This document shows positions 1 to 64,000 of a stretch of 64,000 nt of DNA, piece by piece. Positions within the stretch are counted from its first letter, which is position 1. Each line of letters begins with the position of its first letter. This DNA is from a virus. The position numbers were made by a program, and so were the translations under genes. The DNA lies in IMG/VR virus record IMGVR_UViG_3300050821_008688, positions 1 through 64,000 of that record. One strand, 5' to 3'. The notes below the pieces were generated by a model, which made no database searches, was not told the DNA's origin, and saw only the letters and a list, made by a program, of their open reading frames with translations.

Positions 1-125
1 ATGATGGAACTGGCTCCTACGGGACGCGCGGCCAATTTTATTTTCACTTTTGCGGGCTATCGCGCGGGTTCATTTCCCGCCGCGAAGCCTGAAGATTACA
101 CACCAGCACCCGAGGAGAAAAAAGA

Positions 126-742
126 TGATAGCGGAATACCACAAGATTGAAACGCTGTACGAACGCGGCGAAAACCACAAAGTAATCGTGAGCAACTTCA
201 AGAACCCTGTCTACAAAACGATTAACCCGTGGGTCTGGACTGAGAAAATTGATGGGATGAATCTCGGCATCGGTATTCGGGACGGCCAGTTTAGCATTCG
301 TGGCAAATCCGAAAAGTCAGGGATTCCCGGCGACCTGCTCATGACTATCCGGGGTCTTGGTTTGGAAGAGAAGTTGCACGCGGTCTTCCAGTGCGACGTG
401 GCGCTGTACGCGGAAGGATATGGTGCGGGAATTCAAAAGGGCGGCGCATACCGCAAAGACAAAGGTATTATTCTCTTCGATGTGCTCGTGGATAATAAGT
501 GGTGGCTGAATGACGATAACGTGCGCGATGTAGGCAGCAAACTGGGACTGGACGTGGTGCCGTTGGTCGGCGTCTTCACGTTGGAGTATGCTACCGAATA
601 TGTTCGCGCGGGTTTTTGCTCTCACGCAGCGACAGCGGACCCCAACGCGAAGGCCGAAGGTTTGGTCGGTCGCCCAGTGGAGACGTTGTTTGATAAGAAA
701 GGCGAGCGCATTATCATCAAACTCAAGACGAAGGATTTCTAA
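126..742 (+). CDS. RNA ligase (Rnl2-like nucleotidyltransferase domain)
   Basis: Motif I TEKIDGMN (KxDGxN), YAEGYG, ILFDV, EGLV and terminal KLK. ATG 126 follows the SD GAGGAG. Confidence 0.85.
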
Positions 743-921
743 TGGACCGCAAACTGTTTGAGATTTGGGAAGACAAAGACCTGATTGTCAAGAATCCTCA
801 GTTTCCTTGGCGCGCACAGATGCCGAATCATGTCGCGCGCTTCCCGACCGAGGAGGCGGCGCAGCGATTCGTGGACGCAACGAAGGCGTATCGGAAAAAG
901 AAGGGGCTATCTAATGAGTGA
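742..921 (+). CDS. small hypothetical protein (59 aa, FPTEEAA motif)
   Basis: ATG overlaps the ligase stop (TAATG). Read manually. Confidence 0.6.
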   Translation: MDRKLFEIWEDKDLIVKNPQFPWRAQMPNHVARFPTEEAAQRFVDATKAYRKKKGLSNE

Positions 922-1210
922 TTTTGGCGGCTGCTCCCATCCTGTAGGGCGCAAGGAATACCGTTGTGAATGGTGCGGACAGAAAATTCCGAAGGGCGAA
1001 AAGCATGTCGCGTACGTCGGCATGTGGGAGAATGAGTTTCAAAATTGGCGGATGCATGATGAGTGCTACGCCGATGCTCAGAACAGCGATGAAATGTCAG
1101 ATGGGTTTAGTTCTTATGACCACGAGCGGCCAGTTAAGGCTTCAGTTCAAGCGGCGGAACCCATCCACACAACTCCTCAAACGGGCCACACGGACACTTC
1201 CCGCATTTAG
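914..1210 (+). CDS. small zinc-finger protein
   Basis: RKEYRCEWCG...HDEC pattern common in small phage proteins. Confidence 0.65.
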   Translation: MSDFGGCSHPVGRKEYRCEWCGQKIPKGEKHVAYVGMWENEFQNWRMHDECYADAQNSDEMSDGFSSYDHERPVKASVQAAEPIHTTPQTGHTDTSRI

Positions 1211-1347
1211 ATTTGTAGGGCTCCCAGCACATTGAGTAGGCGCAAGTCCATTTCGCGCCGCAAACCTCGCAGATGTGCGGCTGAGTCCATACGAATTCGT
1301 CTTTCCAATCAAAGAAGACCATTTGATTGAATGATACACGAATTTTC

Positions 1348-1376
1348 TTGACAAAGCAATAGAAGAGAAGTATTAT
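1348..1376 (+). promoter_or_regulatory. sigma70-type promoter for the endolysin (leaderless)
   Basis: TTGACA-17-TATTAT, with ATG 6 nt after the -10. Confidence 0.7.
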
Positions 1377-1382
1377 TCGCTT

Positions 1383-1865
1383 ATGGCTGACATTACTCAG
1401 GCAATTCAAATCACGTTGAAGAACGAGGGTGGGTATGTGAACAATCCGCTGGACTCGGGCGGTGCCACGAATTTTGGCATCCTTCAGCGGGATTGGCCTA
1501 GTGTGAACATAGCGGCTATTACTGCCGAGCAGGCAGCTTCTTGGTATCAGACTACGACGCAGCCGCAGCGGTTTAATAATCCGCTGTACTCACAAATTAA
1601 TTCGCAGGCGATTTTGAACAAACTTTTTGACATGGGCGTGTTATTTGGTGTTGGTAGCGCGGTGATGATGTTGCAACAGGTGTTGCAGGTTACGGCGGAT
1701 GGCGGGTTTGGTCCGGCTACGTTGGCAGCGCTGAATGCCGATGACTCTGATATGACGCTGTCGGCATATAAATCGCGACTGCATCAGCATGAGATTGGTG
1801 TCGGCGAAGCCCATCCTACGGATATTGTGTTTGAAGAGGGCTGGGGAACACGAATCGATAGTTAA
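1383..1865 (+). CDS. endolysin, glycoside hydrolase family 108 with peptidoglycan-binding segment
   Basis: EGGYVNNPLDSGGATNFGI signature; LQQVLQVTADGGFGPATLAAL PG-binding motif. Confidence 0.92.
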   Translation: MADITQAIQITLKNEGGYVNNPLDSGGATNFGILQRDWPSVNIAAITAEQAASWYQTTTQPQRFNNPLYSQINSQAILNKLFDMGVLFGVGSAVMMLQQVLQVTADGGFGPATLAALNADDSDMTLSAYKSRLHQHEIGVGEAHPTDIVFEEGWGTRIDS

Positions 1866-1882
1866 AGACTTTTTGTTCTATA
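1866..1882 (+). promoter_or_regulatory. putative late promoter motif, copy 1
   Basis: AGACT-TTTTG-TTCTATA; one of 11 copies with identical spacing. Confidence 0.7.
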
Positions 1883-1986
1883 AGTGTGGGAAACAATTTG
1901 ACCGAGGGACGGCGGGACAAGGCTTTCAAATAGTAGAGCCTATAAAACCAAAGAAATTCCGTCCAACATTTTCGAGGAGAAATAAA

Positions 1987-2148
1987 ATGATTATAGGAAT
2001 TCTTGTTGGAGTTGTAATTGCAGCGGTCGGGTACGCGATTTACAAGCATGTCGGGCTCGCCACGATTGAAGCGGACGTGAAGGCGGCTGTTTCTAATCCA
2101 ACGGCTACGCTCGCGACAATCAAAGCGGAACTTGCAAAATATCTGTAA
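1987..2148 (+). CDS. small single-TM membrane protein (possible lysis accessory)
   Basis: N-terminal hydrophobic helix, SD GAGGAG, directly after the endolysin. Confidence 0.6.
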   Translation: MIIGILVGVVIAAVGYAIYKHVGLATIEADVKAAVSNPTATLATIKAELAKYL

Positions 2149-2162
2149 AAGGGGAGGGGTCC

Positions 2163-2438
2163 ATGCTGGACCTTCTTCACAGATTTTACTGCATCTACTG
2201 CCGGATGTATCTCGGCGGCGAGGACGCAGAGAAGCTGACAGCCACGGTCAACTCGCACTTTCAGGCGAAGCATCCGCTGAATTATGATAACTGGAGCGCG
2301 AAGACCATCGCCTGTTCCATCCACTACGTGGCACCAGAAGCCCCTGAAACTGAAGTACGCTCAGAGTACACAGTTCCTAACGGAACGTCAAAGAAAAAAC
2401 TTGAAGAAGAGTACGACCGGAAGTGGCTCGGGAGTTGA
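2163..2438 (+). CDS. hypothetical protein (CxxC..H..H)
   Basis: ORF with SD GGAGG. Confidence 0.55.
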   Translation: MLDLLHRFYCIYCRMYLGGEDAEKLTATVNSHFQAKHPLNYDNWSAKTIACSIHYVAPEAPETEVRSEYTVPNGTSKKKLEEEYDRKWLGS

Positions 2439-2533
2439 AAGTCAAATGGTAACGATTCTCATTGTCGTGGGGTTCATTGTCATCGTTCTGGCAGGTATGA
2501 CGGTGGACTATCTTGTGTACGGAAGGAAAAATC

Positions 2534-2794
2534 GTGGCGACTTCCATCGAAATTGAACTAATTAAAGCGGGTACCGCGTTGGCGCGCAGCATCGGCCATG
2601 ACCCGCACAATAACGGTGGACCTGTACACGGATGTCCGAAGGCGTCGCCCATGATTCCGTGTACCTGTGGCGCAGGGCAGCAACAAGCAAAGGCGTTGGA
2701 CGACTGGCAGCATTTGATGGTGGATATTGAGGAAGCAGGGCCGGTAGATGTCCGAAATATGTCAAGTTTTTCGGACAATAAACTTGACACTTAG
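2534..2794 (+). CDS. hypothetical protein (H..C..CTCG motif)
   Basis: ORF with GTG start after AGGA. Confidence 0.5.
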   Translation: MATSIEIELIKAGTALARSIGHDPHNNGGPVHGCPKASPMIPCTCGAGQQQAKALDDWQHLMVDIEEAGPVDVRNMSSFSDNKLDT

Positions 2795-2861
2795 ACCTGC
2801 ACTTTGATATTCTGATTTTGGTATCAATGCACTATAGACATCGAAGCGGGGCAGGAGCAGT

Positions 2862-3272
2862 GTGAAACTTTCGTGGAGAGAGCTAAGGATTCTTGGATTC
2901 AAATTTTCATTACCCGCGATTGTAGTAATGGTTCAGCAACTGGACCCGGCGCAGGTTGAACAGTTTCGGCAGTATCGCGCGGAAATGGCGGAATGTGTGA
3001 AGTGTCACAAACTTTTTGATGTGCGCGCCGGTCAATCGTTTTTGGCGCATTTGGAAGAAGACCATAATTTTGAACTGTTCGCTGCGATGAATATCGTATC
3101 GGACGCATACCGGAATTTGTTGGAGACTCACAAGGTTCGTAGGGTAGCGCAGGGGAGGCTTTATGACACGGGGAATATTTGCAGCACTGGTATTGATGCT
3201 GGCATTGTTGTTCGTTCCGAATGCGCAGGCACAGCGGTCGCACGGGGGCAACAGGCAGGCTCAGACTCATAG
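2862..3272 (+). CDS. hypothetical protein with CxxC...HxxxxH
   Basis: ORF with SD AGGAG. Confidence 0.5.
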   Translation: MKLSWRELRILGFKFSLPAIVVMVQQLDPAQVEQFRQYRAEMAECVKCHKLFDVRAGQSFLAHLEEDHNFELFAAMNIVSDAYRNLLETHKVRRVAQGRLYDTGNICSTGIDAGIVVRSECAGTAVARGQQAGSDS

Positions 3273-3567
3273 TCAGAGCCACGCTTCGTATGCGGCGCGA
3301 GGGGTTCAGCGGGGTCACGGTCGCAACGAAGGTCACAGAATTGATGGCGAGTATCGCGGTCGGTATTTCGGTCGCGGTAATCAGTGCCGTCTGAACTTCT
3401 ACGGCCAGCCGTCATTTTTGTTCGGCGGCATTTGGTTCGGGATTGACGTGTGGCCGAGTTATTGGTTGGCGACGGATTACGTCTACGTTGACTATTACGA
3501 CGGGGATTATTTCTTAGTGAACAGTCGTTTTGGTCCCGGTGCGCGCATTGCGATTTTGGTAGAGTAA
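3163..3567 (+). CDS. secreted Gly/Arg/aromatic-rich protein
   Basis: Signal peptide ending AQA; aromatic C-terminal domain (FGGIWFG..WP..DYVYVDY). Confidence 0.7.
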   Translation: MTRGIFAALVLMLALLFVPNAQAQRSHGGNRQAQTHSQSHASYAARGVQRGHGRNEGHRIDGEYRGRYFGRGNQCRLNFYGQPSFLFGGIWFGIDVWPSYWLATDYVYVDYYDGDYFLVNSRFGPGARIAILVE

Positions 3568-3696
3568 TGAGCCGGTTGGATTGGTTGACGGTTGCGGCCA
3601 TCTTGATTTTTTTGATTCTGGCGTTCGGGAGGTGACTTATGCGCCTGTAAATTGAGTTGACAAACTAAGAGAAAAATAAACTACAATGAGCGTTAC

Positions 3697-3746
3697 GGTG
3701 GCGTGGTGGAGGGGAAACCCAAAGAAGCCACGCCACTTTTTGTTTT
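3697..3746 (+). terminator. intrinsic terminator or attenuator hairpin
   Basis: GTGGCGTGG...CCACGCCAC followed by TTTTTGTTTT. Confidence 0.7.
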
Positions 3747-3759
3747 CGGAGAGAGCAGC

Positions 3760-4353
3760 ATGATACCTGATTTATACAGCGCCGACTACTTCAATCAAAA
3801 ATCTTGGGAACGTGTGAAGAATGCAGTGCCCGCCGATTTTTTGCCTTCGGATGAAGCTGTAGAAAAATATATTCACGATAAGATTGAACCGTTGCTTTCC
3901 CGGTATCGGCAATCAGACCACGACTGGTTCAAAGATTTTTCGCGGCGTCGCGGTGAGTGTATGCACTCTTCCGACCTGATTGACCGTCTGCAAAAACTTA
4001 ACCCGGACATATTCGTGCAGCAACAATACAACTACCCGGATGACTGGGGGCTTTATACCTCTGCGCTTGGGCGCGTTCAATTTTTAACTGGTGTTCCGAA
4101 AGGTTGGCTTACAGAATTTTCATACGCACTCGTGGATGACCGCGATTTGCCGACCGAGGAACGTCGCGGCTGGCGTACTGTGGTGGTCTACTGTCTGGTG
4201 AAGGGTGCAATCACTTGGGAGCAAGTTCTTGCGGAGTTCGGCGAACCGAATGACGGTTTCAACGAGGAGCGTTGGTGTAATGCTACAATGGATTTTCGGC
4301 AAGGGGGAGAGCAAATCTTCCAAAGGAATATCGCCAATGTCTTGGATTCGTAG
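3760..4353 (+). CDS. hypothetical phage protein
   Basis: 197-aa ORF with SD GGAG. Confidence 0.75.
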   Translation: MIPDLYSADYFNQKSWERVKNAVPADFLPSDEAVEKYIHDKIEPLLSRYRQSDHDWFKDFSRRRGECMHSSDLIDRLQKLNPDIFVQQQYNYPDDWGLYTSALGRVQFLTGVPKGWLTEFSYALVDDRDLPTEERRGWRTVVVYCLVKGAITWEQVLAEFGEPNDGFNEERWCNATMDFRQGGEQIFQRNIANVLDS

Positions 4354-4534
4354 TCAGGTTGAATATTTTGAAGCCGCGCCGGGGATTTGGTGGTACAAAG
4401 CTTGTGAGGGGCGGTGGTTGCGCGAATCAAATTATGACGAAGTGCATGAGTGGGACACAGGCTGGTGGGGATTTTTTCCGCCGCGTAATCACAGATTTAA
4501 TAATCCGTACGACGCTATGCGAGAGGTGAGTTAA

Positions 4535-4879
4535 ATGGACCTATGGCTAGATGATTTGCGTGACCCAGAACGTCATCAACATCGAGGTTGGTATTGGGTT
4601 ATGACCGCAGCGGACGCAATCAAGGTGCTGCGTAATGAACGCGTTGAACGCGCGTCGCTGGACCATGACTTGACGTATCAACAGATGGAACGGGGCGGCT
4701 ACTATGCGCGAATTGAAGATGATGGTGTGATGTCTGGATATGATGTGCTTCTGTGGCTTGAAGAAAATCCGCAGTACTGGCCTCCCGAGGGTGTCGCGGT
4801 GCATACTGGAAACCCCGCAGGCGCGCAGCGAATGCAGGCTGCAATTGTCAAGCACTACGGGCGCACTTTTCAATTCTGA
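4535..4879 (+). CDS. cyclic-phosphate-processing receiver-like domain protein
   Basis: LWLDDLRDP, SLDHDL, SGYDVLLWL and VHTGNPAGAQRM motifs. Confidence 0.8.
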   Translation: MDLWLDDLRDPERHQHRGWYWVMTAADAIKVLRNERVERASLDHDLTYQQMERGGYYARIEDDGVMSGYDVLLWLEENPQYWPPEGVAVHTGNPAGAQRMQAAIVKHYGRTFQF

Positions 4880-4900
4880 TGAAATCTTGTTACAGGTTTG

Positions 4901-4917
4901 TGACTATCTCTCCTATA
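4901..4917 (+). promoter_or_regulatory. putative late promoter motif, copy 2 (variant)
   Basis: TGACT-ATCTC-TCCTATA. Confidence 0.55.
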
Positions 4918-4923
4918 GTGTAG

Positions 4924-4945
4924 GCATCCAGCAGTGTGAGCACTA
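4924..4945 (+). repeat. left arm of long-range inverted repeat (pairs with 7298-7322)
   Basis: GCATCCAGCAGTGTGAGCA (4924-4942) is the exact reverse complement of 7304-7322. Confidence 0.9.
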
Positions 4946-4958
4946 GAGGAGAAATCAG

Positions 4959-5459
4959 ATGGCATCCGAGAACGATAATAATCGTAGTTCTGCACTCTCA
5001 CCCGAAGCGCTCGCGATGATTCATACCGCGACGGCGGCTGCGGTGCAGGAAGCTATTTCCAGTTTGTTTCAAAATTTCATGCCCGCCTTGAAGGATATGG
5101 CGCTTACCCCAGAGAAGATTCGCGAGGCAAACCGTCCCTATGTGGACCCATTAAAGGCGGCGCGCGATTTGCGTGAGTCTTTGAAGTCAAAGAAAGAGGA
5201 AATTGAAAATCAGAAGCGGTTGGCAGCGTTCCGTGCGTCTTGTTCGCACACGTACAACAACGGCATCACGGCGATTTGCTTGGTTCACAATCAACCCGAC
5301 CATCAGCCGCGCGGAATTTGTGTGTTGTGTTCCGATTGGATTCACCCGAAAGAGTGGCGTATCGGTATTCCGACCGAGAAAGAACCGAACGGCCACGCAT
5401 ATCTTGTGGAGCCTCACAAGGATTATTCGCGCGTCATGACGCTTGAAGTCCGCTCATAA
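4959..5459 (+). CDS. hypothetical protein, C-terminal Cys/His zinc-binding domain
   Basis: CSH...CVLC...H; SD GAGGAG. Confidence 0.75.
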   Translation: MASENDNNRSSALSPEALAMIHTATAAAVQEAISSLFQNFMPALKDMALTPEKIREANRPYVDPLKAARDLRESLKSKKEEIENQKRLAAFRASCSHTYNNGITAICLVHNQPDHQPRGICVLCSDWIHPKEWRIGIPTEKEPNGHAYLVEPHKDYSRVMTLEVRS

Positions 5460-5612
5460 TGTTCATTTGGCGATATGGCGTAGTGAGCGATAAGTGCGAC
5501 CTGACTGATTTAGACCAGTGGATATCTCCGCGCATGCTGAAAGAGGACGCGCCGAAGGCACCTGCGGCATTGCGCGAGGCACTGGAAAAGTTTGTTGCGT
5601 CTTCAAAGTTTT

Positions 5613-5629
5613 AGACTAATCATTCTATA
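5613..5629 (+). promoter_or_regulatory. putative late promoter motif, copy 3
   Basis: AGACT-AATCA-TTCTATA. Confidence 0.65.
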
Positions 5630-5691
5630 ATTGTAGGGGCTAGCATATTGCAGCCGCTCGTCGGGTTCCCCGACGCCTAAAGGAAAATACA

Positions 5692-6939
5692 ATGACTCTT
5701 GCATCTCGTGGTTACACTTCTAGCGCCCGTGTTTCTGGAGCACCGGGGGCTTACATTTCTATTCGTCCGACCGATTTTGGTAGCATCGGCGGGTCACCAA
5801 ACGCTAACTTGGGTGTTGCTGGCGCTTACGCGATTCTCGCGCAGAGTGGCATCACTAACTCAGGTCTTACCGTAGTTAAGGGTGGAAATATTGGTTCGGC
5901 TCCCACGGCCACGATTACCGGTTTTCCTCCGGGCGTTGTTGTGGCTCCCAACATCATCGATAACGCGGACGCAGCCGCAGCGGAAACGGCGGCGATAGCG
6001 GCGTATGCCACTTATAACGCACTGTCCTTTACGTCTTTGGGCTCTGCGGTCAACATGAGCACCAATACGGGTGGCGGCGGCGGCGCTGGCGTCTATCGTG
6101 CGGGTAATTACAGTTCCACGTCCAGCTTGGATATTCCGGCTACTGTGAACGCGGATGGTAATCCGGGTATCACTCTGGATGCGCAGGGAAATCCTGCCGC
6201 GTTGTTTGTATTCAAGTCAACGGCGTCTACCGTTACGTTGGAAACCGGCGCATCTGTTACGCTGATTAATGGAGCGCAGGCGGATAACGTTATTTGGCTT
6301 GTTGGTTCATCGCTCACCACTGTTGCACCATCAAACATGGTTGGAACCATTCTGGCTCAGGCTTCTATCACTCTCGGTGGCGGAACCTTCGTGGGTCATG
6401 CTTTTGCTGGACTCCAAAATTCGGGGGCTGGCGCGGTGTCCATTTCAACGGCTACTGCCATCACTACGGAAACGACATTCCCCGTAAACATTCAAAATGC
6501 TTTGCCGTTAGTTCCGGCAAACGGCACGGCGGATTATATTTTCGTTATCCCGAATGCTGGGTCGGAATGGAAAGTTCAGAAGTCCGTTCAGTTTATGCGA
6601 CCGAACGGAGTTGCTGAAACACCGGGAATCGCGATTGACGGGCTTGATTGCATTCAACCTCCGTATCCGGGACAGGGAGCGACGGTTGTGGCCGGTACGA
6701 GTCCTGTGTCGTATATGGAACTTAATGGGTACGGGTTTGTTGCTACCACGGGTGGCACCACGGCTGTGACCTTTATTGGGTTCAGCAATTTCAACGTGAC
6801 GAAGGGCGCAACGACTCAGGATGGCACGGTCGTGTGGACTTCTCTCGGAAAGGTGGCGCTTGTTCGTGCGCGCTTTACCAACTCCGGTCTTGTAGCAGCT
6901 TCGCCGGTCGCTCAGGAATACGACCTGTTTGAGTTGTAA
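5692..6939 (+). CDS. virion-associated protein with DUF3494 (ice-binding-like beta-solenoid) domain
   Basis: YAILAQSGITNSG, ITGFPPG, TLDAQGNPAALFVF and LINGAQADNVIWLVGSS..GTILAQASITL are DUF3494 hallmarks. Confidence 0.88.
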   Translation: MTLASRGYTSSARVSGAPGAYISIRPTDFGSIGGSPNANLGVAGAYAILAQSGITNSGLTVVKGGNIGSAPTATITGFPPGVVVAPNIIDNADAAAAETAAIAAYATYNALSFTSLGSAVNMSTNTGGGGGAGVYRAGNYSSTSSLDIPATVNADGNPGITLDAQGNPAALFVFKSTASTVTLETGASVTLINGAQADNVIWLVGSSLTTVAPSNMVGTILAQASITLGGGTFVGHAFAGLQNSGAGAVSISTATAITTETTFPVNIQNALPLVPANGTADYIFVIPNAGSEWKVQKSVQFMRPNGVAETPGIAIDGLDCIQPPYPGQGATVVAGTSPVSYMELNGYGFVATTGGTTAVTFIGFSNFNVTKGATTQDGTVVWTSLGKVALVRARFTNSGLVAASPVAQEYDLFEL

Positions 6940-6981
6940 TTTTTGTGGTAGAAGTAAAATTTGAAGTTCGGAGGATACACC

Positions 6982-7284
6982 ATGAGTGAACCAAACGCAA
7001 CACCCGCTCCGGCGACAGTCGTAGCGACACCAGCACCAAAGCTGAATGCGATTCAGCTTATCCAGCGAGAAATTATTAGTTTTCAACGACAGCGTGAACA
7101 GCACATGGCAAACGTTCATGCGACCGAAGGCGCAATTCAGGCGGCGCAGCATCTGATAGGTGTGTTGACGGCAGAGGCTGCGAAGGCCGAAGCCTTGGCA
7201 GCGTCCGTGGGCGACACGGTTGCGATAGACGGGCTGAAGGTTGCGGAGAAGGTCGTTGAGGTAACCACGGGGGAGAAGCCCTAA
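6982..7284 (+). CDS. coiled-coil hypothetical protein
   Basis: SD GGAGG; helical heptads. Confidence 0.7.
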   Translation: MSEPNATPAPATVVATPAPKLNAIQLIQREIISFQRQREQHMANVHATEGAIQAAQHLIGVLTAEAAKAEALAASVGDTVAIDGLKVAEKVVEVTTGEKP

Positions 7285-7297
7285 AACATCTTCCAGA

Positions 7298-7322
7298 TAG
7301 TGCTGCTCACACTGCTGGATGC
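7298..7322 (+). repeat. right arm of long-range inverted repeat
   Basis: Reverse complement of 4924-4945 with a 3-nt insertion. Confidence 0.9.
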
Positions 7323-7329
7323 TCCGAAA

Positions 7330-7369
7330 GCGGCGGTTCACTCTCACCAGTGGACCGCCGTTTCTATTT
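7330..7369 (+). terminator. intrinsic terminator
   Basis: GCGGCGGTTCACT-loop-AGTGGACCGCCGT followed by a T-rich tail. Confidence 0.75.
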
Positions 7370-7370
7370 A

Positions 7371-7387
7371 AGACTATCTTTTCTATA
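7371..7387 (+). promoter_or_regulatory. putative late promoter motif, copy 4
   Basis: AGACT-ATCTT-TTCTATA. Confidence 0.7.
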
Positions 7388-7400
7388 GTGTGGAGTCAAA

Positions 7401-8870
7401 ATGAATTTCAATCTTGTTCCGAACGTCAACATGACCACAACCGTAAAGGCGATGGCCGACCAACTGAAAATACATACCAAACTCCAGAATTATTTTAACG
7501 TGGGCGGTATTGATGGTCAGCCGATGTTTCGGCTTTGCGATAACGTGATGCAGATGCTTTTGACTCGGCGCATGGCGTGGAAGTTTAATCGCGTTGAAAT
7601 GGGGAGTAACAATCCCGCAGTGAATCCTGCATTTTTCATTGCGCAGCAAGGCTACCAAGATTTTAAGCATGCAGGCGCGACTTGTTTTACGCTTATCAAT
7701 AGCACGACTCCGGGTGGGCAGCTTCCCGCAGGTGGCGCAGGTGTTGACTTGAATCCCGGCGTCTATCAGAACGGAAACGCAAAAATTAACTATGGCACGT
7801 TCAACGGTGGAAATTCATACGGCCCGACCGGTTCATGGCAAACGGCGGGAGTGATTTTCAATCCGGCGAACAACACGGTCACCGTTCAATTTTTGGACCC
7901 GCATCCATTTTTGACGGGAAACATCGGCACGAGCATTTTTCTTATTCAGGGAGTGGTAAATCCCGCGTACAACAGTACGTTCGTATTTAATCAGTTGACT
8001 CAACTCAGCGGATGGATAAACGGCTACACTCTTCTCTCAATTCCAGACAATTTTCACATAGTACTGCAAGGCAACGGCGGTCAGATAAATACCGTGGCGT
8101 CGTTTGCGGTTGCGGGCACGGTAACAACCCTCACGCTCGGGAGCCCTAATCCGCTGCAAGTCTATCCCACGATTTTTAATCAGAGTGAGTTTGGACCCGC
8201 GAATACCAGTGGAGTGGGCTTGGTACCGGGAGACATCATGACGTTTTCAGGTGTTGGAACGAACGCCGGTCTCAACGGTTTGTCGGTGAAGCTACTTTCT
8301 GTGACCGCGACTTCTGTATCGTTCACGACACCAACGGGCGTGACTATCACTCCCGGTAGCGATACAGGAACGATTTACGCTGCGCCCTCGGGTGCGCCGG
8401 GAATTTGGAATTTGGGTTGGATTGAATCCGCAGCCCTCGTGGATATCAATAACCCGAGTTTTCCTTTGCCTGTGAACCCTATTGATGCGGTGCATCGGAT
8501 TGCGCCGGAATATACGTCAACGGGCGATACGCTTTCAATGTCCTGTGAAATAGATTTTGGGAACGGAGTGGTAAAGTTTCGGCTGTCCGAACCTACAAGC
8601 ACGTATCCATTTGCGTTTACCTGTATCTATCAGGCTAAGGCACCGAAGTTCGTGTCACCACAAAGTGTTTTTCAGTGGCCTGATGATTTGTCATACGTTC
8701 TTTTTGAGATGTTGCTGTGGCAGGGAATGCGGTTTGCATACGGCATGACGGCGACTGAGACGCAGACGCAAATGCAGGCGGCGATGGTGGCAGTGCAGAA
8801 CGCGCTGGCGTCCGAAGACCGTGAAGATAATCAGATGGCGTTTACGCCGCAATGGTCGCTCTTTAGATAA
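7401..8870 (+). CDS. head-tail adaptor / tail tubular protein with inserted beta domains
   Basis: Helical N- and C-termini (WKF..., YQAKAP..WPDD) flank a large Gly/Thr/Asn-rich beta insertion; position in the podovirus tail module. Confidence 0.6.
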   Translation: MNFNLVPNVNMTTTVKAMADQLKIHTKLQNYFNVGGIDGQPMFRLCDNVMQMLLTRRMAWKFNRVEMGSNNPAVNPAFFIAQQGYQDFKHAGATCFTLINSTTPGGQLPAGGAGVDLNPGVYQNGNAKINYGTFNGGNSYGPTGSWQTAGVIFNPANNTVTVQFLDPHPFLTGNIGTSIFLIQGVVNPAYNSTFVFNQLTQLSGWINGYTLLSIPDNFHIVLQGNGGQINTVASFAVAGTVTTLTLGSPNPLQVYPTIFNQSEFGPANTSGVGLVPGDIMTFSGVGTNAGLNGLSVKLLSVTATSVSFTTPTGVTITPGSDTGTIYAAPSGAPGIWNLGWIESAALVDINNPSFPLPVNPIDAVHRIAPEYTSTGDTLSMSCEIDFGNGVVKFRLSEPTSTYPFAFTCIYQAKAPKFVSPQSVFQWPDDLSYVLFEMLLWQGMRFAYGMTATETQTQMQAAMVAVQNALASEDREDNQMAFTPQWSLFR

Positions 8871-8880
8871 AGGAACGCTC

Positions 8881-10290
8881 GTGATTACTCTAGTCAATTT
8901 GGGATTGCAAAATGAGTCAAGCATCTTCATTCCGAACGGTAGCATTAGTTTTCAGTTGAATGTTGATGCCACGGTAGTCGCGTCTCCGTTTGGTTTTGTG
9001 AGCGCGGCGGTTCCGGTGGTGTTTCAGTTGGACGCCGACGGGAATATTTTGCCGAACGCTCCGGCGACCGCTGCAATGATTTGGAGCAATGCCGAACTGA
9101 ACCCGCAGAACCAAATCGGGTTGGGTACATACTATCTCGTGACGCTGTATGACCAGAATGGCGCGCGAGTGAATTTGGAGCCAATGTGGTGGCAGTTCAC
9201 AGAGGCGGCGAACGCGACGGTCAATATTAGCGAGATGACACCGTTTGCGACGATAGGAGGTAATGTGATTTTTTATCCAACAGTTAATATAATTCCTGCG
9301 CCGACACTGACGACGCTTGGTGGAGTTTTTGCAAACGCAGGGTCTCCTAATGAGTTTGTGACTGCTATTAACACAAACGGTTCCGTTAGTTTGGCGCAGC
9401 CGTCGTTTGCGAACATTAGTGGTCAACTTACCAACGCGCAGCTTCCAAGTCCGATTATTTTTACGACCATCTCGGCTAGTGGTTTGATAACGGCGCAAGC
9501 CGGATTGCAGGTGGGTGTGGCCGGAACGACCAGCGGTCAGATTACGTTGGAGGGGTCAACATCGGGTGCAGTAACGATTACGGCTCCCGCGATTGCAGGA
9601 ACGGCGGCAAATCCGATTTTGTTTTCAAATGGTATCAATATTCCGGCAGGAACGGCGTTTTCAATTAACACGGATACAGGTTTGTCGCGCGCTTCGGCAG
9701 GCGTGATTGATGTAGGCAACGGGACTCCGGGGAACGCGTCGGGTACAGTTAATGCGGCGGCATTTACGATTGGTGGCGCTTCAATATTTGCGTCTCCGAC
9801 ATTTACAGGAACGGTGACGGCGGCGGCTGTTTCGCTATCAGGAAAAATCACAACGTACGCGGGAATTGCGACGGTCTCAGGCGGTGTGCCGATTATTGTG
9901 GCAAAAGCGTTGCTCACGAATCAATCGGCCACAATCACGGCGACGACAATTTACGCTATTCCTGTCGGTCAAAAAGGTATGTATCGAGTAGCGTATACGG
10001 CAACGATTACGACAGCGGCGGCGGGTTCTGGAAGTTCTTCAATTTTGGGAGATACGAATGGATTTCAAATCACATACACTAACGCAAATGGCGATTCCGT
10101 AGTGAAAACATCCAATCCTACCTCGCCGCAGGTAGGTGCAAGCAATACGGTAGGCGCGGCCATTTCGGGTGTGTGCTATGCATACGCAGCAGCATCTACA
10201 AATCTACAATATGAATTTGGATACTCAAGTGTGGGCACTACGCCGATGGTCTATGACCTTGTGGTTTTTGTGGAGTACCTTGGTATTTAA
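8881..10290 (+). CDS. tail fibre / spike protein
   Basis: Thr/Gly/Ala-rich beta-structured sequence in the structural module. Confidence 0.65.
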   Translation: MITLVNLGLQNESSIFIPNGSISFQLNVDATVVASPFGFVSAAVPVVFQLDADGNILPNAPATAAMIWSNAELNPQNQIGLGTYYLVTLYDQNGARVNLEPMWWQFTEAANATVNISEMTPFATIGGNVIFYPTVNIIPAPTLTTLGGVFANAGSPNEFVTAINTNGSVSLAQPSFANISGQLTNAQLPSPIIFTTISASGLITAQAGLQVGVAGTTSGQITLEGSTSGAVTITAPAIAGTAANPILFSNGINIPAGTAFSINTDTGLSRASAGVIDVGNGTPGNASGTVNAAAFTIGGASIFASPTFTGTVTAAAVSLSGKITTYAGIATVSGGVPIIVAKALLTNQSATITATTIYAIPVGQKGMYRVAYTATITTAAAGSGSSSILGDTNGFQITYTNANGDSVVKTSNPTSPQVGASNTVGAAISGVCYAYAAASTNLQYEFGYSSVGTTPMVYDLVVFVEYLGI

Positions 10291-10301
10291 TCGGAGGAAA
10301 T

Positions 10302-11453
10302 ATGGCGGTTCGATATCTTGATGGTGCTATCGTAACATATGATTTGTCTACAAATACTTTTCAGCCGTCTGCGACACTCGTAACGTCGTCTCCGGGGGAA
10401 TTGTCTGTTTACGACCCAATCACTGGTATTTTGGGTCCATCAACGACTCTTCTTTCTCAACTTGCGCTGCTTGCATCTCCTGCGCTTACCGGGACACCGA
10501 CCGCGCCGACCGCCGCCCCACTCAACGATTCCACACAAATTGGAACCACGGCATACACAGACTCTGCCGTTGCTGTGGAGACTGCGCGGGCTGAAGCCGC
10601 AGAGGCACTAAAAGCTCCGCTAGCGTCGCCCGCCTTAACTGGAGTTCCGACTGCTCCAACGGCGTCACTCGGTACGAATACTACTCAGATTGCGACTACG
10701 GCTTTTGTGTTGGCTAACGCAACACCGGAGATGGTGTCTTCAGTATTTGGGCGCATCGGGGCAATCGTGGCGGTTTCAGGCGACTACTCTGTGGCGCAAG
10801 TTACTGGTGCGGCACCGCTGGCATCTCCGGCATTCACTGGGGTACCTACGGCTCCAACAGCTTCAGCGGGAACCAATACAACTCAAATCGCGACGACTGC
10901 GTTTGATACTGCCGCCGTTGCTGTTGAAACGTCTCGCGCGGAGGCCGCTGAAGGCTTGCTCGCTCCGAAAAATTCGCCTACGTTTACGGGAACGGTTTCA
11001 GGAATTACGGCAGCGATGGTGGGGGCGGATGTATCTGGCGCAGCCGCGACTGCTCAGTCTAACGCGGAAACTTTCGCTACATCGGCGGTAAACACAGAAA
11101 CCTCGCGTGCGGAGGGGGTTGAGTCTTCGCTATCTGGGCAGATAACAGCAGAAACTTCTGCGCGCGCGGCTGCTGATGCACTGCGTCCTGAAGTATACAG
11201 TATATCGGGAGCAGCAGCGTCAAATCCAAAAATTGTAACTGGTAGTGCCACTATTGGTGGCGGCGGGACAGTAACAATTACGTTGACGGGAAGCGCGGTG
11301 TTTTCGTCTGCGACTTCGTATTATGCTCTCTGTACGAACATGACTTCAAACGCTGTAAATCATGGAAACTTTGTAACTCAATCAAGCGGAAGTAGTTTTA
11401 TTATTAACGGTGCCAGTGGAGACGTTGTGAACTTCTACGCGATTGGGAACTAA
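10302..11453 (+). CDS. tail fibre protein with PLASPALTGxPTAPT...TTQIATTAF repeats
   Basis: Three full copies of the classic fibre repeat plus ETSRAE coiled segments. Confidence 0.85.
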   Translation: MAVRYLDGAIVTYDLSTNTFQPSATLVTSSPGELSVYDPITGILGPSTTLLSQLALLASPALTGTPTAPTAAPLNDSTQIGTTAYTDSAVAVETARAEAAEALKAPLASPALTGVPTAPTASLGTNTTQIATTAFVLANATPEMVSSVFGRIGAIVAVSGDYSVAQVTGAAPLASPAFTGVPTAPTASAGTNTTQIATTAFDTAAVAVETSRAEAAEGLLAPKNSPTFTGTVSGITAAMVGADVSGAAATAQSNAETFATSAVNTETSRAEGVESSLSGQITAETSARAAADALRPEVYSISGAAASNPKIVTGSATIGGGGTVTITLTGSAVFSSATSYYALCTNMTSNAVNHGNFVTQSSGSSFIINGASGDVVNFYAIGN

Positions 11454-11464
11454 GGGGGTGTGTC

Positions 11465-11716
11465 ATGAGTGAGTTTGCAAAAGAGAACCTGTGTTGCGAG
11501 GATTATGAGGCGATGTGTTGCGCGCAGGCGAAGCAGTTGGAACAGGCGGGCTGGGTGCGCAGCTATGGCCCGGACGGCCCCGGCTGGTGTCCTCCTGACG
11601 GCGGGGAGTGCGTATGCACGTATGACGCGTGGGTGAAGGCAACGGATACGCCGACCGATTTGCATCTCGGTATTGATAAAGAACCGCCAGCCCCGGTGTA
11701 TCACAAGCCGTTTTAA
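11465..11716 (+). CDS. small Cys-rich hypothetical protein
   Basis: ORF only. Confidence 0.45.
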   Translation: MSEFAKENLCCEDYEAMCCAQAKQLEQAGWVRSYGPDGPGWCPPDGGECVCTYDAWVKATDTPTDLHLGIDKEPPAPVYHKPF

Positions 11717-11732
11717 GACTTTTTCTTCTATT
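11716..11732 (+). promoter_or_regulatory. putative late promoter motif, copy 5
   Basis: AGACT-TTTTC-TTCTATT. Confidence 0.7.
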
Positions 11733-11760
11733 ATTGTAGGGCGTCTGCCCTCCAAAAAAC

Positions 11761-14700
11761 ATGGCACGAAAAGTAGGTCCAGCGAGCGACCCTGCTCTTG
11801 CTATAGAATTTTTTCTGAGTGGGTTCTATACCTATCGCTCACAGTTATTTGCCCCGTTCAAGGGTATTGGTGTCAACGTTGTTAGCTTCCATGACCCCGT
11901 GATAGACGGGGCCAATATGGAAGACATTGATTTGTTTGAGTGGCAGCGTCGTCCCGGTTATTCTATTTATTGTTCGCAGCCGCTCGCCAGCAACGAAGTC
12001 GTTAACGAATTTTACAGCATGCGGAATCTGAATGGTCAGGTCATTTCTTTTTTTGATTCTACTACGCGGCTTGCAACTTTTACGCCTACCACAATCACCT
12101 CGGTGATTCCCAAGACTGGAAGTAACGAAGGATTTATCACCAGCGTTGAAAACATGGTGTATTTTTCAGACGGCGTTTCGGTGGATACGCAGAAGTGGGA
12201 TTCTGCACTTCCGTTCTCCTCAATTAATCCATCAACTTGGGGTCTTACTGCACCAACCCTGACTCCCACAATTTTTAGTCAAGGATGCTGGTTGCCGTTT
12301 GTTGGGAAGAATTTGAATAATGCAATTCTTGACCCGAATGGAAACGTAGAGGTCGTCACAAAAGTTTACGGAGCGTCTGGAGTCACAGGAGCAAACCAAC
12401 CGCTATGGCCTACGACCGTATCGTCCACCATTAATGATGGGTCAGTTCAGTGGACGAATATGGGACCGTTGGAAACTTGGCTTCCCGCTACGTTTTTCCC
12501 CGTCCCTGTGGTTGTGTTGGACACGAATGGAAATTTGCAATTGGCGCAAGCGACATCACCAGCGGTTTTGGCATGGAGTGCGGCTACACCATATACGGTA
12601 GGTATTACCGTTTCATTTGCAGGCGAGTATTGGACTTCTTTAGCGGCGAATACGGGCGTCGCGCCATCTGCAAACTATACCGTTACCGCAGGGGGCGTCA
12701 CTCAACCCTACTGGGTTCAGGCTCAAAATCCAAGTCAAACCGGCATATATCCAACAACCCCGTACGTTCCCGCGTGGAATCAGACAGTCGGCGGAACCAC
12801 CACGGATGGAAACTATACGTGGATAAATCTTGGACCGGGAAATCTTGTTGAGTCTTTTGGTACATCGTACGTTTATTGTTTCCGTACCATCTATGGGCAT
12901 TTGACGACCGCATCTCCAGTGAGCCTTAACACGGGAAGTATTTTTGGTCCGGTTGTTGCGACGATTACAGGATTCTCCATTGCTGGGAATACTGTTACAT
13001 TTTTGGGAGTGAACAACTTTATTCCCGGAAATGTCTTCAGTGTTCAGGGGCTAACCACGGGTGTGTATCTTAACAATCAGCCGTTTACTGTGCTAGCTGC
13101 GGGTTTGAGTCCAACTCAGTTCTCCGCCGTGTTTGATTTCCCTAACGTGGGGGCAACAATTGACTCGGGGTCCACGGAAAATTTGATTGCGGCGATTACG
13201 GGAGTCGGAACCACGTCTCCGCTGTGCAATGCTGTTGTAGCTATCAGCGCGACTTCAGTTCTGGATGGGGTGGTAACTGTTTTTTCGGTGAACAACTTCG
13301 TTCCCGGACTTCAAGTAACTTTCGCGGGACTGACTGTTGCAACATTTTTGAATGGACTTCAGTTTGAAATTATTAACGTTGACCCTCTTGGGCAATGGTT
13401 TCAAGTTTTTTTCACAAACGCACTCGGAGTGGTTCCACCCAATCAAAGTCAAACTACTGACACCGGTACCGCGACATTTAACGCTATTGAAATCTACAGA
13501 ACAAGCGATGGCGGCGGCATATATCTTTTCACGGGTGCGGTTACGAATCCTACGGGGTCAACTACTATTCCGTTTGACTCGGGAATCTCCACAGCAGGCG
13601 TCGGAACAGACAACGGTATTCCCGGTACGTTCGTGTGGGTTAATCCGAACAACGTTACGAGCGCGACTTTGTATGCCACAGTGACTGTACCTACTCCGGT
13701 CGGCAGCGGTAGCGGGCGGTTTAGCGCGGTTCAGACGTGTCAAAATATTTCTTCAGGTTTTACTGCTCCGTCGGTGTCTGCGACTTTTCCTGCGAACGTG
13801 ACGGCAGGAAACTCTCTTCTCGTTCATGTGGTGACGTACGACTTGACGAGTTGGACTATCGGCGACAATCAAGGAAACGTCTACGTTCAAATTGCGCAGC
13901 AGGTGGCTCCTAACGACCACGGTGTTGTAACGGATACAGTTTACAAGGTTGCTAATCCAGCGGCAGGGCCGACAACAGTGAAGTTGACCCCAGTATTTAC
14001 GAGCGATAATAACGACTTTTTTGGTTTTCAGGCTGTGGAGTGCAGCGGGCTTAACGGTACGGTAGAAGCACCTGCATCCGTTTTTCAAGCGTCGGGCACA
14101 ACACTCAACTCCGGGACAATTACAACGTCGGCTACAGCTACGGTGGTTTTTAGTTTTATTTGGAGCGACTTGTCAACTAATTCGGGTAACGTAGCTACGC
14201 AGCCTGCGGCATATTTATCTGCGGGAAATCAGACGGTATTTGATGCGGCGGATGGTAACACGTTCCAGCAGATGGCGGTTGCGTATCAGGTTCAGTCGGC
14301 TACTGGAACTTTTTCACCGATATGGGCTACACCTGCGAACAGTAAAGGTATCGGGATTACGATTGCTCTGGACCTATCTTTGTTTGCGCCGTCTGACGGT
14401 TTGAATGCGGAGCAGTTTAATTTTTCTGTTCCTCCGGCGATTGCTGTTGCGGGGATTACGATTGAGTTTGACTCGTTCTTTACTGGTACTCCGGGATTCG
14501 GAATTTTGGATGTCCAGTTGCTCAATGCAGGCAACCCCGTAGGCACTGTTATGCAGGTTGCTCTGACGAATGCAGTTCAAACATACACGTTGGGAGGCCC
14601 GACCAATTTGTGGGGCACGACGTGGACTCCCACTAATTTTAATTCTTCCGCGTGGGGTGTGCAGTTTACCGCGACGCAACTGACGGGCGGAACAAACGCC

Positions 14701-17133
14701 ACGTTTAGTGTGCGCAACGTTCGCGCACGCCTCGTGGGTGGAACGAGTACGACAGGTTGGGTCTTTAATGACTTTACGACGGACGCGAATTTGGATATTT
14801 TGCAGATTGCGCCGCAGAATCATTTGAATGACCCGCCTCCGGGCGCACCGGGGTCATCGGTCAATCAAGTTGTTGGCACACTGACTGCATACTGGCAGGG
14901 TCGTATCTGGATGTGTGTTGGAAACTTCGTTTATTTTGACGCGGGTCCAGACTGCGTAAACGGAGTGCCTGAAGAATCGTGGCCTCCTGCAAATCGGTTC
15001 CAGTTTGTAGGTCCGACGCTTGGTCTTGAACCGACAGCAGATGGTGTTGGATTGCTTGTCTATTTGGCCGACCGCGTGAACGCGATTCTAGGTGGTCCTG
15101 AAACGATTAGTTTCTATGCTACGGACGCGCTTAATAACTTTGGAATCTCAAATCCGAATGCGATTTTCAAAGACGGTTCAACCATCGGACAATTCACAAC
15201 TCAGAAACAATACTTTGAGCTAATTGAGAGTCAGAAAATACAGGTAGGCGAGCACATCGCCGATTATCTGACGGCCAATTTTAGCCCGCTTACCACGTTT
15301 GCGACTATGCATCGCAACGGGCTCGATGTCGGAGTATTTCTCAGCAACGGAGTAGACCGAATTGTGCGCTACGGAAGTAATATCAGCGCGTGGAGTGTTC
15401 CGGCGTTCCCGATTGGCGGCGCTGGCGCGCTGCGGTCCATTGAAACAGCCGTGGGCACGTACAGTCTGATGTTGGGCTCGCCCACTGGCGGTGCTACGGT
15501 GTCTACTTCGCTTACGAACCCGAGCGTAGGCGCGAGTGTTGGAACAGGCGTCGCGTGGCTGACTCCGGGTAATATTACGGCAGGAAATCCTACGAGTTAT
15601 GCGACGGTGACGTTAAGTTCAGCGTCGGTAGTGCCGAGCGAGAACAATGCGACGAACGGATTTACACCGACTGGGGCTACGGCGGTCACAACAATAACTC
15701 CGGTGGTAACACCGATTAATGTGGGCGATACCGCGTTCATGATGTTCTATGTGCAGAACGAGGCGGGTAACTCAGACCAAACCATCATTTCTGGCATCAC
15801 AGATAATTTGGGAAATAACTGGCAGCTTCTTTTTCCTACGCAGAACCCGAGTGCGCATTTGTTTTTTCAGGTATTCTATGCGCGAATGGGAACCGCAGTT
15901 CCTTTGTTGTCAACGCTGACTATCACGGCTGCGGTGGCATTTCATACAGAAGCGGTGGTCAATTATGCGTCTTTTGCGAATTTTACAAATCTTGGCGCGT
16001 TGAATTCTACGCAACAGCGAATCTCAGTGGCATCGACGGACCCGGTGAGTGGTCCTGCAATAACGATTACGCAACAGGAATTTCTGATGTCTTTTGTATT
16101 TGTTTATGAAGGCAACATTCCGTTGACGGGACCAACCGGGTGGACACAGGACAATACTAATTTTGGGCATCCAAATACATCCGTGGTTTCAGATTCAGCC
16201 GCATGGATATTAGAGCCTGCGGGAACATATGCAGACCAGTGGACTAGTGGTGGTAGCGCCGATGCGTGGGGTGCGAATCTTGCGGCATTTATAGTACCGG
16301 CCACTGTGCCTTCTGTTTCGCAAAGTTTGCAAGGTAGCCAGTATCCGCTGAATATTCCTCCTGACGCTATTGTGCAGGGTGTTGAAGTGTCTATCACGGG
16401 AAAAACCACAAACACAGGTATTACTATGAGCGTGACTCCGGCGAATGCGGCGGTTGGCGCAGAGGCGGATGCGTTCAGTTTGACGGCTTCAAATACGACT
16501 CAAGTTTTTGGTGGACCGCTAGACCTGTGGGGTATGTCTGCATGGTTGAATCCCTCCGCGCTTAATGCCGGAACATTTGGTTTTAATGTAGTGGCGTCTG
16601 CTGTTGGAATTTCGGGAACAGTGTCTATTTCAGAAGTTCAAGTCGCGGTTTTTTATACGACACCCGGAAGCTATCTGCGATACCGTGATACTACTACATG
16701 GGCGGATAATGGCCTGACGGGACAGAACAATGGAACTTCGTATTCTGAGTGCTACATCACAGTCGGAAGTATCACACTGTCTCAACCCGGCGCGCCGATG
16801 TTTCCATTGCAGCATGTGGTTGGATATTTTGACGCGGTTGGAACGCTCCACAACGGCGGTTCATCGTGGCCGGATATTTGGATTCTGCCAAATGAAGTTA
16901 GTGACACGAAGGGTATCGGATTTGTGTTTCTGCCGGAAACTCTTCAGGAGCCTCCGGTCGGACAAAATAAGCCGTCAACTTCGCTGTTGGCTTTGCGGTG
17001 GCCGGTGAATATGATGAACAGTGATTTGGCATCACAGTACGTGCATCATCTGCAAGTGAAGATTTCGTTTGACCCGGAGAACGCGCCGAATACTATCAAG
17101 GCGATATCGTTCAAAGAAAACCAGAGCGATTAA
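11761..17133 (+). CDS. large tail hub/nozzle protein (P22 gp10 / tubular-B-like) with inserted carbohydrate-binding-like modules
   Basis: 1790 aa; N-terminal RRPG motif, propeller-like segments (YWQGRIW), a CBM5/12-like motif and internal duplications; precedes the GNAT and ejection genes. Confidence 0.7.
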   Translation: MARKVGPASDPALAIEFFLSGFYTYRSQLFAPFKGIGVNVVSFHDPVIDGANMEDIDLFEWQRRPGYSIYCSQPLASNEVVNEFYSMRNLNGQVISFFDSTTRLATFTPTTITSVIPKTGSNEGFITSVENMVYFSDGVSVDTQKWDSALPFSSINPSTWGLTAPTLTPTIFSQGCWLPFVGKNLNNAILDPNGNVEVVTKVYGASGVTGANQPLWPTTVSSTINDGSVQWTNMGPLETWLPATFFPVPVVVLDTNGNLQLAQATSPAVLAWSAATPYTVGITVSFAGEYWTSLAANTGVAPSANYTVTAGGVTQPYWVQAQNPSQTGIYPTTPYVPAWNQTVGGTTTDGNYTWINLGPGNLVESFGTSYVYCFRTIYGHLTTASPVSLNTGSIFGPVVATITGFSIAGNTVTFLGVNNFIPGNVFSVQGLTTGVYLNNQPFTVLAAGLSPTQFSAVFDFPNVGATIDSGSTENLIAAITGVGTTSPLCNAVVAISATSVLDGVVTVFSVNNFVPGLQVTFAGLTVATFLNGLQFEIINVDPLGQWFQVFFTNALGVVPPNQSQTTDTGTATFNAIEIYRTSDGGGIYLFTGAVTNPTGSTTIPFDSGISTAGVGTDNGIPGTFVWVNPNNVTSATLYATVTVPTPVGSGSGRFSAVQTCQNISSGFTAPSVSATFPANVTAGNSLLVHVVTYDLTSWTIGDNQGNVYVQIAQQVAPNDHGVVTDTVYKVANPAAGPTTVKLTPVFTSDNNDFFGFQAVECSGLNGTVEAPASVFQASGTTLNSGTITTSATATVVFSFIWSDLSTNSGNVATQPAAYLSAGNQTVFDAADGNTFQQMAVAYQVQSATGTFSPIWATPANSKGIGITIALDLSLFAPSDGLNAEQFNFSVPPAIAVAGITIEFDSFFTGTPGFGILDVQLLNAGNPVGTVMQVALTNAVQTYTLGGPTNLWGTTWTPTNFNSSAWGVQFTATQLTGGTNATFSVRNVRARLVGGTSTTGWVFNDFTTDANLDILQIAPQNHLNDPPPGAPGSSVNQVVGTLTAYWQGRIWMCVGNFVYFDAGPDCVNGVPEESWPPANRFQFVGPTLGLEPTADGVGLLVYLADRVNAILGGPETISFYATDALNNFGISNPNAIFKDGSTIGQFTTQKQYFELIESQKIQVGEHIADYLTANFSPLTTFATMHRNGLDVGVFLSNGVDRIVRYGSNISAWSVPAFPIGGAGALRSIETAVGTYSLMLGSPTGGATVSTSLTNPSVGASVGTGVAWLTPGNITAGNPTSYATVTLSSASVVPSENNATNGFTPTGATAVTTITPVVTPINVGDTAFMMFYVQNEAGNSDQTIISGITDNLGNNWQLLFPTQNPSAHLFFQVFYARMGTAVPLLSTLTITAAVAFHTEAVVNYASFANFTNLGALNSTQQRISVASTDPVSGPAITITQQEFLMSFVFVYEGNIPLTGPTGWTQDNTNFGHPNTSVVSDSAAWILEPAGTYADQWTSGGSADAWGANLAAFIVPATVPSVSQSLQGSQYPLNIPPDAIVQGVEVSITGKTTNTGITMSVTPANAAVGAEADAFSLTASNTTQVFGGPLDLWGMSAWLNPSALNAGTFGFNVVASAVGISGTVSISEVQVAVFYTTPGSYLRYRDTTTWADNGLTGQNNGTSYSECYITVGSITLSQPGAPMFPLQHVVGYFDAVGTLHNGGSSWPDIWILPNEVSDTKGIGFVFLPETLQEPPVGQNKPSTSLLALRWPVNMMNSDLASQYVHHLQVKISFDPENAPNTIKAISFKENQSD

Positions 17134-17144
17134 GGAAAAAATAA

Positions 17145-17627
17145 ATGTCGGATATAGACACAGTCATTGAAGCGACTACTAAGTTTCCGGGAGGAGTCCC
17201 GAGAGACCCGATTGTTTGGCCTGCGCGTCGGCATGTGGATAACCAGATAGAGCAAACGAAAGGTAGCGCGAAGCCTCAAGCTGCGTTTGTGCTCCCGACC
17301 ACACAGCCGAACCAATCAAGTGTGCCGCCTCGTACAACTCCGCAACCGGTATCACACGTTCGTGTGATTCTGCGTCACGGAGTCGGTCAGAAGACGGTGA
17401 CGGTTCAGTTTAATCATCCGATGGGAGACCCATATTTTCAAGGAGCCTCGGTATATCTGAAAAAAGCAAACCAGCAACCGACACTGGTTGCTAGTGGCGC
17501 GAAATCACCGTTGACATTTACGACTCCGAACGACCCTGCGCCGCATGCAGTGTATGTAAGCAGTGATGGTAACTGGGGCTCAACGAACGTTTTAACCAGT
17601 CCGTCGCATCCTGTTCAATTGAGGTAA
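17145..17627 (+). CDS. virion protein with FN3/Ig-like C-terminus
   Basis: Beta-rich C-terminal domain in the tail module. Confidence 0.55.
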   Translation: MSDIDTVIEATTKFPGGVPRDPIVWPARRHVDNQIEQTKGSAKPQAAFVLPTTQPNQSSVPPRTTPQPVSHVRVILRHGVGQKTVTVQFNHPMGDPYFQGASVYLKKANQQPTLVASGAKSPLTFTTPNDPAPHAVYVSSDGNWGSTNVLTSPSHPVQLR

Positions 17628-17631
17628 ATTA

Positions 17632-17648
17632 AGACTTTTCTATCTATT
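17632..17648 (+). promoter_or_regulatory. putative late promoter motif, copy 6
   Basis: AGACT-TTTCT-ATCTATT. Confidence 0.65.
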
Positions 17649-17663
17649 AGTGAGGAGCATTAT

Positions 17664-18092
17664 ATGAGCGAATGTAAATTTCGTTTGGCGGAACCGAAGG
17701 ATGCAAAGGCGTTCGCTAACTGGGCAGCAACAAACCCTTTAGTAGAGCAGAAAGATTTGCTGGCATGCTTGAAACAGAACAATCCTACGACTGTGTTTTT
17801 TGTGGCCGAAGAGGATGGCATCGCGGTTGCGTTTGCACCGCTATACTGCCAGATGGCTCTGGGGTATTTGGGCTTCAATCCGACGACAGACTCTGAGCAA
17901 CGAAAGCGCGCGCTGAAAGTTTTGATGGACGGAGCGATGGCGTTCGCAGTGCAGATGGGAGTCCGAGAGATAACGACGCTCACAAAGGACAAATACCCCG
18001 TGGCGCGGTGGGCTTCAACTCACGGCTTCGTTAAAGACGAGCGACAGTTGTTTAAGCTGGATATCAATCGGGTAATGGCTAGCGAGGCGTAA
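17664..18092 (+). CDS. GNAT-fold acetyltransferase-like protein
   Basis: FRLAEPKD, FFVAEEDG and A..HGF motifs; typical position between tail and ejection genes. Confidence 0.75.
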   Translation: MSECKFRLAEPKDAKAFANWAATNPLVEQKDLLACLKQNNPTTVFFVAEEDGIAVAFAPLYCQMALGYLGFNPTTDSEQRKRALKVLMDGAMAFAVQMGVREITTLTKDKYPVARWASTHGFVKDERQLFKLDINRVMASEA

Positions 18093-18093
18093 A

Positions 18094-18726
18094 ATGTGTT
18101 CAGGTAGCGCACAAGTACAACAGACCGACCAAGCATTGCAGAATTCTCAAGCTGCAATGACGAATACCCTGAACCAAGATTATTCCACGACTTTTGGTGA
18201 GCAGCAAAGCGTGTTGAAAAATTTGCAGGCGAAGATGAATTATGAAGCGGCGAACCCGATGGGTTATACGCCGCAACAGTTGGCAGGAGCGACGACTGCG
18301 ATTAATGAAAACACGGCAACCGCTGCGCGACAAGCTATCGGTTCGGCGGCAGCATACGCGGCGTCACACGGTGGCGCAGACGTTGGAAGCGGGGCGGCGG
18401 GTGAAATCGCCGGTCAGATTGGCACAGCGGCTGCGCTAAGTAAGTCGCAGCAACTGTCTTCACTAGCGCAACAGAATCAGGGGATGAAACAACAGAATTT
18501 TTGGAACGCTATCAGCGGTCTTAATAGCGTGGGTAGTGAGTATGGTGGCGCAGGCGGTACCGCGATTGGTGGTGCAGGTAATGCGGCAAACACTTCGGTG
18601 GGCGCAGGTAGCGGTGCTCTCGCGGCAGGCCAGTCCACGATGACGGATATTGGTAGCTTGTTGAGTGGAATTGCGGGGGCGGGCATGGCTGGAGCGGGTA
18701 TTATGAAAGCCATTCCCGGTCTTTAG
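18094..18726 (+). CDS. DNA ejection / internal virion protein (P22 gp7-like)
   Basis: MC start, Gly/Ala/Gln-rich, hydrophobic Gly-rich C-terminus. Confidence 0.7.
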   Translation: MCSGSAQVQQTDQALQNSQAAMTNTLNQDYSTTFGEQQSVLKNLQAKMNYEAANPMGYTPQQLAGATTAINENTATAARQAIGSAAAYAASHGGADVGSGAAGEIAGQIGTAAALSKSQQLSSLAQQNQGMKQQNFWNAISGLNSVGSEYGGAGGTAIGGAGNAANTSVGAGSGALAAGQSTMTDIGSLLSGIAGAGMAGAGIMKAIPGL

Positions 18727-18805
18727 CTCAATACCGAATAGTCAAGGGGAAGCGTGGACCACGGACCCGAATACTACGGCGCAAATGTCATAAGTGGAGT
18801 TTGAA

Positions 18806-19543
18806 ATGGCTGATAAAGTTAATCTTCAAAAAAGCTATAGCGCGCTCAACGAGAAGTTGGCGAAACAGTTTGACGAGAGTGGCGTCAAACGTTCGTTTAC
18901 GGTGCCGTATATTGATGGACAGGGTATGACCGAGCATGTTCAGGCAGTAGGTGCTGCCGCTGCGCAGGCGGGCGGGCTCACTAAAAATCTTTTGACGACT
19001 ATGCATCATTCGGAGGGAAAAGGTTGGGGCAGTGGTGATGGACACACCGTAGGACATCCTGCCGATTCTTTGCGGAGTACGATTATTCCGAAAGACAACG
19101 AGCACGCGAAAGCGACAATTGATGCCGCGCAAACGCACTTGAACAACATCAAGAAACTGTTGGGGGATGAAGACCCCACGGTGAAGGTTGCTCAAGGCCA
19201 GCTTAATCTGGTGAAAAAGGGAGACGGGGCCGGAATGAATTTACTGGATTTTGGAGTGATGCTTGTACAGGTGATGCACGCGCCTAATCAAGCCGTGGCG
19301 CGAGCGCACAACGACACGAAAAGTAATGGTGCGGGCCATCCGAAACTGCAAGCCCCCGGTAGCGCGCCGCAAGAACCCCCGGAAGGCGGTGCTGGCAGTG
19401 CTGGTGGAGGTGCTGGCGAGCCTCAACCCGCGCAGGAAGGGGCAGAACCAGCGGCAGGAGCCCAACCAGAAGCAGCGGCTGGCGCAGCCGCACCAGAAGC
19501 CCAAGCTGCACCGGGAGCCGCCCCTGCGACTCCACAAGCGTAA
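18806..19543 (+). CDS. internal virion protein with disordered P/A/E/Q tail
   Basis: Synteny and composition. Confidence 0.6.
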   Translation: MADKVNLQKSYSALNEKLAKQFDESGVKRSFTVPYIDGQGMTEHVQAVGAAAAQAGGLTKNLLTTMHHSEGKGWGSGDGHTVGHPADSLRSTIIPKDNEHAKATIDAAQTHLNNIKKLLGDEDPTVKVAQGQLNLVKKGDGAGMNLLDFGVMLVQVMHAPNQAVARAHNDTKSNGAGHPKLQAPGSAPQEPPEGGAGSAGGGAGEPQPAQEGAEPAAGAQPEAAAGAAAPEAQAAPGAAPATPQA

Positions 19544-19555
19544 ATGGAGAGTATT

Positions 19556-21469
19556 ATGGCAGACGTACCAGTTCAGACCACACAATCCGGGATGCCGGGA
19601 ATTCCTGATACCGCCCCTGCAACGACCACGCCCGCGCCTACGCCAGCGCCCGTCGCTAATCCGAACGACCCTGCGGCGGTTCAAGCGCAGATGGCCGCAC
19701 CCTTGGCGGCGGAACAAACCGCATTAGGGAAAGCAACAGATTTGGCGAACACCCCTGCCGCTGTTCCTGTGGCGGGTCCGCACGCGCGATTGGTTTCGAT
19801 GGTTCAAGGTTTAGCTTTGGGCATGGATGCGTTTGGTACGTCACTCGCTACGCGCGGAAAAGAGGGCGGTGTTCGGGAAGTTCAACAGGTTCAGGCAGAG
19901 CAACAGAACCAAAAAATTCAGGCACAGCAGGCCGCCGCCGCGCAGAAAAATACTCAGATTCAACAGCAACTGACCGTGGCGGATACAAACCACAAACTTG
20001 CTCAGAACATTTTGTTTATGCATACGGTTCCAAATGAGATGGCACAGAGCGATATTACGGTGAAGAAAGGAAAATTGGATATCGTTAGTCAGATGCAGGA
20101 TATTCGTGCGAAGGCGTTGCAGGATTTCATGCAGACTGGTGATAAGGCTGCGTATGATGCGACGCTGGCGCAGACTGGTGGTACTTCGGCTGCGACAGGC
20201 GCTACTCCCGCAGGTGGTGCTGCTCCCGCAGGTGCTGCGCCGACTGGTGCGGCTCCAGCAGCTAGTGGAATTCCTCCAGTTGCGGTCGCTGCATGGAAAA
20301 ATTCTGTGGATGCGGCTGCGAGCGCGTATCCTAATGACCCGGCTATTCAAAGCGCGCAGGCGGTGCTAGCCAATCCTCAGTCTACATCGCAACAGATGGC
20401 GCTGGCGGCGAATGGTGCGAAGCAGCGTATGACGGCTTTGGATGCGGGTGTGAAGTCCCGAACGGAACAGGCTGGAGCTACGGAAGCTGAACAAAAAGCT
20501 AATCCGTTGTTCAAGTTTGAATCGGACCCGAAGGCTTTGGTTGACCCCGGCGCGCAGGCGACGTTGCAGGCTTATGTTGACGACCCAAAGAACGCGGGAA
20601 ATATCAACGGTCTTGCTCAGGCAAAGATGCTGATGACGAAAGCAGGTATAGCTCAACAGCATGAGATTGATTTGGCGGGACAGAAAGCACAGGCAACGAA
20701 AAATGCAGAGATGGCTGCTTCAGCGGGCGACCCCAAGGTCGCTGGTCAAATGCTGTACGATGGCGGTCTCACGTTAGCGGACTTGAAATCGCGCGGCTCA
20801 TCGCCGAAGCAAATCACAGACGCTGTGGGACAGGCCCAAGCGATTGCGAAGGAGCACGGCCAAACATATAACGCCAGCGATGAAATTGTGGGTGAGCATA
20901 CTCTTCAACAGCCCACTAACCAAGTTTTCTTCGGCTCTGCTCGTTCTCTTGTGCAGGGTGGCGGCATGCTTGACCAATTGAAAGCGGCGCACGATGCGCT
21001 AGGAGCCACGAAGGTTCCGTCGTTCAATACGATTCAACAGTGGAGAAACTATCAGGCTGGTAGCCCTGAACTGGCGACATATCGCGCCGCAGTTCTTAAC
21101 TCGGCGGATGATGCGGCCAAAGTTATGGGTGGCGGCACTCCTACCGACTCGTTGCGCGACTTGTTTATGCAGACGTTCAACGCGAACATTGGTAATCTTG
21201 GTTTTGATGGCGCAATTAAGCAGACGCGCGACGGCGTACGTTCGCAAGTTACGGGTCGCATCGGCAATAATCGTTATGTTATGCAGCGCGAAGGCGACAC
21301 ACTTCGGGATACGCCAGCGCAGGCGGCTCCTGCGGGAAGTCCTGCTTCTAAGATTCACGCGAGTATGGCAGATTTTCTTCATGAAGTTACTGCCGCGAAG
21401 GGTAAGATTTATTCTGATGACGGTAAGACGTGGTACGATGCGTTAGGTCAACCAGTAACAGGAAAATAA
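19556..21469 (+). CDS. DNA ejection protein (helical, Ala/Gln-rich)
   Basis: Long helical protein in the ejection module. Confidence 0.7.
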   Translation: MADVPVQTTQSGMPGIPDTAPATTTPAPTPAPVANPNDPAAVQAQMAAPLAAEQTALGKATDLANTPAAVPVAGPHARLVSMVQGLALGMDAFGTSLATRGKEGGVREVQQVQAEQQNQKIQAQQAAAAQKNTQIQQQLTVADTNHKLAQNILFMHTVPNEMAQSDITVKKGKLDIVSQMQDIRAKALQDFMQTGDKAAYDATLAQTGGTSAATGATPAGGAAPAGAAPTGAAPAASGIPPVAVAAWKNSVDAAASAYPNDPAIQSAQAVLANPQSTSQQMALAANGAKQRMTALDAGVKSRTEQAGATEAEQKANPLFKFESDPKALVDPGAQATLQAYVDDPKNAGNINGLAQAKMLMTKAGIAQQHEIDLAGQKAQATKNAEMAASAGDPKVAGQMLYDGGLTLADLKSRGSSPKQITDAVGQAQAIAKEHGQTYNASDEIVGEHTLQQPTNQVFFGSARSLVQGGGMLDQLKAAHDALGATKVPSFNTIQQWRNYQAGSPELATYRAAVLNSADDAAKVMGGGTPTDSLRDLFMQTFNANIGNLGFDGAIKQTRDGVRSQVTGRIGNNRYVMQREGDTLRDTPAQAAPAGSPASKIHASMADFLHEVTAAKGKIYSDDGKTWYDALGQPVTGK

Positions 21470-21470
21470 A

Positions 21471-22904
21471 ATGGCGAATGGCGACGCACCCACGATTCAA
21501 CTACCTCCGGGCTACGAGGATGGGAAGCCCACCGCAGGTCCGCTTGCATCTCAATCTCAAACGGCGGCACCGTCTACCAGTGGTCTTACTTTACCTCCGG
21601 GATATGAAGACGGAAAGCCCACTGCGGGTCCACTAGCTACTGCACCGCAACAGCCCGGAATGCTATCGCGGGCTTGGGAAGGCGCAAAGCAGCTTGCCGC
21701 TCCCGTGGTAAATATGTTGAAACCGCCTGAAACTCCTACAGAGCAAGTTCTTCATGCAACGGCAGGTGACCCCGGCTTGATGGCATATCGTGCAGCCAAA
21801 ATGGTTACGGATACCGCAGCCGGAGTGATTAAAGCGGCGGCGACAGAATATCCGCAGGCTGTGAGAGATTATCAGCGCGCGGTAAAAGAATTTCATGCGC
21901 GGGATTATCGGAACGCGGCATCATCGGCGGCGAGTACTGCGGCAGATATTGGAGGCATACTTGAGCCACAGGCAGCTTCAGTTACGCAGGGTGCTCGTGA
22001 GATATCTGAGGGTGCGCGACCCGGTGGGAATATGATTACTCCGCTGGTACGGCAGGGCGGGCAAGCGGTACTGGCGGCAGCGGGTGCGGCTCCAGAGGCT
22101 GCGGGTGAAGCGACGGGTACAGCGGCAGAAGCGGCAGCGAGTGCTCCGGGTGCTATCTCTGATTTGGTCGGCAAGTATAATCCGTTCCGAGAGGGCGGCA
22201 GTCTCCGAGGATTAATCGCCGGTCCTGAAGAGGCAGGCGAAGCCGCTGCGCAACGTATTGCACAGCCGGGAGTCAGAGCCGCCGCCCCTCCTGTGGGGAC
22301 AAGTTTTCGTTCGGGCATTGATGTTCAAACTCCATATACGGCGGCTAAGTCTCTGTATAAAACTGTGGATGATGCGGCTAAAACAGATTTCAAAGGTCTT
22401 TACGATAAATTGGACGCTGCACAAGATGATGCTCGACTCGCAGCATCGGGCTCTCCTGAAGAAGCTAAAGCCCAGTTGAATATCAAAAATACTCAAGATG
22501 CTATTGACGATGCAAAAAAAGTCGCGGCTCAGTCAGGGGTGCCTGATGTTGATGCAACGTTAAAGGCGGCGGATGCCAAGTACGCGGAGACTCAGGCTAA
22601 TAAAGATTTCAACGCCAAGTTTTTTGGAAGAAGTGTTGAAGGGAATATAGCTCACGGCGCGCCAGAAACAATCGACGTGGACAAAGCGATTAAAACTGTA
22701 GAGGATATGGATAAGCCTAATCGGTATGGGCCATCACGTATGCAGCAAACATCTTTGGGAAAAGCAGGGACGGCCAAGTTGAAGCAAACCTTATATGATG
22801 CACGGAAGGCGGGCATCAAAGCGGTGAGTGACCGAACGTTGCGGAACAAAATACTAGCGTGGGGAATTCCCGTTGCGGGTGTTCTCTACGAAGCTACGAA
22901 ATAA
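21471..22904 (+). CDS. DNA ejection protein with duplicated LPPGYEDGKPTAGPLA
   Basis: Last rightward late gene; Ala-rich, with an N-terminal LPPGY repeat. Confidence 0.7.
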   Translation: MANGDAPTIQLPPGYEDGKPTAGPLASQSQTAAPSTSGLTLPPGYEDGKPTAGPLATAPQQPGMLSRAWEGAKQLAAPVVNMLKPPETPTEQVLHATAGDPGLMAYRAAKMVTDTAAGVIKAAATEYPQAVRDYQRAVKEFHARDYRNAASSAASTAADIGGILEPQAASVTQGAREISEGARPGGNMITPLVRQGGQAVLAAAGAAPEAAGEATGTAAEAAASAPGAISDLVGKYNPFREGGSLRGLIAGPEEAGEAAAQRIAQPGVRAAAPPVGTSFRSGIDVQTPYTAAKSLYKTVDDAAKTDFKGLYDKLDAAQDDARLAASGSPEEAKAQLNIKNTQDAIDDAKKVAAQSGVPDVDATLKAADAKYAETQANKDFNAKFFGRSVEGNIAHGAPETIDVDKAIKTVEDMDKPNRYGPSRMQQTSLGKAGTAKLKQTLYDARKAGIKAVSDRTLRNKILAWGIPVAGVLYEATK

Positions 22905-23097
22905 ATACTCGCATTAAACAGTAAAAGCAAATTATTGTAAAAAATCCAGTAAGCGGTCCTCCCAATAAAAAAGCCCCTCCGATTATACTGAGAATTAGTA
23001 GCATTGTGCAGACCAGTATTATCCATCCAATGAAATCCGCGATTCGGTTTGCTTTTTGTTGTTCGGGAGACGGCGTGTACGTGAAGGCGTTGGACAT
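22894..23097 (-). CDS. small 2-TM membrane protein (possible superinfection exclusion)
   Basis: Two hydrophobic helices; own promoter; SD AGGAG. Confidence 0.6.
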   Translation of the reverse strand: MSNAFTYTPSPEQQKANRIADFIGWIILVCTMLLILSIIGGAFLLGGPLTGFFTIICFYCLMRVFIS

Positions 23098-23151
23098 TTT
23101 GTTTCTCCTGACTGCACGTACAGGGTACCGCTAGATGTGTGTGGTGTCAAT

Positions 23152-23165
23152 GGTACGAAAGTACT
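23152..23165. promoter_or_regulatory. GTAC-N4-GTAC box abutting the -35 (TTGACA) of a leftward promoter
   Basis: GGTACGAAAGTACT. Confidence 0.75.
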
Positions 23166-23499
23166 ACTGGCCGCAGTTGTCGGCTATGAAAAATAGGGGC
23201 TCAGGTTCGTTGGGCAGCGATGCGGCGTCGGCTTTATCATCTGGCGGGTTTTGATTTTCCTCGGGCGGCACAATAGCAGCTTCGTATATGTTGTTTGCAA
23301 GCATTACGGCTTCTTCCAACGATGTCGGAGTCAATCGGTTAACGAAACGCCGAGTCACCTGAAAAGCGGTGCCGTTAATCGTGGTACAGAGAATCGGTGC
23401 GGCTGCGTGCTCCGGGTCGTTAGTGTCACCTATGACGAAGATGAAGACCGGAAATCGGCTGGCGTCACCGTAGGTATTCCATTTCATCCAAGTGTTCAT
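23164..23499 (-). CDS. hypothetical protein
   Basis: ORF in a coupled leftward string. Confidence 0.55.
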   Translation of the reverse strand: MNTWMKWNTYGDASRFPVFIFVIGDTNDPEHAAAPILCTTINGTAFQVTRRFVNRLTPTSLEEAVMLANNIYEAAIVPPEENQNPPDDKADAASLPNEPEPLFFIADNCGQ

Positions 23500-23744
23500 T
23501 GCAGTGGTAGAACCGGCACTTCGTATGCGTTCCCTCGCTCTATTGCCATCTCTACAATTCGTGTAGCTTTTTGAAAAAGGGTAACGATGTCGCTGGCGTC
23601 ATTGCGCATTGTTCCGAGTCCGAGATGAGGTTCGGTGCAGTAGACCAGTCCGACCACGGCGCAGTTGTGCTTCGTCATGTCGCGAATAAATTGCGCCATC
23701 AGGTCGATTACTTCGTCGGGCAGCTTGTTGTCTTCAGCCATCAT
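23496..23744 (-). CDS. hypothetical protein
   Basis: SD GGAGG; coupled overlaps. Confidence 0.6.
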   Translation of the reverse strand: MMAEDNKLPDEVIDLMAQFIRDMTKHNCAVVGLVYCTEPHLGLGTMRNDASDIVTLFQKATRIVEMAIERGNAYEVPVLPLQ

Positions 23745-23959
23745 ATCCTCCGCGCGAGATACCGAATCAGAATGACCATCAAATAGATTAGAGCCGCGAC
23801 GGTGACCCACTGGCACGCCAGATGGATGTAGTCAACGATGTCAAATGTCCCGGACGCCATCGTCACCACGTCGCGTGAGAAGTACACCGTTAACAAAAAC
23901 AGCAGTCCGTTGAACGGTAAGAGGAACATCACTGCGAGTGCTGCGAAAATTGCTTTCAT
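23741..23959 (-). CDS. small 2-TM membrane protein
   Basis: Hydrophobic helices. Confidence 0.6.
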   Translation of the reverse strand: MKAIFAALAVMFLLPFNGLLFLLTVYFSRDVVTMASGTFDIVDYIHLACQWVTVAALIYLMVILIRYLARRI

Positions 23960-24122
23960 GCTCGTTTCTCCCCTTCGCGGATTAGGCGAACTTGTAGTCG
24001 ATGCCCTCGTTGGTCGGGTAGCGGGTCGTATATTCGCATCGCTTTAATTACAGCGCCGCCTTGAACCACCTCTGTATCGGGGTGGTATTTTTTCAAGCCG
24101 CGAATGAGTTGTGCGACAGTCA

Positions 24123-24308
24123 TTAGAATCCAAATTCCTCTCGGGTCTCTCCGGGCCACAGGTCTCCGGGTTGCGGGTCTTGCATGTAGCCTTCGCACTC
24201 GAAATCGCAGAGCGAGTTCGCCATTTCCAATGGTGCAGACCGACCGATTGGTTTTTTTCGCCGATGGCAAACAACGCAGTCTACTGCTTTTCCTACTTCT
24301 CTGGTCAT
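24123..24308 (-). CDS. small Cys-rich protein
   Basis: CVVC...C..EC; SD AGGAG. Confidence 0.55.
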   Translation of the reverse strand: MTREVGKAVDCVVCHRRKKPIGRSAPLEMANSLCDFECEGYMQDPQPGDLWPGETREEFGF

Positions 24309-24466
24309 AAGGCTCCTAGAAATTCTTTCATTACCATGCGTTGCCGCACTTCGTGCAGATGATATAGTCGAAGACGACGAGGCTGTGTTTGCCGCCCTTG
24401 GGGCATGGACCGCCTTGGTCATCCTTCGTCAAGCGTGCAACTTTTTTCTTAGGCTTCATGTGGCTC

Positions 24467-25519
24467 CTAGAAGTTGTCCCTTAAGTACTGGTTCAATTTA
24501 TCTAGCCTGTAGGTAGTATCTCGCAACTGCACGTTTAATGCAAGCGAATCCGCATTGAGTTGGTTGCGGAAGATGAGGGCCAGAGATGTGTCGGACCCAG
24601 AGATAGCCGTGGAGGTATCTGCGATTTTTTGGCGCTCAACTTTTAATCGGCGTAGTTCCTCGGACTGGACAGCGACTAGGTCGCTCACGATTTTGTGATA
24701 GACCTGAATGCTCTGCATTACGTCGCCGACCTGTGCTTGTTTCCAGTCGCCGTACGCTTCTTCAGATTTGTTGTAGTGTTGTGATGCCGTGTGGCTCCCG
24801 AGATTATACGTGACGGTGAAGCCCGCGTATGGGCTCCCAGTTGGCACTGCGAACGGCAGCAGCGGTTTCTCTACGCCAGCGGTTACTTGGAAATCCCAGT
24901 TGTTCAGCTTCAAAAGTTTATCTTGAGCCTTCTGGGTTTCAACGTTCGTCGCAAATTCTGCATCGGCCAGTTCGGTTAGAGACTCAGTAGAGAGTGGAGG
25001 CACGAAAATATTCGCAAGTGCCACTCGGGTGGTTTGACGTTCTGTTTCTAGCGCGAGTTTTTGTTTGCTGAGTAAATAGATGGACTGTTTTGGAATATTG
25101 TGAGCCTCCAAAATTTTTGTGTTTGCGGCGATTAACGTGTCATTCTCCGCAATCGCCGCGTTGATTAGGGTCAATTTATATCGTAATGCGTCTAATTCCA
25201 GAGCCTGCATATCAAATGTGATACGTTCTTGGACGGTGATGGAGTCTTTGTAGAGTTGGCACTGCTTTTTGCCAATGGCGATAGTCAGACTGCCTTCGCG
25301 GATGTGATTGACAGAGTCAGTGAGCCCCAAAAATAGTTGCGGCGGCGTGCCTTGGGCTGGCGTGACTCCCGCCGTGGCGACTGGCGCGCGAAGCGTAGCG
25401 CCTTGGGCTTGGGACGACTCTTCAATATAACGGCAGTACGCCGTGGTGTCTTGCGCGGATTGGCCCCAGATAGCCATTGACCACATAAGCCATGTAAAAA
25501 GAATCGCTAGGTATTTCAT
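24467..25519 (-). CDS. outer-membrane-factor (TolC-like) protein
   Basis: Signal peptide; two amphipathic beta-hairpins (VATAGVTP..LFLGLT; WDFQVTAGVE..YAGFTVTYNL), each followed by long helices, matching the TolC two-fold repeat. Confidence 0.55.
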   Translation of the reverse strand: MKYLAILFTWLMWSMAIWGQSAQDTTAYCRYIEESSQAQGATLRAPVATAGVTPAQGTPPQLFLGLTDSVNHIREGSLTIAIGKKQCQLYKDSITVQERITFDMQALELDALRYKLTLINAAIAENDTLIAANTKILEAHNIPKQSIYLLSKQKLALETERQTTRVALANIFVPPLSTESLTELADAEFATNVETQKAQDKLLKLNNWDFQVTAGVEKPLLPFAVPTGSPYAGFTVTYNLGSHTASQHYNKSEEAYGDWKQAQVGDVMQSIQVYHKIVSDLVAVQSEELRRLKVERQKIADTSTAISGSDTSLALIFRNQLNADSLALNVQLRDTTYRLDKLNQYLRDNF

Positions 25520-26238
25520 GATTTCTCCTGTTGGTCATCAACGTTGAGAATGAAATCTGCGACACGGCCATGCAGAAGTTTGGCGTTCGGTATTACGCAA
25601 TGCCCGCCAATCTTGCCGGGGAAATGTTCAAGGACCGGGCGAGCTACTGAAGACATGCCGAGTGCGGCATATCCGTCATTGTATGTGTAGTTTGATAGTT
25701 TGTAAACTACATCGAAATCCAGACCGTTTTCTTCGCAGTATCTGTGGACTTCTTTTTCAAATGCGATGCACATACCGTAGTATGTAGTGCTCCACAGTTT
25801 CAAGGCTTCGGTCGTGCTAGCCTTGGGAGTAGCGAATGTTTTGATGCCGATTGACAGAAAAATCTCAGCGGCTTCTTTGGCACGCGGGCCACCAAAAAAT
25901 TTTACGAACGTCGTTATACCCTTTGCGAGATTTGGGTGAACGCCGCGAATTGGAGAGTGAACTACGCGATTTGAAGCGATACGGCAGCATGTTCCCATTG
26001 GAACTGTTGAGTGAACGATGACCAGTCCCTCGTCAGTCAAATAATGCAGTAAATATGCCCGCACGTTTTCAATGAAATGTTCGGAGTATGGAATACAGAT
26101 GTGGATAACATCTGCTCTGATGTCTGTGGAACTGTCCATATCAATGCCAACTACTTTGAGGCCACGGTCTCGAAGAACGGAATAAACTGCGCTGCCCACT
26201 TGTCCGTTGCAACCAACGACTAGATGCTGTTGTAACAT
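25516..26238 (-). CDS. UDP-glucose/GDP-mannose dehydrogenase family protein (short form)
   Basis: Rossmann VVGCNGQVG, HSTVPMGT, EALKL and catalytic GGHCV; SD GGAGG. Confidence 0.88.
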   Translation of the reverse strand: MLQQHLVVGCNGQVGSAVYSVLRDRGLKVVGIDMDSSTDIRADVIHICIPYSEHFIENVRAYLLHYLTDEGLVIVHSTVPMGTCCRIASNRVVHSPIRGVHPNLAKGITTFVKFFGGPRAKEAAEIFLSIGIKTFATPKASTTEALKLWSTTYYGMCIAFEKEVHRYCEENGLDFDVVYKLSNYTYNDGYAALGMSSVARPVLEHFPGKIGGHCVIPNAKLLHGRVADFILNVDDQQEKS

Positions 26239-26251
26239 TTGAATCCTCCCT

Positions 26252-27277
26252 TTAGAATATCCACAACGGTCGTCCGAAAAATAAGACTTTGGCTTTGCCA
26301 TCTTCTGGATTGTAGAGCGAAATTTCTGCGAGTGTGCCGCGAACGTCATCTTTGAACAGCGGATTCGCTCCGTGAACCTCGGCGGGAAACAAACGAACGA
26401 TGCGGCCCGCTTTGGAGCAAGCTACTATTCCAATCTTGCAGGAGTACAACGGAGCGTTCGGTTGCACGGCGGTGCCGTATGGCACAAACAGAAAAGTTTT
26501 GGATGGCCCAGACAATACGGCATAGACGGGACTGTCCTGTGCTGTCTGAAGGGCGTTGTCTAGGGCGCGAATTTGGTCGGTCTCGGCTTTGAGTGTCGCA
26601 GAACTGGCGCAAATTGTAATGTTGAGTTGAGAGATTTCGTCCAGTAATTCGGCGCGTTTGGTCAAAGTTTCCAGCATTTTTGTATTCGTCGGGTTGTGTT
26701 CCACAATTTGGTCGCGCAATAAAATCTCAGTGATGCGGTTGTCAGTGAATCCGTTTCTGGCTTGAGTCAGTGCCAGCTTCGCAGTTTCCGCGTCGCTCTT
26801 AGTCATTAGTCCCGTGGTCATGTCTGTATCAATTTCGCTGCGCAATGCTGCAACACTTGAGTCATCCGTGGTGTCTATATCGGATTGTTTCTGTTGGTCA
26901 AGAGAGGCAAGCGCGCGACCGCTCTCTTTAATGGCTTGGTCTTCGCGTGCGATAGCCGGGTCAGTTTTGTCGGCGACGGTTTGAAGTGCTAGTCGGTGAA
27001 TTTTCATCTCAAGAATCAGGTTGGTGAGACGTGCGGTATCAATAGCGAGAGCGTCCCGCTGTGCGTTGGAAGTCAGTACTTTGCCCAGCATGTCGAGGCT
27101 GGCCGCGTCTGAGGCTGAGAGCGTGACTGGCGCGCCCCAAGAGGATGCGGTGAGATAGTAAATGATGACTGCGCCATACGAGACCATGCCTCCAAGAATG
27201 CCATAAAGAATTGAGAGGCCAACTAAGCGGTAGAGTGTTAGAACCAAACTTGTCGCGCTTAATCTAAACTGAATCAT
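26252..27277 (-). CDS. membrane-fusion / periplasmic adaptor-like protein
   Basis: One N-terminal TM, a long coiled-coil hairpin and a C-terminal beta domain. Confidence 0.55.
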   Translation of the reverse strand: MIQFRLSATSLVLTLYRLVGLSILYGILGGMVSYGAVIIYYLTASSWGAPVTLSASDAASLDMLGKVLTSNAQRDALAIDTARLTNLILEMKIHRLALQTVADKTDPAIAREDQAIKESGRALASLDQQKQSDIDTTDDSSVAALRSEIDTDMTTGLMTKSDAETAKLALTQARNGFTDNRITEILLRDQIVEHNPTNTKMLETLTKRAELLDEISQLNITICASSATLKAETDQIRALDNALQTAQDSPVYAVLSGPSKTFLFVPYGTAVQPNAPLYSCKIGIVACSKAGRIVRLFPAEVHGANPLFKDDVRGTLAEISLYNPEDGKAKVLFFGRPLWIF

Positions 27278-28484
27278 TTGATTTCCTCACTTTCGGTTTT
27301 AGAGTTCTGTTGCCCCAGTCGCCGGAGTCTAAAGTGAAAATAGCCAAAGGCGCGAGCAACAGCGAATTAACAATCCACCATGTAGAATATACCAGCAACT
27401 TCAGCGGATGTCTAACAGATTGTGACGGGGTGAACTTTCGCACCAAGCAAAATACTAGAAATCCGTATCCGAAGAAAATGAGCGCGCGGTTCGGGTCTAG
27501 CCACGCGCCGGGATATCCTGCAAACAGAAGCGCGATTTGCAGAATTGAAATGAATAGCACCAGCGGCGTTAGGATGTAGACATACAGCGATTTCACGCCC
27601 AGTTTGTGAATGTGCGTGTGGACGTGGCGAACTGAAAAGAAAAAATCCCGAATTGTGGTACGTCTCCAGCGTAGTTGTTGTCCCCAATATTTTGTGAAAG
27701 TGTTTGGGACGGCGGTATAGCAAACGGCTTTCTCGTCCATGTAGGTACCCCAGCCATTCAGAAGCAGGCAGTGTGTGATGAATCGGTCTTCGCCGTCTTT
27801 GACTTGAACGCCGAACCAATTTCGGCTTTCTAGTTCTGGCCGTAGTTGTTCAAAGGCTTCGCGTCGTAGAGCGAAAGCGTAGCCGCCGATTACGCCGACC
27901 ATTCGCATCGCATTCTCAGGTTGCTTGTAGAGTTGGAACCCGAGAAAATAAATGAAGACTTGAAACGCGGTCAGCGCGTTGTCATTTGGATTGCGAACAA
28001 TCGCGGGCGCACCGACACCACCCAAACGTTTGTCTCCCAGACACGCCATTAATTCACGAATGCACGTTGGTCCCAGTGTCGTGTCGGAGTCTACAATCAT
28101 GACTATTTCGGAATCCGAGTGCGCCAGCGCGTTCAGAATGGTTTGGGTTTTACCAAGGTTTGGATTGTTGTAGAAGGCGCGCACATTTGGAAAATCTACA
28201 GCGGCTTTTGCTAGCCACTCCGCTGTGTCGTCTCCGCTGCAATCGTCGGTCACAATCATATCAATCTTGCCGGGATAATCACTGTGGGAAATACTCTCCA
28301 CTGTAGAATAGACTGCGCGGCCTTCGTTGAAAGCAGGCAACAGAATGGAGAGGGAGGGAGTATAGGAATAATCCTTGATGACTCCAACGTTCGGATGGGA
28401 AATACGCATAATCGCGCCGACCAAGTAGCGAGCGATTCCTACAATTAGCGCGATGATGGTCATCATCACCAAAAAAATCGGCAT
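27264..28484 (-). CDS. processive GT2 polysaccharide synthase (NodC / hyaluronan / chitin synthase-like)
   Basis: PAFNE, DD, GK, DSDT, GEDR, QQLRW and C-terminal WGNR; N- and C-terminal TM helices. Confidence 0.92.
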   Translation of the reverse strand: MPIFLVMMTIIALIVGIARYLVGAIMRISHPNVGVIKDYSYTPSLSILLPAFNEGRAVYSTVESISHSDYPGKIDMIVTDDCSGDDTAEWLAKAAVDFPNVRAFYNNPNLGKTQTILNALAHSDSEIVMIVDSDTTLGPTCIRELMACLGDKRLGGVGAPAIVRNPNDNALTAFQVFIYFLGFQLYKQPENAMRMVGVIGGYAFALRREAFEQLRPELESRNWFGVQVKDGEDRFITHCLLLNGWGTYMDEKAVCYTAVPNTFTKYWGQQLRWRRTTIRDFFFSVRHVHTHIHKLGVKSLYVYILTPLVLFISILQIALLFAGYPGAWLDPNRALIFFGYGFLVFCLVRKFTPSQSVRHPLKLLVYSTWWIVNSLLLAPLAIFTLDSGDWGNRTLKPKVRKSNDSV

Positions 28485-28720
28485 TAGTGTCTCGCCCTTT
28501 CTAGCTGTTTATTTCCACGCGATGTAGGGTGGTTGTCTTCGTGGTCCCAACCGCTGAAGCAGGTGTCGCAAACTCCGCGTTCCCGTTCCTCAGAGCGAAA
28601 TAGCGGAGCCCCGCAGGGTCCAACCTCGGTGACCGTCATGCGGCTGGTCTCTTTGCCGGTGTACATATCAATAGTGCCGTAGTCAATTGTTTTGCTTCGC
28701 TCAACTATGCAGGTGCTCAT
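28484..28720 (-). CDS. small Cys-containing protein, first gene of the polysaccharide operon
   Basis: Its stop overlaps the GT2 start; promoter TTGACA-18-GAGAAT upstream. Confidence 0.6.
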   Translation of the reverse strand: MSTCIVERSKTIDYGTIDMYTGKETSRMTVTEVGPCGAPLFRSEERERGVCDTCFSGWDHEDNHPTSRGNKQLERARH

Positions 28721-28766
28721 GTCTCAATTCTCCCTGAAAGTGGGTATCGGTGTCAAGGGCAATTTA

Positions 28767-28783
28767 AGACTTTTTGTCCTATT
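28767..28783 (+). promoter_or_regulatory. putative late promoter motif, copy 7
   Basis: AGACT-TTTTG-TCCTATT. Confidence 0.65.
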
Positions 28784-28801
28784 GGTAGAGAGGAAAATCC
28801 C

Positions 28802-29077
28802 GTGGAAGAACGCCGCCAGCACGACCGTTCGGAAGAGATTTTGCAGGCTATTCGTGATACACGTAAAGATGTTAACGACCATCGTCAAGAGGCGACTCTG
28901 GCTATTGGTAATTTGCGTACAGAAGTTGCTACGTTTAGAAGCAATATTGAAGTCCGAGTGAAAGCGACGGAAGACTATCAAAAAACGGATGAAAAATGGG
29001 CGCGTATCCATCACCTGTTACTTCCGCTTTACGCGATTGGACACGGTATCGCGGCTCACTTTGGCATTAGGATTTAA
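28802..29077 (+). CDS. coiled-coil + C-terminal TM protein (XhlA/holin-like)
   Basis: ERR start, coiled coil, hydrophobic C-terminus; late motif upstream. Confidence 0.55.
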   Translation: MEERRQHDRSEEILQAIRDTRKDVNDHRQEATLAIGNLRTEVATFRSNIEVRVKATEDYQKTDEKWARIHHLLLPLYAIGHGIAAHFGIRI

Positions 29078-30359
29078 TTCCATAGAACGTTCGTGCGTAT
29101 AGTGGGGCTTTGGGTATCACTCGTACCGCAGTTGGGTCAGCCGTTACTGAGAACTTCCGCCCGCTTGGAAATTTCACTTCTACTATCACATTTGGATTTC
29201 CTGTCTTCATCACAGTGCCGCAGTATTTCGCCGCCTCGCCTGTTAAAATTTCCACGAAATCGCCAATCCGAACGCGCGCCGTTTTCTGCGCGGAGACAGA
29301 AGCCATCATTTTTAGTACATCTGCGTGTGGGACCGTTACCGCACTGACAAACTCCCCGGCGTCGTTGTAGGTTGCGGCCATCTCTGTGATGCCGCGTATG
29401 TGAGTCAGAGAGTTTAGTGCTGTCGGATTTATGCTGCGCGCTAGGATGTATCCGAATTCAAGTTCACCATTGGCGTCTGTCGGTGCGAAAATTTGCGCAG
29501 CGGTTTTGCTGAACATTTTTTGCCCGTAGCGTTGAAGCGTTGGCAGGATTGTGTTGATACGATGCTCGCTGCTAGTCTCAAACATATTCCACGAAGTATT
29601 GCGGAGCGCCGAGGTATCGCCGAACGAAAGCAGCGGCAGTTTATCAGACGGTGGTGCTTTGAAACGGCGAAGATGAACCCGCTGTAGTCGTGCTCGGCAA
29701 CTGCTACTGAGACCGCTGCGAGTCAGTGAGGCTTGGTGAGTCAGGCTGCGAAGATAGCAGCCGACCGCTAGAGCGCGAATGTCTTTTGATGCGAGCAGCT
29801 TTTTAATAGCGGGGCGGAATATTTTGCGAATCGCGGAGCGCGGAGCCTTCACAGTGTCTGCAACAAAAGCGTAACTCTGTTTCTGCGCGTACAAGAGAAT
29901 CAGGTCCGTCAAGCTGCCGTATTGCGTGTACTCTAAATTTGCCAGATACAAAATAGGACGTAGAATGCTGGCGTCTGGGTTTGTGCCGAGAACGATAAGC
30001 GCGCCGATTGCTTGCTCAATGAGGCGCAACTGTTGCCATACCCGCGTCTGAATCTCTCCGTGGGTTCTGGCAATAAAACTTTGGGATTTGCCCAGAAGGT
30101 AGTACGACAAAAACATTTCTTGCCACTCAACGCGGAGTTTTGCGAGGAGGGGGAAAAGTTTTTCGGGGTATTCTTGAGCGAACGCTCGGAAGTCAATCAG
30201 GCTGGTATTTTCGGGAATGGTTTCTGTAGAAATTAGCTCACCGTGTTTGTCTTTGCGATTGAACGCGGCTTCACTCGCTGCGTCTTCAATGCCCTCCCAG
30301 TAGGCCGGGTTGTTGTGTGGCGTATATGGTTCTAAATTGGTAGAATTATCAAAGGGCAT
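29067..30359 (-). CDS. transcription regulator: sigma70 region-4-like HTH(s) fused to NusG NGN-KOW
   Basis: LRVEWQEMFLSYYLLGKSQSFIARTHG (r4-like HTH); second HTH SYAFVADTV; FGYILAR..HIRGITE (NGN); RIGDFVEILTGEAAKYCGTV (KOW). Confidence 0.7.
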   Translation of the reverse strand: MPFDNSTNLEPYTPHNNPAYWEGIEDAASEAAFNRKDKHGELISTETIPENTSLIDFRAFAQEYPEKLFPLLAKLRVEWQEMFLSYYLLGKSQSFIARTHGEIQTRVWQQLRLIEQAIGALIVLGTNPDASILRPILYLANLEYTQYGSLTDLILLYAQKQSYAFVADTVKAPRSAIRKIFRPAIKKLLASKDIRALAVGCYLRSLTHQASLTRSGLSSSCRARLQRVHLRRFKAPPSDKLPLLSFGDTSALRNTSWNMFETSSEHRINTILPTLQRYGQKMFSKTAAQIFAPTDANGELEFGYILARSINPTALNSLTHIRGITEMAATYNDAGEFVSAVTVPHADVLKMMASVSAQKTARVRIGDFVEILTGEAAKYCGTVMKTGNPNVIVEVKFPSGRKFSVTADPTAVRVIPKAPLYARTFYGIKS

Positions 30360-30365
30360 ACCTGC

Positions 30366-30394
30366 ATAGTACTTTGGTACCAGCGGGATGTCAA
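30366..30394 (-). promoter_or_regulatory. leaderless sigma70 promoter overlapped by a GTAC-N4-GTAC box
   Basis: TTGACA-17-TACTAT-6-ATG; box at 30368-30381 covers the spacer and -10. Confidence 0.75.
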
Positions 30395-30579
30395 GAAGAT
30401 TTCGGGTCGTCGCTCAAACCGAGGAAATCTAGCCCAGCGGCTAGCGAGTCACGATAGGCTTTTAGGCATCGTTGGCCTGTCGCGGTCAAGTCGGATTCTT
30501 CGATGGAGCCGTCTGCGATTTCCAATTCCAGTTCCTGCCCTTCTTCAATGTCAGTGCCCGCGCGCATCCAGTTATCCAT
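30391..30579 (-). CDS. small acidic hypothetical protein
   Basis: SD GGAGG. Confidence 0.55.
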   Translation of the reverse strand: MDNWMRAGTDIEEGQELELEIADGSIEESDLTATGQRCLKAYRDSLAAGLDFLGLSDDPKSS

Positions 30580-30581
30580 GA

Positions 30582-31097
30582 TTACCTCCGATTAGCTGCG
30601 AACAAAACGTGCGCACCGTACCTGCCATCATCACCGGTTCCGTTGTACCTGTGGAGCCCTTCGCGTAATCCGCGCGGGCGAATATAATCTGCCAAAATTT
30701 TGGTGCCGATGCGGATGTTGGCTTCGGGATTTTCCAGTTCATGCCGGTTATGTCGCCACACTCGGGGATTAACCTGCATGAGCCCGATAGCGCCTTCCGT
30801 ACTTACGGCTAGCGGTCGGCAGGATGACTCTATCACAATTACGGCGGCGACGACGCGCGGCCAGATACCGTTATCCACGGCGGCGTGCCCAGCAGGCGAG
30901 GCGTAGGCGTCAGAGCAGCCGTTAGCTACCAGAACGCTTGCTGCCGCCTCTGTAGCTGCCCCGTATTCAATCTGTAGGGGTGCCAAAGCCGTTGTGTGGG
31001 CGGGTTCTGGCGTGGGTCCGGGCATATTTGCCACCTGTAGGACTAGCGCGAGGGTTGCGATGCTTACAACGACCGCGAGTGCTGTTAGGTATCTCAT
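30582..31097 (-). CDS. lytic transglycosylase (SLT domain) with N-terminal membrane anchor
   Basis: IESS, GAIGLMQV, NIRIG and YNG motifs. Confidence 0.9.
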   Translation of the reverse strand: MRYLTALAVVVSIATLALVLQVANMPGPTPEPAHTTALAPLQIEYGAATEAAASVLVANGCSDAYASPAGHAAVDNGIWPRVVAAVIVIESSCRPLAVSTEGAIGLMQVNPRVWRHNRHELENPEANIRIGTKILADYIRPRGLREGLHRYNGTGDDGRYGAHVLFAANRR

Positions 31098-31133
31098 GAC
31101 TTTAGTGTGCCTTCCGAGTCCGAAGGGGTCAAT

Positions 31134-31147
31134 AGTACCGAAGTACC
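31134..31147. promoter_or_regulatory. GTAC-N4-GTAC box abutting -35
   Basis: AGTACCGAAGTACC; leftward promoter TTGACC-17-CACACT. Confidence 0.75.
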
Positions 31148-31359
31148 GGTCGCGAGGTATCGCCCCGGTTTCGTGAGAATCGCCATCATAGGGATGGCGC
31201 GGCCTGCACTACTCTCCACAACAGGGATGCAGCGGCGTTCAATCTGGCGAACGTGGTGCTGTGTGCTGGCATCAAAAATTTGCAGTTCGGCCAGCGTTAC
31301 GGGCGGATAGATTTGCCGCATGAGAGATTCCCAGAGCGTCGGGGTTTCGTAATACAGCT

Positions 31360-31599
31360 TCACGATATCTTCTTCCAATCGCCGCAGGTTGGACACTTGG
31401 CGAAAGCGGTTTCGCAACAGCCCATCGCTACGGCTACCTCTTCGGGATTCGCGGTCTCGCATGCGTAGTCCCGCACATATCCGAGACTCGTGTGGATTAA
31501 ACGGGCAAATTCTTTTTGGTTTGTGGTAGCGGCGATGGTTCGAGCCTGAACCCCTAAATGAAAAGTGAGTGTTCCGAATACTTTCAATTTGTGATTCAC
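31360..31599 (-). CDS. hypothetical protein
   Basis: SD GGAGG; C-terminal CPTC. Confidence 0.55.
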   Translation of the reverse strand: MNHKLKVFGTLTFHLGVQARTIAATTNQKEFARLIHTSLGYVRDYACETANPEEVAVAMGCCETAFAKCPTCGDWKKIS

Positions 31600-31610
31600 G
31601 GTGCCTCCAG

Positions 31611-31648
31611 AAAAAAACCTCGGAACTTATTTCTAAGTCCCGAGGCTT
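31611..31648 (-). terminator. intrinsic terminator (leftward)
   Basis: CCTCGGGACTTA-loop-TAAGTTCCGAGG followed by TTTTTTT on the minus strand. Confidence 0.8.
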
Positions 31649-31656
31649 TAGAACAG

Positions 31657-32424
31657 TTAGAAACCAACTTCTGCTTCGGTCACCTCCTCAGACTTCGCCG
31701 CTTTTTTGTCGCGCTCGAAGTCATCGTGAACGTTGCCCTGATGGTCAGGGTCGCCATCCGGGAAATAAACCGGGGTGATGCCGCGCTTCTCAGCCGCCTT
31801 TGCTTCGTCGGACCCGCGCTGAGATTCGTTCAGGATTAATTCAACACGTTGCGGGAGCCACACGTAGAAAATTCCGGGCTTGTAAACGGTGATACGCTTG
31901 CCCGTTTCTACTCCAGTGTTTGGGTCTAGCTCAGGCACGCTACCAGTTATGGATTTGCTGTGCGCCAGTAGAACCCAAGTCTCACCGACCTTGAATCCTT
32001 GTGGGATAGCTTTGATGCGGCGAGAGAATCCAAGATTGACGCCTTCCTTTACGAAATCGGCAGGCGTCTTGTAGAATTTCTCGCCAACCCACAAAAGTCC
32101 TGCGCGTCCCATTGATTCGGGATGTTCGCATAGTGGGCAGTACATCTTGCTCAGTGTATCGCGGCACGGTTCGTAAACATTTGAAACACCGCCGTTGTCT
32201 GCGTTGGTGTGGCCGAGTACTTTGTCCGTTACGTGCGGGCCATTGAAAAACTTTGCAACGTCAACCCACGTCCAACCGCGTGCCTGTTTGATTCCTTGAC
32301 CGCAGCAAGTGCAGACGGTCAACTCAAACGGTAGACGGTCGCAAGGAATTCCGACGCCACCGCCGACCATGTACAGCCCGCCAACTTTTCTGTATCCACA
32401 TCCGCGTTTTGCTTCGTGTGCCAT
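31657..32424 (-). CDS. phage hypothetical protein (Cys-rich, RGCGYRKxGGLY)
   Basis: 255-aa ORF. Confidence 0.75.
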   Translation of the reverse strand: MAHEAKRGCGYRKVGGLYMVGGGVGIPCDRLPFELTVCTCCGQGIKQARGWTWVDVAKFFNGPHVTDKVLGHTNADNGGVSNVYEPCRDTLSKMYCPLCEHPESMGRAGLLWVGEKFYKTPADFVKEGVNLGFSRRIKAIPQGFKVGETWVLLAHSKSITGSVPELDPNTGVETGKRITVYKPGIFYVWLPQRVELILNESQRGSDEAKAAEKRGITPVYFPDGDPDHQGNVHDDFERDKKAAKSEEVTEAEVGF

Positions 32425-32629
32425 GTTACGCCTTGCGCGCGTCCAAGTAGCGCGACTTGTCTGGATTTACTGGTGAAAACGTGCCTTCAATTTGCAACTT
32501 CTGACCGCAGTCCGCGCACTCACCAAAGACGGTGTTGCTGTGGGTGCAGGGCTGCTTGGGGAACTGAATTAGGTTTTTCATGGTGCCTCCGATGTTTCAA
32601 GGATACAAAAAGTGATGGTGAAAGTCAAT

Positions 32630-32643
32630 GGTACCGATGTACT
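32630..32643. promoter_or_regulatory. GTAC-N4-GTAC box abutting -35
   Basis: GGTACCGATGTACT; leftward promoter TTGACT..TATCCT. Confidence 0.75.
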
Positions 32644-32655
32644 AGAAACTGCGCT

Positions 32656-33003
32656 TTAGAATCCAAAATCGTAGTATTCGTCCCGCACGCCAACGCGAAC
32701 GATGGTGCCACCGCGCAGCGCATCGCCGCGAATTACATATGTGCCGTTTTTTCGCAGTGTGGCGGTTTTGATTTCTCCCTGCGGACTCGGCGCGTAGGTG
32801 TAGTCTTGACTTTCAGACATTCCGTTTTTGTCGATGCGGGTGACTTTATCTCGCTGGATGGTGATTTGCTTGCCGTCCACAGCGATGATGGTGTAGGCGC
32901 TGCGGTCGCTGTGGTAAAGAATGGTGGCCCCCATGCCGACTTGGGGGATTGCTGGACGGATAGTTTCGGCGATGCGATTCATTAGGTTTCCGTAAACTCT
33001 CAT
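32656..33003 (-). CDS. phage hypothetical protein (VGMGAT..SDR)
   Basis: SD GGAGG. Confidence 0.75.
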   Translation of the reverse strand: MRVYGNLMNRIAETIRPAIPQVGMGATILYHSDRSAYTIIAVDGKQITIQRDKVTRIDKNGMSESQDYTYAPSPQGEIKTATLRKNGTYVIRGDALRGGTIVRVGVRDEYYDFGF

Positions 33004-33057
33004 TGATGCCTCCTGATTACAAAGTGATGATAGCCCGAAACGGGGTTTGGCGTCAAT

Positions 33058-33071
33058 AGTACTAAAGTACC
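33058..33071. promoter_or_regulatory. GTAC-N4-GTAC box between divergent promoters
   Basis: AGTACTAAAGTACC; leftward TTGACG-17-TATCAT, rightward TTGACA-17-TTTAAT. Confidence 0.75.
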
Positions 33072-33117
33072 AAAGATTTCACTTGACACTTTAACAGGTA
33101 AGTGGTTTAATATGAGT

Positions 33118-33552
33118 ATGAAAGATAGACACAAAGATACAGAGAAGCGGCGAACGTATGTCGCGAAGTACCGAAAGGAACATAAAAGTCAGAGGCGGGA
33201 GTACATTCAAAATCGAATCGCGCGCGGCATCTGTATAGACTGCGGTCACGCATCTCGCAGCGCCAGATGCATCATTTGTCTAGCGAAACATCACCAAGGT
33301 TTGACGGGAAAAGAACTACAAAAAGCAGTCAAAGCGTGGGAAAAGTTTGATGGCAGGTGTCAGTGTTGTGGAACACGAATTCCCGGAGGTACGGGGTATT
33401 TCTGTACCGACCACGACCATAAAAACAAACGCTTCAGGGGAATTATATGCCATAATTGCAACGTGGCTCTAGGTTTCATGGGTGATAGTGAGCAGCGGAT
33501 TTTGTGTCTCTTAATATATCTGAGAAAGTTCTTGACATCCGGGAATGAGTAA
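33118..33552 (+). CDS. recombination endonuclease VII-like (His-Me finger) nuclease
   Basis: CQCC...TDHDH...RGIICHNCNVALG. Confidence 0.88.
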   Translation: MKDRHKDTEKRRTYVAKYRKEHKSQRREYIQNRIARGICIDCGHASRSARCIICLAKHHQGLTGKELQKAVKAWEKFDGRCQCCGTRIPGGTGYFCTDHDHKNKRFRGIICHNCNVALGFMGDSEQRILCLLIYLRKFLTSGNE

Positions 33553-33567
33553 AGGTAGAATCAGAAC

Positions 33568-33810
33568 GCCAATGAAGTGAGAAGTCAGCGGTGAGGTTCC
33601 ATCGGCTGAGAGTTGGTGGAAACTTAAAAAATGCCAACAGCAATATGGCAAAGCGGTTTGCGGTACCGGATATGTGGTTTGACGCGGGCGTAAGCTCACG
33701 GCAGACTGCATCGCGTCGGGCGTCACTGCCTGTCGCACTGGCAGCGTAATCGCTAAAACGGACGGGCGGCGTGCTAAGTAGCGGCTTAGAGTGCGCCGCC
33801 AGTTCGGTTA
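33568..33810 (+). ncRNA. structured RNA resembling the PK1 + tag reading frame of tmRNA (no tRNA-like domain seen)
   Basis: Own promoter TTGACA-18-TAGAAT; H-type pseudoknot; AAAAAAT-GCC-AAC resume context; frame ANSN...PVALAA*; stop codon in a hairpin loop. Confidence 0.5.
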
Positions 33811-33821
33811 CGGGAGTCTAT

Positions 33822-34598
33822 ATGAGATTTGTTTTAGCACTGGTTTTAGGTTTCCTCCTCTTTGGCGCAGGTTTAACTCGCGCCCAAATTCAACCCGCAC
33901 AAGGATTCGATAAGACCGCAATGGACGCGACGTTTGCGCTCTATGCGCGAGGGATTAGCGAAAAAACTGGTAAGATGCAGCAAATTTTTGTGTGTAGTGC
34001 GTTCGTGTTCAAGCGGGATGCTACTGGTTATTTTCTTTTGAGTATGGGTCATTGTGTGTACGATATGCCGTCCGAGGTTACCTTTGTGGTGTCCGAACAA
34101 ATAGGCGGCCCATTTTTGTCTGTAGTGCCGGTATCCGCGCGACTGAACGGTTCGGAAGAATATTCTGAATTTCATTTGACGACCACGAAGATATATCCTG
34201 TACTGGAAGTGGGAGATGATTCTAGCGAATATATTGGTAGCATCGTGCTGACTCCTAATTTTGCATTCGGTATCGGTAAACAGTTAGCGCGTGGAGTTGT
34301 AGCAAGTCAGAGGCTGTCGCGCACTGATGAATGCCATGACTGTGATGGAGAATTTTTGGTTCATGAGACTGCGGGAGAGGGTGCGTCGGGTTCCCCAGTT
34401 ATTTCAGCGACTACACACAAAGTAGTGGGCGTGTTGGAAGGGGAATGGCAGGGTCAAAACGGTGAGTTCGGAGGATTTTTCGTGGAGCCTATCGCTACCA
34501 TTCAGCATTCGCTCACACTGCCTAATCAGTATAATGAACTGCACCGAACGCAGCCGTTAGATTTTCGTAAAATATTCGGAGCACCAAATGCAAACTAA
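33822..34598 (+). CDS. secreted trypsin-like serine protease
   Basis: Signal peptide, SMGHCV and GASGSPV; the catalytic Asp position appears to be Glu. Confidence 0.8.
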   Translation: MRFVLALVLGFLLFGAGLTRAQIQPAQGFDKTAMDATFALYARGISEKTGKMQQIFVCSAFVFKRDATGYFLLSMGHCVYDMPSEVTFVVSEQIGGPFLSVVPVSARLNGSEEYSEFHLTTTKIYPVLEVGDDSSEYIGSIVLTPNFAFGIGKQLARGVVASQRLSRTDECHDCDGEFLVHETAGEGASGSPVISATTHKVVGVLEGEWQGQNGEFGGFFVEPIATIQHSLTLPNQYNELHRTQPLDFRKIFGAPNAN

Positions 34599-34821
34599 TC
34601 CGCGCGGCCAGTGGACCGACCATGACGGTTCAAATCACTTGAGCCGGTCGCAGTACAATTCAATGGACCGCGTGCTGACTATTGAGTTCAAAAACGGATA
34701 CGTCTACCATGTCCACGGATTCTCGCCTGAAGACCATCAGGCTTTTCTTGGTGCGCCATCGCAAGGTCAGCACTATCACAACTTCATTAAAGACAACTAC
34801 AAAATTACGCGGGTGAAGTGA
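34588..34821 (+). CDS. KTSC domain protein
   Basis: YN...LTIEFKNG.VY.....FLGAPSQGQHYHNFIK. Confidence 0.88.
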   Translation: MQTNPRGQWTDHDGSNHLSRSQYNSMDRVLTIEFKNGYVYHVHGFSPEDHQAFLGAPSQGQHYHNFIKDNYKITRVK

Positions 34822-34823
34822 AA

Positions 34824-35087
34824 ATGAGAGACGAACAAATCAAATACATGGCGAATCGTTTTCTTGCGTGGCGCTTGCCTGAGAATTTTCAGCCTGACGG
34901 TGGCATTAGTTTTAAGCCGATACGTAATGAAGGCACGCCATATGTGGGAAAGAACGAACCTGTTGGAACCAATCTGTTCGATGCCATACAAGCAGAAGAG
35001 ATGGTTCGCTATATGGTTGATGGGATGCCGAGCGATTCAACTATACAATTCCCAAAAAATTCTCTTGACAACGATTCCAAGGCGTGA
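34824..35087 (+). CDS. phage hypothetical protein (RFLAWRLPENFQPDGGI)
   Basis: ORF. Confidence 0.7.
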   Translation: MRDEQIKYMANRFLAWRLPENFQPDGGISFKPIRNEGTPYVGKNEPVGTNLFDAIQAEEMVRYMVDGMPSDSTIQFPKNSLDNDSKA

Positions 35088-35355
35088 GTAAATCAGTCAG
35101 GCTCGACTCGGCTAGAGTTTACACGCTTCTAGGGCGTCCCTTAATTCTAGCCGCAGCGGCCTTTGGAGCATCCATGTTGGGCAGATGGGATTTGATTAGC
35201 TACGAGCTATCACCCGAAGAAGAATCCGTCCGGGTTGCGCGTGCGACTAAGCTAGCAATGGTGCGGGCCATTGCCCGTGGAGAACTAAATCCAGCGACTG
35301 TGTTATTTCCTACGCATAATGAAACCGATATTCAAATCTTGTTTGAGGAGCGACC

Positions 35356-35688
35356 ATGCATCCCTTTTTAATCGCGATTGTTCTTGCCTTTATTGTGATT
35401 TGTTTTATTGCCATCTTTTTTACCTACATCGGACAGAAGCCGGATGTCATCAAGGGCGAGATAGACCAAATCCCGTTTGTTGCGCCACAAGGCGGGCTGA
35501 CTCAGCGGGAAGTTGAATATCTCACGGAGTTGATTTGTCCCGATTGTGGTGGTGAAGAATTTCTCACGGGGCCGCAAGGCGGGCTTAGTCAAAATGTGAT
35601 GTGCGGAAAATGCGACGCGAAATTTAATCTTGCGCCGTTTGATAACGGGTGGCTAGGCAAGCCGTTCATCGCGGAGCGAATCAAGTGA
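35356..35688 (+). CDS. TM-anchored Zn-ribbon protein
   Basis: N-terminal TM, CPDC...CGKC. Confidence 0.65.
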   Translation: MHPFLIAIVLAFIVICFIAIFFTYIGQKPDVIKGEIDQIPFVAPQGGLTQREVEYLTELICPDCGGEEFLTGPQGGLSQNVMCGKCDAKFNLAPFDNGWLGKPFIAERIK

Positions 35689-35960
35689 GCAATCTTACCG
35701 AACTACGTTTTCGTGTACAGACCTTAGCGGTACTGCTGGATAAACCATATCCGGGACTGGCATCGTGGCGCACTGCATACGAAGCCGCGTCGCGTAGCAT
35801 CTTAGACTTCTACGGCATCAACGTTGAGAGAATTAAAGCTGAGACTTGGACGCTAGCGGTGGAACAAACCATCGGTGATATGGAGCGGCGTAAATCTCGA
35901 CGGTCGTTGTTTGACGCGCAGCCAAATATTGTAGGGGCTCCAACTAAATTAGATTTGTAG
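35685..35960 (+). CDS. hypothetical protein
   Basis: Coupled GTG start. Confidence 0.5.
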   Translation: MSNLTELRFRVQTLAVLLDKPYPGLASWRTAYEAASRSILDFYGINVERIKAETWTLAVEQTIGDMERRKSRRSLFDAQPNIVGAPTKLDL

Positions 35961-35969
35961 GAGGAAATC

Positions 35970-36230
35970 ATGGGTGCGTTTATTTTGGGATTGCTTGTCG
36001 GGGGCGGGCTGGCGTGGGTAGTGTCGCTGTTTGTTCGTACTCACGACGCATGGTTATTGCGTCAAGCTGTGTTTTATGGTCCGTATACGTGTTTGGAGTG
36101 CGGGCGAATGATTTGTGAGTCGTCGTTTGAAGATGGTAGGAAAGCGTACGACTACCCTGAAGACGGCCCCATCTACCCCAACACGCGATGGAACCGTCAC
36201 GAGTGTGCGGCGACGGACTACAATTACTAG
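35970..36230 (+). CDS. TM-anchored Zn-binding protein
   Basis: SD AGGAGG; TM then CLEC...HEC. Confidence 0.6.
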   Translation: MGAFILGLLVGGGLAWVVSLFVRTHDAWLLRQAVFYGPYTCLECGRMICESSFEDGRKAYDYPEDGPIYPNTRWNRHECAATDYNY

Positions 36231-36790
36231 GCGAACGTGATGGCGTTGACCACGGTCTGCGCGCGACTCGTGTCATTTTCCTTGAGGTAACAGAGCGCAG
36301 TGGCGGGAGACCGGTGTTGCAAGAAACCGGAGACCGCGCCGAGTCTCTGGGTCTCGTCAAATATCTTCATCGCGATTGAGTGTCGGAAGACGTGAGAGTG
36401 ACCGAAATCGCTGTGGAGCCCCGCCGCGTCGCAATAAACTTTCAGACGGTCGTTGAAATTCTGCCGATGGCTGGTGCTGAACAACAGATTCGTGCGCCGA
36501 GTCGCGGCCAGCCTGACCAGTGGCGTCATATCAAAGGCTGGGTCCGCGTCAAAGTGCAAATCCTTGAAGGCTTTGCTACCGCCCTTGCGCGCGTGAATCT
36601 TGACCACGAGACGACCGTCAGCTTCAAAAATATCCTCACCCTTGAGGCTGAGAATCTGAGAGATGCGAGCGCCGGTAAAATAGCCGAGGAGCGCAATCAG
36701 GTGGTCGTTTTTGCTGGCGTCGCTGGTCTTGCTCGCCTCGTGAATCGTGCGAAATAACTTGCTCAGGTCTTTGGTTTCGAGGTATTCCAT
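36227..36790 (-). CDS. tyrosine recombinase, catalytic domain only (187 aa)
   Basis: TGARISQ, K, HSHVFRHS, LQH...Y. Confidence 0.9.
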   Translation of the reverse strand: MEYLETKDLSKLFRTIHEASKTSDASKNDHLIALLGYFTGARISQILSLKGEDIFEADGRLVVKIHARKGGSKAFKDLHFDADPAFDMTPLVRLAATRRTNLLFSTSHRQNFNDRLKVYCDAAGLHSDFGHSHVFRHSIAMKIFDETQRLGAVSGFLQHRSPATALCYLKENDTSRAQTVVNAITFA

Positions 36791-37029
36791 TAGCGCACCG
36801 CCTCGTTGAATTCCTCGTTGTCCAGTTCTTCGGTGAGGGAGCCGACGTAAGGGTCTAGCACAGGTTTCGGTGCCAAAATTTGCCCCATGAGTTCGTTGTA
36901 GAGTTTGGCCCATTTGTTGGTGTCAGAAAAAACCACGAATTTGGAATCGGTCGGGATGCCTTCAAATTCGCAGGCGCGAGCCCAGACCAAAGAAACAGAT
37001 TGATAAACCGTGATGTGTTTTGTGGTCAT
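36790..37029 (-). CDS. hypothetical protein
   Basis: SD GGAG; coupled to the recombinase. Confidence 0.65.
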   Translation of the reverse strand: MTTKHITVYQSVSLVWARACEFEGIPTDSKFVVFSDTNKWAKLYNELMGQILAPKPVLDPYVGSLTEELDNEEFNEAVR

Positions 37030-37080
37030 TGTCGTGTTCTCCATGACTCCATTATCACTTTTGGGTTGGATTTTGTCCAT

Positions 37081-37094
37081 AGTACGGAAGTACC
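37081..37094. promoter_or_regulatory. GTAC-N4-GTAC box abutting -35
   Basis: AGTACGGAAGTACC; leftward promoter TGGACA..GATAAT. Confidence 0.7.
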
Positions 37095-37118
37095 GAAAAT
37101 CCTTAGTACGAGGCACTG

Positions 37119-37131
37119 TGTAAATTTTACA
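37119..37131. promoter_or_regulatory. TGTAA-N3-TTACA palindrome
   Basis: Same motif as the cluster at 45927-46588. Confidence 0.6.
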
Positions 37132-37289
37132 CGGTTACCGCAGATGTTCCTTGCGCACAAAGTCCAGCATAGTCTCGGCGACCCGAATCTCTTCCTCCGT
37201 GGCCTGCGGGTTCCTGATAATCGCGTCTAGGCGTCGCGCCTCGCGGTTCCATTGCTCAATGAGCCAATCCTGATTTTGCTGAACGTCGC

Positions 37290-37484
37290 TCATGATTGCG
37301 CTGCTTTCGCCGCATAGACTTCGCGAATGAATTCCGCGACGCCTGCACGGTATCCGCGAGAATAATTATCATCGGGCGTTTCGGGTTGCAGCATCTGCAT
37401 AACTTTGAGGCAGCGGCCTGCGCGCGCGTCTTCGAGCCCGTGCCACTTGCCGCTTTCGTGGGTGGTCATTGGTGTGTCGCTCAC
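37290..37484 (-). CDS. hypothetical protein
   Basis: Coupled ORF. Confidence 0.55.
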   Translation of the reverse strand: MSDTPMTTHESGKWHGLEDARAGRCLKVMQMLQPETPDDNYSRGYRAGVAEFIREVYAAKAAQS

Positions 37485-37819
37485 GATTGCACCGCCTTAC
37501 GAACGGTCGGCGGATAAGTGGTGGTGTCCAGAACCATTCCATCAAAGTACATATCGCGTTCAATTCCCAGACCGAGGCGGCCTTTGTAATTCGCCAATTC
37601 GGATAGGAGAAAATTTCCCAGTTCGGCTTCGTGGCCTTCAACGAGCCCGAAGAACAGCCAATCGCCGTCTTCTTGCAGTTCGCCTTCCGTGGCGTACCAT
37701 GTCCAGTTTCCGGTTGGATTGAAAAACTTCACGATGATTGGGCGGGTCTTGAGACCATCGGTTGAGCCGAGCGGTGATTTCTTCAACTTTGCGATTATCG
37801 CGGCAGTGAGTAGCTTCAT
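37481..37819 (-). CDS. DUF2958-like protein
   Basis: KFFNPTGNWTWYATE, FFGLVEGHEAELGNF, IERD. Confidence 0.85.
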   Translation of the reverse strand: MKLLTAAIIAKLKKSPLGSTDGLKTRPIIVKFFNPTGNWTWYATEGELQEDGDWLFFGLVEGHEAELGNFLLSELANYKGRLGLGIERDMYFDGMVLDTTTYPPTVRKAVQS

Positions 37820-37874
37820 TGGTGTTGCCTCCTGTACTGTGATGATAGTATGCGGAGCCGCCGCCCCGGTCAAT

Positions 37875-37888
37875 AGTACTAAAGTACC
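37875..37888. promoter_or_regulatory. GTAC-N4-GTAC box abutting -35
   Basis: AGTACTAAAGTACC. Confidence 0.75.
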
Positions 37889-38039
37889 GACTTTCAGTCG
37901 GGATTTGCGTTGGTGATTTTGTCGAGTATAGCGACGCGCGCCTCCGCGCGGGTCTTTCCCGTTTGTATCATGACGCGAGTGACCCAGTCTTTTAGAGCCT
38001 TGCCTGCAACGTGTTCCCATCGAGTTTTCATGGTGTCTC

Positions 38040-38267
38040 CTAGACAATCGCTTTGACGTTCAGGTCTCCCGGTTCGTTGCGAAGCCCGAAAGCCTTCTCC
38101 AGTTCATACATCAGCGTATGAAACCCGCCAGTATCGCCACAGTTCGGGCATCCGCCGTGGTCATTGTTGTAGCCTGCATTGCTCAAGCCAGCGTCAAATA
38201 TTTTGCGTTGGACCTTGAACACCTCAGCTATCTTTCGTTTTTCTTTCAGACTGAATGAAGTTTTCAT
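38040..38267 (-). CDS. hypothetical protein (CPNC)
   Basis: SD GGAGG. Confidence 0.6.
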   Translation of the reverse strand: MKTSFSLKEKRKIAEVFKVQRKIFDAGLSNAGYNNDHGGCPNCGDTGGFHTLMYELEKAFGLRNEPGDLNVKAIV

Positions 38268-38469
38268 AGTGCCTCCATTATTTTTTCAGATTTAATTCTT
38301 CGAGCAGGTAGTCCGCTAGACTTATCCAGTTGTCGGAGAGGTACGAGCCGACTCCGCTGTATTCCGCATAGTCCGCTTTTGTGTTCGCCAACTCAGTGAC
38401 GAACGCGAGCAACTTTTGCGCCTGCTCTTGCGTTATGGGTTCGGCCATCGTATCCTCCTCGAAAATTTT

Positions 38470-38760
38470 GCGGGCTCTTTTTCGCTGATGAGCCTATGTA
38501 GAGTCGGCACCTTGCGGTGGGCAACTCCTCACATAGCCAGCGATGGAGCCCTTACGACGGCGCGTCTTACCCATTAGGCCGCGCGCCGAAGATTGGTGGC
38601 TTCTACGTTGCCCGGTGGAACAATCCACTGTGGAGTCTTGTGTTGCTGCGACCTTACCGGGTGAGAGCAGGATTTCCGTCCCGCGTCTCCACTCTTTTGA
38701 CCCGTCTTATTCGCATTCTCCATCGCGGGGCGATTCGTCGTAGTGATAGCGCCACCGATG
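38470..38760 (-). ncRNA. highly structured intergenic RNA with an AN...AA* short frame
   Basis: Multiple stems; stop codon inside a hairpin; long irregular hairpin capped by a GCAA tetraloop. Confidence 0.4.
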
Positions 38761-38958
38761 TTAAGAAACTTTTTTGATGAGCCCGTTTTCCATTGTGACT
38801 TCGGCGAACCAGTTGCGCTTGTATGGCGACGGCCCGACCACACAGAACTTGCCGTCTGTTTTGAATTCAGGGCCGAATGCGCTGGTTTCCTCGTAGCGCA
38901 ACGGCAGGCCGACCGCCGCTTTCAGGGCTTTCTTGGTCGCGTAATTGGCTCCCATCAT
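38761..38958 (-). CDS. phage hypothetical protein (YATKKALK)
   Basis: SD AGGAGG. Confidence 0.7.
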   Translation of the reverse strand: MMGANYATKKALKAAVGLPLRYEETSAFGPEFKTDGKFCVVGPSPYKRNWFAEVTMENGLIKKVS

Positions 38959-39079
38959 TGTCGTGTGCCTCCTGAGATATTGTGGCGGTCGCCGAGGGCA
39001 AGTAGCACTACATTGACTACCGCATCTTCTCTGGTTTCCGCCACAACCCATTATCACTTTTCCTGAGATTCCTGTCTAT

Positions 39080-39093
39080 AGTACTTTAGTACC
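39080..39093. promoter_or_regulatory. GTAC-N4-GTAC box between divergent promoters
   Basis: AGTACTTTAGTACC; leftward TAGACA..GATAAT, rightward TTGACA-16-TACACT. Confidence 0.75.
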
Positions 39094-39137
39094 GATTTTT
39101 TGCTTGACAAGGAAACTCACGGGTGTACACTCAGTTC

Positions 39138-40469
39138 ATGTCAACGTTTTCCATCTCAGGCACTATCTCTCCTGCGTCCTTTGTGAATCCTGCCACTACC
39201 ATCGTGACATGGAATATGGGTTTTCCTCACTGGGGGAATGTGTCGCCTGCGGCTGACGGTACATACACGATTCCTAATTTGGCTCCCGGAACCTATATCA
39301 TTCAGGTAACCGGTTCAAATTTTTTGTCTCCCGCACAAACAGTGATTGTGAGCAATGCCAACGTGACTGGAATAAATTTTGTTTGTACGGCTGCTCCGAA
39401 TATAGGAGTTTTCACGCCAATTTTTTCGGATTCTTTTCAGCGAGCGAATGAAACTCCACTTGGTAGCACAGTAGGACATCAGCAGTGGTCACCGCCGAAC
39501 GGCAGTCCGGGGCTTATTACTTCAACGTATCCTGAAATTTTGAACGACCAAGCGATAAGCGAACTTAATGGTACGCTTGACGGAACGGCGGTGTATCTGG
39601 ATGTTGCTCCATATCCTGTGCTGCCTGCGGACCAGTTCTGTCAGTGGACATTCAAAACTCTGAAAAACGGAAATGCGTGGATATATGTTCGCAGCACACT
39701 GCCCGGTACGGGGTCAGGCAACAACGCACTTGAAGTTAATTGGAGTTTTTTTGCGATAAACGGAGCCGGTGTTCGTGGATGGGGATTTGCACCGGAAGAC
39801 GACAATTCCGGTAATATTCCATACAACTTTGTTCCATTTCAGCCGTGGCCTGTTAGCGAAGGTGATACTTGGGCTGTTGGGATTGCGGGACAAGGCGTCA
39901 ACAGCGTTGCATATGTTTTTGTGAATGGCGTGTGTATATGGCAAGGGTCTCTAGCACCGAATCCAGATTTGAATAAGATGTTGCCGAATGGCACCGTTGG
40001 AATTCAAATAAATCCCTACTCTACTCCGCCATTGGCGAGCGATATAGGCATAATCAATTTTGTGTCTGGGGCTTTTTCTGTGACTTCTCCCTCAGTTCCG
40101 AGCGGGATTCGCGGTATTCTTTCGTTTAGCAAACGCACTACGACCGCCGTTACAGTTTTTGCGTGTCTGGGTGCAGCAACAAAAGCATTTCATCTCGCTA
40201 ACACCCCGAGCATAATGAATTCGCTGCATCTTGAACACGTGGAGCTATTCAGTTTGTATCGCCGAGTTTGTCACCAAGATAAAATGAATCAGGCTGCGGA
40301 TTTGGATGCCACTATCGCGAAAATCGTCACCGTGGTCGGGCAACTGAATGCGACGGTACAATTAATCACGCCGACGTTTCGGAATGCTGTAGAAGTACAA
40401 GAAGTTCAAATTGTGATTGCGAATGCAGCGCAGACTATGAATCTAGTTGTACTCGCGGAGACTCCATGA
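39138..40469 (+). CDS. Ig/carboxypeptidase-regulatory-like + lectin-like beta-sandwich protein
   Basis: DGTYTIPNLAPGTY, then an FSDSFQRANE domain and a helical C-terminus. Confidence 0.65.
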   Translation: MSTFSISGTISPASFVNPATTIVTWNMGFPHWGNVSPAADGTYTIPNLAPGTYIIQVTGSNFLSPAQTVIVSNANVTGINFVCTAAPNIGVFTPIFSDSFQRANETPLGSTVGHQQWSPPNGSPGLITSTYPEILNDQAISELNGTLDGTAVYLDVAPYPVLPADQFCQWTFKTLKNGNAWIYVRSTLPGTGSGNNALEVNWSFFAINGAGVRGWGFAPEDDNSGNIPYNFVPFQPWPVSEGDTWAVGIAGQGVNSVAYVFVNGVCIWQGSLAPNPDLNKMLPNGTVGIQINPYSTPPLASDIGIINFVSGAFSVTSPSVPSGIRGILSFSKRTTTAVTVFACLGAATKAFHLANTPSIMNSLHLEHVELFSLYRRVCHQDKMNQAADLDATIAKIVTVVGQLNATVQLITPTFRNAVEVQEVQIVIANAAQTMNLVVLAETP

Positions 40470-40720
40470 AAATTATAAGGAAAGAAGCAGGTGATGAGCA
40501 CACGGTGCCTTACGAGGTATTTTGCGAGGAGCACAACACGCAATTTCCTTTCAAAATTAGTTTCTTCGCACTATCTGCGGCTCCTAGTCCAAGAGCATTG
40601 ATTGAGGAGATTGCAAGTCAGGTGTTGCGGAGTTGTTGTTCTGGATGTAGAGGATTGGACGCGCCGTTGCCACCGACACGCTGGCCGAACGCGGGGGAAC
40701 CGGGAGGAGCCGAACTGTGA
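40466..40720 (+). CDS. hypothetical protein
   Basis: Coupled ORF. Confidence 0.55.
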   Translation: MKIIRKEAGDEHTVPYEVFCEEHNTQFPFKISFFALSAAPSPRALIEEIASQVLRSCCSGCRGLDAPLPPTRWPNAGEPGGAEL

Positions 40721-41040
40721 AAGACCCACTGATTGATAATTATCGGATGCAGGCTGCGAGACACTATGTTGAAGATTGTTTAGTTTTTATAGACGGTTCT
40801 ATTGAAGCGGGCATAAGGCGTATTGGTACGGATGGATTTGAAAAAATAGTACGGGATGTTTATAAAGCAATGCCGGGGAGAGCAAATGAGCATAGCAAGA
40901 TTTGCATCCAAGATTGAAGCCACGAAAGCCCACTGGTTTTCTCGCAGACACGAAACCGGTGGCCCAAACTCTGACGCGCGCGAAAAGTACAAAGCAGAAC
41001 AGCAAGCAAAGCGCGACCGCGCCACAGGTCCGAGGGTCTA

Positions 41041-41307
41041 ATGTTCAAACGAAAAGAACCAATCAAACTCGACATAAGCCTCGGTCAGTTTCCACACTGC
41101 GACCAGCGTATTCTTCACGCGCCTAGAGAATGCCAGTACTGCGATAAACATCAGGATTGGCAAGCGCTGCGCGTTGCATGGGGCATCGCTTTTACTGACT
41201 ACGAGCCTGAAGGAACTGAGCTACCGTGCCCTGCCGATTATGCGCGCAGTGACAAACACAAATTGTGGGGCGGTAATATAGCTAAACCAGCGGAGCCCAA
41301 ATCATGA
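41041..41307 (+). CDS. phage hypothetical protein (FPHCDQRILHAP..C.YCD)
   Basis: ORF with Zn ligands. Confidence 0.65.
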   Translation: MFKRKEPIKLDISLGQFPHCDQRILHAPRECQYCDKHQDWQALRVAWGIAFTDYEPEGTELPCPADYARSDKHKLWGGNIAKPAEPKS

Positions 41308-41467
41308 AATACATTTACAAGGTTGAGTGCGATGGTGACTCGCTGTACATTCTCGCGGAGAGCCAAGAGTCGGCGAGACAGCGCCTGCACGCAATCTGTG
41401 GCCGGGTGCCTGAGTATTTGGTGAAATGGACTATTGTTACGGCGCTGCCGAAAGGCGAGGAGTTTCT

Positions 41468-41734
41468 ATGAAATATGTTTCGCAGTCAGGCACCGTTGTG
41501 GAAGCGCACAAGATTAAAGCATTCGGGAACGACGCGATTGGACCCTACGTGGTTTTTGAAAACGGAGAGCATCATTCGCGTCCCCTTGTGCATGGATTCA
41601 TTCCAAGCGTTGGCGACTACTTTGTGCAAGATGCGCCACACACTGTGGACACAGTTCCGGCTTATGTTGAAGCGGGTGCCACGGCCATCATTGCGGCTGC
41701 AATTTTCAATAAGCTGTATACACCACAGGAATAG
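41468..41734 (+). CDS. phage protein with VEAxxI...GDY.V...F...Y fold
   Basis: SD GAGGAG; motif pattern. Confidence 0.6.
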   Translation: MKYVSQSGTVVEAHKIKAFGNDAIGPYVVFENGEHHSRPLVHGFIPSVGDYFVQDAPHTVDTVPAYVEAGATAIIAAAIFNKLYTPQE

Positions 41735-41744
41735 GAGGATTCAA

Positions 41745-42047
41745 ATGGACTTGAAAGATTTTCGTACGGCAATAATTACGAGTACTGAACAGCTAAGCTT
41801 GTTGCAGGCGGTGAACGAGGGCTATGAATTTTTGGCGGAACACATTTTCGCTGAGGTAGCTCCGAGCCCCCAGCGTACGATTGCGCTGCATCGGCTGCTT
41901 GAATCAAAAATGAACTTGGTCCACGGTATTACGCATCCGCCGCAGTACCTTGCACCTGTGGATGTGTTGAAACCGCGCCGAGATGCGAATTACGAATTCG
42001 GAGAATTAAGAAAGTCAGCGGAGTACTCTAAGAATGAGAGTCGGTGA
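41745..42047 (+). CDS. Acb2/Tad1-like helical hairpin protein (candidate immune-signal sponge)
   Basis: FLAEHIFAEVAPSPQRTIALHRLLESKMNLVHGIT resembles the SRExSLAxTxLEExxMW hairpin. Confidence 0.55.
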   Translation: MDLKDFRTAIITSTEQLSLLQAVNEGYEFLAEHIFAEVAPSPQRTIALHRLLESKMNLVHGITHPPQYLAPVDVLKPRRDANYEFGELRKSAEYSKNESR

Positions 42048-42219
42048 TGCGCCGCCTCTGTGTGTTCTACTACAAGGCGGCAGAGTGGCAAGGTAAGCCT
42101 GTTCAGTGGATTGTATGTACAAAATGCCGTGCGAAGATTCGCCACTGTCAGTTGACCAGTTTGTTGAAAGATGCAGCGCGACGCGCACAGTTCGCGGACA
42201 GCCAATATGGGAGTGAAAA

Positions 42220-42411
42220 ATGATAATTGATGACTACACGTTTTCGTATCTGATTAAGCGGGTTCTGGGCTCTGGTGTGTCAGTGAACGAATTAGCAGAA
42301 ACGCTGGGTGTGAGCGGATACACCGTGCAGTGGTGGGCAGGTGGGAGAAGTTTACCGCACCCAGCGATGCGCCAAGGGATTCGAGAAGCAATCGATTCAA
42401 TATACGGATAG
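42220..42411 (+). CDS. XRE/Cro-like HTH protein
   Basis: SVNELAETLGVSGYTVQWWAGGRSLP. Confidence 0.85.
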   Translation: MIIDDYTFSYLIKRVLGSGVSVNELAETLGVSGYTVQWWAGGRSLPHPAMRQGIREAIDSIYG

Positions 42412-42420
42412 GGAGAAATC

Positions 42421-42630
42421 ATGAGCAGACAATCAGTACGAGAAGAGAAGCATGAAATGCGTGTGATGCGAGTACTCAGCAAAGCGGTGCATGCGATGCA
42501 AAAGCTGACTGCACACGCACGCGTGGTTGACACGTTTCCAAACACGACCAAAGAAGCGTGTATTGAACTGATGAATGTAGAAGCCCGTACGCGAATCCGA
42601 TTTGCCATGAAAGATTCAGAGGCGGTCTAA
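42421..42630 (+). CDS. hypothetical protein
   Basis: SD GGGAG. Confidence 0.55.
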   Translation: MSRQSVREEKHEMRVMRVLSKAVHAMQKLTAHARVVDTFPNTTKEACIELMNVEARTRIRFAMKDSEAV

Positions 42631-42745
42631 ACATATCAGGACTACGTCCTGCTGCTTCATTGCAGGCTAGCGATGATGCTCAACGGCGCGCGGATGGGTT
42701 CCAGCACCTCCTTTCCTGTCCGCGCGACGAGCGAGGCGAAAAAGT

Positions 42746-42988
42746 ATGGCTGAAGAATTCATGACGCCGGATGGATTGCGTGCGGCGGTCAAGCAACTGA
42801 TGGGCGAGGCGCGTGGAGCAGGCGAGTTCCAAGTGGGCTTGGCGCGACAAATGGAAGAGAAATATCTTTGGCGTCACGGGCGTGCGTGGATGGTGTGGCG
42901 CGTCCAGTACCTTGATGGTGAGTGGTCACCGTGGCATGTGCGAGCTACAGCATTACCGGAGGTTCCGTTCGTGGAGATGAAACCGTGA
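42746..42988 (+). CDS. hypothetical protein
   Basis: ORF after a structured leader. Confidence 0.55.
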   Translation: MAEEFMTPDGLRAAVKQLMGEARGAGEFQVGLARQMEEKYLWRHGRAWMVWRVQYLDGEWSPWHVRATALPEVPFVEMKP

Positions 42989-43160
42989 TTAGAGAATTCG
43001 CATCTATCGAATTGAAATGCGATAACGCGCCATGCAATGCCGTTGTGTATGTAACCGAAGCCAGTCTTGAATTGTGCAACGAGAAGTTGCTTCATATGGG
43101 CTGGCGTATTTGGAGTCAGCGAGAACAAATTCTGTGTCCGATGTGTGTAGCGAGGAGAAA

Positions 43161-43595
43161 ATGGTTATCGGAATCGTAGGTGCAGAGGCTGCAAAATTCA
43201 CGCCGTTCACTGAGATGCAAGCGAAAGCGATTATTCGCGCGCTGCTATCAGGTCCGTACGTCACCGGCTATTCAAGCGGCCACTGTCATCTTGGCGGTGT
43301 GGATATTTGGACTGAAGAGATTGGAAACGAATTGGGATTGAAGCCGTTTATTTATCCACCAAAAACTTTGTCATGGGCCGATGGATACAAGCCGCGCAAT
43401 CTGCAAATCGTAGCAGCCAGCAATGAAGTCCACTGTATCACTGTGGAAAAGCTACCCGTAGGGTACAAAGGCATGGAGTTTGATAGTTGCTATCACTGTA
43501 AAGGGCGTAACCGAGAGCACTGCAAAAGTGGGGGATGCTGGACCGCTTGGAAGGCAGCAGCCGTTGGAAAGCCTGCGTACTGGCACATCATATAG
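43161..43595 (+). CDS. SLOG-superfamily (YspA-like) protein
   Basis: IGIVG, SG..GGVDIWTEE, GYKPRNLQIV. Confidence 0.7.
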   Translation: MVIGIVGAEAAKFTPFTEMQAKAIIRALLSGPYVTGYSSGHCHLGGVDIWTEEIGNELGLKPFIYPPKTLSWADGYKPRNLQIVAASNEVHCITVEKLPVGYKGMEFDSCYHCKGRNREHCKSGGCWTAWKAAAVGKPAYWHII

Positions 43596-43740
43596 GAGGA
43601 TTTATTTTAGTTCTAACAGTTTGCAAACGGTCAGTCAGACCGGTATGAAGGTGGGGAGCCGCGAGGCATACCATTCTTCTTATGACTATCTCGGTGAGCA
43701 ATTCCGAGCGCAGCGCAAGTCAGGCGAGAGAGATGGCATC

Positions 43741-44091
43741 TTAGGCGTGTTTCGGTTCTAGTTTTGGTTCGATTTGAAAAGCAGCACGGATGCGTTTGTT
43801 CTTTTTGCAGTTCAAAACCTCACGGTCTCGCACCACACAAAAATGATTGCTGCAATGGATGAAGAATTCGCCCTCGGGAAATGCCAGTAAGAACTGACGC
43901 ATTGTTGTTGGTGTAGGATGGATGCGACGCACGGTGCGATGTTCATGAATTCGAGTAAGTAAATCTGAAAGATGCATGCCATATTTTGGGCTGGCTTTCA
44001 AGTCATCGGTCGGCACGTTCAGATTGTCCAGAGCTATGAGCCCGCAGTTGTAGCTGTTGCCTGCCATGCCGTTTTGACTGTCTTGATTCAT
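43741..44091 (-). CDS. hypothetical protein (NC...A...H..VV, peptidase-like)
   Basis: ORF with SD GAGG. Confidence 0.5.
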   Translation of the reverse strand: MNQDSQNGMAGNSYNCGLIALDNLNVPTDDLKASPKYGMHLSDLLTRIHEHRTVRRIHPTPTTMRQFLLAFPEGEFFIHCSNHFCVVRDREVLNCKKNKRIRAAFQIEPKLEPKHA

Positions 44092-44095
44092 GATG

Positions 44096-44305
44096 TTAGT
44101 CCACCTCTTGGGCTTCGTACGCGCCGGGGAGAATCTGAATCGCTGCGAGCCCGTTCGCAACGCGTATCGGGTTTGCCCAAGCTACGCAGTCGGCGCAGAT
44201 GGGCTTGCGAAAGCCGTTGACCGTGACGCTAGGCACTAAATTAGGATTGAACGAAAACAGTTTGTGGCATCGCATGCACTCGCCTGTAGCCAGCATGAAT
44301 CCCAT
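44096..44305 (-). CDS. Zn-ribbon hypothetical protein
   Basis: CMRC...CADC. Confidence 0.65.
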   Translation of the reverse strand: MGFMLATGECMRCHKLFSFNPNLVPSVTVNGFRKPICADCVAWANPIRVANGLAAIQILPGAYEAQEVD

Positions 44306-44630
44306 TTTATAATCCTTCCATCACAATTCGCGAAGCATAGCGGTAGACCTTCAGTTCTAGCGCCGCTGCGTATTTTTCAACCAGTCGTCTCGCGGCCTCG
44401 GCTGCCTTGTAGTCTTCCTCTCCAGCACAATAGTGAAACAATTCAATGTGGTCTAGTAGGATTTGCATCAGCGTGCCTCCACGGTCTGAGTGTGTTTCTG
44501 GTTCTTGAAATACGTAAGCCACTTCGGAGTGGCGTGCAGCCGTGCTTCTTCTCGCTTCCATTTCAAAGTAGCGGCGCGGTCAAAGCCTGAGATGCTGGAA
44601 CCGCAGGTGCATCGGGCTTCGTAGCGCATG

Positions 44631-45080
44631 TTAGCTCACATCCGCAGGCAACAGGTTAGCGTCGGCAGGAACCAGGAATACATCGTAGGTCTTGTGCTTG
44701 GTTTCCACGATGAACACCAGTTCGTTGCTCGGTAGGCGATAGACGGTATGCGTCGGGCTGTAGGCATACGGCGAAGTAATCGCCGCGACGCGTGGGATTG
44801 CGTAGTTTGTGTCAGCCAACGTCGCGAGAAAGCGCGCGTGACCGACGTGTGAGGTAATGCGCTTGATGCGCTTCGGCATGGGTTCGCGGCCAATGAGTTG
44901 AAAGCGGATATCGGCATCGCGATAACCGGGGCGTTCACGATTCACTTTCACTGCCTGTTCAGCGAAGGCTTGCGCCTCTTCGTATGTGCCGAACCATGAA
45001 GAGTGATGTTCGCGAATGCCGCCGAGCAGCCAGCCGTTGTTATGCAGCAGAGTGATAACCGCTTTGTATTGGGTTGTCAT
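44631..45080 (-). CDS. hypothetical protein (FGTYEEA motif)
   Basis: SD GGAG. Confidence 0.65.
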   Translation of the reverse strand: MTTQYKAVITLLHNNGWLLGGIREHHSSWFGTYEEAQAFAEQAVKVNRERPGYRDADIRFQLIGREPMPKRIKRITSHVGHARFLATLADTNYAIPRVAAITSPYAYSPTHTVYRLPSNELVFIVETKHKTYDVFLVPADANLLPADVS

Positions 45081-45131
45081 TATCGTGTTCTCCATGTCAA
45101 GAGTATAGCGATTATCACATTTCAGTGCAAT

Positions 45132-45145
45132 GGTACTTTAGTACT
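45132..45145. promoter_or_regulatory. GTAC-N4-GTAC box abutting -35
   Basis: GGTACTTTAGTACT; leftward promoter TTGCAC..TATACT. Confidence 0.75.
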
Positions 45146-45445
45146 GTTTTTTAGTCGCTTCGCAGATGGGATATCGCAGGTGGCAGTTAGGATTGGCGTT
45201 GCGATTTTCGTGTCTGGGTACGCGACCTGTTTTCGTGAGCCGCACTCGCACTCCGCAGCGCGGGCAGTGAACAGTCATGACTTCCCCCGTGGCTTTTGGC
45301 CGACGCGGATGTGTTGCTGAGTGTCGCGCAGTTGTGTGCCGCGCCAGCCCGCGAGACCGCGATAGACCGTCGTGCCTTGAATCTTAGTGGTGATGAATAC
45401 TGGCTTCATGTAGACAGGATACCAATCATCACATTTCAGGTCAAT

Positions 45446-45459
45446 AGTACTTTGGTACC
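45446..45459. promoter_or_regulatory. GTAC-N4-GTAC box abutting -35
   Basis: AGTACTTTGGTACC; leftward TTGACC-17-TATCCT-6-ATG. Confidence 0.75.
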
Positions 45460-45926
45460 GAATTGTGATGGTAGTGAACGATATTCACGGGCAGTGATTG
45501 AAATTCATGGCGCAAGGCGCGCTTGCACTCCGCAAGGCTCGGTCGAGGCATATTAGTCGAGCAGCATTTCAAAGCGACCGCGACCCGCCAGTTATGTGGG
45601 TCAGTTCGTACAGGTATACGCTGTGAGGCACAGGAAGGTATAGTAGAGAGGTAGAGGCCGAGAGAGTAGCAGAGTGGCACAATCATACTGTGTGCGCGGT
45701 AGCTGGCTTCTAAGGCGATGCTCGCTACACAGACTATCAGTAGTGAGCAGCGCGAGGTATATCACCAGATTAGAGGCTTTCACCGTTTGCTGAAACACAC
45801 CATCACACTGTGTTCGTGATTACTCATGCGAACGCATGCGGCGTGTTATCACATTTGATGGAGACGAACGTGTGTGGCGTTGGGCGCAATTTTGATGCCA
45901 AACTATTTTTATTTTGCGTTGAGGTG

Positions 45927-46588
45927 TGTAAATTTTACATACTGTGTAATTTTTACATAGTAAATTTTACATAGTGCGCGCCGCCGAGCACGTTTGATGC
46001 CAATCACCGTGTAATTTTTACATAGTCGGTCAAAGTGATAGTGGCGATGTCGCCAATACACGTCGCGTATCTCGTGTGCTGTCAATGAATTATTCCAAAT
46101 TGGTATTTTCGCATAGTCAGGCGCGCAGCTAAGTGCTGCGTTATCATGCAGCGCGCGCTCGGATGGCGAGATTGTGCTGACCGCGCGCATCGCAATGTCC
46201 ATCACTCGCGCGCCCCACGCAACTAATTGATTGCGCGATAGTTAAAACATTTTCGTTTGGCCCTGTTCGTGCGTGCGCACATTTTTTCGCAATGGCCCTA
46301 AAATTGCGAGGACCCTTTGGCACTCCACATGCGGGCAAAAACGCCCCACGGAGGTCGCCTGCCAGCCGAGCCTAACTACACCCCCCTAACAGAGTTTATT
46401 TAATCTGCTTACGATTTCGCTTGACAAGTTCTAGGCGCTCGCGGTATCCTACAAAAGTTCCAAGGTCTGGGTTCTCAGGTGATTTCAAAAGCCCCCGAAG
46501 TCGGACATTAGAACGGACATCGTGTAAAATTTACACGGTGCGCCGTAAGTGTCGTTCAGGCGGGCCTTGGGACTATGTAAATTTTACA
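45927..46588. repeat. cluster of six TGTAA-N3-TTACA palindromes in the non-coding divergence region
   Basis: Copies at 45927, 45945, 45959 (AGTAA variant), 46010, 46523 and 46576. Confidence 0.85.
46421..46450 (+). promoter_or_regulatory. rightward sigma70-type promoter
   Basis: TTGACA-18-TATCCT. Confidence 0.6.
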
Positions 46589-46602
46589 TAGTGGGAGCAT
46601 CC

Positions 46603-48234
46603 ATGAGCGTTCCAAAAGTGATAGTCAAAATCAAAAAGCGATTCGGTATCTTCGTTCAGGACACCAACCCTCCCTATCGGTCGCATGTCTATCCCCGAGC
46701 CTACACCAGCCGCGCCCATGCGAAGCGTGCGATACTTGATTCTATCGTCTACGAAGTGCGCCCACTTTCTCTGGCGCGTCCATTTTCTCTTCGAGGTGAA
46801 AAGTGATAATCAAGAAAGCGAAACAAGTTTGGGTCATCTGGTATAAAATCGAGTCCGGTGGCTTTCGGTCTTTGAATGAGGGAACCACGGACACGTACGA
46901 GACCAAGGCCGCAGCCGAGGAAGCGTTGAAGAAGTATCTCGCCACGTATCCACCTGTGCTTCCCGGCTCTCGGTACGACGTACGCCCGCTTTGAAGTGAA
47001 AAGTGAGGAGAGAAAAATTATGAGCAAACGAAAAGTCATACGAAAAGCGCGGTCGCATCGGTTTGGTGTCTTCGTTAATGACGGCCACGGTACTGGCGTA
47101 CGGTCGTATTCTCTGCCGAAGGTCTATGGTAGCGCAGTGAGAGCGCAGATAGCTGCGGAGGCCAAAAGTCTCGCGCTGATAGAGAGAGTGGATATGTTTG
47201 TTGTCCGCGAACTGCGGCAGGGAGAAAAATAATGGTAGAGCGAATCATTCTTCGCAGTGGTAGAAGTATTGAAGACCCAACTGATTCGGCACCGATAACC
47301 TTGACTATGACGGGCGGCACTCCGGTTTTTCTGGCCGCGATTGGCTGGCCCGTTAGATTAGCGATTTGGGTTTTGCGGCGCTATGTTCGGAGGATAACCG
47401 AAAATGAAAATTAAAATTAGAAAAGCAATCACGCGCTATCGCGTCGCATTGGGAAATCTGGGCTGGTCGGCAGACCTTCCTGACTTTTACAAGTCGCGGT
47501 TGGCTGCTACTCGTGCGGTCACGAAACATCTGAAAGAAATCCACGGGACGGCAGCGGAGATGTGCTATAGTGTTGAGAGGGTGATACTGTGAAGGGCGGC
47601 GCGCAGTTCTACAATTCGGAAATCGTGAAGGGATACCAGACGTACGTTATTGGAACAAAAGCGTGTATGTTTTTGGATGAGCGAAAGCTACCGTCGTCGT
47701 TCCGTATTCGGTGGCGTGTGCTGGACATTGATGAGTTTTATTACGCCTTGCGTTTTGAGGCGGTTGAGACTAAGATGGGTTTCACGAAAGAGAACGGCGT
47801 GTTCCAATGCCGATTCGCAATGAAGGCGGTGTCATGATGGCTAAGAAGTATGTTATCACGTTCAATGCGGCGTGTATGTTTGGTCAGGTTGAGCGAAAGC
47901 GTTCTGGAAGTATTCCCTATGAGTTTGATACGCGCGCCGAGGCTGAAGTTGCGCTTACAAATTCGCTTCGGTTGCATCCTCTTCGGGTTTGCACGCCGGA
48001 ACAAATAGACTACCAAGTAGTGGAGGTGAGCGAATGAGCGCCAAAAAGAAAGCGAAGAAGTTGCCGGTGCGTTATCAGGTTGTGTACGAATCGGATGCGA
48101 CGAGAAAGACAGAGCCATCCACAAATTATCCCGGAAAGTTTAAGACGCGCGCCGAAGCCGAGCAGCTTCTTAATGGACTTGATGAGTGGTTTCGCGAGTC
48201 AATGGGCTACCGAGTTCAAGAGGTGCGCGCGTGA
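46603..48234 (+). other. tandem array of small basic paralog-like genes (46603, 46803, 47020, 47404, 47834, 48034) plus two unrelated small ORFs
   Basis: Shared [FY]-x-[ST]-x-x-x-A helix start and terminal [YF]xVxx motif. Confidence 0.6.
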
Positions 48235-48461
48235 TGATTCTTATCGCGCTCGGGATTGCGGTGTCGTGCTGGATATATGTGCATCATCCGCCAACGAGGT
48301 TCCGATGAAAATTCTTTTGATTCTTTTGATTCTCGTGGTTCTGTGGCTTTTGAGTGGTCCAGACAACGACGACGATGATGATGGCGGTTGGGCATGATTT
48401 ACGTGGCGATTCATTTTTTGATTGTTCTTGAATTGATTCGTGAGACGAAGGGGATGAAGAT

Positions 48462-49589
48462 ATGACCGAGAGCGAGTACCGACTGAGCGATGACCCGAAC
48501 AGATTTATTGATGGCTGTCCATGCATCGCCTGTGAGCGCGGGCGTGAGCATGAACGTGAGTGGAAATTGGCGATTGAAAAAGAAACCGCCGCCGCAACAG
48601 AAGCTCTTGCGCCCGCACTAGCTGGTGAACCGCGCGGCTATTGCGCCAAGTCTACCCATCCACATCCGAAGTACACGCTATGTGTAGACTGGAATCCATG
48701 CACTACGCGAGGAACTTGTTTTCTTCTTGACACTCCGCACACGCGATGCGGCAATTTTGATTGGAAGCCGGTGCTTTCAATGTCGTATCCGAAAGACGCC
48801 GTAGAAAAATTGAAGTTAGCTATTGCTCCGACGTACGGAACGTGCGACGAGTCAAAAGTTCCGCACACGAATTGTGGCGGGAATACGAACTGGACGCCGT
48901 CGCCGCAGTACACGGTGCCGACCGGGGCGGATGGCGATGACTTGCCGAAAAAAATCGGCGGGCAGACGCAAATATTCGTTCCGAAGCCCGTGCTGGGAAC
49001 TTGCGACTTGGACGTAAAGACAGCGGGACCGCATCCGCAATCGGTGTGCTGTTTGAACTGGAAGCCGCTGTCTGGGATTTTGACCGAGGCAGAAAACAGA
49101 GCAGTCGTTCTTGGAACAGTGCCGATGCTTTCAGAGAAGCGGCCTGCACCAGACCAATGCGCCGACGAAACGCCGTATACCACTTTTATTTTGCCTCCTG
49201 CACTGTGTGATGAGATTGTTGAGCAGCCCGTAATGCCGATTTACGACGCCGCCACTGGACAACTCAAAGTCGATGACCCGTGGATAGAGGGGACTCCACT
49301 TGAGCGGGAGATAGACCAATTTTCTATGATTAATTTTCCGTATCTCCGCTTTGATAGTTTCTTAGTCAAACAGTTAGCAAAATTTGTTCAGCGTAAGATT
49401 GATAAGGCTACCGAAGACGAGCGTCGTCTCCATGCGCCGAAACTACCCGGACAGTACAGATACCTTGTTGATGATGCTGATATTATTCCAGCGCCTGTGC
49501 CGGTCACCAGACTGTTGGGGCGGTGTGACAACGGAGTTTTCCCGCATGTGAAAAATAACGATTGCAAAAATTGGGTGCCTATGCGATAG
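48462..49589 (+). CDS. protein with five GxC..PH..C..WxP repeats
   Basis: Repeats visible in the translation. Confidence 0.75.
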   Translation: MTESEYRLSDDPNRFIDGCPCIACERGREHEREWKLAIEKETAAATEALAPALAGEPRGYCAKSTHPHPKYTLCVDWNPCTTRGTCFLLDTPHTRCGNFDWKPVLSMSYPKDAVEKLKLAIAPTYGTCDESKVPHTNCGGNTNWTPSPQYTVPTGADGDDLPKKIGGQTQIFVPKPVLGTCDLDVKTAGPHPQSVCCLNWKPLSGILTEAENRAVVLGTVPMLSEKRPAPDQCADETPYTTFILPPALCDEIVEQPVMPIYDAATGQLKVDDPWIEGTPLEREIDQFSMINFPYLRFDSFLVKQLAKFVQRKIDKATEDERRLHAPKLPGQYRYLVDDADIIPAPVPVTRLLGRCDNGVFPHVKNNDCKNWVPMR

Positions 49590-49590
49590 T

Positions 49591-49607
49591 AGACTTTCTG
49601 TTCTATA
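49591..49607 (+). promoter_or_regulatory. putative late promoter motif, copy 8
   Basis: AGACT-TTCTG-TTCTATA. Confidence 0.7.
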
Positions 49608-49619
49608 TTAGGAGCATCT

Positions 49620-50078
49620 ATGAGCGAACGCTTGCAGCCCACGTATTTCGTGAAGCATATTGACAACTCGTATTCTATCGCGGAACCGCAACCTGTCTAC
49701 GTCCCCGCAAGTGAGACCGTCACTTGGCAGAATATGGGTCCAGTTGGCTGGTCGGAAGACCCGAGTCGTGTCGGTACTCCGGGACGATTGATTAGTCAAC
49801 TTCGATTCATCGTGGACCAAGCGCCGATGCTGAATGTTCCCACGGGTCAGGATGCTTTGGCGCGTCTGAACAATTCAGTGGTGCCGTACATCTATATGAA
49901 TCCGAAGACGTGGGAGTCGCTTTCCGAGCCACTGTTTAATGTGGGCCAAGCGCGACCGAAGCTGGTGTACTACCGTCTCTCGTTCAAGTGTCCGACGAAA
50001 TTTGTGCCTCTCGATTTGATACCCGAGGGCCGAATGCTTTGCACGTCAAACAAAATTCCGGGGGTGGAGGGGTTGTGA
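49620..50078 (+). CDS. hypothetical protein
   Basis: SD AGGAG; contains TVTWQNMGP, similar to motifs in the tail hub. Confidence 0.6.
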   Translation: MSERLQPTYFVKHIDNSYSIAEPQPVYVPASETVTWQNMGPVGWSEDPSRVGTPGRLISQLRFIVDQAPMLNVPTGQDALARLNNSVVPYIYMNPKTWESLSEPLFNVGQARPKLVYYRLSFKCPTKFVPLDLIPEGRMLCTSNKIPGVEGL

Positions 50079-50429
50079 TGAAGCATTGTCCTACAGATTG
50101 TCCGTGTCGTTTTCCACGTAGCCGAACACTGACGGGGCAGGACCACATTCGGATGGAGTACAATCATTTTGATGAGACCGGTGAGCCGCGATACCCGCAG
50201 ACGGAAACCACCCCGCCGCAGGGCGAGGTTCATTGGTTAGACTGGCACGAATCGGAGGAATGATGAAAGAGACACATGCAATTTTCGTGCGGGGCCGCGC
50301 ATATAATGTGTACGAGTGCGCGGGCTATGTGAAGGCAAGCATGGACGGAATTTTCGGCTGGTCCTCCGTGTGGGCTGAAGACGAATTTCATTTGTTGATG
50401 CGAATCGTGACGGCGCTGGACGGCGAGCA

Positions 50430-50660
50430 ATGAAAATTGTAAAGTATGGCAAGGTTATTCTTGAACAGGGCACGGTGCCTCGCATTGAGGGCTGGCTGAT
50501 GATGCCGGAGATAGAAGACCCACCCGACGCTTCGCCGGAGCAACTGGTTGCAGCGGTTGCTGCGGAGTGGGCGCTGAAACATTTGCAGGCGGTGTACAGC
50601 GGAGCCGTGCTAGACGGGCTGATTCAGGCGGGAAAGAAAATCAAAAAGGAACCGTCATGA
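50430..50660 (+). CDS. hypothetical protein
   Basis: Coupled ORF. Confidence 0.5.
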   Translation: MKIVKYGKVILEQGTVPRIEGWLMMPEIEDPPDASPEQLVAAVAAEWALKHLQAVYSGAVLDGLIQAGKKIKKEPS

Positions 50661-50804
50661 CACCCGATGATGGTCTCAGAGGCTTGGGGCTTTGCTTCGC
50701 AATTCTGGGAACCCAAAAAGAATTGGCGGAAGCGGTGACAGCAGACAATTGGAAAGAGCGGTGCGTTCTTTCAATTCGGTTGAAACGGTTGGAGGGAGAA
50801 TTAG

Positions 50805-51083
50805 ATGCGCTACGTCGTGAGATTGAACCCACACTCGTACAATCCGCTCACGAAGAAAGTCATGGTAAACAAACTGTGGGAAGTTGAGCAGCGCGCGGAC
50901 AAAGATAGCGAGAGAGTAATTTGGCATTGTGCGAACGTGCGGATTGGCGTGAACCCGATTGAGTATTTTTTTACGGTTCCGAAAAAGAACGAGCCCCCGT
51001 GGGAGTTGCATTACCAAGGAACGTGTTATACGGACGGGCAGGATAACGCGATTGTGATTTTGGGGGTGCCTGATGTCAATTAG
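50805..51083 (+). CDS. phage hypothetical protein
   Basis: SD GGGAG. Confidence 0.6.
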   Translation: MRYVVRLNPHSYNPLTKKVMVNKLWEVEQRADKDSERVIWHCANVRIGVNPIEYFFTVPKKNEPPWELHYQGTCYTDGQDNAIVILGVPDVN

Positions 51084-51318
51084 TTTGAAACCAATCTATC
51101 AGATGTTCGCGCCGGTTGACGGTTTCGCGGAGTTTGTAGTTTTGGTGTCGCTCACGGCGATTATCGTGCTGGCCTTCATGCATATTCTCACGGATGCTTT
51201 TGCTATGGCGCTCACAGCCGTTGGTGGTCTCGGAGTTGTTCACGATAATTGCGCTGCGTATTTGGCGAGTCGCGCGGAAAGATTCTCGCATCCAGAGGGA
51301 GACCATGAAGGTCACTGA
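51073..51318 (+). CDS. 2-TM membrane protein (holin-like candidate)
   Basis: Two hydrophobic helices and a charged tail. Confidence 0.5.
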   Translation: MSISLKPIYQMFAPVDGFAEFVVLVSLTAIIVLAFMHILTDAFAMALTAVGGLGVVHDNCAAYLASRAERFSHPEGDHEGH

Positions 51319-51613
51319 TAAAAATGAAACGTTGCAGCCACCAAAGGGTTTTGAGGCGTACGATGTACGAGCCGATGGCGCATATCTTCGGCTAGAGTAC
51401 AGCCAAACCAAATACGTTCCTGACCCCACGGATAAATGCATGGGGCAGAGGATGGACGGTTGGACTACGGTGGTAATTTATTTGAACGACCAAGGGCGCG
51501 AAGTTCTTCGCACTGAGGTGTACACTAGAATGGCGTTACCACTGCCGGATGCGATTCCAAAGCCGTGGTACTTTAAGTTTGCTGATATGATTTTAGATGC
51601 ATTTAACGCATAG
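51305..51613 (+). CDS. hypothetical protein
   Basis: SD GGGAG. Confidence 0.55.
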   Translation: MKVTDKNETLQPPKGFEAYDVRADGAYLRLEYSQTKYVPDPTDKCMGQRMDGWTTVVIYLNDQGREVLRTEVYTRMALPLPDAIPKPWYFKFADMILDAFNA

Positions 51614-51621
51614 GAGGCTTT

Positions 51622-51924
51622 ATGAGTCAGGAAGAAATCAGTCGTAAAGTAAGACGGACGTGCGAAGGTTGCGGGAAGGCAGTTGAATACGAGTTTATTG
51701 GAGCAACCGATGCTGCGCTTGTCGAAATGATGAGTTGGTACACGATAGTTCGGCAGTTTCTGATTAACGGTCGGCCAGAAAAACTCATGGTGCAGGCGTG
51801 TTCTATTACCTGTGTTCCAGCGGCGGCGCTAAAGTTGGAAGCAGTTCCGTCCGGGTTAGATGAGCCCGCCGACCAGATTGATTTGTCTACGTTGCAGGTC
51901 AATCCAGACCCAACGGTAAACTAA
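51622..51924 (+). CDS. Zn-finger protein (CEGC..ACSITC)
   Basis: SD AGGAGG; coupled to GroEL. Confidence 0.65.
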   Translation: MSQEEISRKVRRTCEGCGKAVEYEFIGATDAALVEMMSWYTIVRQFLINGRPEKLMVQACSITCVPAAALKLEAVPSGLDEPADQIDLSTLQVNPDPTVN

Positions 51925-53513
51925 TGAGCAAAACTATCCAACATGGCGATACAGCACGTCAGTCAATTCTCCGGGGTGTTGATTTCCTCGCGGACGCGGT
52001 GAAGATTACTGAAGGTCCGCGCGGGCGCAATTGTATTTTGGGCCAGCGTGCGTTAGGACAAAGCCCGAAAGTTACGCGTGATGGTGTGACAGTTTCAAAT
52101 TACGCGGACCCGATGGACACGACTGAACAACTCGGAGCCGACCTTGTGCGCGAGGCCGCGCAGAAGACCGACAACTCCGTGGGAGATGGTACGACCGCAG
52201 CAATCGTTCTCGCGCAGGCAATGATTCACGCCGGTTTTGATTTGATAAAAGATGGCGCAAATCCGATGGCGATGGAGCGCGGAATTCACAAAGCGACCGA
52301 GGCTGTAATTGCGCGTCTTCAAAAGATGGCGGTGGAAGTTTCGGGCGAAAAAGTTTTTCAAGTCGCAACTGTGTCGGCCCACGGGGATGCGGAGATTGGT
52401 AAACTCGTTGCGACTGCGGTTGAAAAGGCGGGTAAGGATGGAGTGGTTACCGCCGAGCCGTCGTCAACGTCGGACACGTACATTGAGACGGTCGCAGGAA
52501 TTGAGCTAGAAAAGTCCAGTCTGATATCGGCGGCGTTCATTACAAACCCGGAAGAAATGAAAGCTGAGTTACCTGACTGCCGAATTCTTTTGTGGGAGGG
52601 AGTGATTGGGACAGCGAAATCATTGGTTCCGATTCTTGAGCAGGTTCATAAAACTTCAACGCCGCTGCTTATCATCGCGGGCGGATACGAGCAGGAAGCC
52701 TTGGCGTGCATCATCAACAATAAATTGAAACTGCATCTGCCGCTGATTGCCGTTCGCATGGAAGCGTATGGAGAGAGCCGAAAAAATCTGATGGCTGATA
52801 TATCAACACTGATTGGTGGCACGGAGTACACTGAAGACAAGGGGATGAAAATAGAAAACGTAAAAATTGAAAATCTAGGTTCGGCGCGTAAAGTCGTTAC
52901 GAGTATGTCAAAGACTCAAATCATCGGCGGCAAAGGTAGTCAGACTGAACTGGCTGGACGCGTTCAGCATCTTCGCGAAGCTATAGATATATCTGAACCG
53001 GTGCTAAAGCCGAGCCTCAAACGACGGCTGGCGGCGTTGCTGGGCGGCATCACGATTATCAAAGTCGGCGGCGTCACCGTCACCGAGATGGAAGAGAAGA
53101 AAGACCGAGTGGTTGATGCAATGTCGGCGGCGAAGGCCGCAGTTGAATCGGGAGTCGTGGCTGGTGGCGGAATGGCACTGTTGGAAGCCTCGCATATTCC
53201 TGTACTCAATGTTCCGAGCGGCGAAGAAGCGAAAGGTGTACAAGTGGTGCGTGTTGCGTGTCAGGCTATCGTCAAACAAATCGCGGAGAACGCGGGCGTC
53301 AGCGGCACGCTAATATTGGACCAACTGATGGCGACACCGGATTTGGGATTCAATGCGATGACTGGTGAGTTTGAAAATCTCGTCAATGCTGGAATTATTG
53401 ACCCGGTTAAGGTCGTGGTGGAATCGCTTCGGAATGCATCCGCTGTTGCGTGCAGTATTCTTACGATGGGCGCAACGGTCGCAGAGAAGTCCACGGAGAA
53501 AATCGATGGCTAA
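51924..53513 (+). CDS. groEL: chaperonin GroEL (phage-type, divergent)
   Basis: GPRGRN, VTRDGVTV, GDGTT, GVVAGGG, GIIDP; no GGM tail. Confidence 0.97.
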   Translation: MSKTIQHGDTARQSILRGVDFLADAVKITEGPRGRNCILGQRALGQSPKVTRDGVTVSNYADPMDTTEQLGADLVREAAQKTDNSVGDGTTAAIVLAQAMIHAGFDLIKDGANPMAMERGIHKATEAVIARLQKMAVEVSGEKVFQVATVSAHGDAEIGKLVATAVEKAGKDGVVTAEPSSTSDTYIETVAGIELEKSSLISAAFITNPEEMKAELPDCRILLWEGVIGTAKSLVPILEQVHKTSTPLLIIAGGYEQEALACIINNKLKLHLPLIAVRMEAYGESRKNLMADISTLIGGTEYTEDKGMKIENVKIENLGSARKVVTSMSKTQIIGGKGSQTELAGRVQHLREAIDISEPVLKPSLKRRLAALLGGITIIKVGGVTVTEMEEKKDRVVDAMSAAKAAVESGVVAGGGMALLEASHIPVLNVPSGEEAKGVQVVRVACQAIVKQIAENAGVSGTLILDQLMATPDLGFNAMTGEFENLVNAGIIDPVKVVVESLRNASAVACSILTMGATVAEKSTEKIDG

Positions 53514-53835
53514 GTCAGTTTTGGAACCGGCAACAGACCATGTTATCGTGGTTGATGAACCGCGCTCGGTAACCATTGGTGGGATTGAACTGCCCGACAA
53601 TGTGAAAGGTCTGGAGCTATTTTACGGCACCGTAGTGTTTGTTGGTCCTGCTGTAAATAAAATAATGACTCAAGTTCGGGATGTGGTGTGTTATGGTCCC
53701 TACGCCGGAAAGATGGCAGTCATCAACGGCACAGAGTTTCGGATTTTGAAAGAGAGCCAGATTGAAGCATATGTGCGGCCAGTAGAGGAGGAGACGTATC
53801 CTGCTGGTGGCAGTGGAACGGATTTGACGGAGTGA
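53506..53835 (+). CDS. groES: co-chaperonin GroES
   Basis: LEPATDHVIV, GGIELPD, GTVVFVGP, YAG. Confidence 0.93.
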   Translation: MAKSVLEPATDHVIVVDEPRSVTIGGIELPDNVKGLELFYGTVVFVGPAVNKIMTQVRDVVCYGPYAGKMAVINGTEFRILKESQIEAYVRPVEEETYPAGGSGTDLTE

Positions 53836-53838
53836 TGT

Positions 53839-54354
53839 ATGGAAGAACTAACGAAGAGAATGTCGGTGGAGGATTTGAAAAAGACGCCTGAGTTCCAACA
53901 CTTGACTCAGAAGCAGCGGCTATTTGTGGCAACATACTGCGCGGGCGGGCTGTTGGATGGGAACTATGACCCTATTGCGGCGACACGAACGGCGTACAAC
54001 TGCAAGAACTACGAGTCTGCGCGCTGCATGTCGTATCCCATCATGCAGAACATCCGAATCGTGGCCGTGCTGAATTTGCACTTTGGTCGGACGCCTATTG
54101 AGGATTTCATCGTGCTGCTTGACCGGGCCATCAACAATAAGAAACTGACCAACGCTCAGCTGGGCGCGCTGCGACTGAAATCCGATTTGCTGCGTCGCCC
54201 ATCCGCAATTCCTAACCGCGCCAACGTGGGAGTTTTACCAGAAGACGTGCGCGCCGCAGAAAAGAAAAAAAAATCAAAAAAACCCAGAGAAAGCCAGCCT
54301 CCTGATATCGGTGAGTACGTCAAGCAAGCTCAAAGCCTGAAAGTTCAAAAATAA
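53839..54354 (+). CDS. terS: terminase small subunit
   Basis: LTQKQRLFVATY...AATRTAY N-terminal HTH; basic C-terminus. Confidence 0.75.
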   Translation: MEELTKRMSVEDLKKTPEFQHLTQKQRLFVATYCAGGLLDGNYDPIAATRTAYNCKNYESARCMSYPIMQNIRIVAVLNLHFGRTPIEDFIVLLDRAINNKKLTNAQLGALRLKSDLLRRPSAIPNRANVGVLPEDVRAAEKKKKSKKPRESQPPDIGEYVKQAQSLKVQK

Positions 54355-54370
54355 GACTTTTCTTTCTATA
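54354..54370 (+). promoter_or_regulatory. putative late promoter motif, copy 9
   Basis: AGACT-TTTCT-TTCTATA. Confidence 0.7.
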
Positions 54371-54386
54371 GGTGAAGAGGCCATCT

Positions 54387-54647
54387 ATGCCCGATTCGCC
54401 TATTTCCGTCCACGAGTCGGAGACTAAACAGCGCCTCTTAGACTATCAGATGGAGTTGTCTGTTTGGCCCGATTTGGAGACAATCATTATGGCTGCTAAG
54501 ATGGGGAAGGCTCAAGCGTTCCACGAAGTATTCCACAACAAACCAAAGACAGTTGATACCAGCAAGTCTGCGACGGGCCAGCGTAAACAAATGATTGCGA
54601 TTGCTCTCTCAAAGGCTGGTCTATCAAAGCCCGGAAAAGGGAAATAA
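54387..54647 (+). CDS. small basic protein (KQMIAIALSKAG)
   Basis: DUF6496-like motif at the C-terminus. Confidence 0.6.
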   Translation: MPDSPISVHESETKQRLLDYQMELSVWPDLETIIMAAKMGKAQAFHEVFHNKPKTVDTSKSATGQRKQMIAIALSKAGLSKPGKGK

Positions 54648-54650
54648 TTT

Positions 54651-56432
54651 ATGGCGAATTCAATCATCATAGGCCAAGGTGGAAGCGGTGTAGGTGGCGG
54701 GTCTAGTACAAACCTATCAGTCGGCCCGAATGGTGGGACCGGGCCTACCAGTTCAACTCAAATTGGAGATGTCGTTGCTGGAGTTTTCACGCCGTTTGGT
54801 CCTAGCAATCCTATACCGATTTCAGGAACCATTACAGCATCTAACCCATCGGTCGGTGCGACAGGAAGTGCCGCGCCCGCATTTGCGACTGAGATAGGTG
54901 TCATCAACGCTGGTGGTCTTCTAGAAGGCGCGAGCGCGTCAAATCCTGTTCGCATTGACCCGACTGGTACCACGGTTCAGCCGGTGAGCGGAACCATCAC
55001 GGCGCTTCAAGGTACTTCGCCTTGGGTCGTGAGTGGAACGGTTACAGCCACTATAGCAACTCCTACGGATTGGGGCACGGCTCCTGCGACTTCGGTTTTG
55101 GTTCCTGCGGTTAATGCTGAACTTTTTGCAGGACAGGTTCTTCTTGCAGCCGCACCTGCGAGTACGGTTGCAACTGCGGTGCAAACTTCTCTTGTCGTGC
55201 AGGTTTCTCCAAATCAGCCGTCCGCGCTTTTTGCTGGAACCGTTCCGGGTACGCCGCCGCTCAATACTATTTTGACGGGCATGATTTATAATTCTTCTGC
55301 TCCGGCTCCAACTGCGGGACAGACTCTTCCGCTACAATCTGACGTAGTCGGAAATTTGAAGGTCACCGTAGCTACTTCTCCGAGTACGCCGCTTAATGAT
55401 AATATCGCCGAGTGGGGTAGTGTTGCAGTCGCTGCCGCCACGAACACAATGACAGTGGGAACCGAGAGTGCTCCCGTTGTCCGACCGATTCAAGCAAAAC
55501 ACTGTGTTATCTTGACCACTACACCCCTTGCGGCGAACGGAGTATTCACATCCGCATCAGGTACAGGTCCGAGCGGGTGGTTTGATACGGAGGTTACTGG
55601 TGACACTTTCGTATTTGCTCGCGCATTATCCAACGTTGGCAGCGCCAATCCCGGTTTCGCGATTCAAGTTTCTGACGACCCGACAAATGCAGGACTAACT
55701 CAAGCGTTGGCTCAAGTAACGACATCAGCAAACGTCGTTGGTACTGTCAATTGTAGTATTCCGACTCGCTATTGGAGAATTGTTTATACTAACGGCGCGA
55801 CTCTGCAAACCACTTTTGAACTCGCCGTGGTGAGTGGCCCGATGGGTGCCGCGCTTCTTGGACAAGGTATAGTAACGGCAGCGGGAGCTACATATAATCT
55901 TACTCCGGTATGGGCGGTTCAAAATAACACTGTTGGTGACGCGAGTACAGCTAATGGATGGGAAAATTCATCTGGTCTAGCGTCGGCGGCTGCGGTAGCG
56001 GTTGGATACACCACTGGTCCGCAGTCAGCGGGTGCTAACTATTCTGCTGCAAGAACTCCGAATATTTTTCACACTGCCTCGGTTCCTGCTACGGCTTCTG
56101 GCAACACCGCAGTATGGACTCCAACATCCGGCAAGAAATTTCGTCTAATGCGATTTCAAATTACAGCGACGGATTTATCGGCGACAGCGGCGGCGCTCCT
56201 CACCATATCGTTTCAAGACGCAACTACAGCAATTGGTATTGGAACGTACGATGTGTGGATACCTGCGACTGCGAGTCTCGCGTCGGGTATTACTACAGTG
56301 TCTGCATGGGTTGATATAGGTAATGGTTATCTTTCAACCACTATAAACAACGTACTAAATGCAAATATTAGCGCCACACTCTCGGGCGCGACCGGAACGT
56401 TTCGTGTAAACGTTTGCGGGACAGAGGAATAA
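54651..56432 (+). CDS. virion fibre / decoration protein
   Basis: Thr/Ala/Gly-rich, with xQPVSGTIT repeats. Confidence 0.65.
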   Translation: MANSIIIGQGGSGVGGGSSTNLSVGPNGGTGPTSSTQIGDVVAGVFTPFGPSNPIPISGTITASNPSVGATGSAAPAFATEIGVINAGGLLEGASASNPVRIDPTGTTVQPVSGTITALQGTSPWVVSGTVTATIATPTDWGTAPATSVLVPAVNAELFAGQVLLAAAPASTVATAVQTSLVVQVSPNQPSALFAGTVPGTPPLNTILTGMIYNSSAPAPTAGQTLPLQSDVVGNLKVTVATSPSTPLNDNIAEWGSVAVAAATNTMTVGTESAPVVRPIQAKHCVILTTTPLAANGVFTSASGTGPSGWFDTEVTGDTFVFARALSNVGSANPGFAIQVSDDPTNAGLTQALAQVTTSANVVGTVNCSIPTRYWRIVYTNGATLQTTFELAVVSGPMGAALLGQGIVTAAGATYNLTPVWAVQNNTVGDASTANGWENSSGLASAAAVAVGYTTGPQSAGANYSAARTPNIFHTASVPATASGNTAVWTPTSGKKFRLMRFQITATDLSATAAALLTISFQDATTAIGIGTYDVWIPATASLASGITTVSAWVDIGNGYLSTTINNVLNANISATLSGATGTFRVNVCGTEE

Positions 56433-56433
56433 A

Positions 56434-64000: not shown

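Follow-up and report, generated by a model that had tools for sequence, protein, structure and literature searches.

The effect of a symmetric operator on a promoter is well described in phage lambda, where CI at OR activates PRM from OR2, near −42, and represses PR, and in the class II sites of CRP, FNR and LuxR, which are centred at −41.5 to −42.5. Host LexA directly governs Bacillus phage GIL01 (with gp7), CTXphi and coliphage 186 (tum). Lambda Q uses a binding element that lies between the −35 and −10 of PR′, and UpxY, LoaP and RfaH are operon-specific paralogues of NusG. Slow-growing soil bacteria, Chloroflexota among them, have phages that have received almost no study, the timing of their gene expression included. 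Here we describe a GTAC-N4-GTAC box that is tied to host-type promoters of a soil phage of about 100 kb (genome of 99.7 kb; G000), of which positions 1–64,000 form the window analysed, and compare it with these systems.

Box and promoter units in the phage genome

The window contains 12 exact GTAC-N4-GTAC boxes, compared with a mean of 0.45 and a maximum of 3 in 100 dinucleotide-preserving shuffles. The complete genome contains 14, alongside four copies with a gap of 3 bp, one with 5 bp and two with 6 bp. Two 4-base arms around a 4-base gap are also the half-site design of LexA-type palindromes. The ten boxes of the preliminary description are genuine, each starting 1 bp later than given there, and two further boxes that it had not listed lie within ORFs, away from promoter context (Table 1). 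The distance between box and hexamer is 2 bp in ten cases, 11 bp in one and 12 bp in one.

Nine boxes in the window share one layout on the minus strand, GTAC-N4-GTAC-(T/C)A followed by the −35 hexamer (class A). All nine also have, 17–18 bp past the −35, a −10-like hexamer whose second base is A and whose sixth is T. The position-weight scores of these sites are 27–35 bits; the best score in 20 shuffles is 18.1. If the spacer is taken as 17 bp and transcription as starting 7 nt past the −10, the box is centred at about −43.5, within the class II zone (−41.5 to −43.5). The class II geometry proposed earlier for the nine sites is thus borne out (2-bp gap, 9/9); the activation proposed with it is suggested by position only, and the −35 hexamers are good, with perfect TTGACA in 1/9, TTGACC in three, and at least five of six positions matched in 8/9. 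Good −35 hexamers are unusual among activator-dependent promoters. Judging from ORF layout, class A units are 0.25–2.2 kb long; a single half-site variant is present at 84777. On the far side of boxes 33059 and 39081, a divergent plus-strand TTGACA lies 12 and 11 bp away, respectively. A promoter scan of 22800–42700 finds 5/7 class A promoters and the promoter at 30394–30366, missing those at 31132 and 23150. Generic promoter-like matches in this region number 25 versus 17.8 ± 4.5, with no overall enrichment, so that what stands out as significant is the constant spacing of box and hexamer.

The second register (class B) has the layout TTGACA-N8-box-TAT. At 30369, the box occupies the spacer and the beginning of the −10 (TTGACA-tcccgctg-GTACCAAAGTAC-TAT), its final TAC opens the −10, and the ATG of a 430-aa gene follows 6 nt downstream of the −10. 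The repressor geometry assigned to this site is confirmed, as the box overlaps spacer and −10. The site is not the lone exception it was taken for: beyond the window the layout recurs at 76359(+), 84823(+) and, in degenerate form, 75692(+), all upstream of replication or recombination genes, and it is found again in a sister phage (G005). The ORF layout gives class B units lengths of 7.2, 7.9 and 12.3 kb. The −35 is a perfect TTGACA in 4/4 class B promoters here and in 3/3 of G005 (7/7 together).

Table 1. Box-bearing promoters and associated features in window coordinates
Feature	Position	Strand	Elements and remarks
Box without promoter context	7967–7978		inside ORF 7401–8870; possibly chance
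ORF behind 23153 box	23097–22894	−	67 aa, membrane-like
Class A unit	23122–23164	−	box 23153–23164; 2-bp gap; −35 TTGACA 23150–23145; −10 TACCCT 23127–23122
430-aa protein gene, class B promoter	29067–30359	−	disordered N terminus, two HTH modules, then NGN and KOW
Class B unit	30366–30394	−	−35 TTGACA 30394–30389; 8 bp; box 30380–30369; −10 TACTAT 30371–30366
SLT-domain gene behind 31135 box	ATG 31097	−	ATG 6 nt past −10
Class A unit	31104–31146	−	box 31135–31146; −35 TTGACC; −10 CACACT
Class A unit	32600–32642	−	box 32631–32642; −35 TTGACT; −10 TATCCT
Class A unit	33027–33070	−	box 33059–33070; −35 TTGACG; 18-bp spacer; −10 TATCAT
Genes behind 37082 box		−	84-aa ORF and 228-aa tyrosine-recombinase-like gene
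Class A unit	37051–37093	−	box 37082–37093; −35 TGGACA; −10 GATAAT
DUF2958 gene behind 37876 box	37819–37481	−
Class A unit	37845–37887	−	box 37876–37887; −35 TTGACC; −10 TACTAT
Gene behind 39081 box		−	67 aa, phrog_37117
Class A unit	39050–39092	−	box 39081–39092; −35 TAGACA; −10 GATAAT
63-aa ORF, earlier "XRE" candidate	42220–42411	+	sub-threshold HTH match; not conserved with boxes
Class A unit	45102–45144	−	box 45133–45144; −35 TTGCAC; −10 TATACT; then 154-aa ORF
Class A unit	45416–45458	−	box 45447–45458; −35 TTGACC; −10 TATCCT; ATG 6 nt past −10
Box without promoter context	47090–47101		inside ORF; possibly chance

The unit in other phages and in bacterial chromosomes

The box is present in four further phage records (3 copies in G004, 8 in G001, 5 in G002 and 8 in G005; reversed-pattern controls 0, 0, 1 and 2), and five more IMG/VR records carry 12, 6, 1, 2 and 4 copies of box plus YAT, with controls at 0. 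G005 keeps both registers. Its class B sites are at 18916, 32291 and 57462, and the orthologues of the NusG-like and Erf/SSB operons are among the operons that they head. Class B is seen only in G000 and G005, both of which encode the 430-aa HTH/NusG-like protein; a phage factor would be compatible with this restriction as well. Class A −35 hexamers are perfect in 0/6 cases in G005 and 0/3 in G004. G001 and G002 have no tblastn match at 1e-4; what phmmer finds is limited to weak matches with primase-like and glycosyltransferase proteins. Of the eight class A promoters of G001, five match the consensus TTGACA-17-TATAAT in full and another combines TTGACA with TTAATA. G002 has two boxes 33 bp apart. 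At G001 26759, one box lies between two divergent −35 hexamers, 2 bp from each, and in G071, G072 and G075 box plus YAT can be read on both strands with a 3-bp offset; the box is symmetric in use.

The unit also occurs in bacterial chromosomes. Among the matches listed (80 of 97 loci), 56 are from Chloroflexota, 43 of them with an Anaerolineae or subgroup label, and 8 from Acidobacteriota; cyanobacterial genomes are absent from these 80. In Anaerolineae chromosomes, at 23 loci or more, the unit precedes the same conserved small RNA, which ends in a terminator, with lgt, a CT398-like gene or other host genes next to it. A response-regulator/STAND gene pair neighbours the small-RNA locus. Exactly one unit per genome was found in 5/5 host genomes (controls 0). 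In hosts, the class A box is found at further genes too, and one box covers the start site of a gene for an ECF sigma factor; one host unit (L126) carries four GTACs at an 8-bp period. Upstream of 16S genes the box was found in 0/29 cases, and in one host genome (G010) the other GTAC-N4-GTAC sites are mostly in coding DNA. In an even sample of 301 Chloroflexota genomes, 6 contain the exact 19-mer unit (control 0), where chance would give roughly 2; the host signal therefore stems from a subset of this phylum. The phage probably infects a bacterium of the class Anaerolineae (Chloroflexota); the phage GroEL, at 26–47% identity to Chloroflexota copies (full-length about 30–43%), is uninformative on this point.

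In five unit-bearing Anaerolineae genomes, which are candidate hosts (the phage's own host being a deduction), the box upstream of lexA is GAAC-N4-GTTC in 5/5 and the GTAC box in 0/5, and the GTAC box is therefore not their LexA box. In 4/5 of these genomes, the GAAC box lies between TTGACA and TATAAT. Of the earlier suggestion that a host factor may read the boxes, which resemble the cyanobacterial LexA box, the host factor stands as a good idea and LexA is unlikely.

Proteins that may read the box

We tentatively favour a reading in which the boxes are operators of one symmetric, most likely host-encoded protein other than LexA that blocks class B promoters and probably helps class A promoters. 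As the word-plus-promoter unit is shared by unrelated phages and Chloroflexota chromosomes, a host protein probably controls phage early genes through the box. The phage promoters are of host type (sigma-A/sigma-70-like) and carry the box in two fixed registers. In class A, centred near −43.5 and serving the nine short leftward units of the window as well as the half-site variant at 84777, the bound protein would abut sigma region 4 in a class II-like manner and would more likely help than hinder RNA polymerase. In class B, centred near −15.5, the box fills the spacer and its last three bases open the −10; a protein bound here would have to exclude RNA polymerase and would therefore repress. 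This register would serve the operon at 30.4 kb, with the sigma-4-like/NusG-like gene first, and two long operons for replication and recombination that run rightward from 76.3 and 84.8 kb. With the host factor active, the small leftward genes would be favoured and replication and the NusG-like factor held off; with the factor inactive, the long operons would fire. A perfect −35 in class B and a mostly imperfect one in class A, as seen in G000, G005 and G004, would be expected if the factor restrains class B and assists class A.

Were this so, several unrelated phage lineages would have adopted the operator of one host regulator as a standard promoter part, the two fixed registers should act oppositely, and host physiology would choose between quiet persistence and replication, with no phage repressor needed. 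The 12–16-bp box, the small-RNA promoter and the response-regulator/STAND pair offer a handle on an Anaerolineae regulator and its small-RNA target, and the box signature may help in assigning hosts to uncultivated phages.

The same host factor could instead repress in both registers, which we consider possible although distinctly less probable. Beside a strong −35, it would over-stabilise or block RNA polymerase, silencing all units that depend on the host polymerase together, and host state would thereby gate dormancy. Indeed, class A core elements are near consensus, and those of G001, mostly TTGACA with a consensus or near-consensus −10, would therefore need no activator. The position of the factor at class B and at the host ECF sigma start site clearly suits repression, and extra upstream GTAC half or full sites (L126, G002) fit as well. 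The phi29 protein p4, which through the same contact represses a promoter with a strong −35 and activates a weak one, also counts for repression in both registers. However, simple repression does not call for a box position that is constant to the base pair in four phage lineages and in the host, and the class A −35 is systematically less perfect than that of class B in G000 and G005.

The 430-aa protein is a further, unlikely candidate, at least for class B. The preliminary description called its gene a sigma/NusG fusion, and structure comparison recognises a NusG-like half and, with lower scores, helices that resemble sigma region 4. The AlphaFold2 model (mean pLDDT 81.5) has an NGN and then a KOW domain of NusG/RfaH/Spt5 type; Foldseek matches it to NusG, RfaH and Spt5 at E 2.5e-5 to 1e-3 (probability 1.0), and residues 253–415 give VIA Z scores of 8–9 to the same proteins. 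Two HTH modules precede this half and resemble sigma region 4 and LuxR: residues 62–125 align with at least 15 sigma region 4 chains (Z 5.3–6.5; rmsd 1.0–3.4 Å over 57–67 residues) and residues 139–208 with LuxR-type HTHs (Z 5.4–5.9), both below the advised trust level of 8. The protein would use these modules for autoregulation and, much as Q does at its binding element, for delivering its NusG-like half to RNA polymerase at long-operon promoters. These structural alignments, the class B box on its own promoter in both G000 and G005, the confinement of class B to these two phages, the length of class B units compared with class A units and a weak Pfam match to Phage_antitermQ (E 0.067) argue for such a role. 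Against it, class A is present where the protein is absent, namely in G004 (97% complete), G001, G002 and host chromosomes; among the phage records, the family profile matches G005 alone. The HTH scores are under the trust level, and Pfam gives no sigma (Sigma70_r4), NusG or KOW model at E ≤ 5. An equally doubtful extension is that the box is a docking site in duplex DNA and the 430-aa protein a NusG-family antiterminator that is recruited to promoters in the manner of lambda Q, instead of through a single-stranded ops signal, and mimics the specificity of a host regulator; one DNA word would then serve host and phage proteins at the same promoters.

More unlikely still, each phage lineage may have its own small, fast-evolving box-binding protein, for instance a ribbon-helix-helix or short HTH protein undetectable by sequence search, with a host relative binding the small-RNA promoter. 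The small ORFs behind class A promoters are mostly without a family match, and the 8-bp GTAC period of some host units recalls ribbon-helix-helix operators, MetJ boxes being tandem operators of this kind. Nevertheless, no small protein is common to the lineages by phmmer at E ≤ 0.05 in a small database, and a phage-made activator of early genes would be absent when early promoters first fire. The 63-aa ORF proposed earlier as an XRE-type phage candidate does not hold up: HTH_31 matches at 19.2 bits against a cut-off of 27 (E 0.0016), eleven other HTH families match more weakly, and the ORF, found in G000 alone, has no tblastn homologue at E ≤ 0.01 in the box-bearing G001–G005. LexA_DNA_bind and Trans_reg_C domains were absent at E ≤ 1 from five phage records; class A is present in phage records that have no common candidate regulator, and no phage candidate tracks the boxes across the records searched.

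That host LexA binds the boxes and wires the phage to the SOS response is very improbable: the box has the 4-4-4 palindrome design of Gram-positive LexA boxes, fits the published cyanobacterial LexA motif RGTACNNNDGTWCB, and with TAGTAC-N4-GTACTA differs by one base per half-site from the lexA operators TAGAAC-N4-GTTCG (4/5 genomes), but lexA itself is preceded by a GTAC box in none of the five unit-bearing Anaerolineae genomes, G001 holds 14 GAAC boxes (TAGAAC-N4-GTTCTA in its arrays) and 8 GTAC boxes in separate contexts, and the listed chromosomal matches lack cyanobacteria.

Relation to known regulatory systems

The host-encoded factor that we favour would resemble lambda CI and the CRP, FNR and LuxR class II systems in having a symmetric site beside or over the −35 at a fixed register, in the same zone for class A, and a site over core elements at other promoters. 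It would differ in being probably host-encoded and in that the box spares the −35, which stays near consensus; contact and activation are putative here. As with lambda Q, class B puts a putative protein site in the spacer of long-operon promoters and, as with UpxY, LoaP and RfaH, a NusG-like gene is the first of one class B operon, with a polysaccharide-synthesis cluster downstream. RfaH-type factors recognise single-stranded ops DNA, whereas the box is a duplex palindrome, to which the 430-aa protein would bind only hypothetically. There is also a likeness in logic to the phages governed by host LexA, in which the operator of a host regulator, a 4-4-4 palindrome, lies inside phage promoters and host state decides phage development. 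In the candidate hosts studied here, lexA carries GAAC-N4-GTTC rather than GTAC, and the phage has 13–14 sites in two fixed registers, compared with one or two operators in those phages.

Two registers of the GTAC box

The window contains 12 copies of the palindrome GTAC-N4-GTAC (the box), and the whole genome 14. For the window count, 100 shuffles gave 0.45 copies on average and never more than 3. The GTAC tetranucleotide alone is not enriched (349 versus ~386 expected), and alternative spacings are scarce (four with N3, one with N5, and two with N6). Ten of these sites had been listed in the preliminary description; all exist, but each coordinate was 1 bp too low. Nine had been placed 2 bp upstream of a leftward −35 hexamer, and this is what we find: on the minus strand they read GTAC-N4-GTAC-(T/C)A followed by a TTGAC-like hexamer, with a −10-like hexamer 17–18 bp further on (register A, or class A). 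Box-to-hexamer gaps are exactly 2 bp in ten cases and otherwise only 11 bp and 12 bp, once each. A weight matrix of the nine class A sites gives them scores of 27–35 bits, compared with at most 18.1 in 20 shuffled genomes. A promoter scan recovers five of the seven class A promoters between 22.8 and 42.7 kb, and since generic promoter-like matches in this region are not enriched (25 versus 17.8 ± 4.5), the evidence lies in the fixed coupling of box and hexamer and not in promoter counts. If the spacer is 17 bp and transcription starts 7 nt past the −10, the register A box is calculated to cover −49 to −38, with its center at −43.5. Class A units are 0.25–2.2 kb long by ORF layout.

In register B (class B), the box lies within the promoter, as TTGACA-N8-box-TAT. 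At 30369, the box takes up the spacer, with its last TAC forming the start of the −10 hexamer TACTAT. This site is not the lone exception it had been taken for: the same layout recurs at 76359(+) and 84823(+), and at 75692(+) with one degenerate half-site, all outside the window and ahead of replication and recombination genes. Judged likewise from the ORF layout, the three main class B units span 7.2, 7.9, and 12.3 kb. Perfect −35 hexamers are found in 7/7 class B promoters versus 1/9, 0/6, and 0/3 in class A. Start codons lie 6 nt past the −10 at window positions 30359, 31097, 45409, and 1383, which suggests that the mRNAs starting there are leaderless; other units in the phage instead have a strong GGAGG ribosome-binding site.

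Positions of individual elements (window coordinates unless marked as genome)
Element	Position	Strand	Sequence or context
Class B site	30369		TTGACA-8 bp-GTACCAAAGTAC-TAT
Box not listed previously	7967		in coding DNA, without promoter context
Box not listed previously	47090		in coding DNA, without promoter context
Half-site variant	84777 (genome)	minus	AAAC-N4-GTAC-TA-TTGACT, −10 TACCCT
Second palindrome	37119		TGTAA(A/T)TTTTACA
Second palindrome	45927		TGTAA(A/T)TTTTACA
Second palindrome	45945		TGTAA(A/T)TTTTACA
Second palindrome	46010		TGTAA(A/T)TTTTACA
Second palindrome	46523		TGTAA(A/T)TTTTACA
Second palindrome	46576		TGTAA(A/T)TTTTACA
Second palindrome	76455 (genome)		TGTAA(A/T)TTTTACA
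Candidate late motif	11713		TTAAGACTTTT-N4-CTAT, exact
Candidate late motif	17629		exact
Candidate late motif	62852		exact
Candidate late motif	28764		exact; minus-strand gene region
Candidate late motif	1863		1–2 mismatches
Candidate late motif	7368		1–2 mismatches
Candidate late motif	54351		1–2 mismatches
Candidate late motif	58467		1–2 mismatches

The unit in other phages and in host chromosomes

The genome is 99,668 bp long, in one record with direct terminal repeats, and its first 64 kb make up the window. Family scans identify a phage (terminase, major head protein, tail fibres, GroEL-like chaperonin, DNA polymerase, primase, helicase, UvsX-like recombinase, and endolysin), the matched genes lying almost all on the plus strand. 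The ~23–47 kb region is a mosaic of small genes, mostly without annotation and many on the minus strand. Megablast with a 12-kb query found no close cultured relatives, and the DNA polymerase reaches no more than 34% identity with those of cultured phages. GroEL was uninformative as a host marker (26–47% identity to Chloroflexota copies, ~30–43% over full-length matches). Short contigs in one soil metatranscriptome are identical to stretches within 28.8–42.6 kb; strand and transcript starts are not readable from them, and they may represent DNA carry-over. A (TA)n run of ~22 bp lies beyond the window, in the replication-gene region (genome 94618–94640).

Both registers are fixed and conserved, and register A is common to unrelated phages and host chromosomes. 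An IMG/VR scan for the box followed by TATTGAC returned 95 stretches, about the chance expectation by our estimate, several contigs having two to five matches each. In five further IMG/VR records, the box followed by YAT occurs 12, 6, 1, 2, and 4 times, and the reversed control 0 times. One phage, G005 (96.7 kb), proves to be genuinely related (identities of 88% for the head protein, 62% for the terminase, and 55% for the 430-aa protein encoded behind the 30369 promoter) and holds eight boxes. It has a class B promoter at 18916, for the orthologous Erf/SSB operon, and another with one mismatch at 57487, before the operon holding the 430-aa orthologue. The distant relative G004 (98.5 kb) carries class A units only, three in all. 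Two proteins nevertheless stay close to their G004 counterparts, a 67-aa phrog_37117 protein (38761–38964, minus; 81% identity) and a DUF2958 protein (37481–37819, minus; 65%), and this pair sits behind class A promoters in both phages. The 2-bp rule also holds for eight boxes in G001, five in G003, and five in G002 (GC content 61% in G001 and G003, 44% in G002), phage records with no tblastn match to our phage at 1e-4 and, by phmmer, weak primase-like and glycosyltransferase similarities alone. Most of the promoters in G001 pair TTGACA with a −10 at or near consensus, and one G001 box is flanked by two divergent −35 hexamers.

On the host side, scanning 185,579 species genomes for the box followed by TATTGAC plus a −10 yielded 97 loci; among the 80 listed, 56 are from Chloroflexota (43 labelled Anaerolineae or a subgroup), 8 from Acidobacteriota, and 16 are scattered. 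At least 23 listed loci lie upstream of one conserved, terminator-ended small RNA of ~100 nt, which contains CCCUCCUUUC, an anti-Shine-Dalgarno-like sequence. The small RNA has no Rfam family; searching 20 loci against Rfam gave matches in 3 only, all c-di-GMP-II riboswitches downstream of Chloroflexia loci. It neighbors lgt and a gene for a CT398-like zinc-ribbon protein, both ordinary host genes, and divergent genes upstream of it often encode a response regulator of the OmpR type, a STAND/NACHT NTPase, or both. Exactly one full unit is present in each of five host genomes, and the box followed by YAT occurs 2–6 times in each, counting both strands; some of these sites are in register A ahead of unrelated genes, and one overlies the start region of an ECF sigma gene. 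With so few sites, standing ahead of unrelated genes, and with the other boxes of one host genome (G010) mostly in coding DNA, we reject a large host regulon. Among 301 Chloroflexota genomes drawn evenly, only 6 hold the exact 19-mer, so the host signal is confined to a subset of this phylum. Literature searches for promoters of Chloroflexota phages and for small RNAs of Anaerolineae found nothing.

Candidate readers of the box

We propose that one symmetric protein binds the box, and that it is most likely host-encoded. At register B, the bound protein would have to shut out RNA polymerase. At register A, three features point to a contact between the protein and RNA polymerase: spacing exact to the base pair, single boxes used on both sides, and −35 hexamers that are less perfect. 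We take this contact to assist transcription, at about even odds against the protein repressing at register A as well; the near-consensus promoters of G001 argue against assistance.

The boxes may instead be read by the phage's own 430-aa protein, because class B occurs only where the gene for this protein is present. A profile of the 430-aa family, however, matches G005 only, and not G004 (97% complete), G001, G002, or one host genome; as far as our searches of these sequences reach, the box-promoter unit is tied to no phage protein. LexA-type and OmpR-type DNA-binding domains are absent from five phage records at E ≤ 1.

The preliminary description had noted a resemblance to the cyanobacterial LexA motif and raised host LexA as a possible reader. 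The motif is in print, and in the portions of the literature available to us the box strings lead to cyanobacterial LexA papers only, yet the 80 listed host matches include no cyanobacterium. Moreover, 5/5 host lexA genes have GAAC-N4-GTTC upstream and none has GTAC, the operator lying between TTGACA and TATAAT in four of the five. The two palindromes are one base apart per half-site, and by these operators the GTAC box is not the LexA box of the five hosts. LexA-like paralogues fare no better: the weaker matches are HrcA, with CIRCE elements upstream, and a 91/138-aa LexA-DBD-like protein is found in only two of the five genomes. G001 carries TAGAAC-N4-GTTCTA 14 times, with 12 copies gathered in two arrays (991–1096 and 32439–32778) apart from its GTAC promoters; these boxes belong to the host lexA operator type and may be LexA decoys or iterons. 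An UP-element-like or general strong-promoter element is rejected, since 0/29 stretches of 1.5 kb ahead of Chloroflexota 16S genes contain a box.

Other phage elements and the 430-aa protein

The suggested XRE regulator does not bear out as a candidate reader: it is a plus-strand 63-aa ORF (42220–42411) with a sub-threshold HTH match, found only in this phage. The longest ORF there (42234–42608, minus; 124 aa) has an implausible Cys/Ser/Arg-rich sequence and low-recognition protein atlas matches only, and the 63-aa HTH ORF is more likely the real gene. It might serve, rather than the GTAC boxes, the second palindrome family, TGTAAATTTTACA, whose members often precede TAGT. Within a divergent, gene-poor hub (45.8–46.45 kb), three of them are repeated in tandem every 16 bp; the family is not found in G001, G002, G004, or G005. 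The array may comprise operators of a phage-specific regulator, or an origin. We regard TTAAGACTTTT-N4-CTAT, which lies immediately upstream of plus-strand structural genes, as a candidate motif of late promoters; G005 does not conserve it as such, and the word with up to two mismatches shows no overall enrichment (22 versus 16.5 expected).

The 430-aa protein (29067–30359, minus) has >120 metagenomic homologues. Its sole match among cultured phages is a weak one to one jumbo Acidobacteria phage, and a peptide-pattern scan of IMG/VR gave none. It had been called a sigma/NusG fusion. The NusG-like half stands: in a confident structure model (pLDDT 81.5), residues 253–415 are predicted to form an NGN-KOW pair of the NusG/RfaH/Spt5 type. 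For the sigma half, the modelled residues 62–125 and 139–208 resemble sigma region 4 and LuxR-type helix-turn-helix folds, at modest Z scores. Pfam detects none of the NusG, KOW, or sigma/HTH parts. The gene heads a 7-kb leftward unit with glycosyltransferase and UDP-sugar dehydrogenase-like genes further on, an arrangement with sugar genes that recalls operon-specific NusG paralogues.

Follow-up and report, generated by a model that had tools for sequence, protein, structure and literature searches.

A phage gene cassette predicted to encode a glycan synthase, an adaptor-like protein, and a minimal TolC-type channel

In diderm bacteria, synthase-dependent polysaccharide export is usually explained by TPR-porin systems (Bcs, Alg, Pga, and Pel). 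An efflux-pump-like alternative is based on two bacterial cases, to which the phage cassette described here would add a third. For cyanobacterial cellulose secretion, a tripartite route of cellulose synthase, an HlyD-like protein, and a TolC-like protein was proposed (Maeda et al. 2018, in PMC8892547), and the rhizobial mixed-linkage glucan system consists of BgsA, BgsB, and TolC (PMC13438883). Bacterial export by a synthase, an MFP, and TolC was thus either proposed or shown genetically (PMC8892547 and PMC13438883). Because this route had already been proposed, the novelty of the present locus lies in its adaptor and channel families, its dedicated, co-encoded mini-OMF, and its carriage by phages.

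The locus is located in a 64,000-nucleotide stretch (the window) of an IMG/VR record of 99,668 bp, which has direct terminal repeats and an estimated completeness of 100%. The same record encodes a tail fibre, a phage GroEL, and a large terminase, and its source is a soil phage. Five closely spaced ORFs were found at positions 24467 to 28720, all on the minus strand, with junctions formed by overlaps of 1 to 14 nt or a gap of about 13 nt. The gene positions given in the initial annotation were correct, and the motifs which it listed (DSDT, GEDR, QQLRW, WGNR, and GGHC) were all present in the translations. In the direction of transcription, the features are as follows.

28727 to 28756, minus strand: putative sigma-70-like promoter, TTGACA-18-GAGAAT (sequence scan)
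28484 to 28720, minus strand: 78-aa ORF with four Cys (ORF call)
27264 to 28484, minus strand: predicted GT2 synthase, 406 aa (Pfam, NCBIfam, PDB profile, and motifs)
26252 to 27277, minus strand: adaptor-like protein, 341 aa (AF2 model and layout)
25516 to 26238, minus strand: short NDP-sugar-dehydrogenase-like protein, 240 aa (partial TIGR03026 match and ESM Atlas)
24467 to 25519, minus strand: predicted minimal TolC-type outer membrane factor (OMF), 350 aa (AF2 model, Foldseek, and VIA)

The predicted promoter ends 6 nt upstream of the start codon (ATG) of the 78-aa ORF. The pattern TTGACA-N18-NAGAAT occurs twice in the window (28727 to 28756 and 33532 to 33561) against 0.03 expected occurrences, and we infer a promoter function for the element at 28727 to 28756. 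The 78-aa ORF represents the first cistron or, alternatively, a 5' leader; it showed no match in Pfam, PHROG, or NCBIfam and no homologue at any other cassette locus.

Judging from its sequence, the 406-aa GT2 is a processive membrane synthase of the HAS/NodC/chitin-synthase type, as the initial annotation had suggested. The Pfam matches above the cutoffs were Glyco_tranf_2_3 (4.9e-22) and Chitin_synth_2 (9.4e-11). Among the curated NCBIfam families, NodC (TIGR04242) was the best with 123.5 bits and PgaC (TIGR03937) the second best with 96.9 bits, both of which fell far short of the cutoffs (550 and 422.3 bits, respectively). The NodC alignment ran end to end, with query residues 38 to 393 placed on positions 43 to 394 of the 395-position model. 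When the GT2 profile (A4) was compared with the PDB, the best matches were HAS enzymes, namely, HAS1 8smm (3.3e-30) and chlorovirus HAS (2.4e-27), and cellulose synthases reached only 36 bits. Profile positions 112 to 397 corresponded to HAS1 residues 230 to 510 and positions 126 to 398 to chlorovirus HAS residues 195 to 462, so that the alignment spans the C-terminal TM region and the WGxR motif. Across 23 GT2 homologues, the catalytic motifs DD80-81, DSD132-134, GEDR231-234, and QQLRW269-273 (QQxRWxR) were invariant, as were W390 and R393 of WGxR; the C terminus lies 13 residues past WGNR. No PilZ or other c-di-GMP or regulatory domain was found by Pfam in any of the five proteins.

HAS, NodC, and PgaC all use UDP-GlcNAc, and the sequence of the synthase suggests that the glycan product is probably GlcNAc-based. 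A GH16 gene adjoins the GT2 gene in two jumbo phages, which could point to a glucan product instead. NodC-like enzymes form short oligomers and do not export them by themselves. The end-to-end match to NodC as the best curated family, the NodC-like size and TM layout, and the QQLRWRRTTIRD motif, which presumably resembles that of NodC, would also fit a system for short chito-oligosaccharides, in which the adaptor and OMF provide a passive exit for a signalling or decoy glycan rather than for a capsule or matrix polymer. We consider this explanation unlikely, since the 123.5 bits lie far under the 550-bit NodC cutoff and the cassette contains neither NodA, NodB, or NodIJ-type partners nor an energised transporter. 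In addition, streptococcal HAS, which is equal in size, translocates polymer.

The 350-aa protein has a TolC/OMF fold in its AF2 model (pLDDT 94.8, pTM 0.85), in support of the fold proposed initially for this signal-peptide protein. DSSP of the model showed a two-fold helix-strand-strand-helix-helix repeat without an equatorial domain. The top 38 Foldseek matches were all OMF channels (E values of 7e-10 to 9e-8), and VIA Z scores were 13.7 to 15.6 over 316 to 330 residues for 26 OMF entries, compared with at most 9 for unrelated proteins. The sequence itself had no match in Pfam (including OEP), the NCBIfam OMF models, or PHROG. The signal peptide and the four strands per chain of the model would suit a trimer with a 12-stranded barrel in the outer membrane. 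The OMF family comprised 279 representatives, four members of which carry a fused C-terminal CE4 polysaccharide deacetylase. These fusions place the family in polysaccharide handling and favor an N-acetylated sugar; no deacetylase accompanies the phage copy of the cassette.

The AF2 model of the adaptor-like protein (pLDDT 69, exceeding 85 in parts of the helices) showed the TM, coiled-coil, and beta layout that had been noticed initially: an N-terminal TM helix, a long helical hairpin, and a C-terminal beta domain of ~80 aa, with helices at residues 2 to 43, 57 to 136, 139 to 154, 160 to 193, and 196 to 247. The N-terminal anchor and the alpha-helical hairpin of MFPs are therefore both present in the model. 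However, the linker between TM helix and hairpin measures only ~13 residues, the hairpin leads into just one beta domain of ~80 aa, and the model appears to lack the split lipoyl domain typical of true MFPs. The assignment of this protein to the HlyD/MFP proteins in the initial annotation was not supported, as all sequence and fold tests were negative or nonsignificant. The 41 members of the adaptor family gave zero matches to Pfam, their profile gave no sequence match and no MFP in the PDB, and nothing significant was found among the NCBIfam MFP models. The EmrA family model gave 31 to 46 MFP-model matches per host genome, and the adaptor gene was never among them. The hhalign probability was 7%, and fold searches were dominated by generic coiled coils. 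EmrA was the sole MFP with marginal matches, which were nonsignificant (TIGR00998, E = 0.059; 4tko, Foldseek rank 4, E = 0.038, TM 0.15), and the named structural neighbors in the ESM Atlas were all MFP families, but with TM values of only 0.29 to 0.39. By sequence comparison, the adaptor-like protein is a new family. Its conserved residues are concentrated in the TM helix and the helix break at 152 to 163, and the hairpin tip is conserved as DLxxGLITKxDA.

Complex prediction of the GT2 with the adaptor gave a median ipSAE of 0.43 (runs of 0.49, 0.01, and 0.43), with a best control of 0.00 and a partner pLDDT of at least 74. Passes at or below 0.60 are wrong more often than right unless the pairing is likely a priori, and the prediction lends weak support to a contact between the two proteins. 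With this weak support and an adaptor that is not recognizable as an MFP, the adaptor and channel might instead serve something other than the synthase: a phage- or host-encoded structure across the envelope that handles a different cargo or stabilises the envelope, and that only travels together with the GT2. This appears very improbable given the CE4 fusions, which connect the channel family to polysaccharides, the absence of a transporter gene from the cassette, and the strict order of the three genes, which about 80 bacterial genomes share with 5 viral ones while no further neighbor is conserved.

The GT2-adaptor-OMF order was kept in essentially all intact loci among the 80 fetched Acidobacteriota loci, where the adaptor always follows the GT2, and the trio was also present in this order in four other IMG/VR phage genomes of 111 to 470 kb. 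The initial annotation had called for a synteny survey and had made its proposal depend on the genes being conserved together; the strict co-conservation of the trio agrees with this part of it. No flanking gene was conserved among the cassette loci, and those of the Acidobacteriota cassettes were unrelated housekeeping genes. The distribution in Acidobacteriota is patchy, with the cassette in about 4% of the sampled Acidobacteriaceae species, and the copies in soil phages, which include jumbo phages of 330 to 470 kb, are far more diverse. Because chromosomes of Acidobacteriota contain the cassette as an independent module, it is not phage specific. This occurrence in bacterial chromosomes had been missed initially. 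That some Acidobacteriota and four other large phages keep the trio together suggests a probable role as a portable machine by which a sugar chain is both made and exported, and soil Acidobacteriota (Terriglobia) are the probable hosts of the phage. Searches of phage collections and BFVD found no comparable system, in agreement with the earlier statement that no characterised bacteriophage system of this kind was known.

The fourth gene gave a different picture. The dehydrogenase-like ORF was called at 25516 to 26349 (277 aa) with a 98-nt overlap with the upstream gene, and its start is therefore most likely Met38 (26238), giving 240 aa. This form opens directly at the Rossmann motif and ends 15 residues past the GGHC cysteine; it contains the NAD domain and the central domain up to that Cys but no UDP-binding C-domain, and thus lacks the three-domain organization of an NDP-sugar 6-dehydrogenase. 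The TIGR03026 match (2.6e-11) covered only profile positions 98 to 248 of 413 and reached 42.9 bits against a cutoff of 189.8 bits, the Pfam matches to the N-terminal and central domains were below the cutoffs, and PF03720, the UDP-binding C-domain, was absent from the entire phage. In the ESM Atlas, the protein fell among many mostly viral clusters of 220 to 276 aa. None of the 80 bacterial cassettes and none of the 4 in other phages contained the gene, and an unrelated 133-aa gene occupies its position on a related metagenome contig. Instead of the UDP-sugar dehydrogenase of the initial annotation, the gene encodes a member of a widespread short phage family and forms a separate, phage-typical insert rather than a demonstrated UDP-GlcA supplier.

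These findings do not support the uronic acid logic of hasA/hasB, which had been extended to this operon. In a hyaluronan-type system, the dehydrogenase-like protein would make UDP-GlcA and the GT2 would alternate GlcA and GlcNAc, as in hasA/hasB and the chloroviruses. The solved HAS enzymes as best PDB matches, the label "hyaluronan synthase" given to many GT2 homologues by JGI, and a GGHC-bearing gene inside the phage operon all suit such a system. Nevertheless, we regard it as improbable: the supposed supplier stops just past its catalytic Cys in a phage without any UDP-binding domain, groups with short proteins in mostly viral clusters, is missing from every other cassette, bacterial or viral, and is replaced in its slot on the related contig. 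In addition, the NodC and PgaC scores exceed any HAS-specific signal, and we know of no counterpart of the CE4 fusions in bacterial hyaluronan synthesis.

Altogether, the phage rather likely carries a self-contained module for synthase-dependent glycan secretion, common to its probable Acidobacteriota hosts. As suggested by family resemblance, the inner-membrane GT2 would polymerize a UDP-sugar, with UDP-GlcNAc as the likeliest substrate, and would thread the product, a chain or oligomer resembling chitin, PNAG, or HA, through its own membrane part. The single-pass adaptor would stand beside the synthase, its hairpin of roughly 130 to 140 Å spanning the periplasm, and would dock to a trimer of the 350-aa TolC-like channel, through which the glycan would leave the cell. 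One point counts against this arrangement, as a periplasmic CE4 domain on the channel would have no access to a polymer inside a sealed conduit. Expressed by the phage, the module may give the infected or lysogenised cell a coat or a remodelled surface; speculatively, this could block adsorption of rival phages or alter biofilm or desiccation behavior. More tentatively, the GT2, coiled-coil adaptor, and mini-OMF may represent a distinct, undescribed, mobile class of trans-envelope glycan secretion system with two unannotated families.

The cassette is compact and genetically self-sufficient, with its own minimal TolC-type channel, and because it is only about 3.3 kb and reconstitutable, polysaccharide handling by a TolC-like tunnel becomes directly testable. 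The channel would be, as far as found, the first phage-encoded outer-membrane channel of the TolC fold. If the proposal is true, soil phages carry, and perhaps spread, a complete export machine that spans the outer membrane and alters the host surface, a whole surface-glycan machine rather than single glycosyltransferases. This is relevant to superinfection exclusion, to the formation of biofilms, and to the flow of carbon in acidic, Acidobacteriota-dominated soils.

Finally, we compared the cassette with known systems. Class I HAS (Xenopus HAS1 8smm and chlorovirus HAS 7sp6) and NodC share with the phage GT2 the DD, DxD, GEDR/GDDR, QxxRW, and WGxR motifs, a similar size and TM layout, and a profile alignment through the TM region, but unlike the phage cassette, they need no adaptor or outer-membrane partner. 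In EmrAB-TolC, the long-hairpin adaptor makes up for an inner-membrane partner without a periplasmic domain. This MFS-type system resembles the phage layout in that a TM-anchored long-hairpin adaptor without a membrane-proximal domain leads to a TolC-type channel; however, the EmrA matches of the phage adaptor were nonsignificant, it shows no evident lipoyl domain, and the two systems differ in cargo and energy source. PgaABCD/IcaADBC is similar in its UDP-GlcNAc-using GT2 and in the CE4 deacetylase tied to the export component, as in some OMF relatives, whereas PgaA is a TPR-porin rather than a TolC-fold channel and the phage has neither PgaD nor a deacetylase. Like the phage cassette, the cyanobacterial and rhizobial systems combine a processive GT2 of the inner membrane with a coiled-coil adaptor of one TM pass and a TolC-fold channel of the outer membrane, without BcsB/BcsC- or AlgK/AlgE-type parts. 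Their synthases are BcsA-like and their adaptors recognizably of the HlyD family, whereas the phage synthase is HAS/NodC-like and its adaptor and OMF come from unannotated families. Rhizobial BgsA binds c-di-GMP, whereas the phage cassette has no c-di-GMP module, and rhizobial TolC is a general housekeeping channel encoded elsewhere, whereas the phage operon itself encodes a dedicated, minimal OMF of 350 aa. Unlike in either bacterial system, the whole set is carried by phages.

The five minus-strand ORFs at 24467-28720, noted as tightly packed in the initial annotation, overlap by 1-14 nt or are separated by gaps of about 13 nt, and every motif quoted for their products was found in the translations.

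Features of the cassette and of the phage genome around it
10302-11453, tail fibre
24467-25519, minus strand, TolC-type outer membrane factor (OMF), 350 aa
25516-26238, minus strand, dehydrogenase-like gene, 240 aa
26252-27277, minus strand, adaptor, 341 aa
27264-28484, minus strand, GT2 synthase, 406 aa
28484-28720, minus strand, 78-aa ORF, first in the operon
28727-28756, minus strand, predicted sigma-70-like promoter (TTGACA-18-GAGAAT), ending 6 nt ahead of the first ATG
33532-33561, plus strand, second copy of the promoter pattern (TTGACA-N18-NAGAAT)
36227-36913, minus strand, tyrosine recombinase, 228 aa (Phage_integrase, 47.8 bits, over the cut-off)
51924-53513, plus strand, full-length phage-type GroEL chaperonin (phrog_5725, 1.6e-120)
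60942-62849, large terminase

The IMG/VR record, of which the window is the first 64 kb, is 99,668 bp long, with direct terminal repeats (DTR) and an estimated completeness of 100%. The phage assignment is sound because the genome encodes a tail fibre, a phage-type GroEL and a large terminase. A tyrosine recombinase is also present, and the phage therefore may be temperate or may resolve its genomes with this enzyme. Soil metagenomes were the only sequencing runs containing the stretch, with no RNA runs listed among them. The window has exactly two occurrences of the pattern TTGACA-N18-NAGAAT, where 0.03 would be expected, and the predicted promoter at 28727 would give the 78-aa ORF a nearly leaderless transcript.

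The OMF carries a signal peptide and matched no family in Pfam, NCBIfam or PHROG, and an exhaustive HMM search yielded 279 representatives of its relatives. An AlphaFold2 model built from a 72-sequence alignment (pLDDT 94.8, pTM 0.85) showed a two-fold repeat, each unit with a helix leading into two strands and then a 69-residue helix with its return helix. All 38 Foldseek matches at E <= 0.001 were outer membrane factors (E 7e-10 to 9e-8), including OprN, SilC, TolC, VceC, CusC, MtrE and OprM. VIA-align gave Z scores of 13.7-15.6 across 316-330 residues for 26 OMF entries and at most 9 thereafter. These results bear out the TolC-like fold first suggested from the hairpin repeat. The superpositions on solved OMFs had a high rmsd (7-8 Å) and TM-scores of 0.36-0.53, which we ascribe to the lack of an equatorial domain and to the use of a monomeric model. 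At about 100 Å, the 69-residue helix would be as long as the TolC alpha-barrel. C29 and C87 are invariant throughout the family, which fits a periplasmic disulfide. A search of the BFVD structure library for viral proteins of TolC-like fold gave none at E <= 0.001.

The 406-aa GT2 matched the Pfam GT2 families and Chitin_synth_2. Its best curated families were NodC (123.5 bits, aligned end to end) and then PgaC (96.9 bits), both far under their equivalog cut-offs. With a 23-sequence GT2 profile, the best solved relatives were vertebrate HAS1 (3.3e-30) and chlorovirus HAS (2.4e-27), in alignments that include the WGxR motif and extend across the membrane region at the C-terminus. Cellulose synthases reached 36 bits at most, over the N-terminal part. 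The motifs DD, DSD, GEDR, QQxRWxR and WGxR were invariant among the homologues. The family scores, the HAS matches and the invariant motifs therefore identify a processive enzyme of the HAS/NodC type that belongs to a separate family, in agreement with the identity proposed at the outset.

The adaptor had been assigned to the HlyD-type adaptor family (MFP). Neither the 341-aa protein nor an alignment of 41 members matched any family. The AlphaFold2 model, built from 8 sequences only (pLDDT 69), consisted of a 42-residue N-terminal helix, four long helices over residues 57-247 with breaks at 137, 155-159 and 194, and a beta domain of about 80 residues. Conservation was concentrated in the TM helix, the beta domain and residues 152-163, whose motif is DLxxGLITKxDA with an invariant G156. 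In the model, residues 155-159 would form the hairpin tip, with arms of about 90 residues and roughly 130-140 Å. A Foldseek search against the PDB gave nothing at E <= 0.001, with EmrA at rank 4 (E 0.038, TM 0.15), and the hits of a wide VIA search were all generic coiled coils, whose Z of 9-12 lies in the noise range for long helices. The profile matched no MFP in the PDB, only chance coiled-coil proteins such as exostosin-like 3. In three host genomes, the EmrA family model made 31-46 MFP-model matches per genome, the adaptor gene not being among them, and hhalign against 12 acidobacterial EmrA-like proteins gave a probability of 7%. The named structural neighbors in the ESM Atlas were all MFP families, at TM 0.29-0.39 only. 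Because these membership tests were negative or nonsignificant, the protein is not a demonstrable MFP; the TM, coiled-coil and beta layout stands in the model, and the family assignment was overstated. On paper, a protein with this modeled layout would function as an adaptor. The closest ESM Atlas clusters were unnamed Myxococcota proteins of 335-364 aa (score 0.98, TM 0.54-0.68), and the cassette or the adaptor may therefore reach beyond Acidobacteriota. Scans with the narrow 8-sequence adaptor profile found nothing in viral contigs or genome contigs and one 2.1-kb contig in metagenomes. Complex prediction for GT2 and the adaptor gave a median ipSAE of 0.43 (runs of 0.49, 0.01 and 0.43; best control, 0.00; partner pLDDT of at least 74), and passes at or below 0.60 with this tool are wrong more often than right unless the pairing is likely beforehand. 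Support for the predicted pairing was weak.

The co-conservation of these genes was surveyed in one genome per prokaryotic species, where 232 loci carried a GT2 relative, and the best 80 of the 232 were examined. Almost all of these 80 were from Acidobacteriota, class Terriglobia, with 41-46% identity to the phage GT2; the taxa included Terracidiphilus, Sulfotelmatobacter, Granulicella sp. S156, Acidoferrales and Angelobacter. GT2, adaptor and OMF followed in this order on one strand in every locus uncut by a contig end, with three exceptions, one with an insertion of about 2.5 kb and two with frameshifts. Clustering of all neighboring ORFs showed that these three genes were the only conserved ones. 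The same trio was found in four other IMG/VR genomes, all estimated to be complete (332 kb, 463 kb, 111.5 kb with DTR and 469.6 kb with DTR), and the expected co-conservation was thereby confirmed in bacteria and phages. The cassette is patchy: its OMF family occurred in at least 3 of 301 genomes sampled phylum-wide and at least 11 of 301 family-wide, which are lower bounds from samples that include incomplete genomes.

Among the exceptional loci, the insertion in L064:11152-15989 (an Acidobacteriota MAG) splits the adaptor gene, and the OMF gene there is broken in two; L032 and L049 have OMF or adaptor genes in fragments. Such disrupted cassettes may be pseudogenes or assembly errors. A few kilobases upstream of its cassette, the 111.5-kb phage (L085) encodes an ATP-dependent DNA ligase and a TnpB/Cas12f-like protein (4609-5715; Cas12f1-like_TNB, 2.4e-21). 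Downstream of their cassettes, loci L083 and L084 both encode a PP2C phosphatase and a UvrD helicase.

We considered whether the bacterial copies are prophage-borne and rejected this, as the flanks in three genomes were ordinary chromosomal genes, e.g., histidine ammonia-lyase, sensor kinases and PurU. A quick GT2 tree, with long branches and no established root, placed the bacterial copies in one tight clade. Three viral contigs joined the window and its metagenomic relatives (60-89% identical) in a second clade, which was far more diverse. Contamination or misassembly was likewise rejected: direct terminal repeats bound the phage genome that contains the cassette, two other DTR-complete viral genomes also have it, and its phage sequences group separately from those of bacteria. 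No match to the region turned up in a blastn search of 50,697 phage records, and tblastn of the GT2 in phage collections gave just GT2s of 20-33% identity in unrelated phages.

The dehydrogenase-like gene had been taken, by hasA/hasB logic, as a source of uronic acid. The ORF of 277 aa shares 98 nt with the adaptor gene, and translation likely starts at Met38 (26238), giving 240 aa. This protein matched NDP-sugar dehydrogenases only at profile positions 98-248 of 413 (42.9 bits against a cut-off of 189.8 bits) and ends 15 residues past the GGHC cysteine; the UDP-binding domain is encoded nowhere in the whole phage. The gene was absent from the bacterial cassettes examined and from the four other phage genomes, an unrelated 133-aa gene occupies its position in a related metagenome contig, and tblastn in phage collections found nothing. 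The ESM Atlas grouped the protein with numerous, mostly viral clusters whose members are 220-276 aa long. Short UDPG_MGDP_dh-like proteins of this size without the UDP-binding domain constitute a widespread phage family. From the short viral clusters and the absence from other cassettes, the gene is thus a phage-typical insert, and with the UDP-binding domain also missing, the uronic-acid logic fails.

Clues to the product came from GT2 relatives and from fusions. All nearest characterized relatives of the GT2 use UDP-GlcNAc, and a GlcNAc-containing product is for this reason our best guess from sequence. Four OMF-family members (P0142, P0151, P0159 and P0168; 567-612 aa) end in a CE4 polysaccharide deacetylase domain (E 1e-23 to 1e-28). 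We know of no channel-enzyme fusion among known OMFs. Because of these fusions, the OMF family is linked to polysaccharide processing, and they favor an N-acetylated sugar; no CE4 domain was found in the phage itself. A chain inside a sealed conduit would be beyond the reach of a periplasmic deacetylase, which raises a question for the CE4 fusion. A GH16 hydrolase gene directly upstream of GT2 in two related jumbo-phage contigs (L084:9231-9977 and L086:9088-9918) could instead indicate a glucan.

Altogether, the architecture and co-conservation of the proposed hyaluronan/chitin-like exporter stand, the uronic-acid logic does not, and MFP membership was overstated. The fold and the synteny go beyond inference; we infer what is made, how the parts assemble and how the phage benefits. 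The literature search found no phage system of this kind, as had been supposed, and the auxiliary genes listed for Acidobacteriota viruses are just single glycosyltransferases and a deacetylase (PMC11924767). As far as could be found, it is new for a phage to carry a complete outer-membrane-spanning module. The TPR-porin route, named earlier as usual for synthase-dependent export in diderms, agrees with published reviews, which describe TPR modules for BcsC and BcsK and equivalent ones in further synthase-dependent systems (PMC8892547). For cyanobacterial cellulose, an arrangement of synthase, HlyD-like and TolC-like parts has been proposed (Maeda et al. 2018, as summarized in PMC8892547), and genetic evidence recently showed that production of the BgsA/BgsB mixed-linkage glucan depends on TolC (PMC13438883). 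The cassette is a variant, so far undescribed, of this emerging kind of secretion system. Unlike those systems, it has a HAS/NodC-like rather than BcsA-like synthase, adaptor and OMF families that are both unannotated, a dedicated, operon-encoded mini-OMF and no c-di-GMP module, and it is carried by phages.

Follow-up and report, generated by a model that had tools for sequence, protein, structure and literature searches.

What would a phage do with a protein that joins sigma-factor-like DNA-binding domains to a transcription elongation factor module in a single chain? The question is raised by a minus-strand gene in IMG/VR virus record IMGVR_UViG_3300050821_008688, of which positions 1 to 64,000 were analysed (hereafter, the window); the phage comes from soil, the complete genome measures 99.7 kb, and the phage host is probably a member of the Acidobacteriota, Terriglobia. 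An earlier note on this DNA had described the gene product as an acidic N-terminus followed by a region 4-like helix-turn-helix (HTH), a second HTH-like segment and NGN- and KOW-like domains. The open reading frame and all of the peptide segments quoted there are present on the minus strand, and an AlphaFold2 model built from a 42-sequence alignment (mean pLDDT 84 for the full protein) confirms, at the level of prediction, a four-domain chain with an acidic tail, comprising a sigma-4-like HTH, a second, basic HTH-like domain, an NGN domain and a KOW domain. Fold matches agree with this order, more weakly for the second HTH. The gene and its parts are as follows:

29067-30359, minus strand: the whole gene, 430 aa, with its stop codon at 29067-29069.
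30204-30359, minus strand: residues 1-52, acidic, disordered N-terminal tail with an invariant S44-x-E46-T motif.
29979-30203, minus strand: residues 53-127, sigma region-4-like domain with 4.1 and 4.2 helices and recognition helix GEIQTRVWQQLRLIEQ.
29676-29978, minus strand: residues 128-228, second helical HTH-like domain, strongly basic, with candidate recognition helix RSAIRKIFRPAIKKL.
29604-29675, minus strand: residues 229-252, structured linker containing two short strands; split forms divide here.
29289-29603, minus strand: residues 253-357, NGN domain.
29112-29288, minus strand: residues 358-416, KOW beta-barrel.
29070-29111, minus strand: residues 417-430, C-terminal tail with an invariant R423-x-F425-(W/Y)-G427.

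The first 52 residues of the protein contain ten D/E against three K/R (net charge -7), bearing out the acidic N-terminus, and a pLDDT below 50 predicts this tail to be disordered; the S and E of its S44-x-E46-T motif are invariant in the fused family and also in a class of stand-alone N-terminal halves. Modelled alone, the N-terminal half reached a pLDDT of 91, with values of 94-98 over residues 11-150 of this fragment (about 63-202 of the protein). Residues 62-127 superimposed on SigD4 (3vep_D) with Z 10.2 and an rmsd of 1.6 Å over 63 residues and on 8jzt_A with an rmsd of 1.1 Å over 57; sigma-4 domains made up 20 of the 21 top rows of the structural comparison, with LuxR/NarL-type HTHs ranking below them (Z 6-7.8). 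By sequence, the protein itself showed nothing significant in Pfam or PHROGs and stayed below every Pfam threshold; the family profile aligned in register with SigF region 4 (E 0.07), and stand-alone N-halves matched Sigma70_r4_2 (14 of 40, best 1.5e-7) and Sigma70_r4 (8 of 40). The claim of a second HTH at residues 128-228 held in part: the segment has a confidently predicted helical fold and contains a sigma-4.2-like helix-turn-helix sequence, but its fold matches are weak (ChrA and CcmR at Z about 5.3; Z about 5.3-5.7 overall), which leaves its identity as an HTH plausible.

The two HTH domains are the best-conserved parts of the protein, led by the sigma-region-4-like domain (mean top-residue frequency 0.76) and followed by the second (0.71). 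Both have a putative recognition helix that hardly varies, and the net charge of the second domain is +11; these features point to nucleic-acid binding. Instead of DNA, the sigma-4 fold may contact protein, at the beta flap. The flap site is used by the phage co-activator T4 gp33 as well as by region 4. In sigma, region 4 has two targets, the tip of the beta flap and the -35 element (PMC9388147). The four-helix 4.1/4.2 fold is the same as that of region 4 in sigma-70-family proteins (ECF sigmas, SigF and sigma-28; rmsd 1.1-1.9 Å), whereas no sigma region 2 or 3 is detectable in the protein or the genome, and the HTH domain here occurs in tandem and tied to an elongation-factor module. Pfam found no Sigma70_r2 in the protein, structure comparison found no sigma-2-like fold in the model, and a six-frame search of the complete genome at E up to 1 returned no Sigma70_r2. 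Lacking region 2 in both protein and genome, the protein is not a sigma factor.

The description of the C-terminal half as NGN-KOW was upheld by Foldseek, which returned full-length NusG, RfaH and Spt5 chains at a probability of 1.00 (E 2e-5 to about 5e-4). Residues 253-357 superimposed on the NGN domain of E. coli NusG (6vz7_AB; Z 8.6, rmsd 2.6 Å over 96), on Spt5 (3lpe_A; Z 8.2) and on RfaH (8pen_P; Z 7.9), and residues ~357-416 fold in the AlphaFold2 model as a five-strand KOW barrel, a region with profile matches to NusG, Spt5 and L24/L26 KOW domains. The KOW prediction shows a beta-barrel and nothing else, so fold switching of the RfaH type is not indicated. At the sequence level, the Pfam NusG model (PF02357) gave no match to the protein itself even at E up to 10. 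Among relatives that consist of the C-terminal half alone (class b), which match KOW models, the class profile matched the linker and KOW of Aquifex NusG (E 6e-5), two members matched Pfam NusG (best E 1.7e-4; one spanning positions 2-93 of 93), and member P0153 scored 17.3 bits, under the cut-off of 22.2. The C-terminal R-x-F-(W/Y)-G tail has its counterpart in class b as RVFYY in the same place. The C-terminal extensions of class b (P0170, P0214) showed no similarity to the N-half family; an HTH in reverse order in P0170, considered as an N-half relative, was rejected as a generic HTH. Alignment with a Terriglobia NusG is colinear, and the model-based assignment to the NusG/Spt5 family rests on the predicted fold together with this remote alignment. 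With NGN identity to solved NusG proteins at 9-16% and the Pfam miss, retention of the clamp-helix pocket is an assumption.

Specialised NusG paralogues (RfaH, UpxY, LoaP, TaA and the plasmid proteins ActX/PrfaH) likewise carry NGN followed by KOW, likewise reside on mobile or accessory DNA, and are recruited at specific sites before riding with polymerase, as would be expected here. They lack an N-terminal DNA-binding module, the NGN itself recognising the target (RNA in the case of LoaP); here, about 230 residues of tandem sigma-4-like HTH and acidic tail precede the NGN, and identity to these paralogues is also 9-16%. A second point of comparison is the lambdoid Q proteins (Q21, PF06530), phage HTH factors that load onto promoter-proximal DNA and travel with polymerase. 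Of 40 stand-alone N-half relatives, 14 match the Q21 model in its C-terminal half (best 2.4e-6; one scored 26.9 bits, against a cut-off of 26, at positions 59-106 of 118), and the protein itself scored 13.6 bits, at model positions 62-110 only. Limited to about 50 of the model's 118 positions and overlapping those to Sigma70_r4, these matches may reflect no more than a shared HTH type; the Q21 chain 6jnx_P aligned with the N-terminal half at Z 6.2 (rmsd 3.1 Å over 75), well under the sigma-4 matches. Unlike the present protein, Q proteins have neither NGN nor KOW, and they act by forming a nozzle at the channel through which RNA exits (PMC9388147). The C-terminal half is matched (E 3e-6 to 1e-4) by BFVD models of 173-241 aa that derive from uncultured Caudovirales and carry the name NusG or RfaH; these lack the HTH half, and we found no study of such stand-alone phage proteins in the literature. 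The fusion had been called unusual; indeed, the whole architecture found no match among solved or BFVD structures, and a literature search found no paper describing a sigma-4/NusG fusion.

At least 130 full-length fused homologues were found, at 46-60% identity. The gene belongs to the core genome of a clade of about 97-kb phages, being kept in all four complete related genomes (52-56% identity), and is one of only two core ORFs in the early block; its product is the sole core-genome protein with recognisable HTH domains. In more distant phages the two halves are separate genes, class a (the stand-alone N-halves) ending at about profile position 220 and class b beginning at about 238. Genomic context, taken from viral contigs, places the split halves in tight operons in two contig lineages (G007/G008 and G009), 1.3-1.8 kb apart on the same strand and in the same order. 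Both halves are also present in the Tunturiibacter phage Tunturi_5, 32 kb apart. There, the NGN-KOW half (gp25) is annotated as a transcription antiterminator and the N-half homologue (gp346) as an exonuclease, an annotation by which the pairing of the two went unrecognised. Tunturi_3, the nearest isolate by terminase, has neither module, and no prophage copies were found among 185,579 species genomes searched. Fusion in at least 130 proteins and operon-linked split genes are best read, from sequence, as two halves forming one functional unit, and the stand-alone and fused forms together look like an undescribed phage device steering host RNA polymerase.

Upstream of the gene lies a sigma-70-type promoter whose -10 is followed, after 6 nt, by the gene's ATG, so that the transcript would be leaderless or nearly so; the best reading of this arrangement is that the gene is expressed early, from its own promoter. 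Within the promoter is a GTAC-N4-GTAC palindrome that recurs elsewhere in the window:

30366-30394, minus strand: sigma-70-type promoter of the gene, TTGACA-17-TACTAT.
30369-30380, no strand: GTAC-N4-GTAC palindrome in the spacer and -10 of the gene's own promoter, in repressing position.
31135-31146, no strand: GTAC-N4-GTAC 2 bp upstream of a sigma-70 -35 hexamer, a candidate target.
Starts at 23153, 32631, 33059, 37082, 37876, 39081, 45133 and 45447: further GTAC-N4-GTAC copies in the window, candidate targets.

The palindrome occurs 14, 7, 10, 8 and 8 times in five genomes against about 1.5 copies expected, a 5- to 9-fold enrichment in all five, and has a fixed geometry (GTAC-N4-GTAC-NN-TTGNNN-N17-TAnnAT). 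The only copy in repressing position in the window is that in this gene's promoter. In two relatives, G002 and G003, a promoter with an internal operator also heads the gene's operon, and is found only there; a small ORF that is not shared with the window lies between the operon head and the gene. The operon head of G001 shows activator geometry instead, three other relatives have no palindrome near the gene, and directly upstream of the homologues we found neither strong sigma-70 promoters nor an operator-over-promoter arrangement.

The second motif, AGACT-N7-C-N-ATA, is bipartite and the only conserved signal in the late regions:

62855-62871, plus strand: late-motif copy (AGACT-N7-C-N-AT-W) upstream of the portal gene, a candidate target.
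Starts at 1866, 5613, 7371, 11716, 17632, 28767, 49591, 54354 and 58470: the other nine late-motif copies, candidate targets.

This motif had been named earlier, and it proved to be strand-specific and conserved in degenerate form across the clade. Eight matches (0.05 expected) all lie on the plus strand, and the 33 sites in five genomes are strictly strand-specific. In late genes it lies on the non-template strand and precedes the start codon by 12-30 nt, with Shine-Dalgarno-like sequences starting about 4 nt past it. Its position is conserved; in all five genomes, for instance, it stands ahead of a 1790-aa gene. Tunturi_5, with its split modules, shows enrichment of neither motif, a point that counts against the role favoured below but is uninformative at 25-30% identity. 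As the signal that the protein would read, the late element is narrowly our first choice, at slightly below even confidence, and the GTAC-N4-GTAC element beside -35 hexamers is a candidate nearly as good; the smaller remaining share falls to neither or both. The true reader of either motif could also be one of the small, unannotated core proteins.

The rest of the genome bears on which polymerase is involved. No single-subunit or multisubunit RNA polymerase domain was found in the complete genome, and Pfam and PHROGs scans of about 100 ORFs returned no sigma factor or RNA polymerase; the 751-aa protein is a DNA polymerase, and no family was found for the 1790-aa protein. Because the late motif ends in a T7/SP6-like CTATA-G, we considered whether the phage might encode an RNA polymerase of its own that had escaped notice; this was rejected upon finding no PF00940 or PF00623 in six frames and no DxDGD, the PF00940 search being a weak one whose control also gave no match anywhere. 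An undetected gp55-like small sigma is possible. The early block contains 20 sigma-70-type promoters against 10.8 expected (sd 2.6), while the late regions show no excess of either sigma-70-type promoters or intrinsic terminators; given the latter, classical antitermination may not be the need.

With moderate confidence, we favour a NusG paralogue that is made early, is guided by DNA to phage signals, joins host RNA polymerase there and then remains bound to it. A need for such a factor is suggested by a genome without Sigma70_r2 or polymerase and by late regions without an excess of sigma-70 promoters, and the strong HTH conservation, which matches the clade-wide conservation of both DNA motifs, was counted in favour of this explanation. 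Made early from its sigma-70-type promoter, the factor would act on the multisubunit RNA polymerase of the host, probably a member of the Terriglobia. By family resemblance to NusG, RfaH and Spt5, its NGN would dock during elongation on the clamp helices of the beta-prime subunit and suppress pausing and termination, and its KOW would engage a partner such as ribosomal protein S10 or shield RNA from Rho. By its anatomy, the tandem HTH would supply the sequence-specific recruitment that RfaH and UpxY get from NGN alone, binding phage signals in double-stranded DNA, either at the transcription bubble or immediately upstream of it. So recruited, the factor would join polymerase at defined sites, in the way of lambdoid Q proteins, and then ride with it through the long phage operons, much as the earlier note had proposed. 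At the late element, the HTH may sit on the AGACT duplex and the NGN on non-template C-N-ATA. There is precedent in the NusG paralogue UpxY, which reads a multipartite signal: duplex DNA lying upstream is combined with the non-template strand, in some cases next to the start codon (PMC11685472, PMC7819879). The earlier note had sigma and NGN domains overlapping on the clamp helices, which stands for sigma region 2 but not for region 4 (PMC9388147).

Other readings divide the same evidence differently. The protein might be chiefly a promoter-bound regulator of the GTAC-N4-GTAC class, activating early/middle promoters and repressing its own, with NGN-KOW as a polymerase contact or handed over at promoter escape. 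We consider this unlikely, though deserving of real weight: the enrichment and fixed geometry across five genomes, the single repressing copy in the gene's own promoter and the operon heads of G002 and G003 speak for it, and, GTAC being self-complementary, two different HTH domains of one chain could read the two copies. A palindrome more usually implies a dimer, however, whereas NusG-family factors act as monomers, and HTH domains that differ from each other are unlikely both to recognise one and the same tetranucleotide; the G001 geometry, the three relatives without a nearby palindrome and the lack of enrichment in Tunturi_5 also count against it, and in G002 and G003 autoregulation could fall to the small upstream ORF. 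Less probable still is a sigma mimic, through which host core would start at the late motif without sigma, the HTH reading AGACT and the NGN, on the clamp helices, replacing sigma region 2 and reading non-template C-N-ATA, in fused or two-gene form; the same factor could be kept as a processivity subunit, spanning initiation and elongation. The absence of a detectable sigma region 2 or phage polymerase fits this proposal, as do the bipartite, strand-specific and positionally conserved motif before start codons and AGACTT, which we take to resemble the GGAACTT-type -35 of ECF sigmas; it is the region 4 domains of these sigmas that match best in structure. The NGN domains of RfaH and UpxY also read non-template DNA (PMC11685472). 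Yet the 7-bp gap between half-sites is far below any sigma geometry, the Shine-Dalgarno position fits read-through or a start at the motif end rather than a bacterial -10 to +1 distance, and the gp55-like sigma mentioned above may be present. Moreover, we know of no NGN domain that nucleates promoter melting.

Two further readings dispense with loading at the phage motifs. A host-takeover competitor, occupying the clamp helices and perhaps the flap to displace host NusG or sigma without sequence-specific loading, would suit early expression from a strong sigma-70 promoter and a sigma-4 fold that could bind the flap tip as sigma does, and the NGN site overlaps that of sigma region 2. Nearly invariant recognition helices and a second domain charged for nucleic-acid binding argue against it, and the operon-linked split forms and the similarity to the Q21 model suggest a loaded factor rather than a blocker, so that we hold this reading to be quite improbable. 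The earlier note had also offered service to the adjacent polysaccharide operon. The gene does head a run of minus-strand genes, among them one for a GT2 glycosyltransferase and one that is UDP-glucose-dehydrogenase-like, as UpxY comes first in capsule operons (PMC11685472), and a dedicated UpxY/RfaH-style regulator would act in cis on the following genes:

24467-28484: glycosyltransferase/polysaccharide genes downstream of the gene.

In seven related phage loci, however, this gene alone is kept (52-56% identity) and none of the glycosyltransferase block stands beside it; in several relatives the gene ends its operon and the next gene is convergent. The block also has its own sigma-70-type promoter, at 28756-28727. 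Because these neighbours are not conserved, the polysaccharide reading is unsupported, and we regard it as very improbable.

To our knowledge, no transcription factor family other than NusG/Spt5 is conserved across all domains of life, and the specialised NusG paralogues serve as models of the way in which a general elongation factor turns operon-specific. All characterised NusG paralogues known to us find their targets by the NGN itself or via RNA; here, target finding has apparently been handed to a sigma-type DNA-reading module, as a covalent or an operon partner. If the role that we favour is true, the protein would combine two logics in phages of Acidobacteriota: that of Q proteins, which DNA directs to load at promoters, and that of RfaH, which rides bound to the clamp. 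The cultured system of Tunturi_5 and its host carries the split version, which makes the proposal directly testable. Two widespread unannotated phage families would also gain names: one of about 250-aa sigma-4/Q-like proteins and one of NGN-KOW proteins with variable tails.

The open reading frame at 29067-30359 (minus strand) is real, and its 430-aa product itself has no significant match in Pfam or PHROGs. An AlphaFold2 model built on a 42-sequence alignment (A1) has a mean pLDDT of 84, rising to 91 for the N-terminal half folded alone, and gives the following layout.

Domains of the 430-aa protein (window 29067-30359, minus strand)
Residues 1-52: acidic disordered tail, net charge -7, pLDDT < 50
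Residues 62-127: sigma region 4 fold, Z 10.2 and rmsd 1.6 A over 63 to SigD4
Residues 128-228: second helical HTH-like domain, net charge +11, helix-turn-helix sequence of sigma-4.2 type, weak fold matches
Residues 253-357: NGN domain, Z 8.6 and rmsd 2.6 A over 96 to E. coli NusG; Z 7.9 to RfaH; Z 8.2 to Spt5
Residues 358-416: KOW barrel

Model superposition places residues 62-127 at an rmsd of 1.1 A over 57 from SigF, and sigma-4 domains make up 20 of their 21 best structural matches, ranking over LuxR-type HTHs. For the other half, Foldseek returned full-length chains of NusG, RfaH and Spt5 (E 2e-5 to ~5e-4), and the ESM Atlas independently grouped residues 234-430 near NusG, RfaH, Spt5 and viral KOW clusters. 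The r4-like, NGN and KOW domains proposed in the earlier note are borne out by fold, and its second HTH-like segment is plausible. Conservation is highest in the two HTH domains. Two invariant motifs lie outside the folded domains and are candidate docking motifs: S-x-E-T (residues 44-46, window 30222-30230) in the disordered acidic tail, and R-x-F-(W/Y)-G (residues 423-427, window 29079-29093) after the KOW domain.

At least 130 full-length homologues with 46-60% identity are found on metagenome contigs of up to ~107 kb, and the gene is kept in four complete related genomes (52-56% identity). An exhaustive profile search across 1.84 billion representatives yielded 337 relatives, which extend beyond the fused family into two classes. 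The first consists of stand-alone proteins of ~250 aa that match the N-terminal half only and share its S-x-E-T motif; among 40 of these, 14 match Sigma70_r4_2 (best 1.5e-7), eight match Sigma70_r4 and 14 match PF06530 (best 2.4e-6), the model of the Q21 antiterminator family (PMC9388147). The second class carries the NGN-KOW half as its own N-terminus, with RVFYY in the place of R-x-F-(W/Y)-G, followed by variable tails; its members match KOW models and Pfam NusG (best 1.7e-4), and its profile matches Aquifex NusG (E 6e-5) and aligns colinearly to a Terriglobia NusG. A gene of the first class lies 1.3-1.8 kb upstream of one of the second on viral contigs G007/G008 and G009; the two share a strand and keep the order of the fusion, inside a tight operon. 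The cultured jumbo phage Tunturi_5 carries both halves 32 kb apart, as gp346 and gp25, the latter annotated as a transcription antiterminator. The former (PP885688.1 301753-302487; L013:3254-3988), annotated as an exonuclease and probably wrongly so, is homologous to the sigma-4/HTH half, matching the family profile at E 3.5e-29. That the two modules occur fused, linked in operons and together in one genome argues that they act as one unit. We found no paper on a sigma-4 to NusG fusion or on the paired modules, and the phage NusG/RfaH-like models in BFVD are all stand-alone and lack the HTH half.

The complete phage genome to which the window belongs measures 99,668 bp and has direct terminal repeats. 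This genome encodes a terminase, SU10-type portal, major head protein, tail fibre, endonuclease VII and transglycosylase, as well as GroEL, RecA, ERF, UvrD, primase-helicase, DNA polymerase and an integrase-family protein. The host is most likely an acidobacterium, because the sole relative of the terminase among 50,697 phage records is that of Tunturiibacter phage Tunturi_3 (24% identity), and because the phage RecA shares 73-78% identity with its counterparts in Terriglobia/Acidobacteriota genomes. This RecA looks like a fairly recent acquisition from the host lineage.

Genome 79420-80436 (L002:17420-18436): phage RecA, host marker

Across the complete genome, no Sigma70_r2, no single-subunit or multisubunit polymerase domain and no DxDGD motif was detectable. 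Scans of ~100 ORFs revealed no other transcription factor save one of the 59 small ORFs in alignment A4, which matches PHROG 1400 (Srd anti-sigma factor, E 3e-10) and is the only transcription-related match besides the fused protein. A 1790-aa protein inside the structural block (11761-17133, plus strand) has no family in Pfam or PHROGs and no polymerase metal-binding motif; tblastn matches to relatives span ~250-290 aa, the mapped ones beginning at its N-terminus.

The early block has an excess of sigma-70-like promoters (20 observed versus 10.8 expected, sd 2.6) that the late regions lack, and intrinsic terminators are enriched in no region. A strong sigma-70-type promoter of its own (TTGACA-17-TACTAT) lies ahead of the fusion gene, whose ATG comes 6 nt past the -10; we therefore regard the gene as early and its message as leaderless or nearly so. 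The ATG falls 6-9 nt beyond the -10 in several early promoters (window 30359-30371; L004:4433, L005:5100, L006:5576), and it seems that early messages in this clade are leaderless, while Shine-Dalgarno-like sequences accompany the late genes. At window 28767-29077 (plus strand), a variant of the late motif, AGACTTTTTGTCCTATT, precedes a 91-aa plus-strand ORF (28802-29077) that has a homologue in locus L010, is convergent with the fusion gene and shares 11 nt with its 3' end; late transcription from this site would cross the fusion gene in antisense and could serve in late shut-off.

The AGACT-N5-TTCTATA motif noted earlier proved real, and its linkage to the fused protein stands as a candidate. 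Its refined consensus, w-w-t-A-AGACT-T-t-t-N2-t-w-C-(C/T)-ATA-R-R-T-G, has eight matches in the window versus 0.05 expected and, across five genomes, 33 sites that without exception lie on the coding strand of late genes, mostly 12-30 nt ahead of start codons and with a Shine-Dalgarno-like stretch directly after the motif. Positions are conserved; all five genomes, for example, have a copy in front of the gene for the 1790-aa protein. Past the copy at 1866, ~280 nt lack an ORF (window 1866-2160), the first 30 nt (agtg..aaacaatttg.gc.ag.gac) being resembled in two related phages (G001:40839; G004:32803); a non-coding RNA or a leader may be conserved here. A second element, GTAC-N4-GTAC, occurs 14, 7, 10, 8 and 8 times in the five genomes versus ~1.5 expected, typically with exactly 2 bp between it and a downstream TTGNNN -35 hexamer, which a 17-bp spacer follows. 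Many of these promoters have a third GTAC ~13 nt farther from the -35, for example ...GTACGAAAGTACtgatttttggctaGTACtagg (window 23153-45458; G001-G004), which suggests a three-site operator. In the window and in relatives G002 and G003, the promoter heading the fusion gene's transcription unit has the element within the spacer and -10, a predicted repressing position.

Among core-genome products the fused protein alone has recognisable HTH domains, and only one further core ORF shares the early block with it; this makes it a strong but not exclusive candidate for reading one or both signals. Its recognition helices, like both motifs, are invariant or nearly so across the clade, and Tunturi_5 is too distant from the clade to inform the choice between the two motifs. 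Considering the GTAC element, the protein could be a GTAC-bound activator and autorepressor, a possibility we hold as secondary. Considering the late element, it could be a sigma mimic that initiates there, which we consider unlikely, and a host-takeover competitor acting without sequence specificity appears more doubtful still. The earlier note had also suggested UpxY-like service to the adjacent polysaccharide operon; the gene's neighbours, the glycosyltransferase block among them, lack conservation across seven related loci, so cis regulation of the polysaccharide genes is highly improbable.

We lean towards a DNA-targeted NusG paralogue that is recruited by its HTH domains to phage signals and travels with the host polymerase, and we infer contacts with both RNA polymerase and DNA. 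Precedents are UpxY, with bipartite recognition of upstream duplex and non-template DNA, at times beside the start codon (PMC11685472), and Q proteins, which load near the promoter (PMC9388147). Recruitment to phage signals would fall to the HTH module; the NGN domain would then grip the clamp helices so that the factor rides the host polymerase, and the KOW domain may provide a link to the ribosome or exclude Rho.
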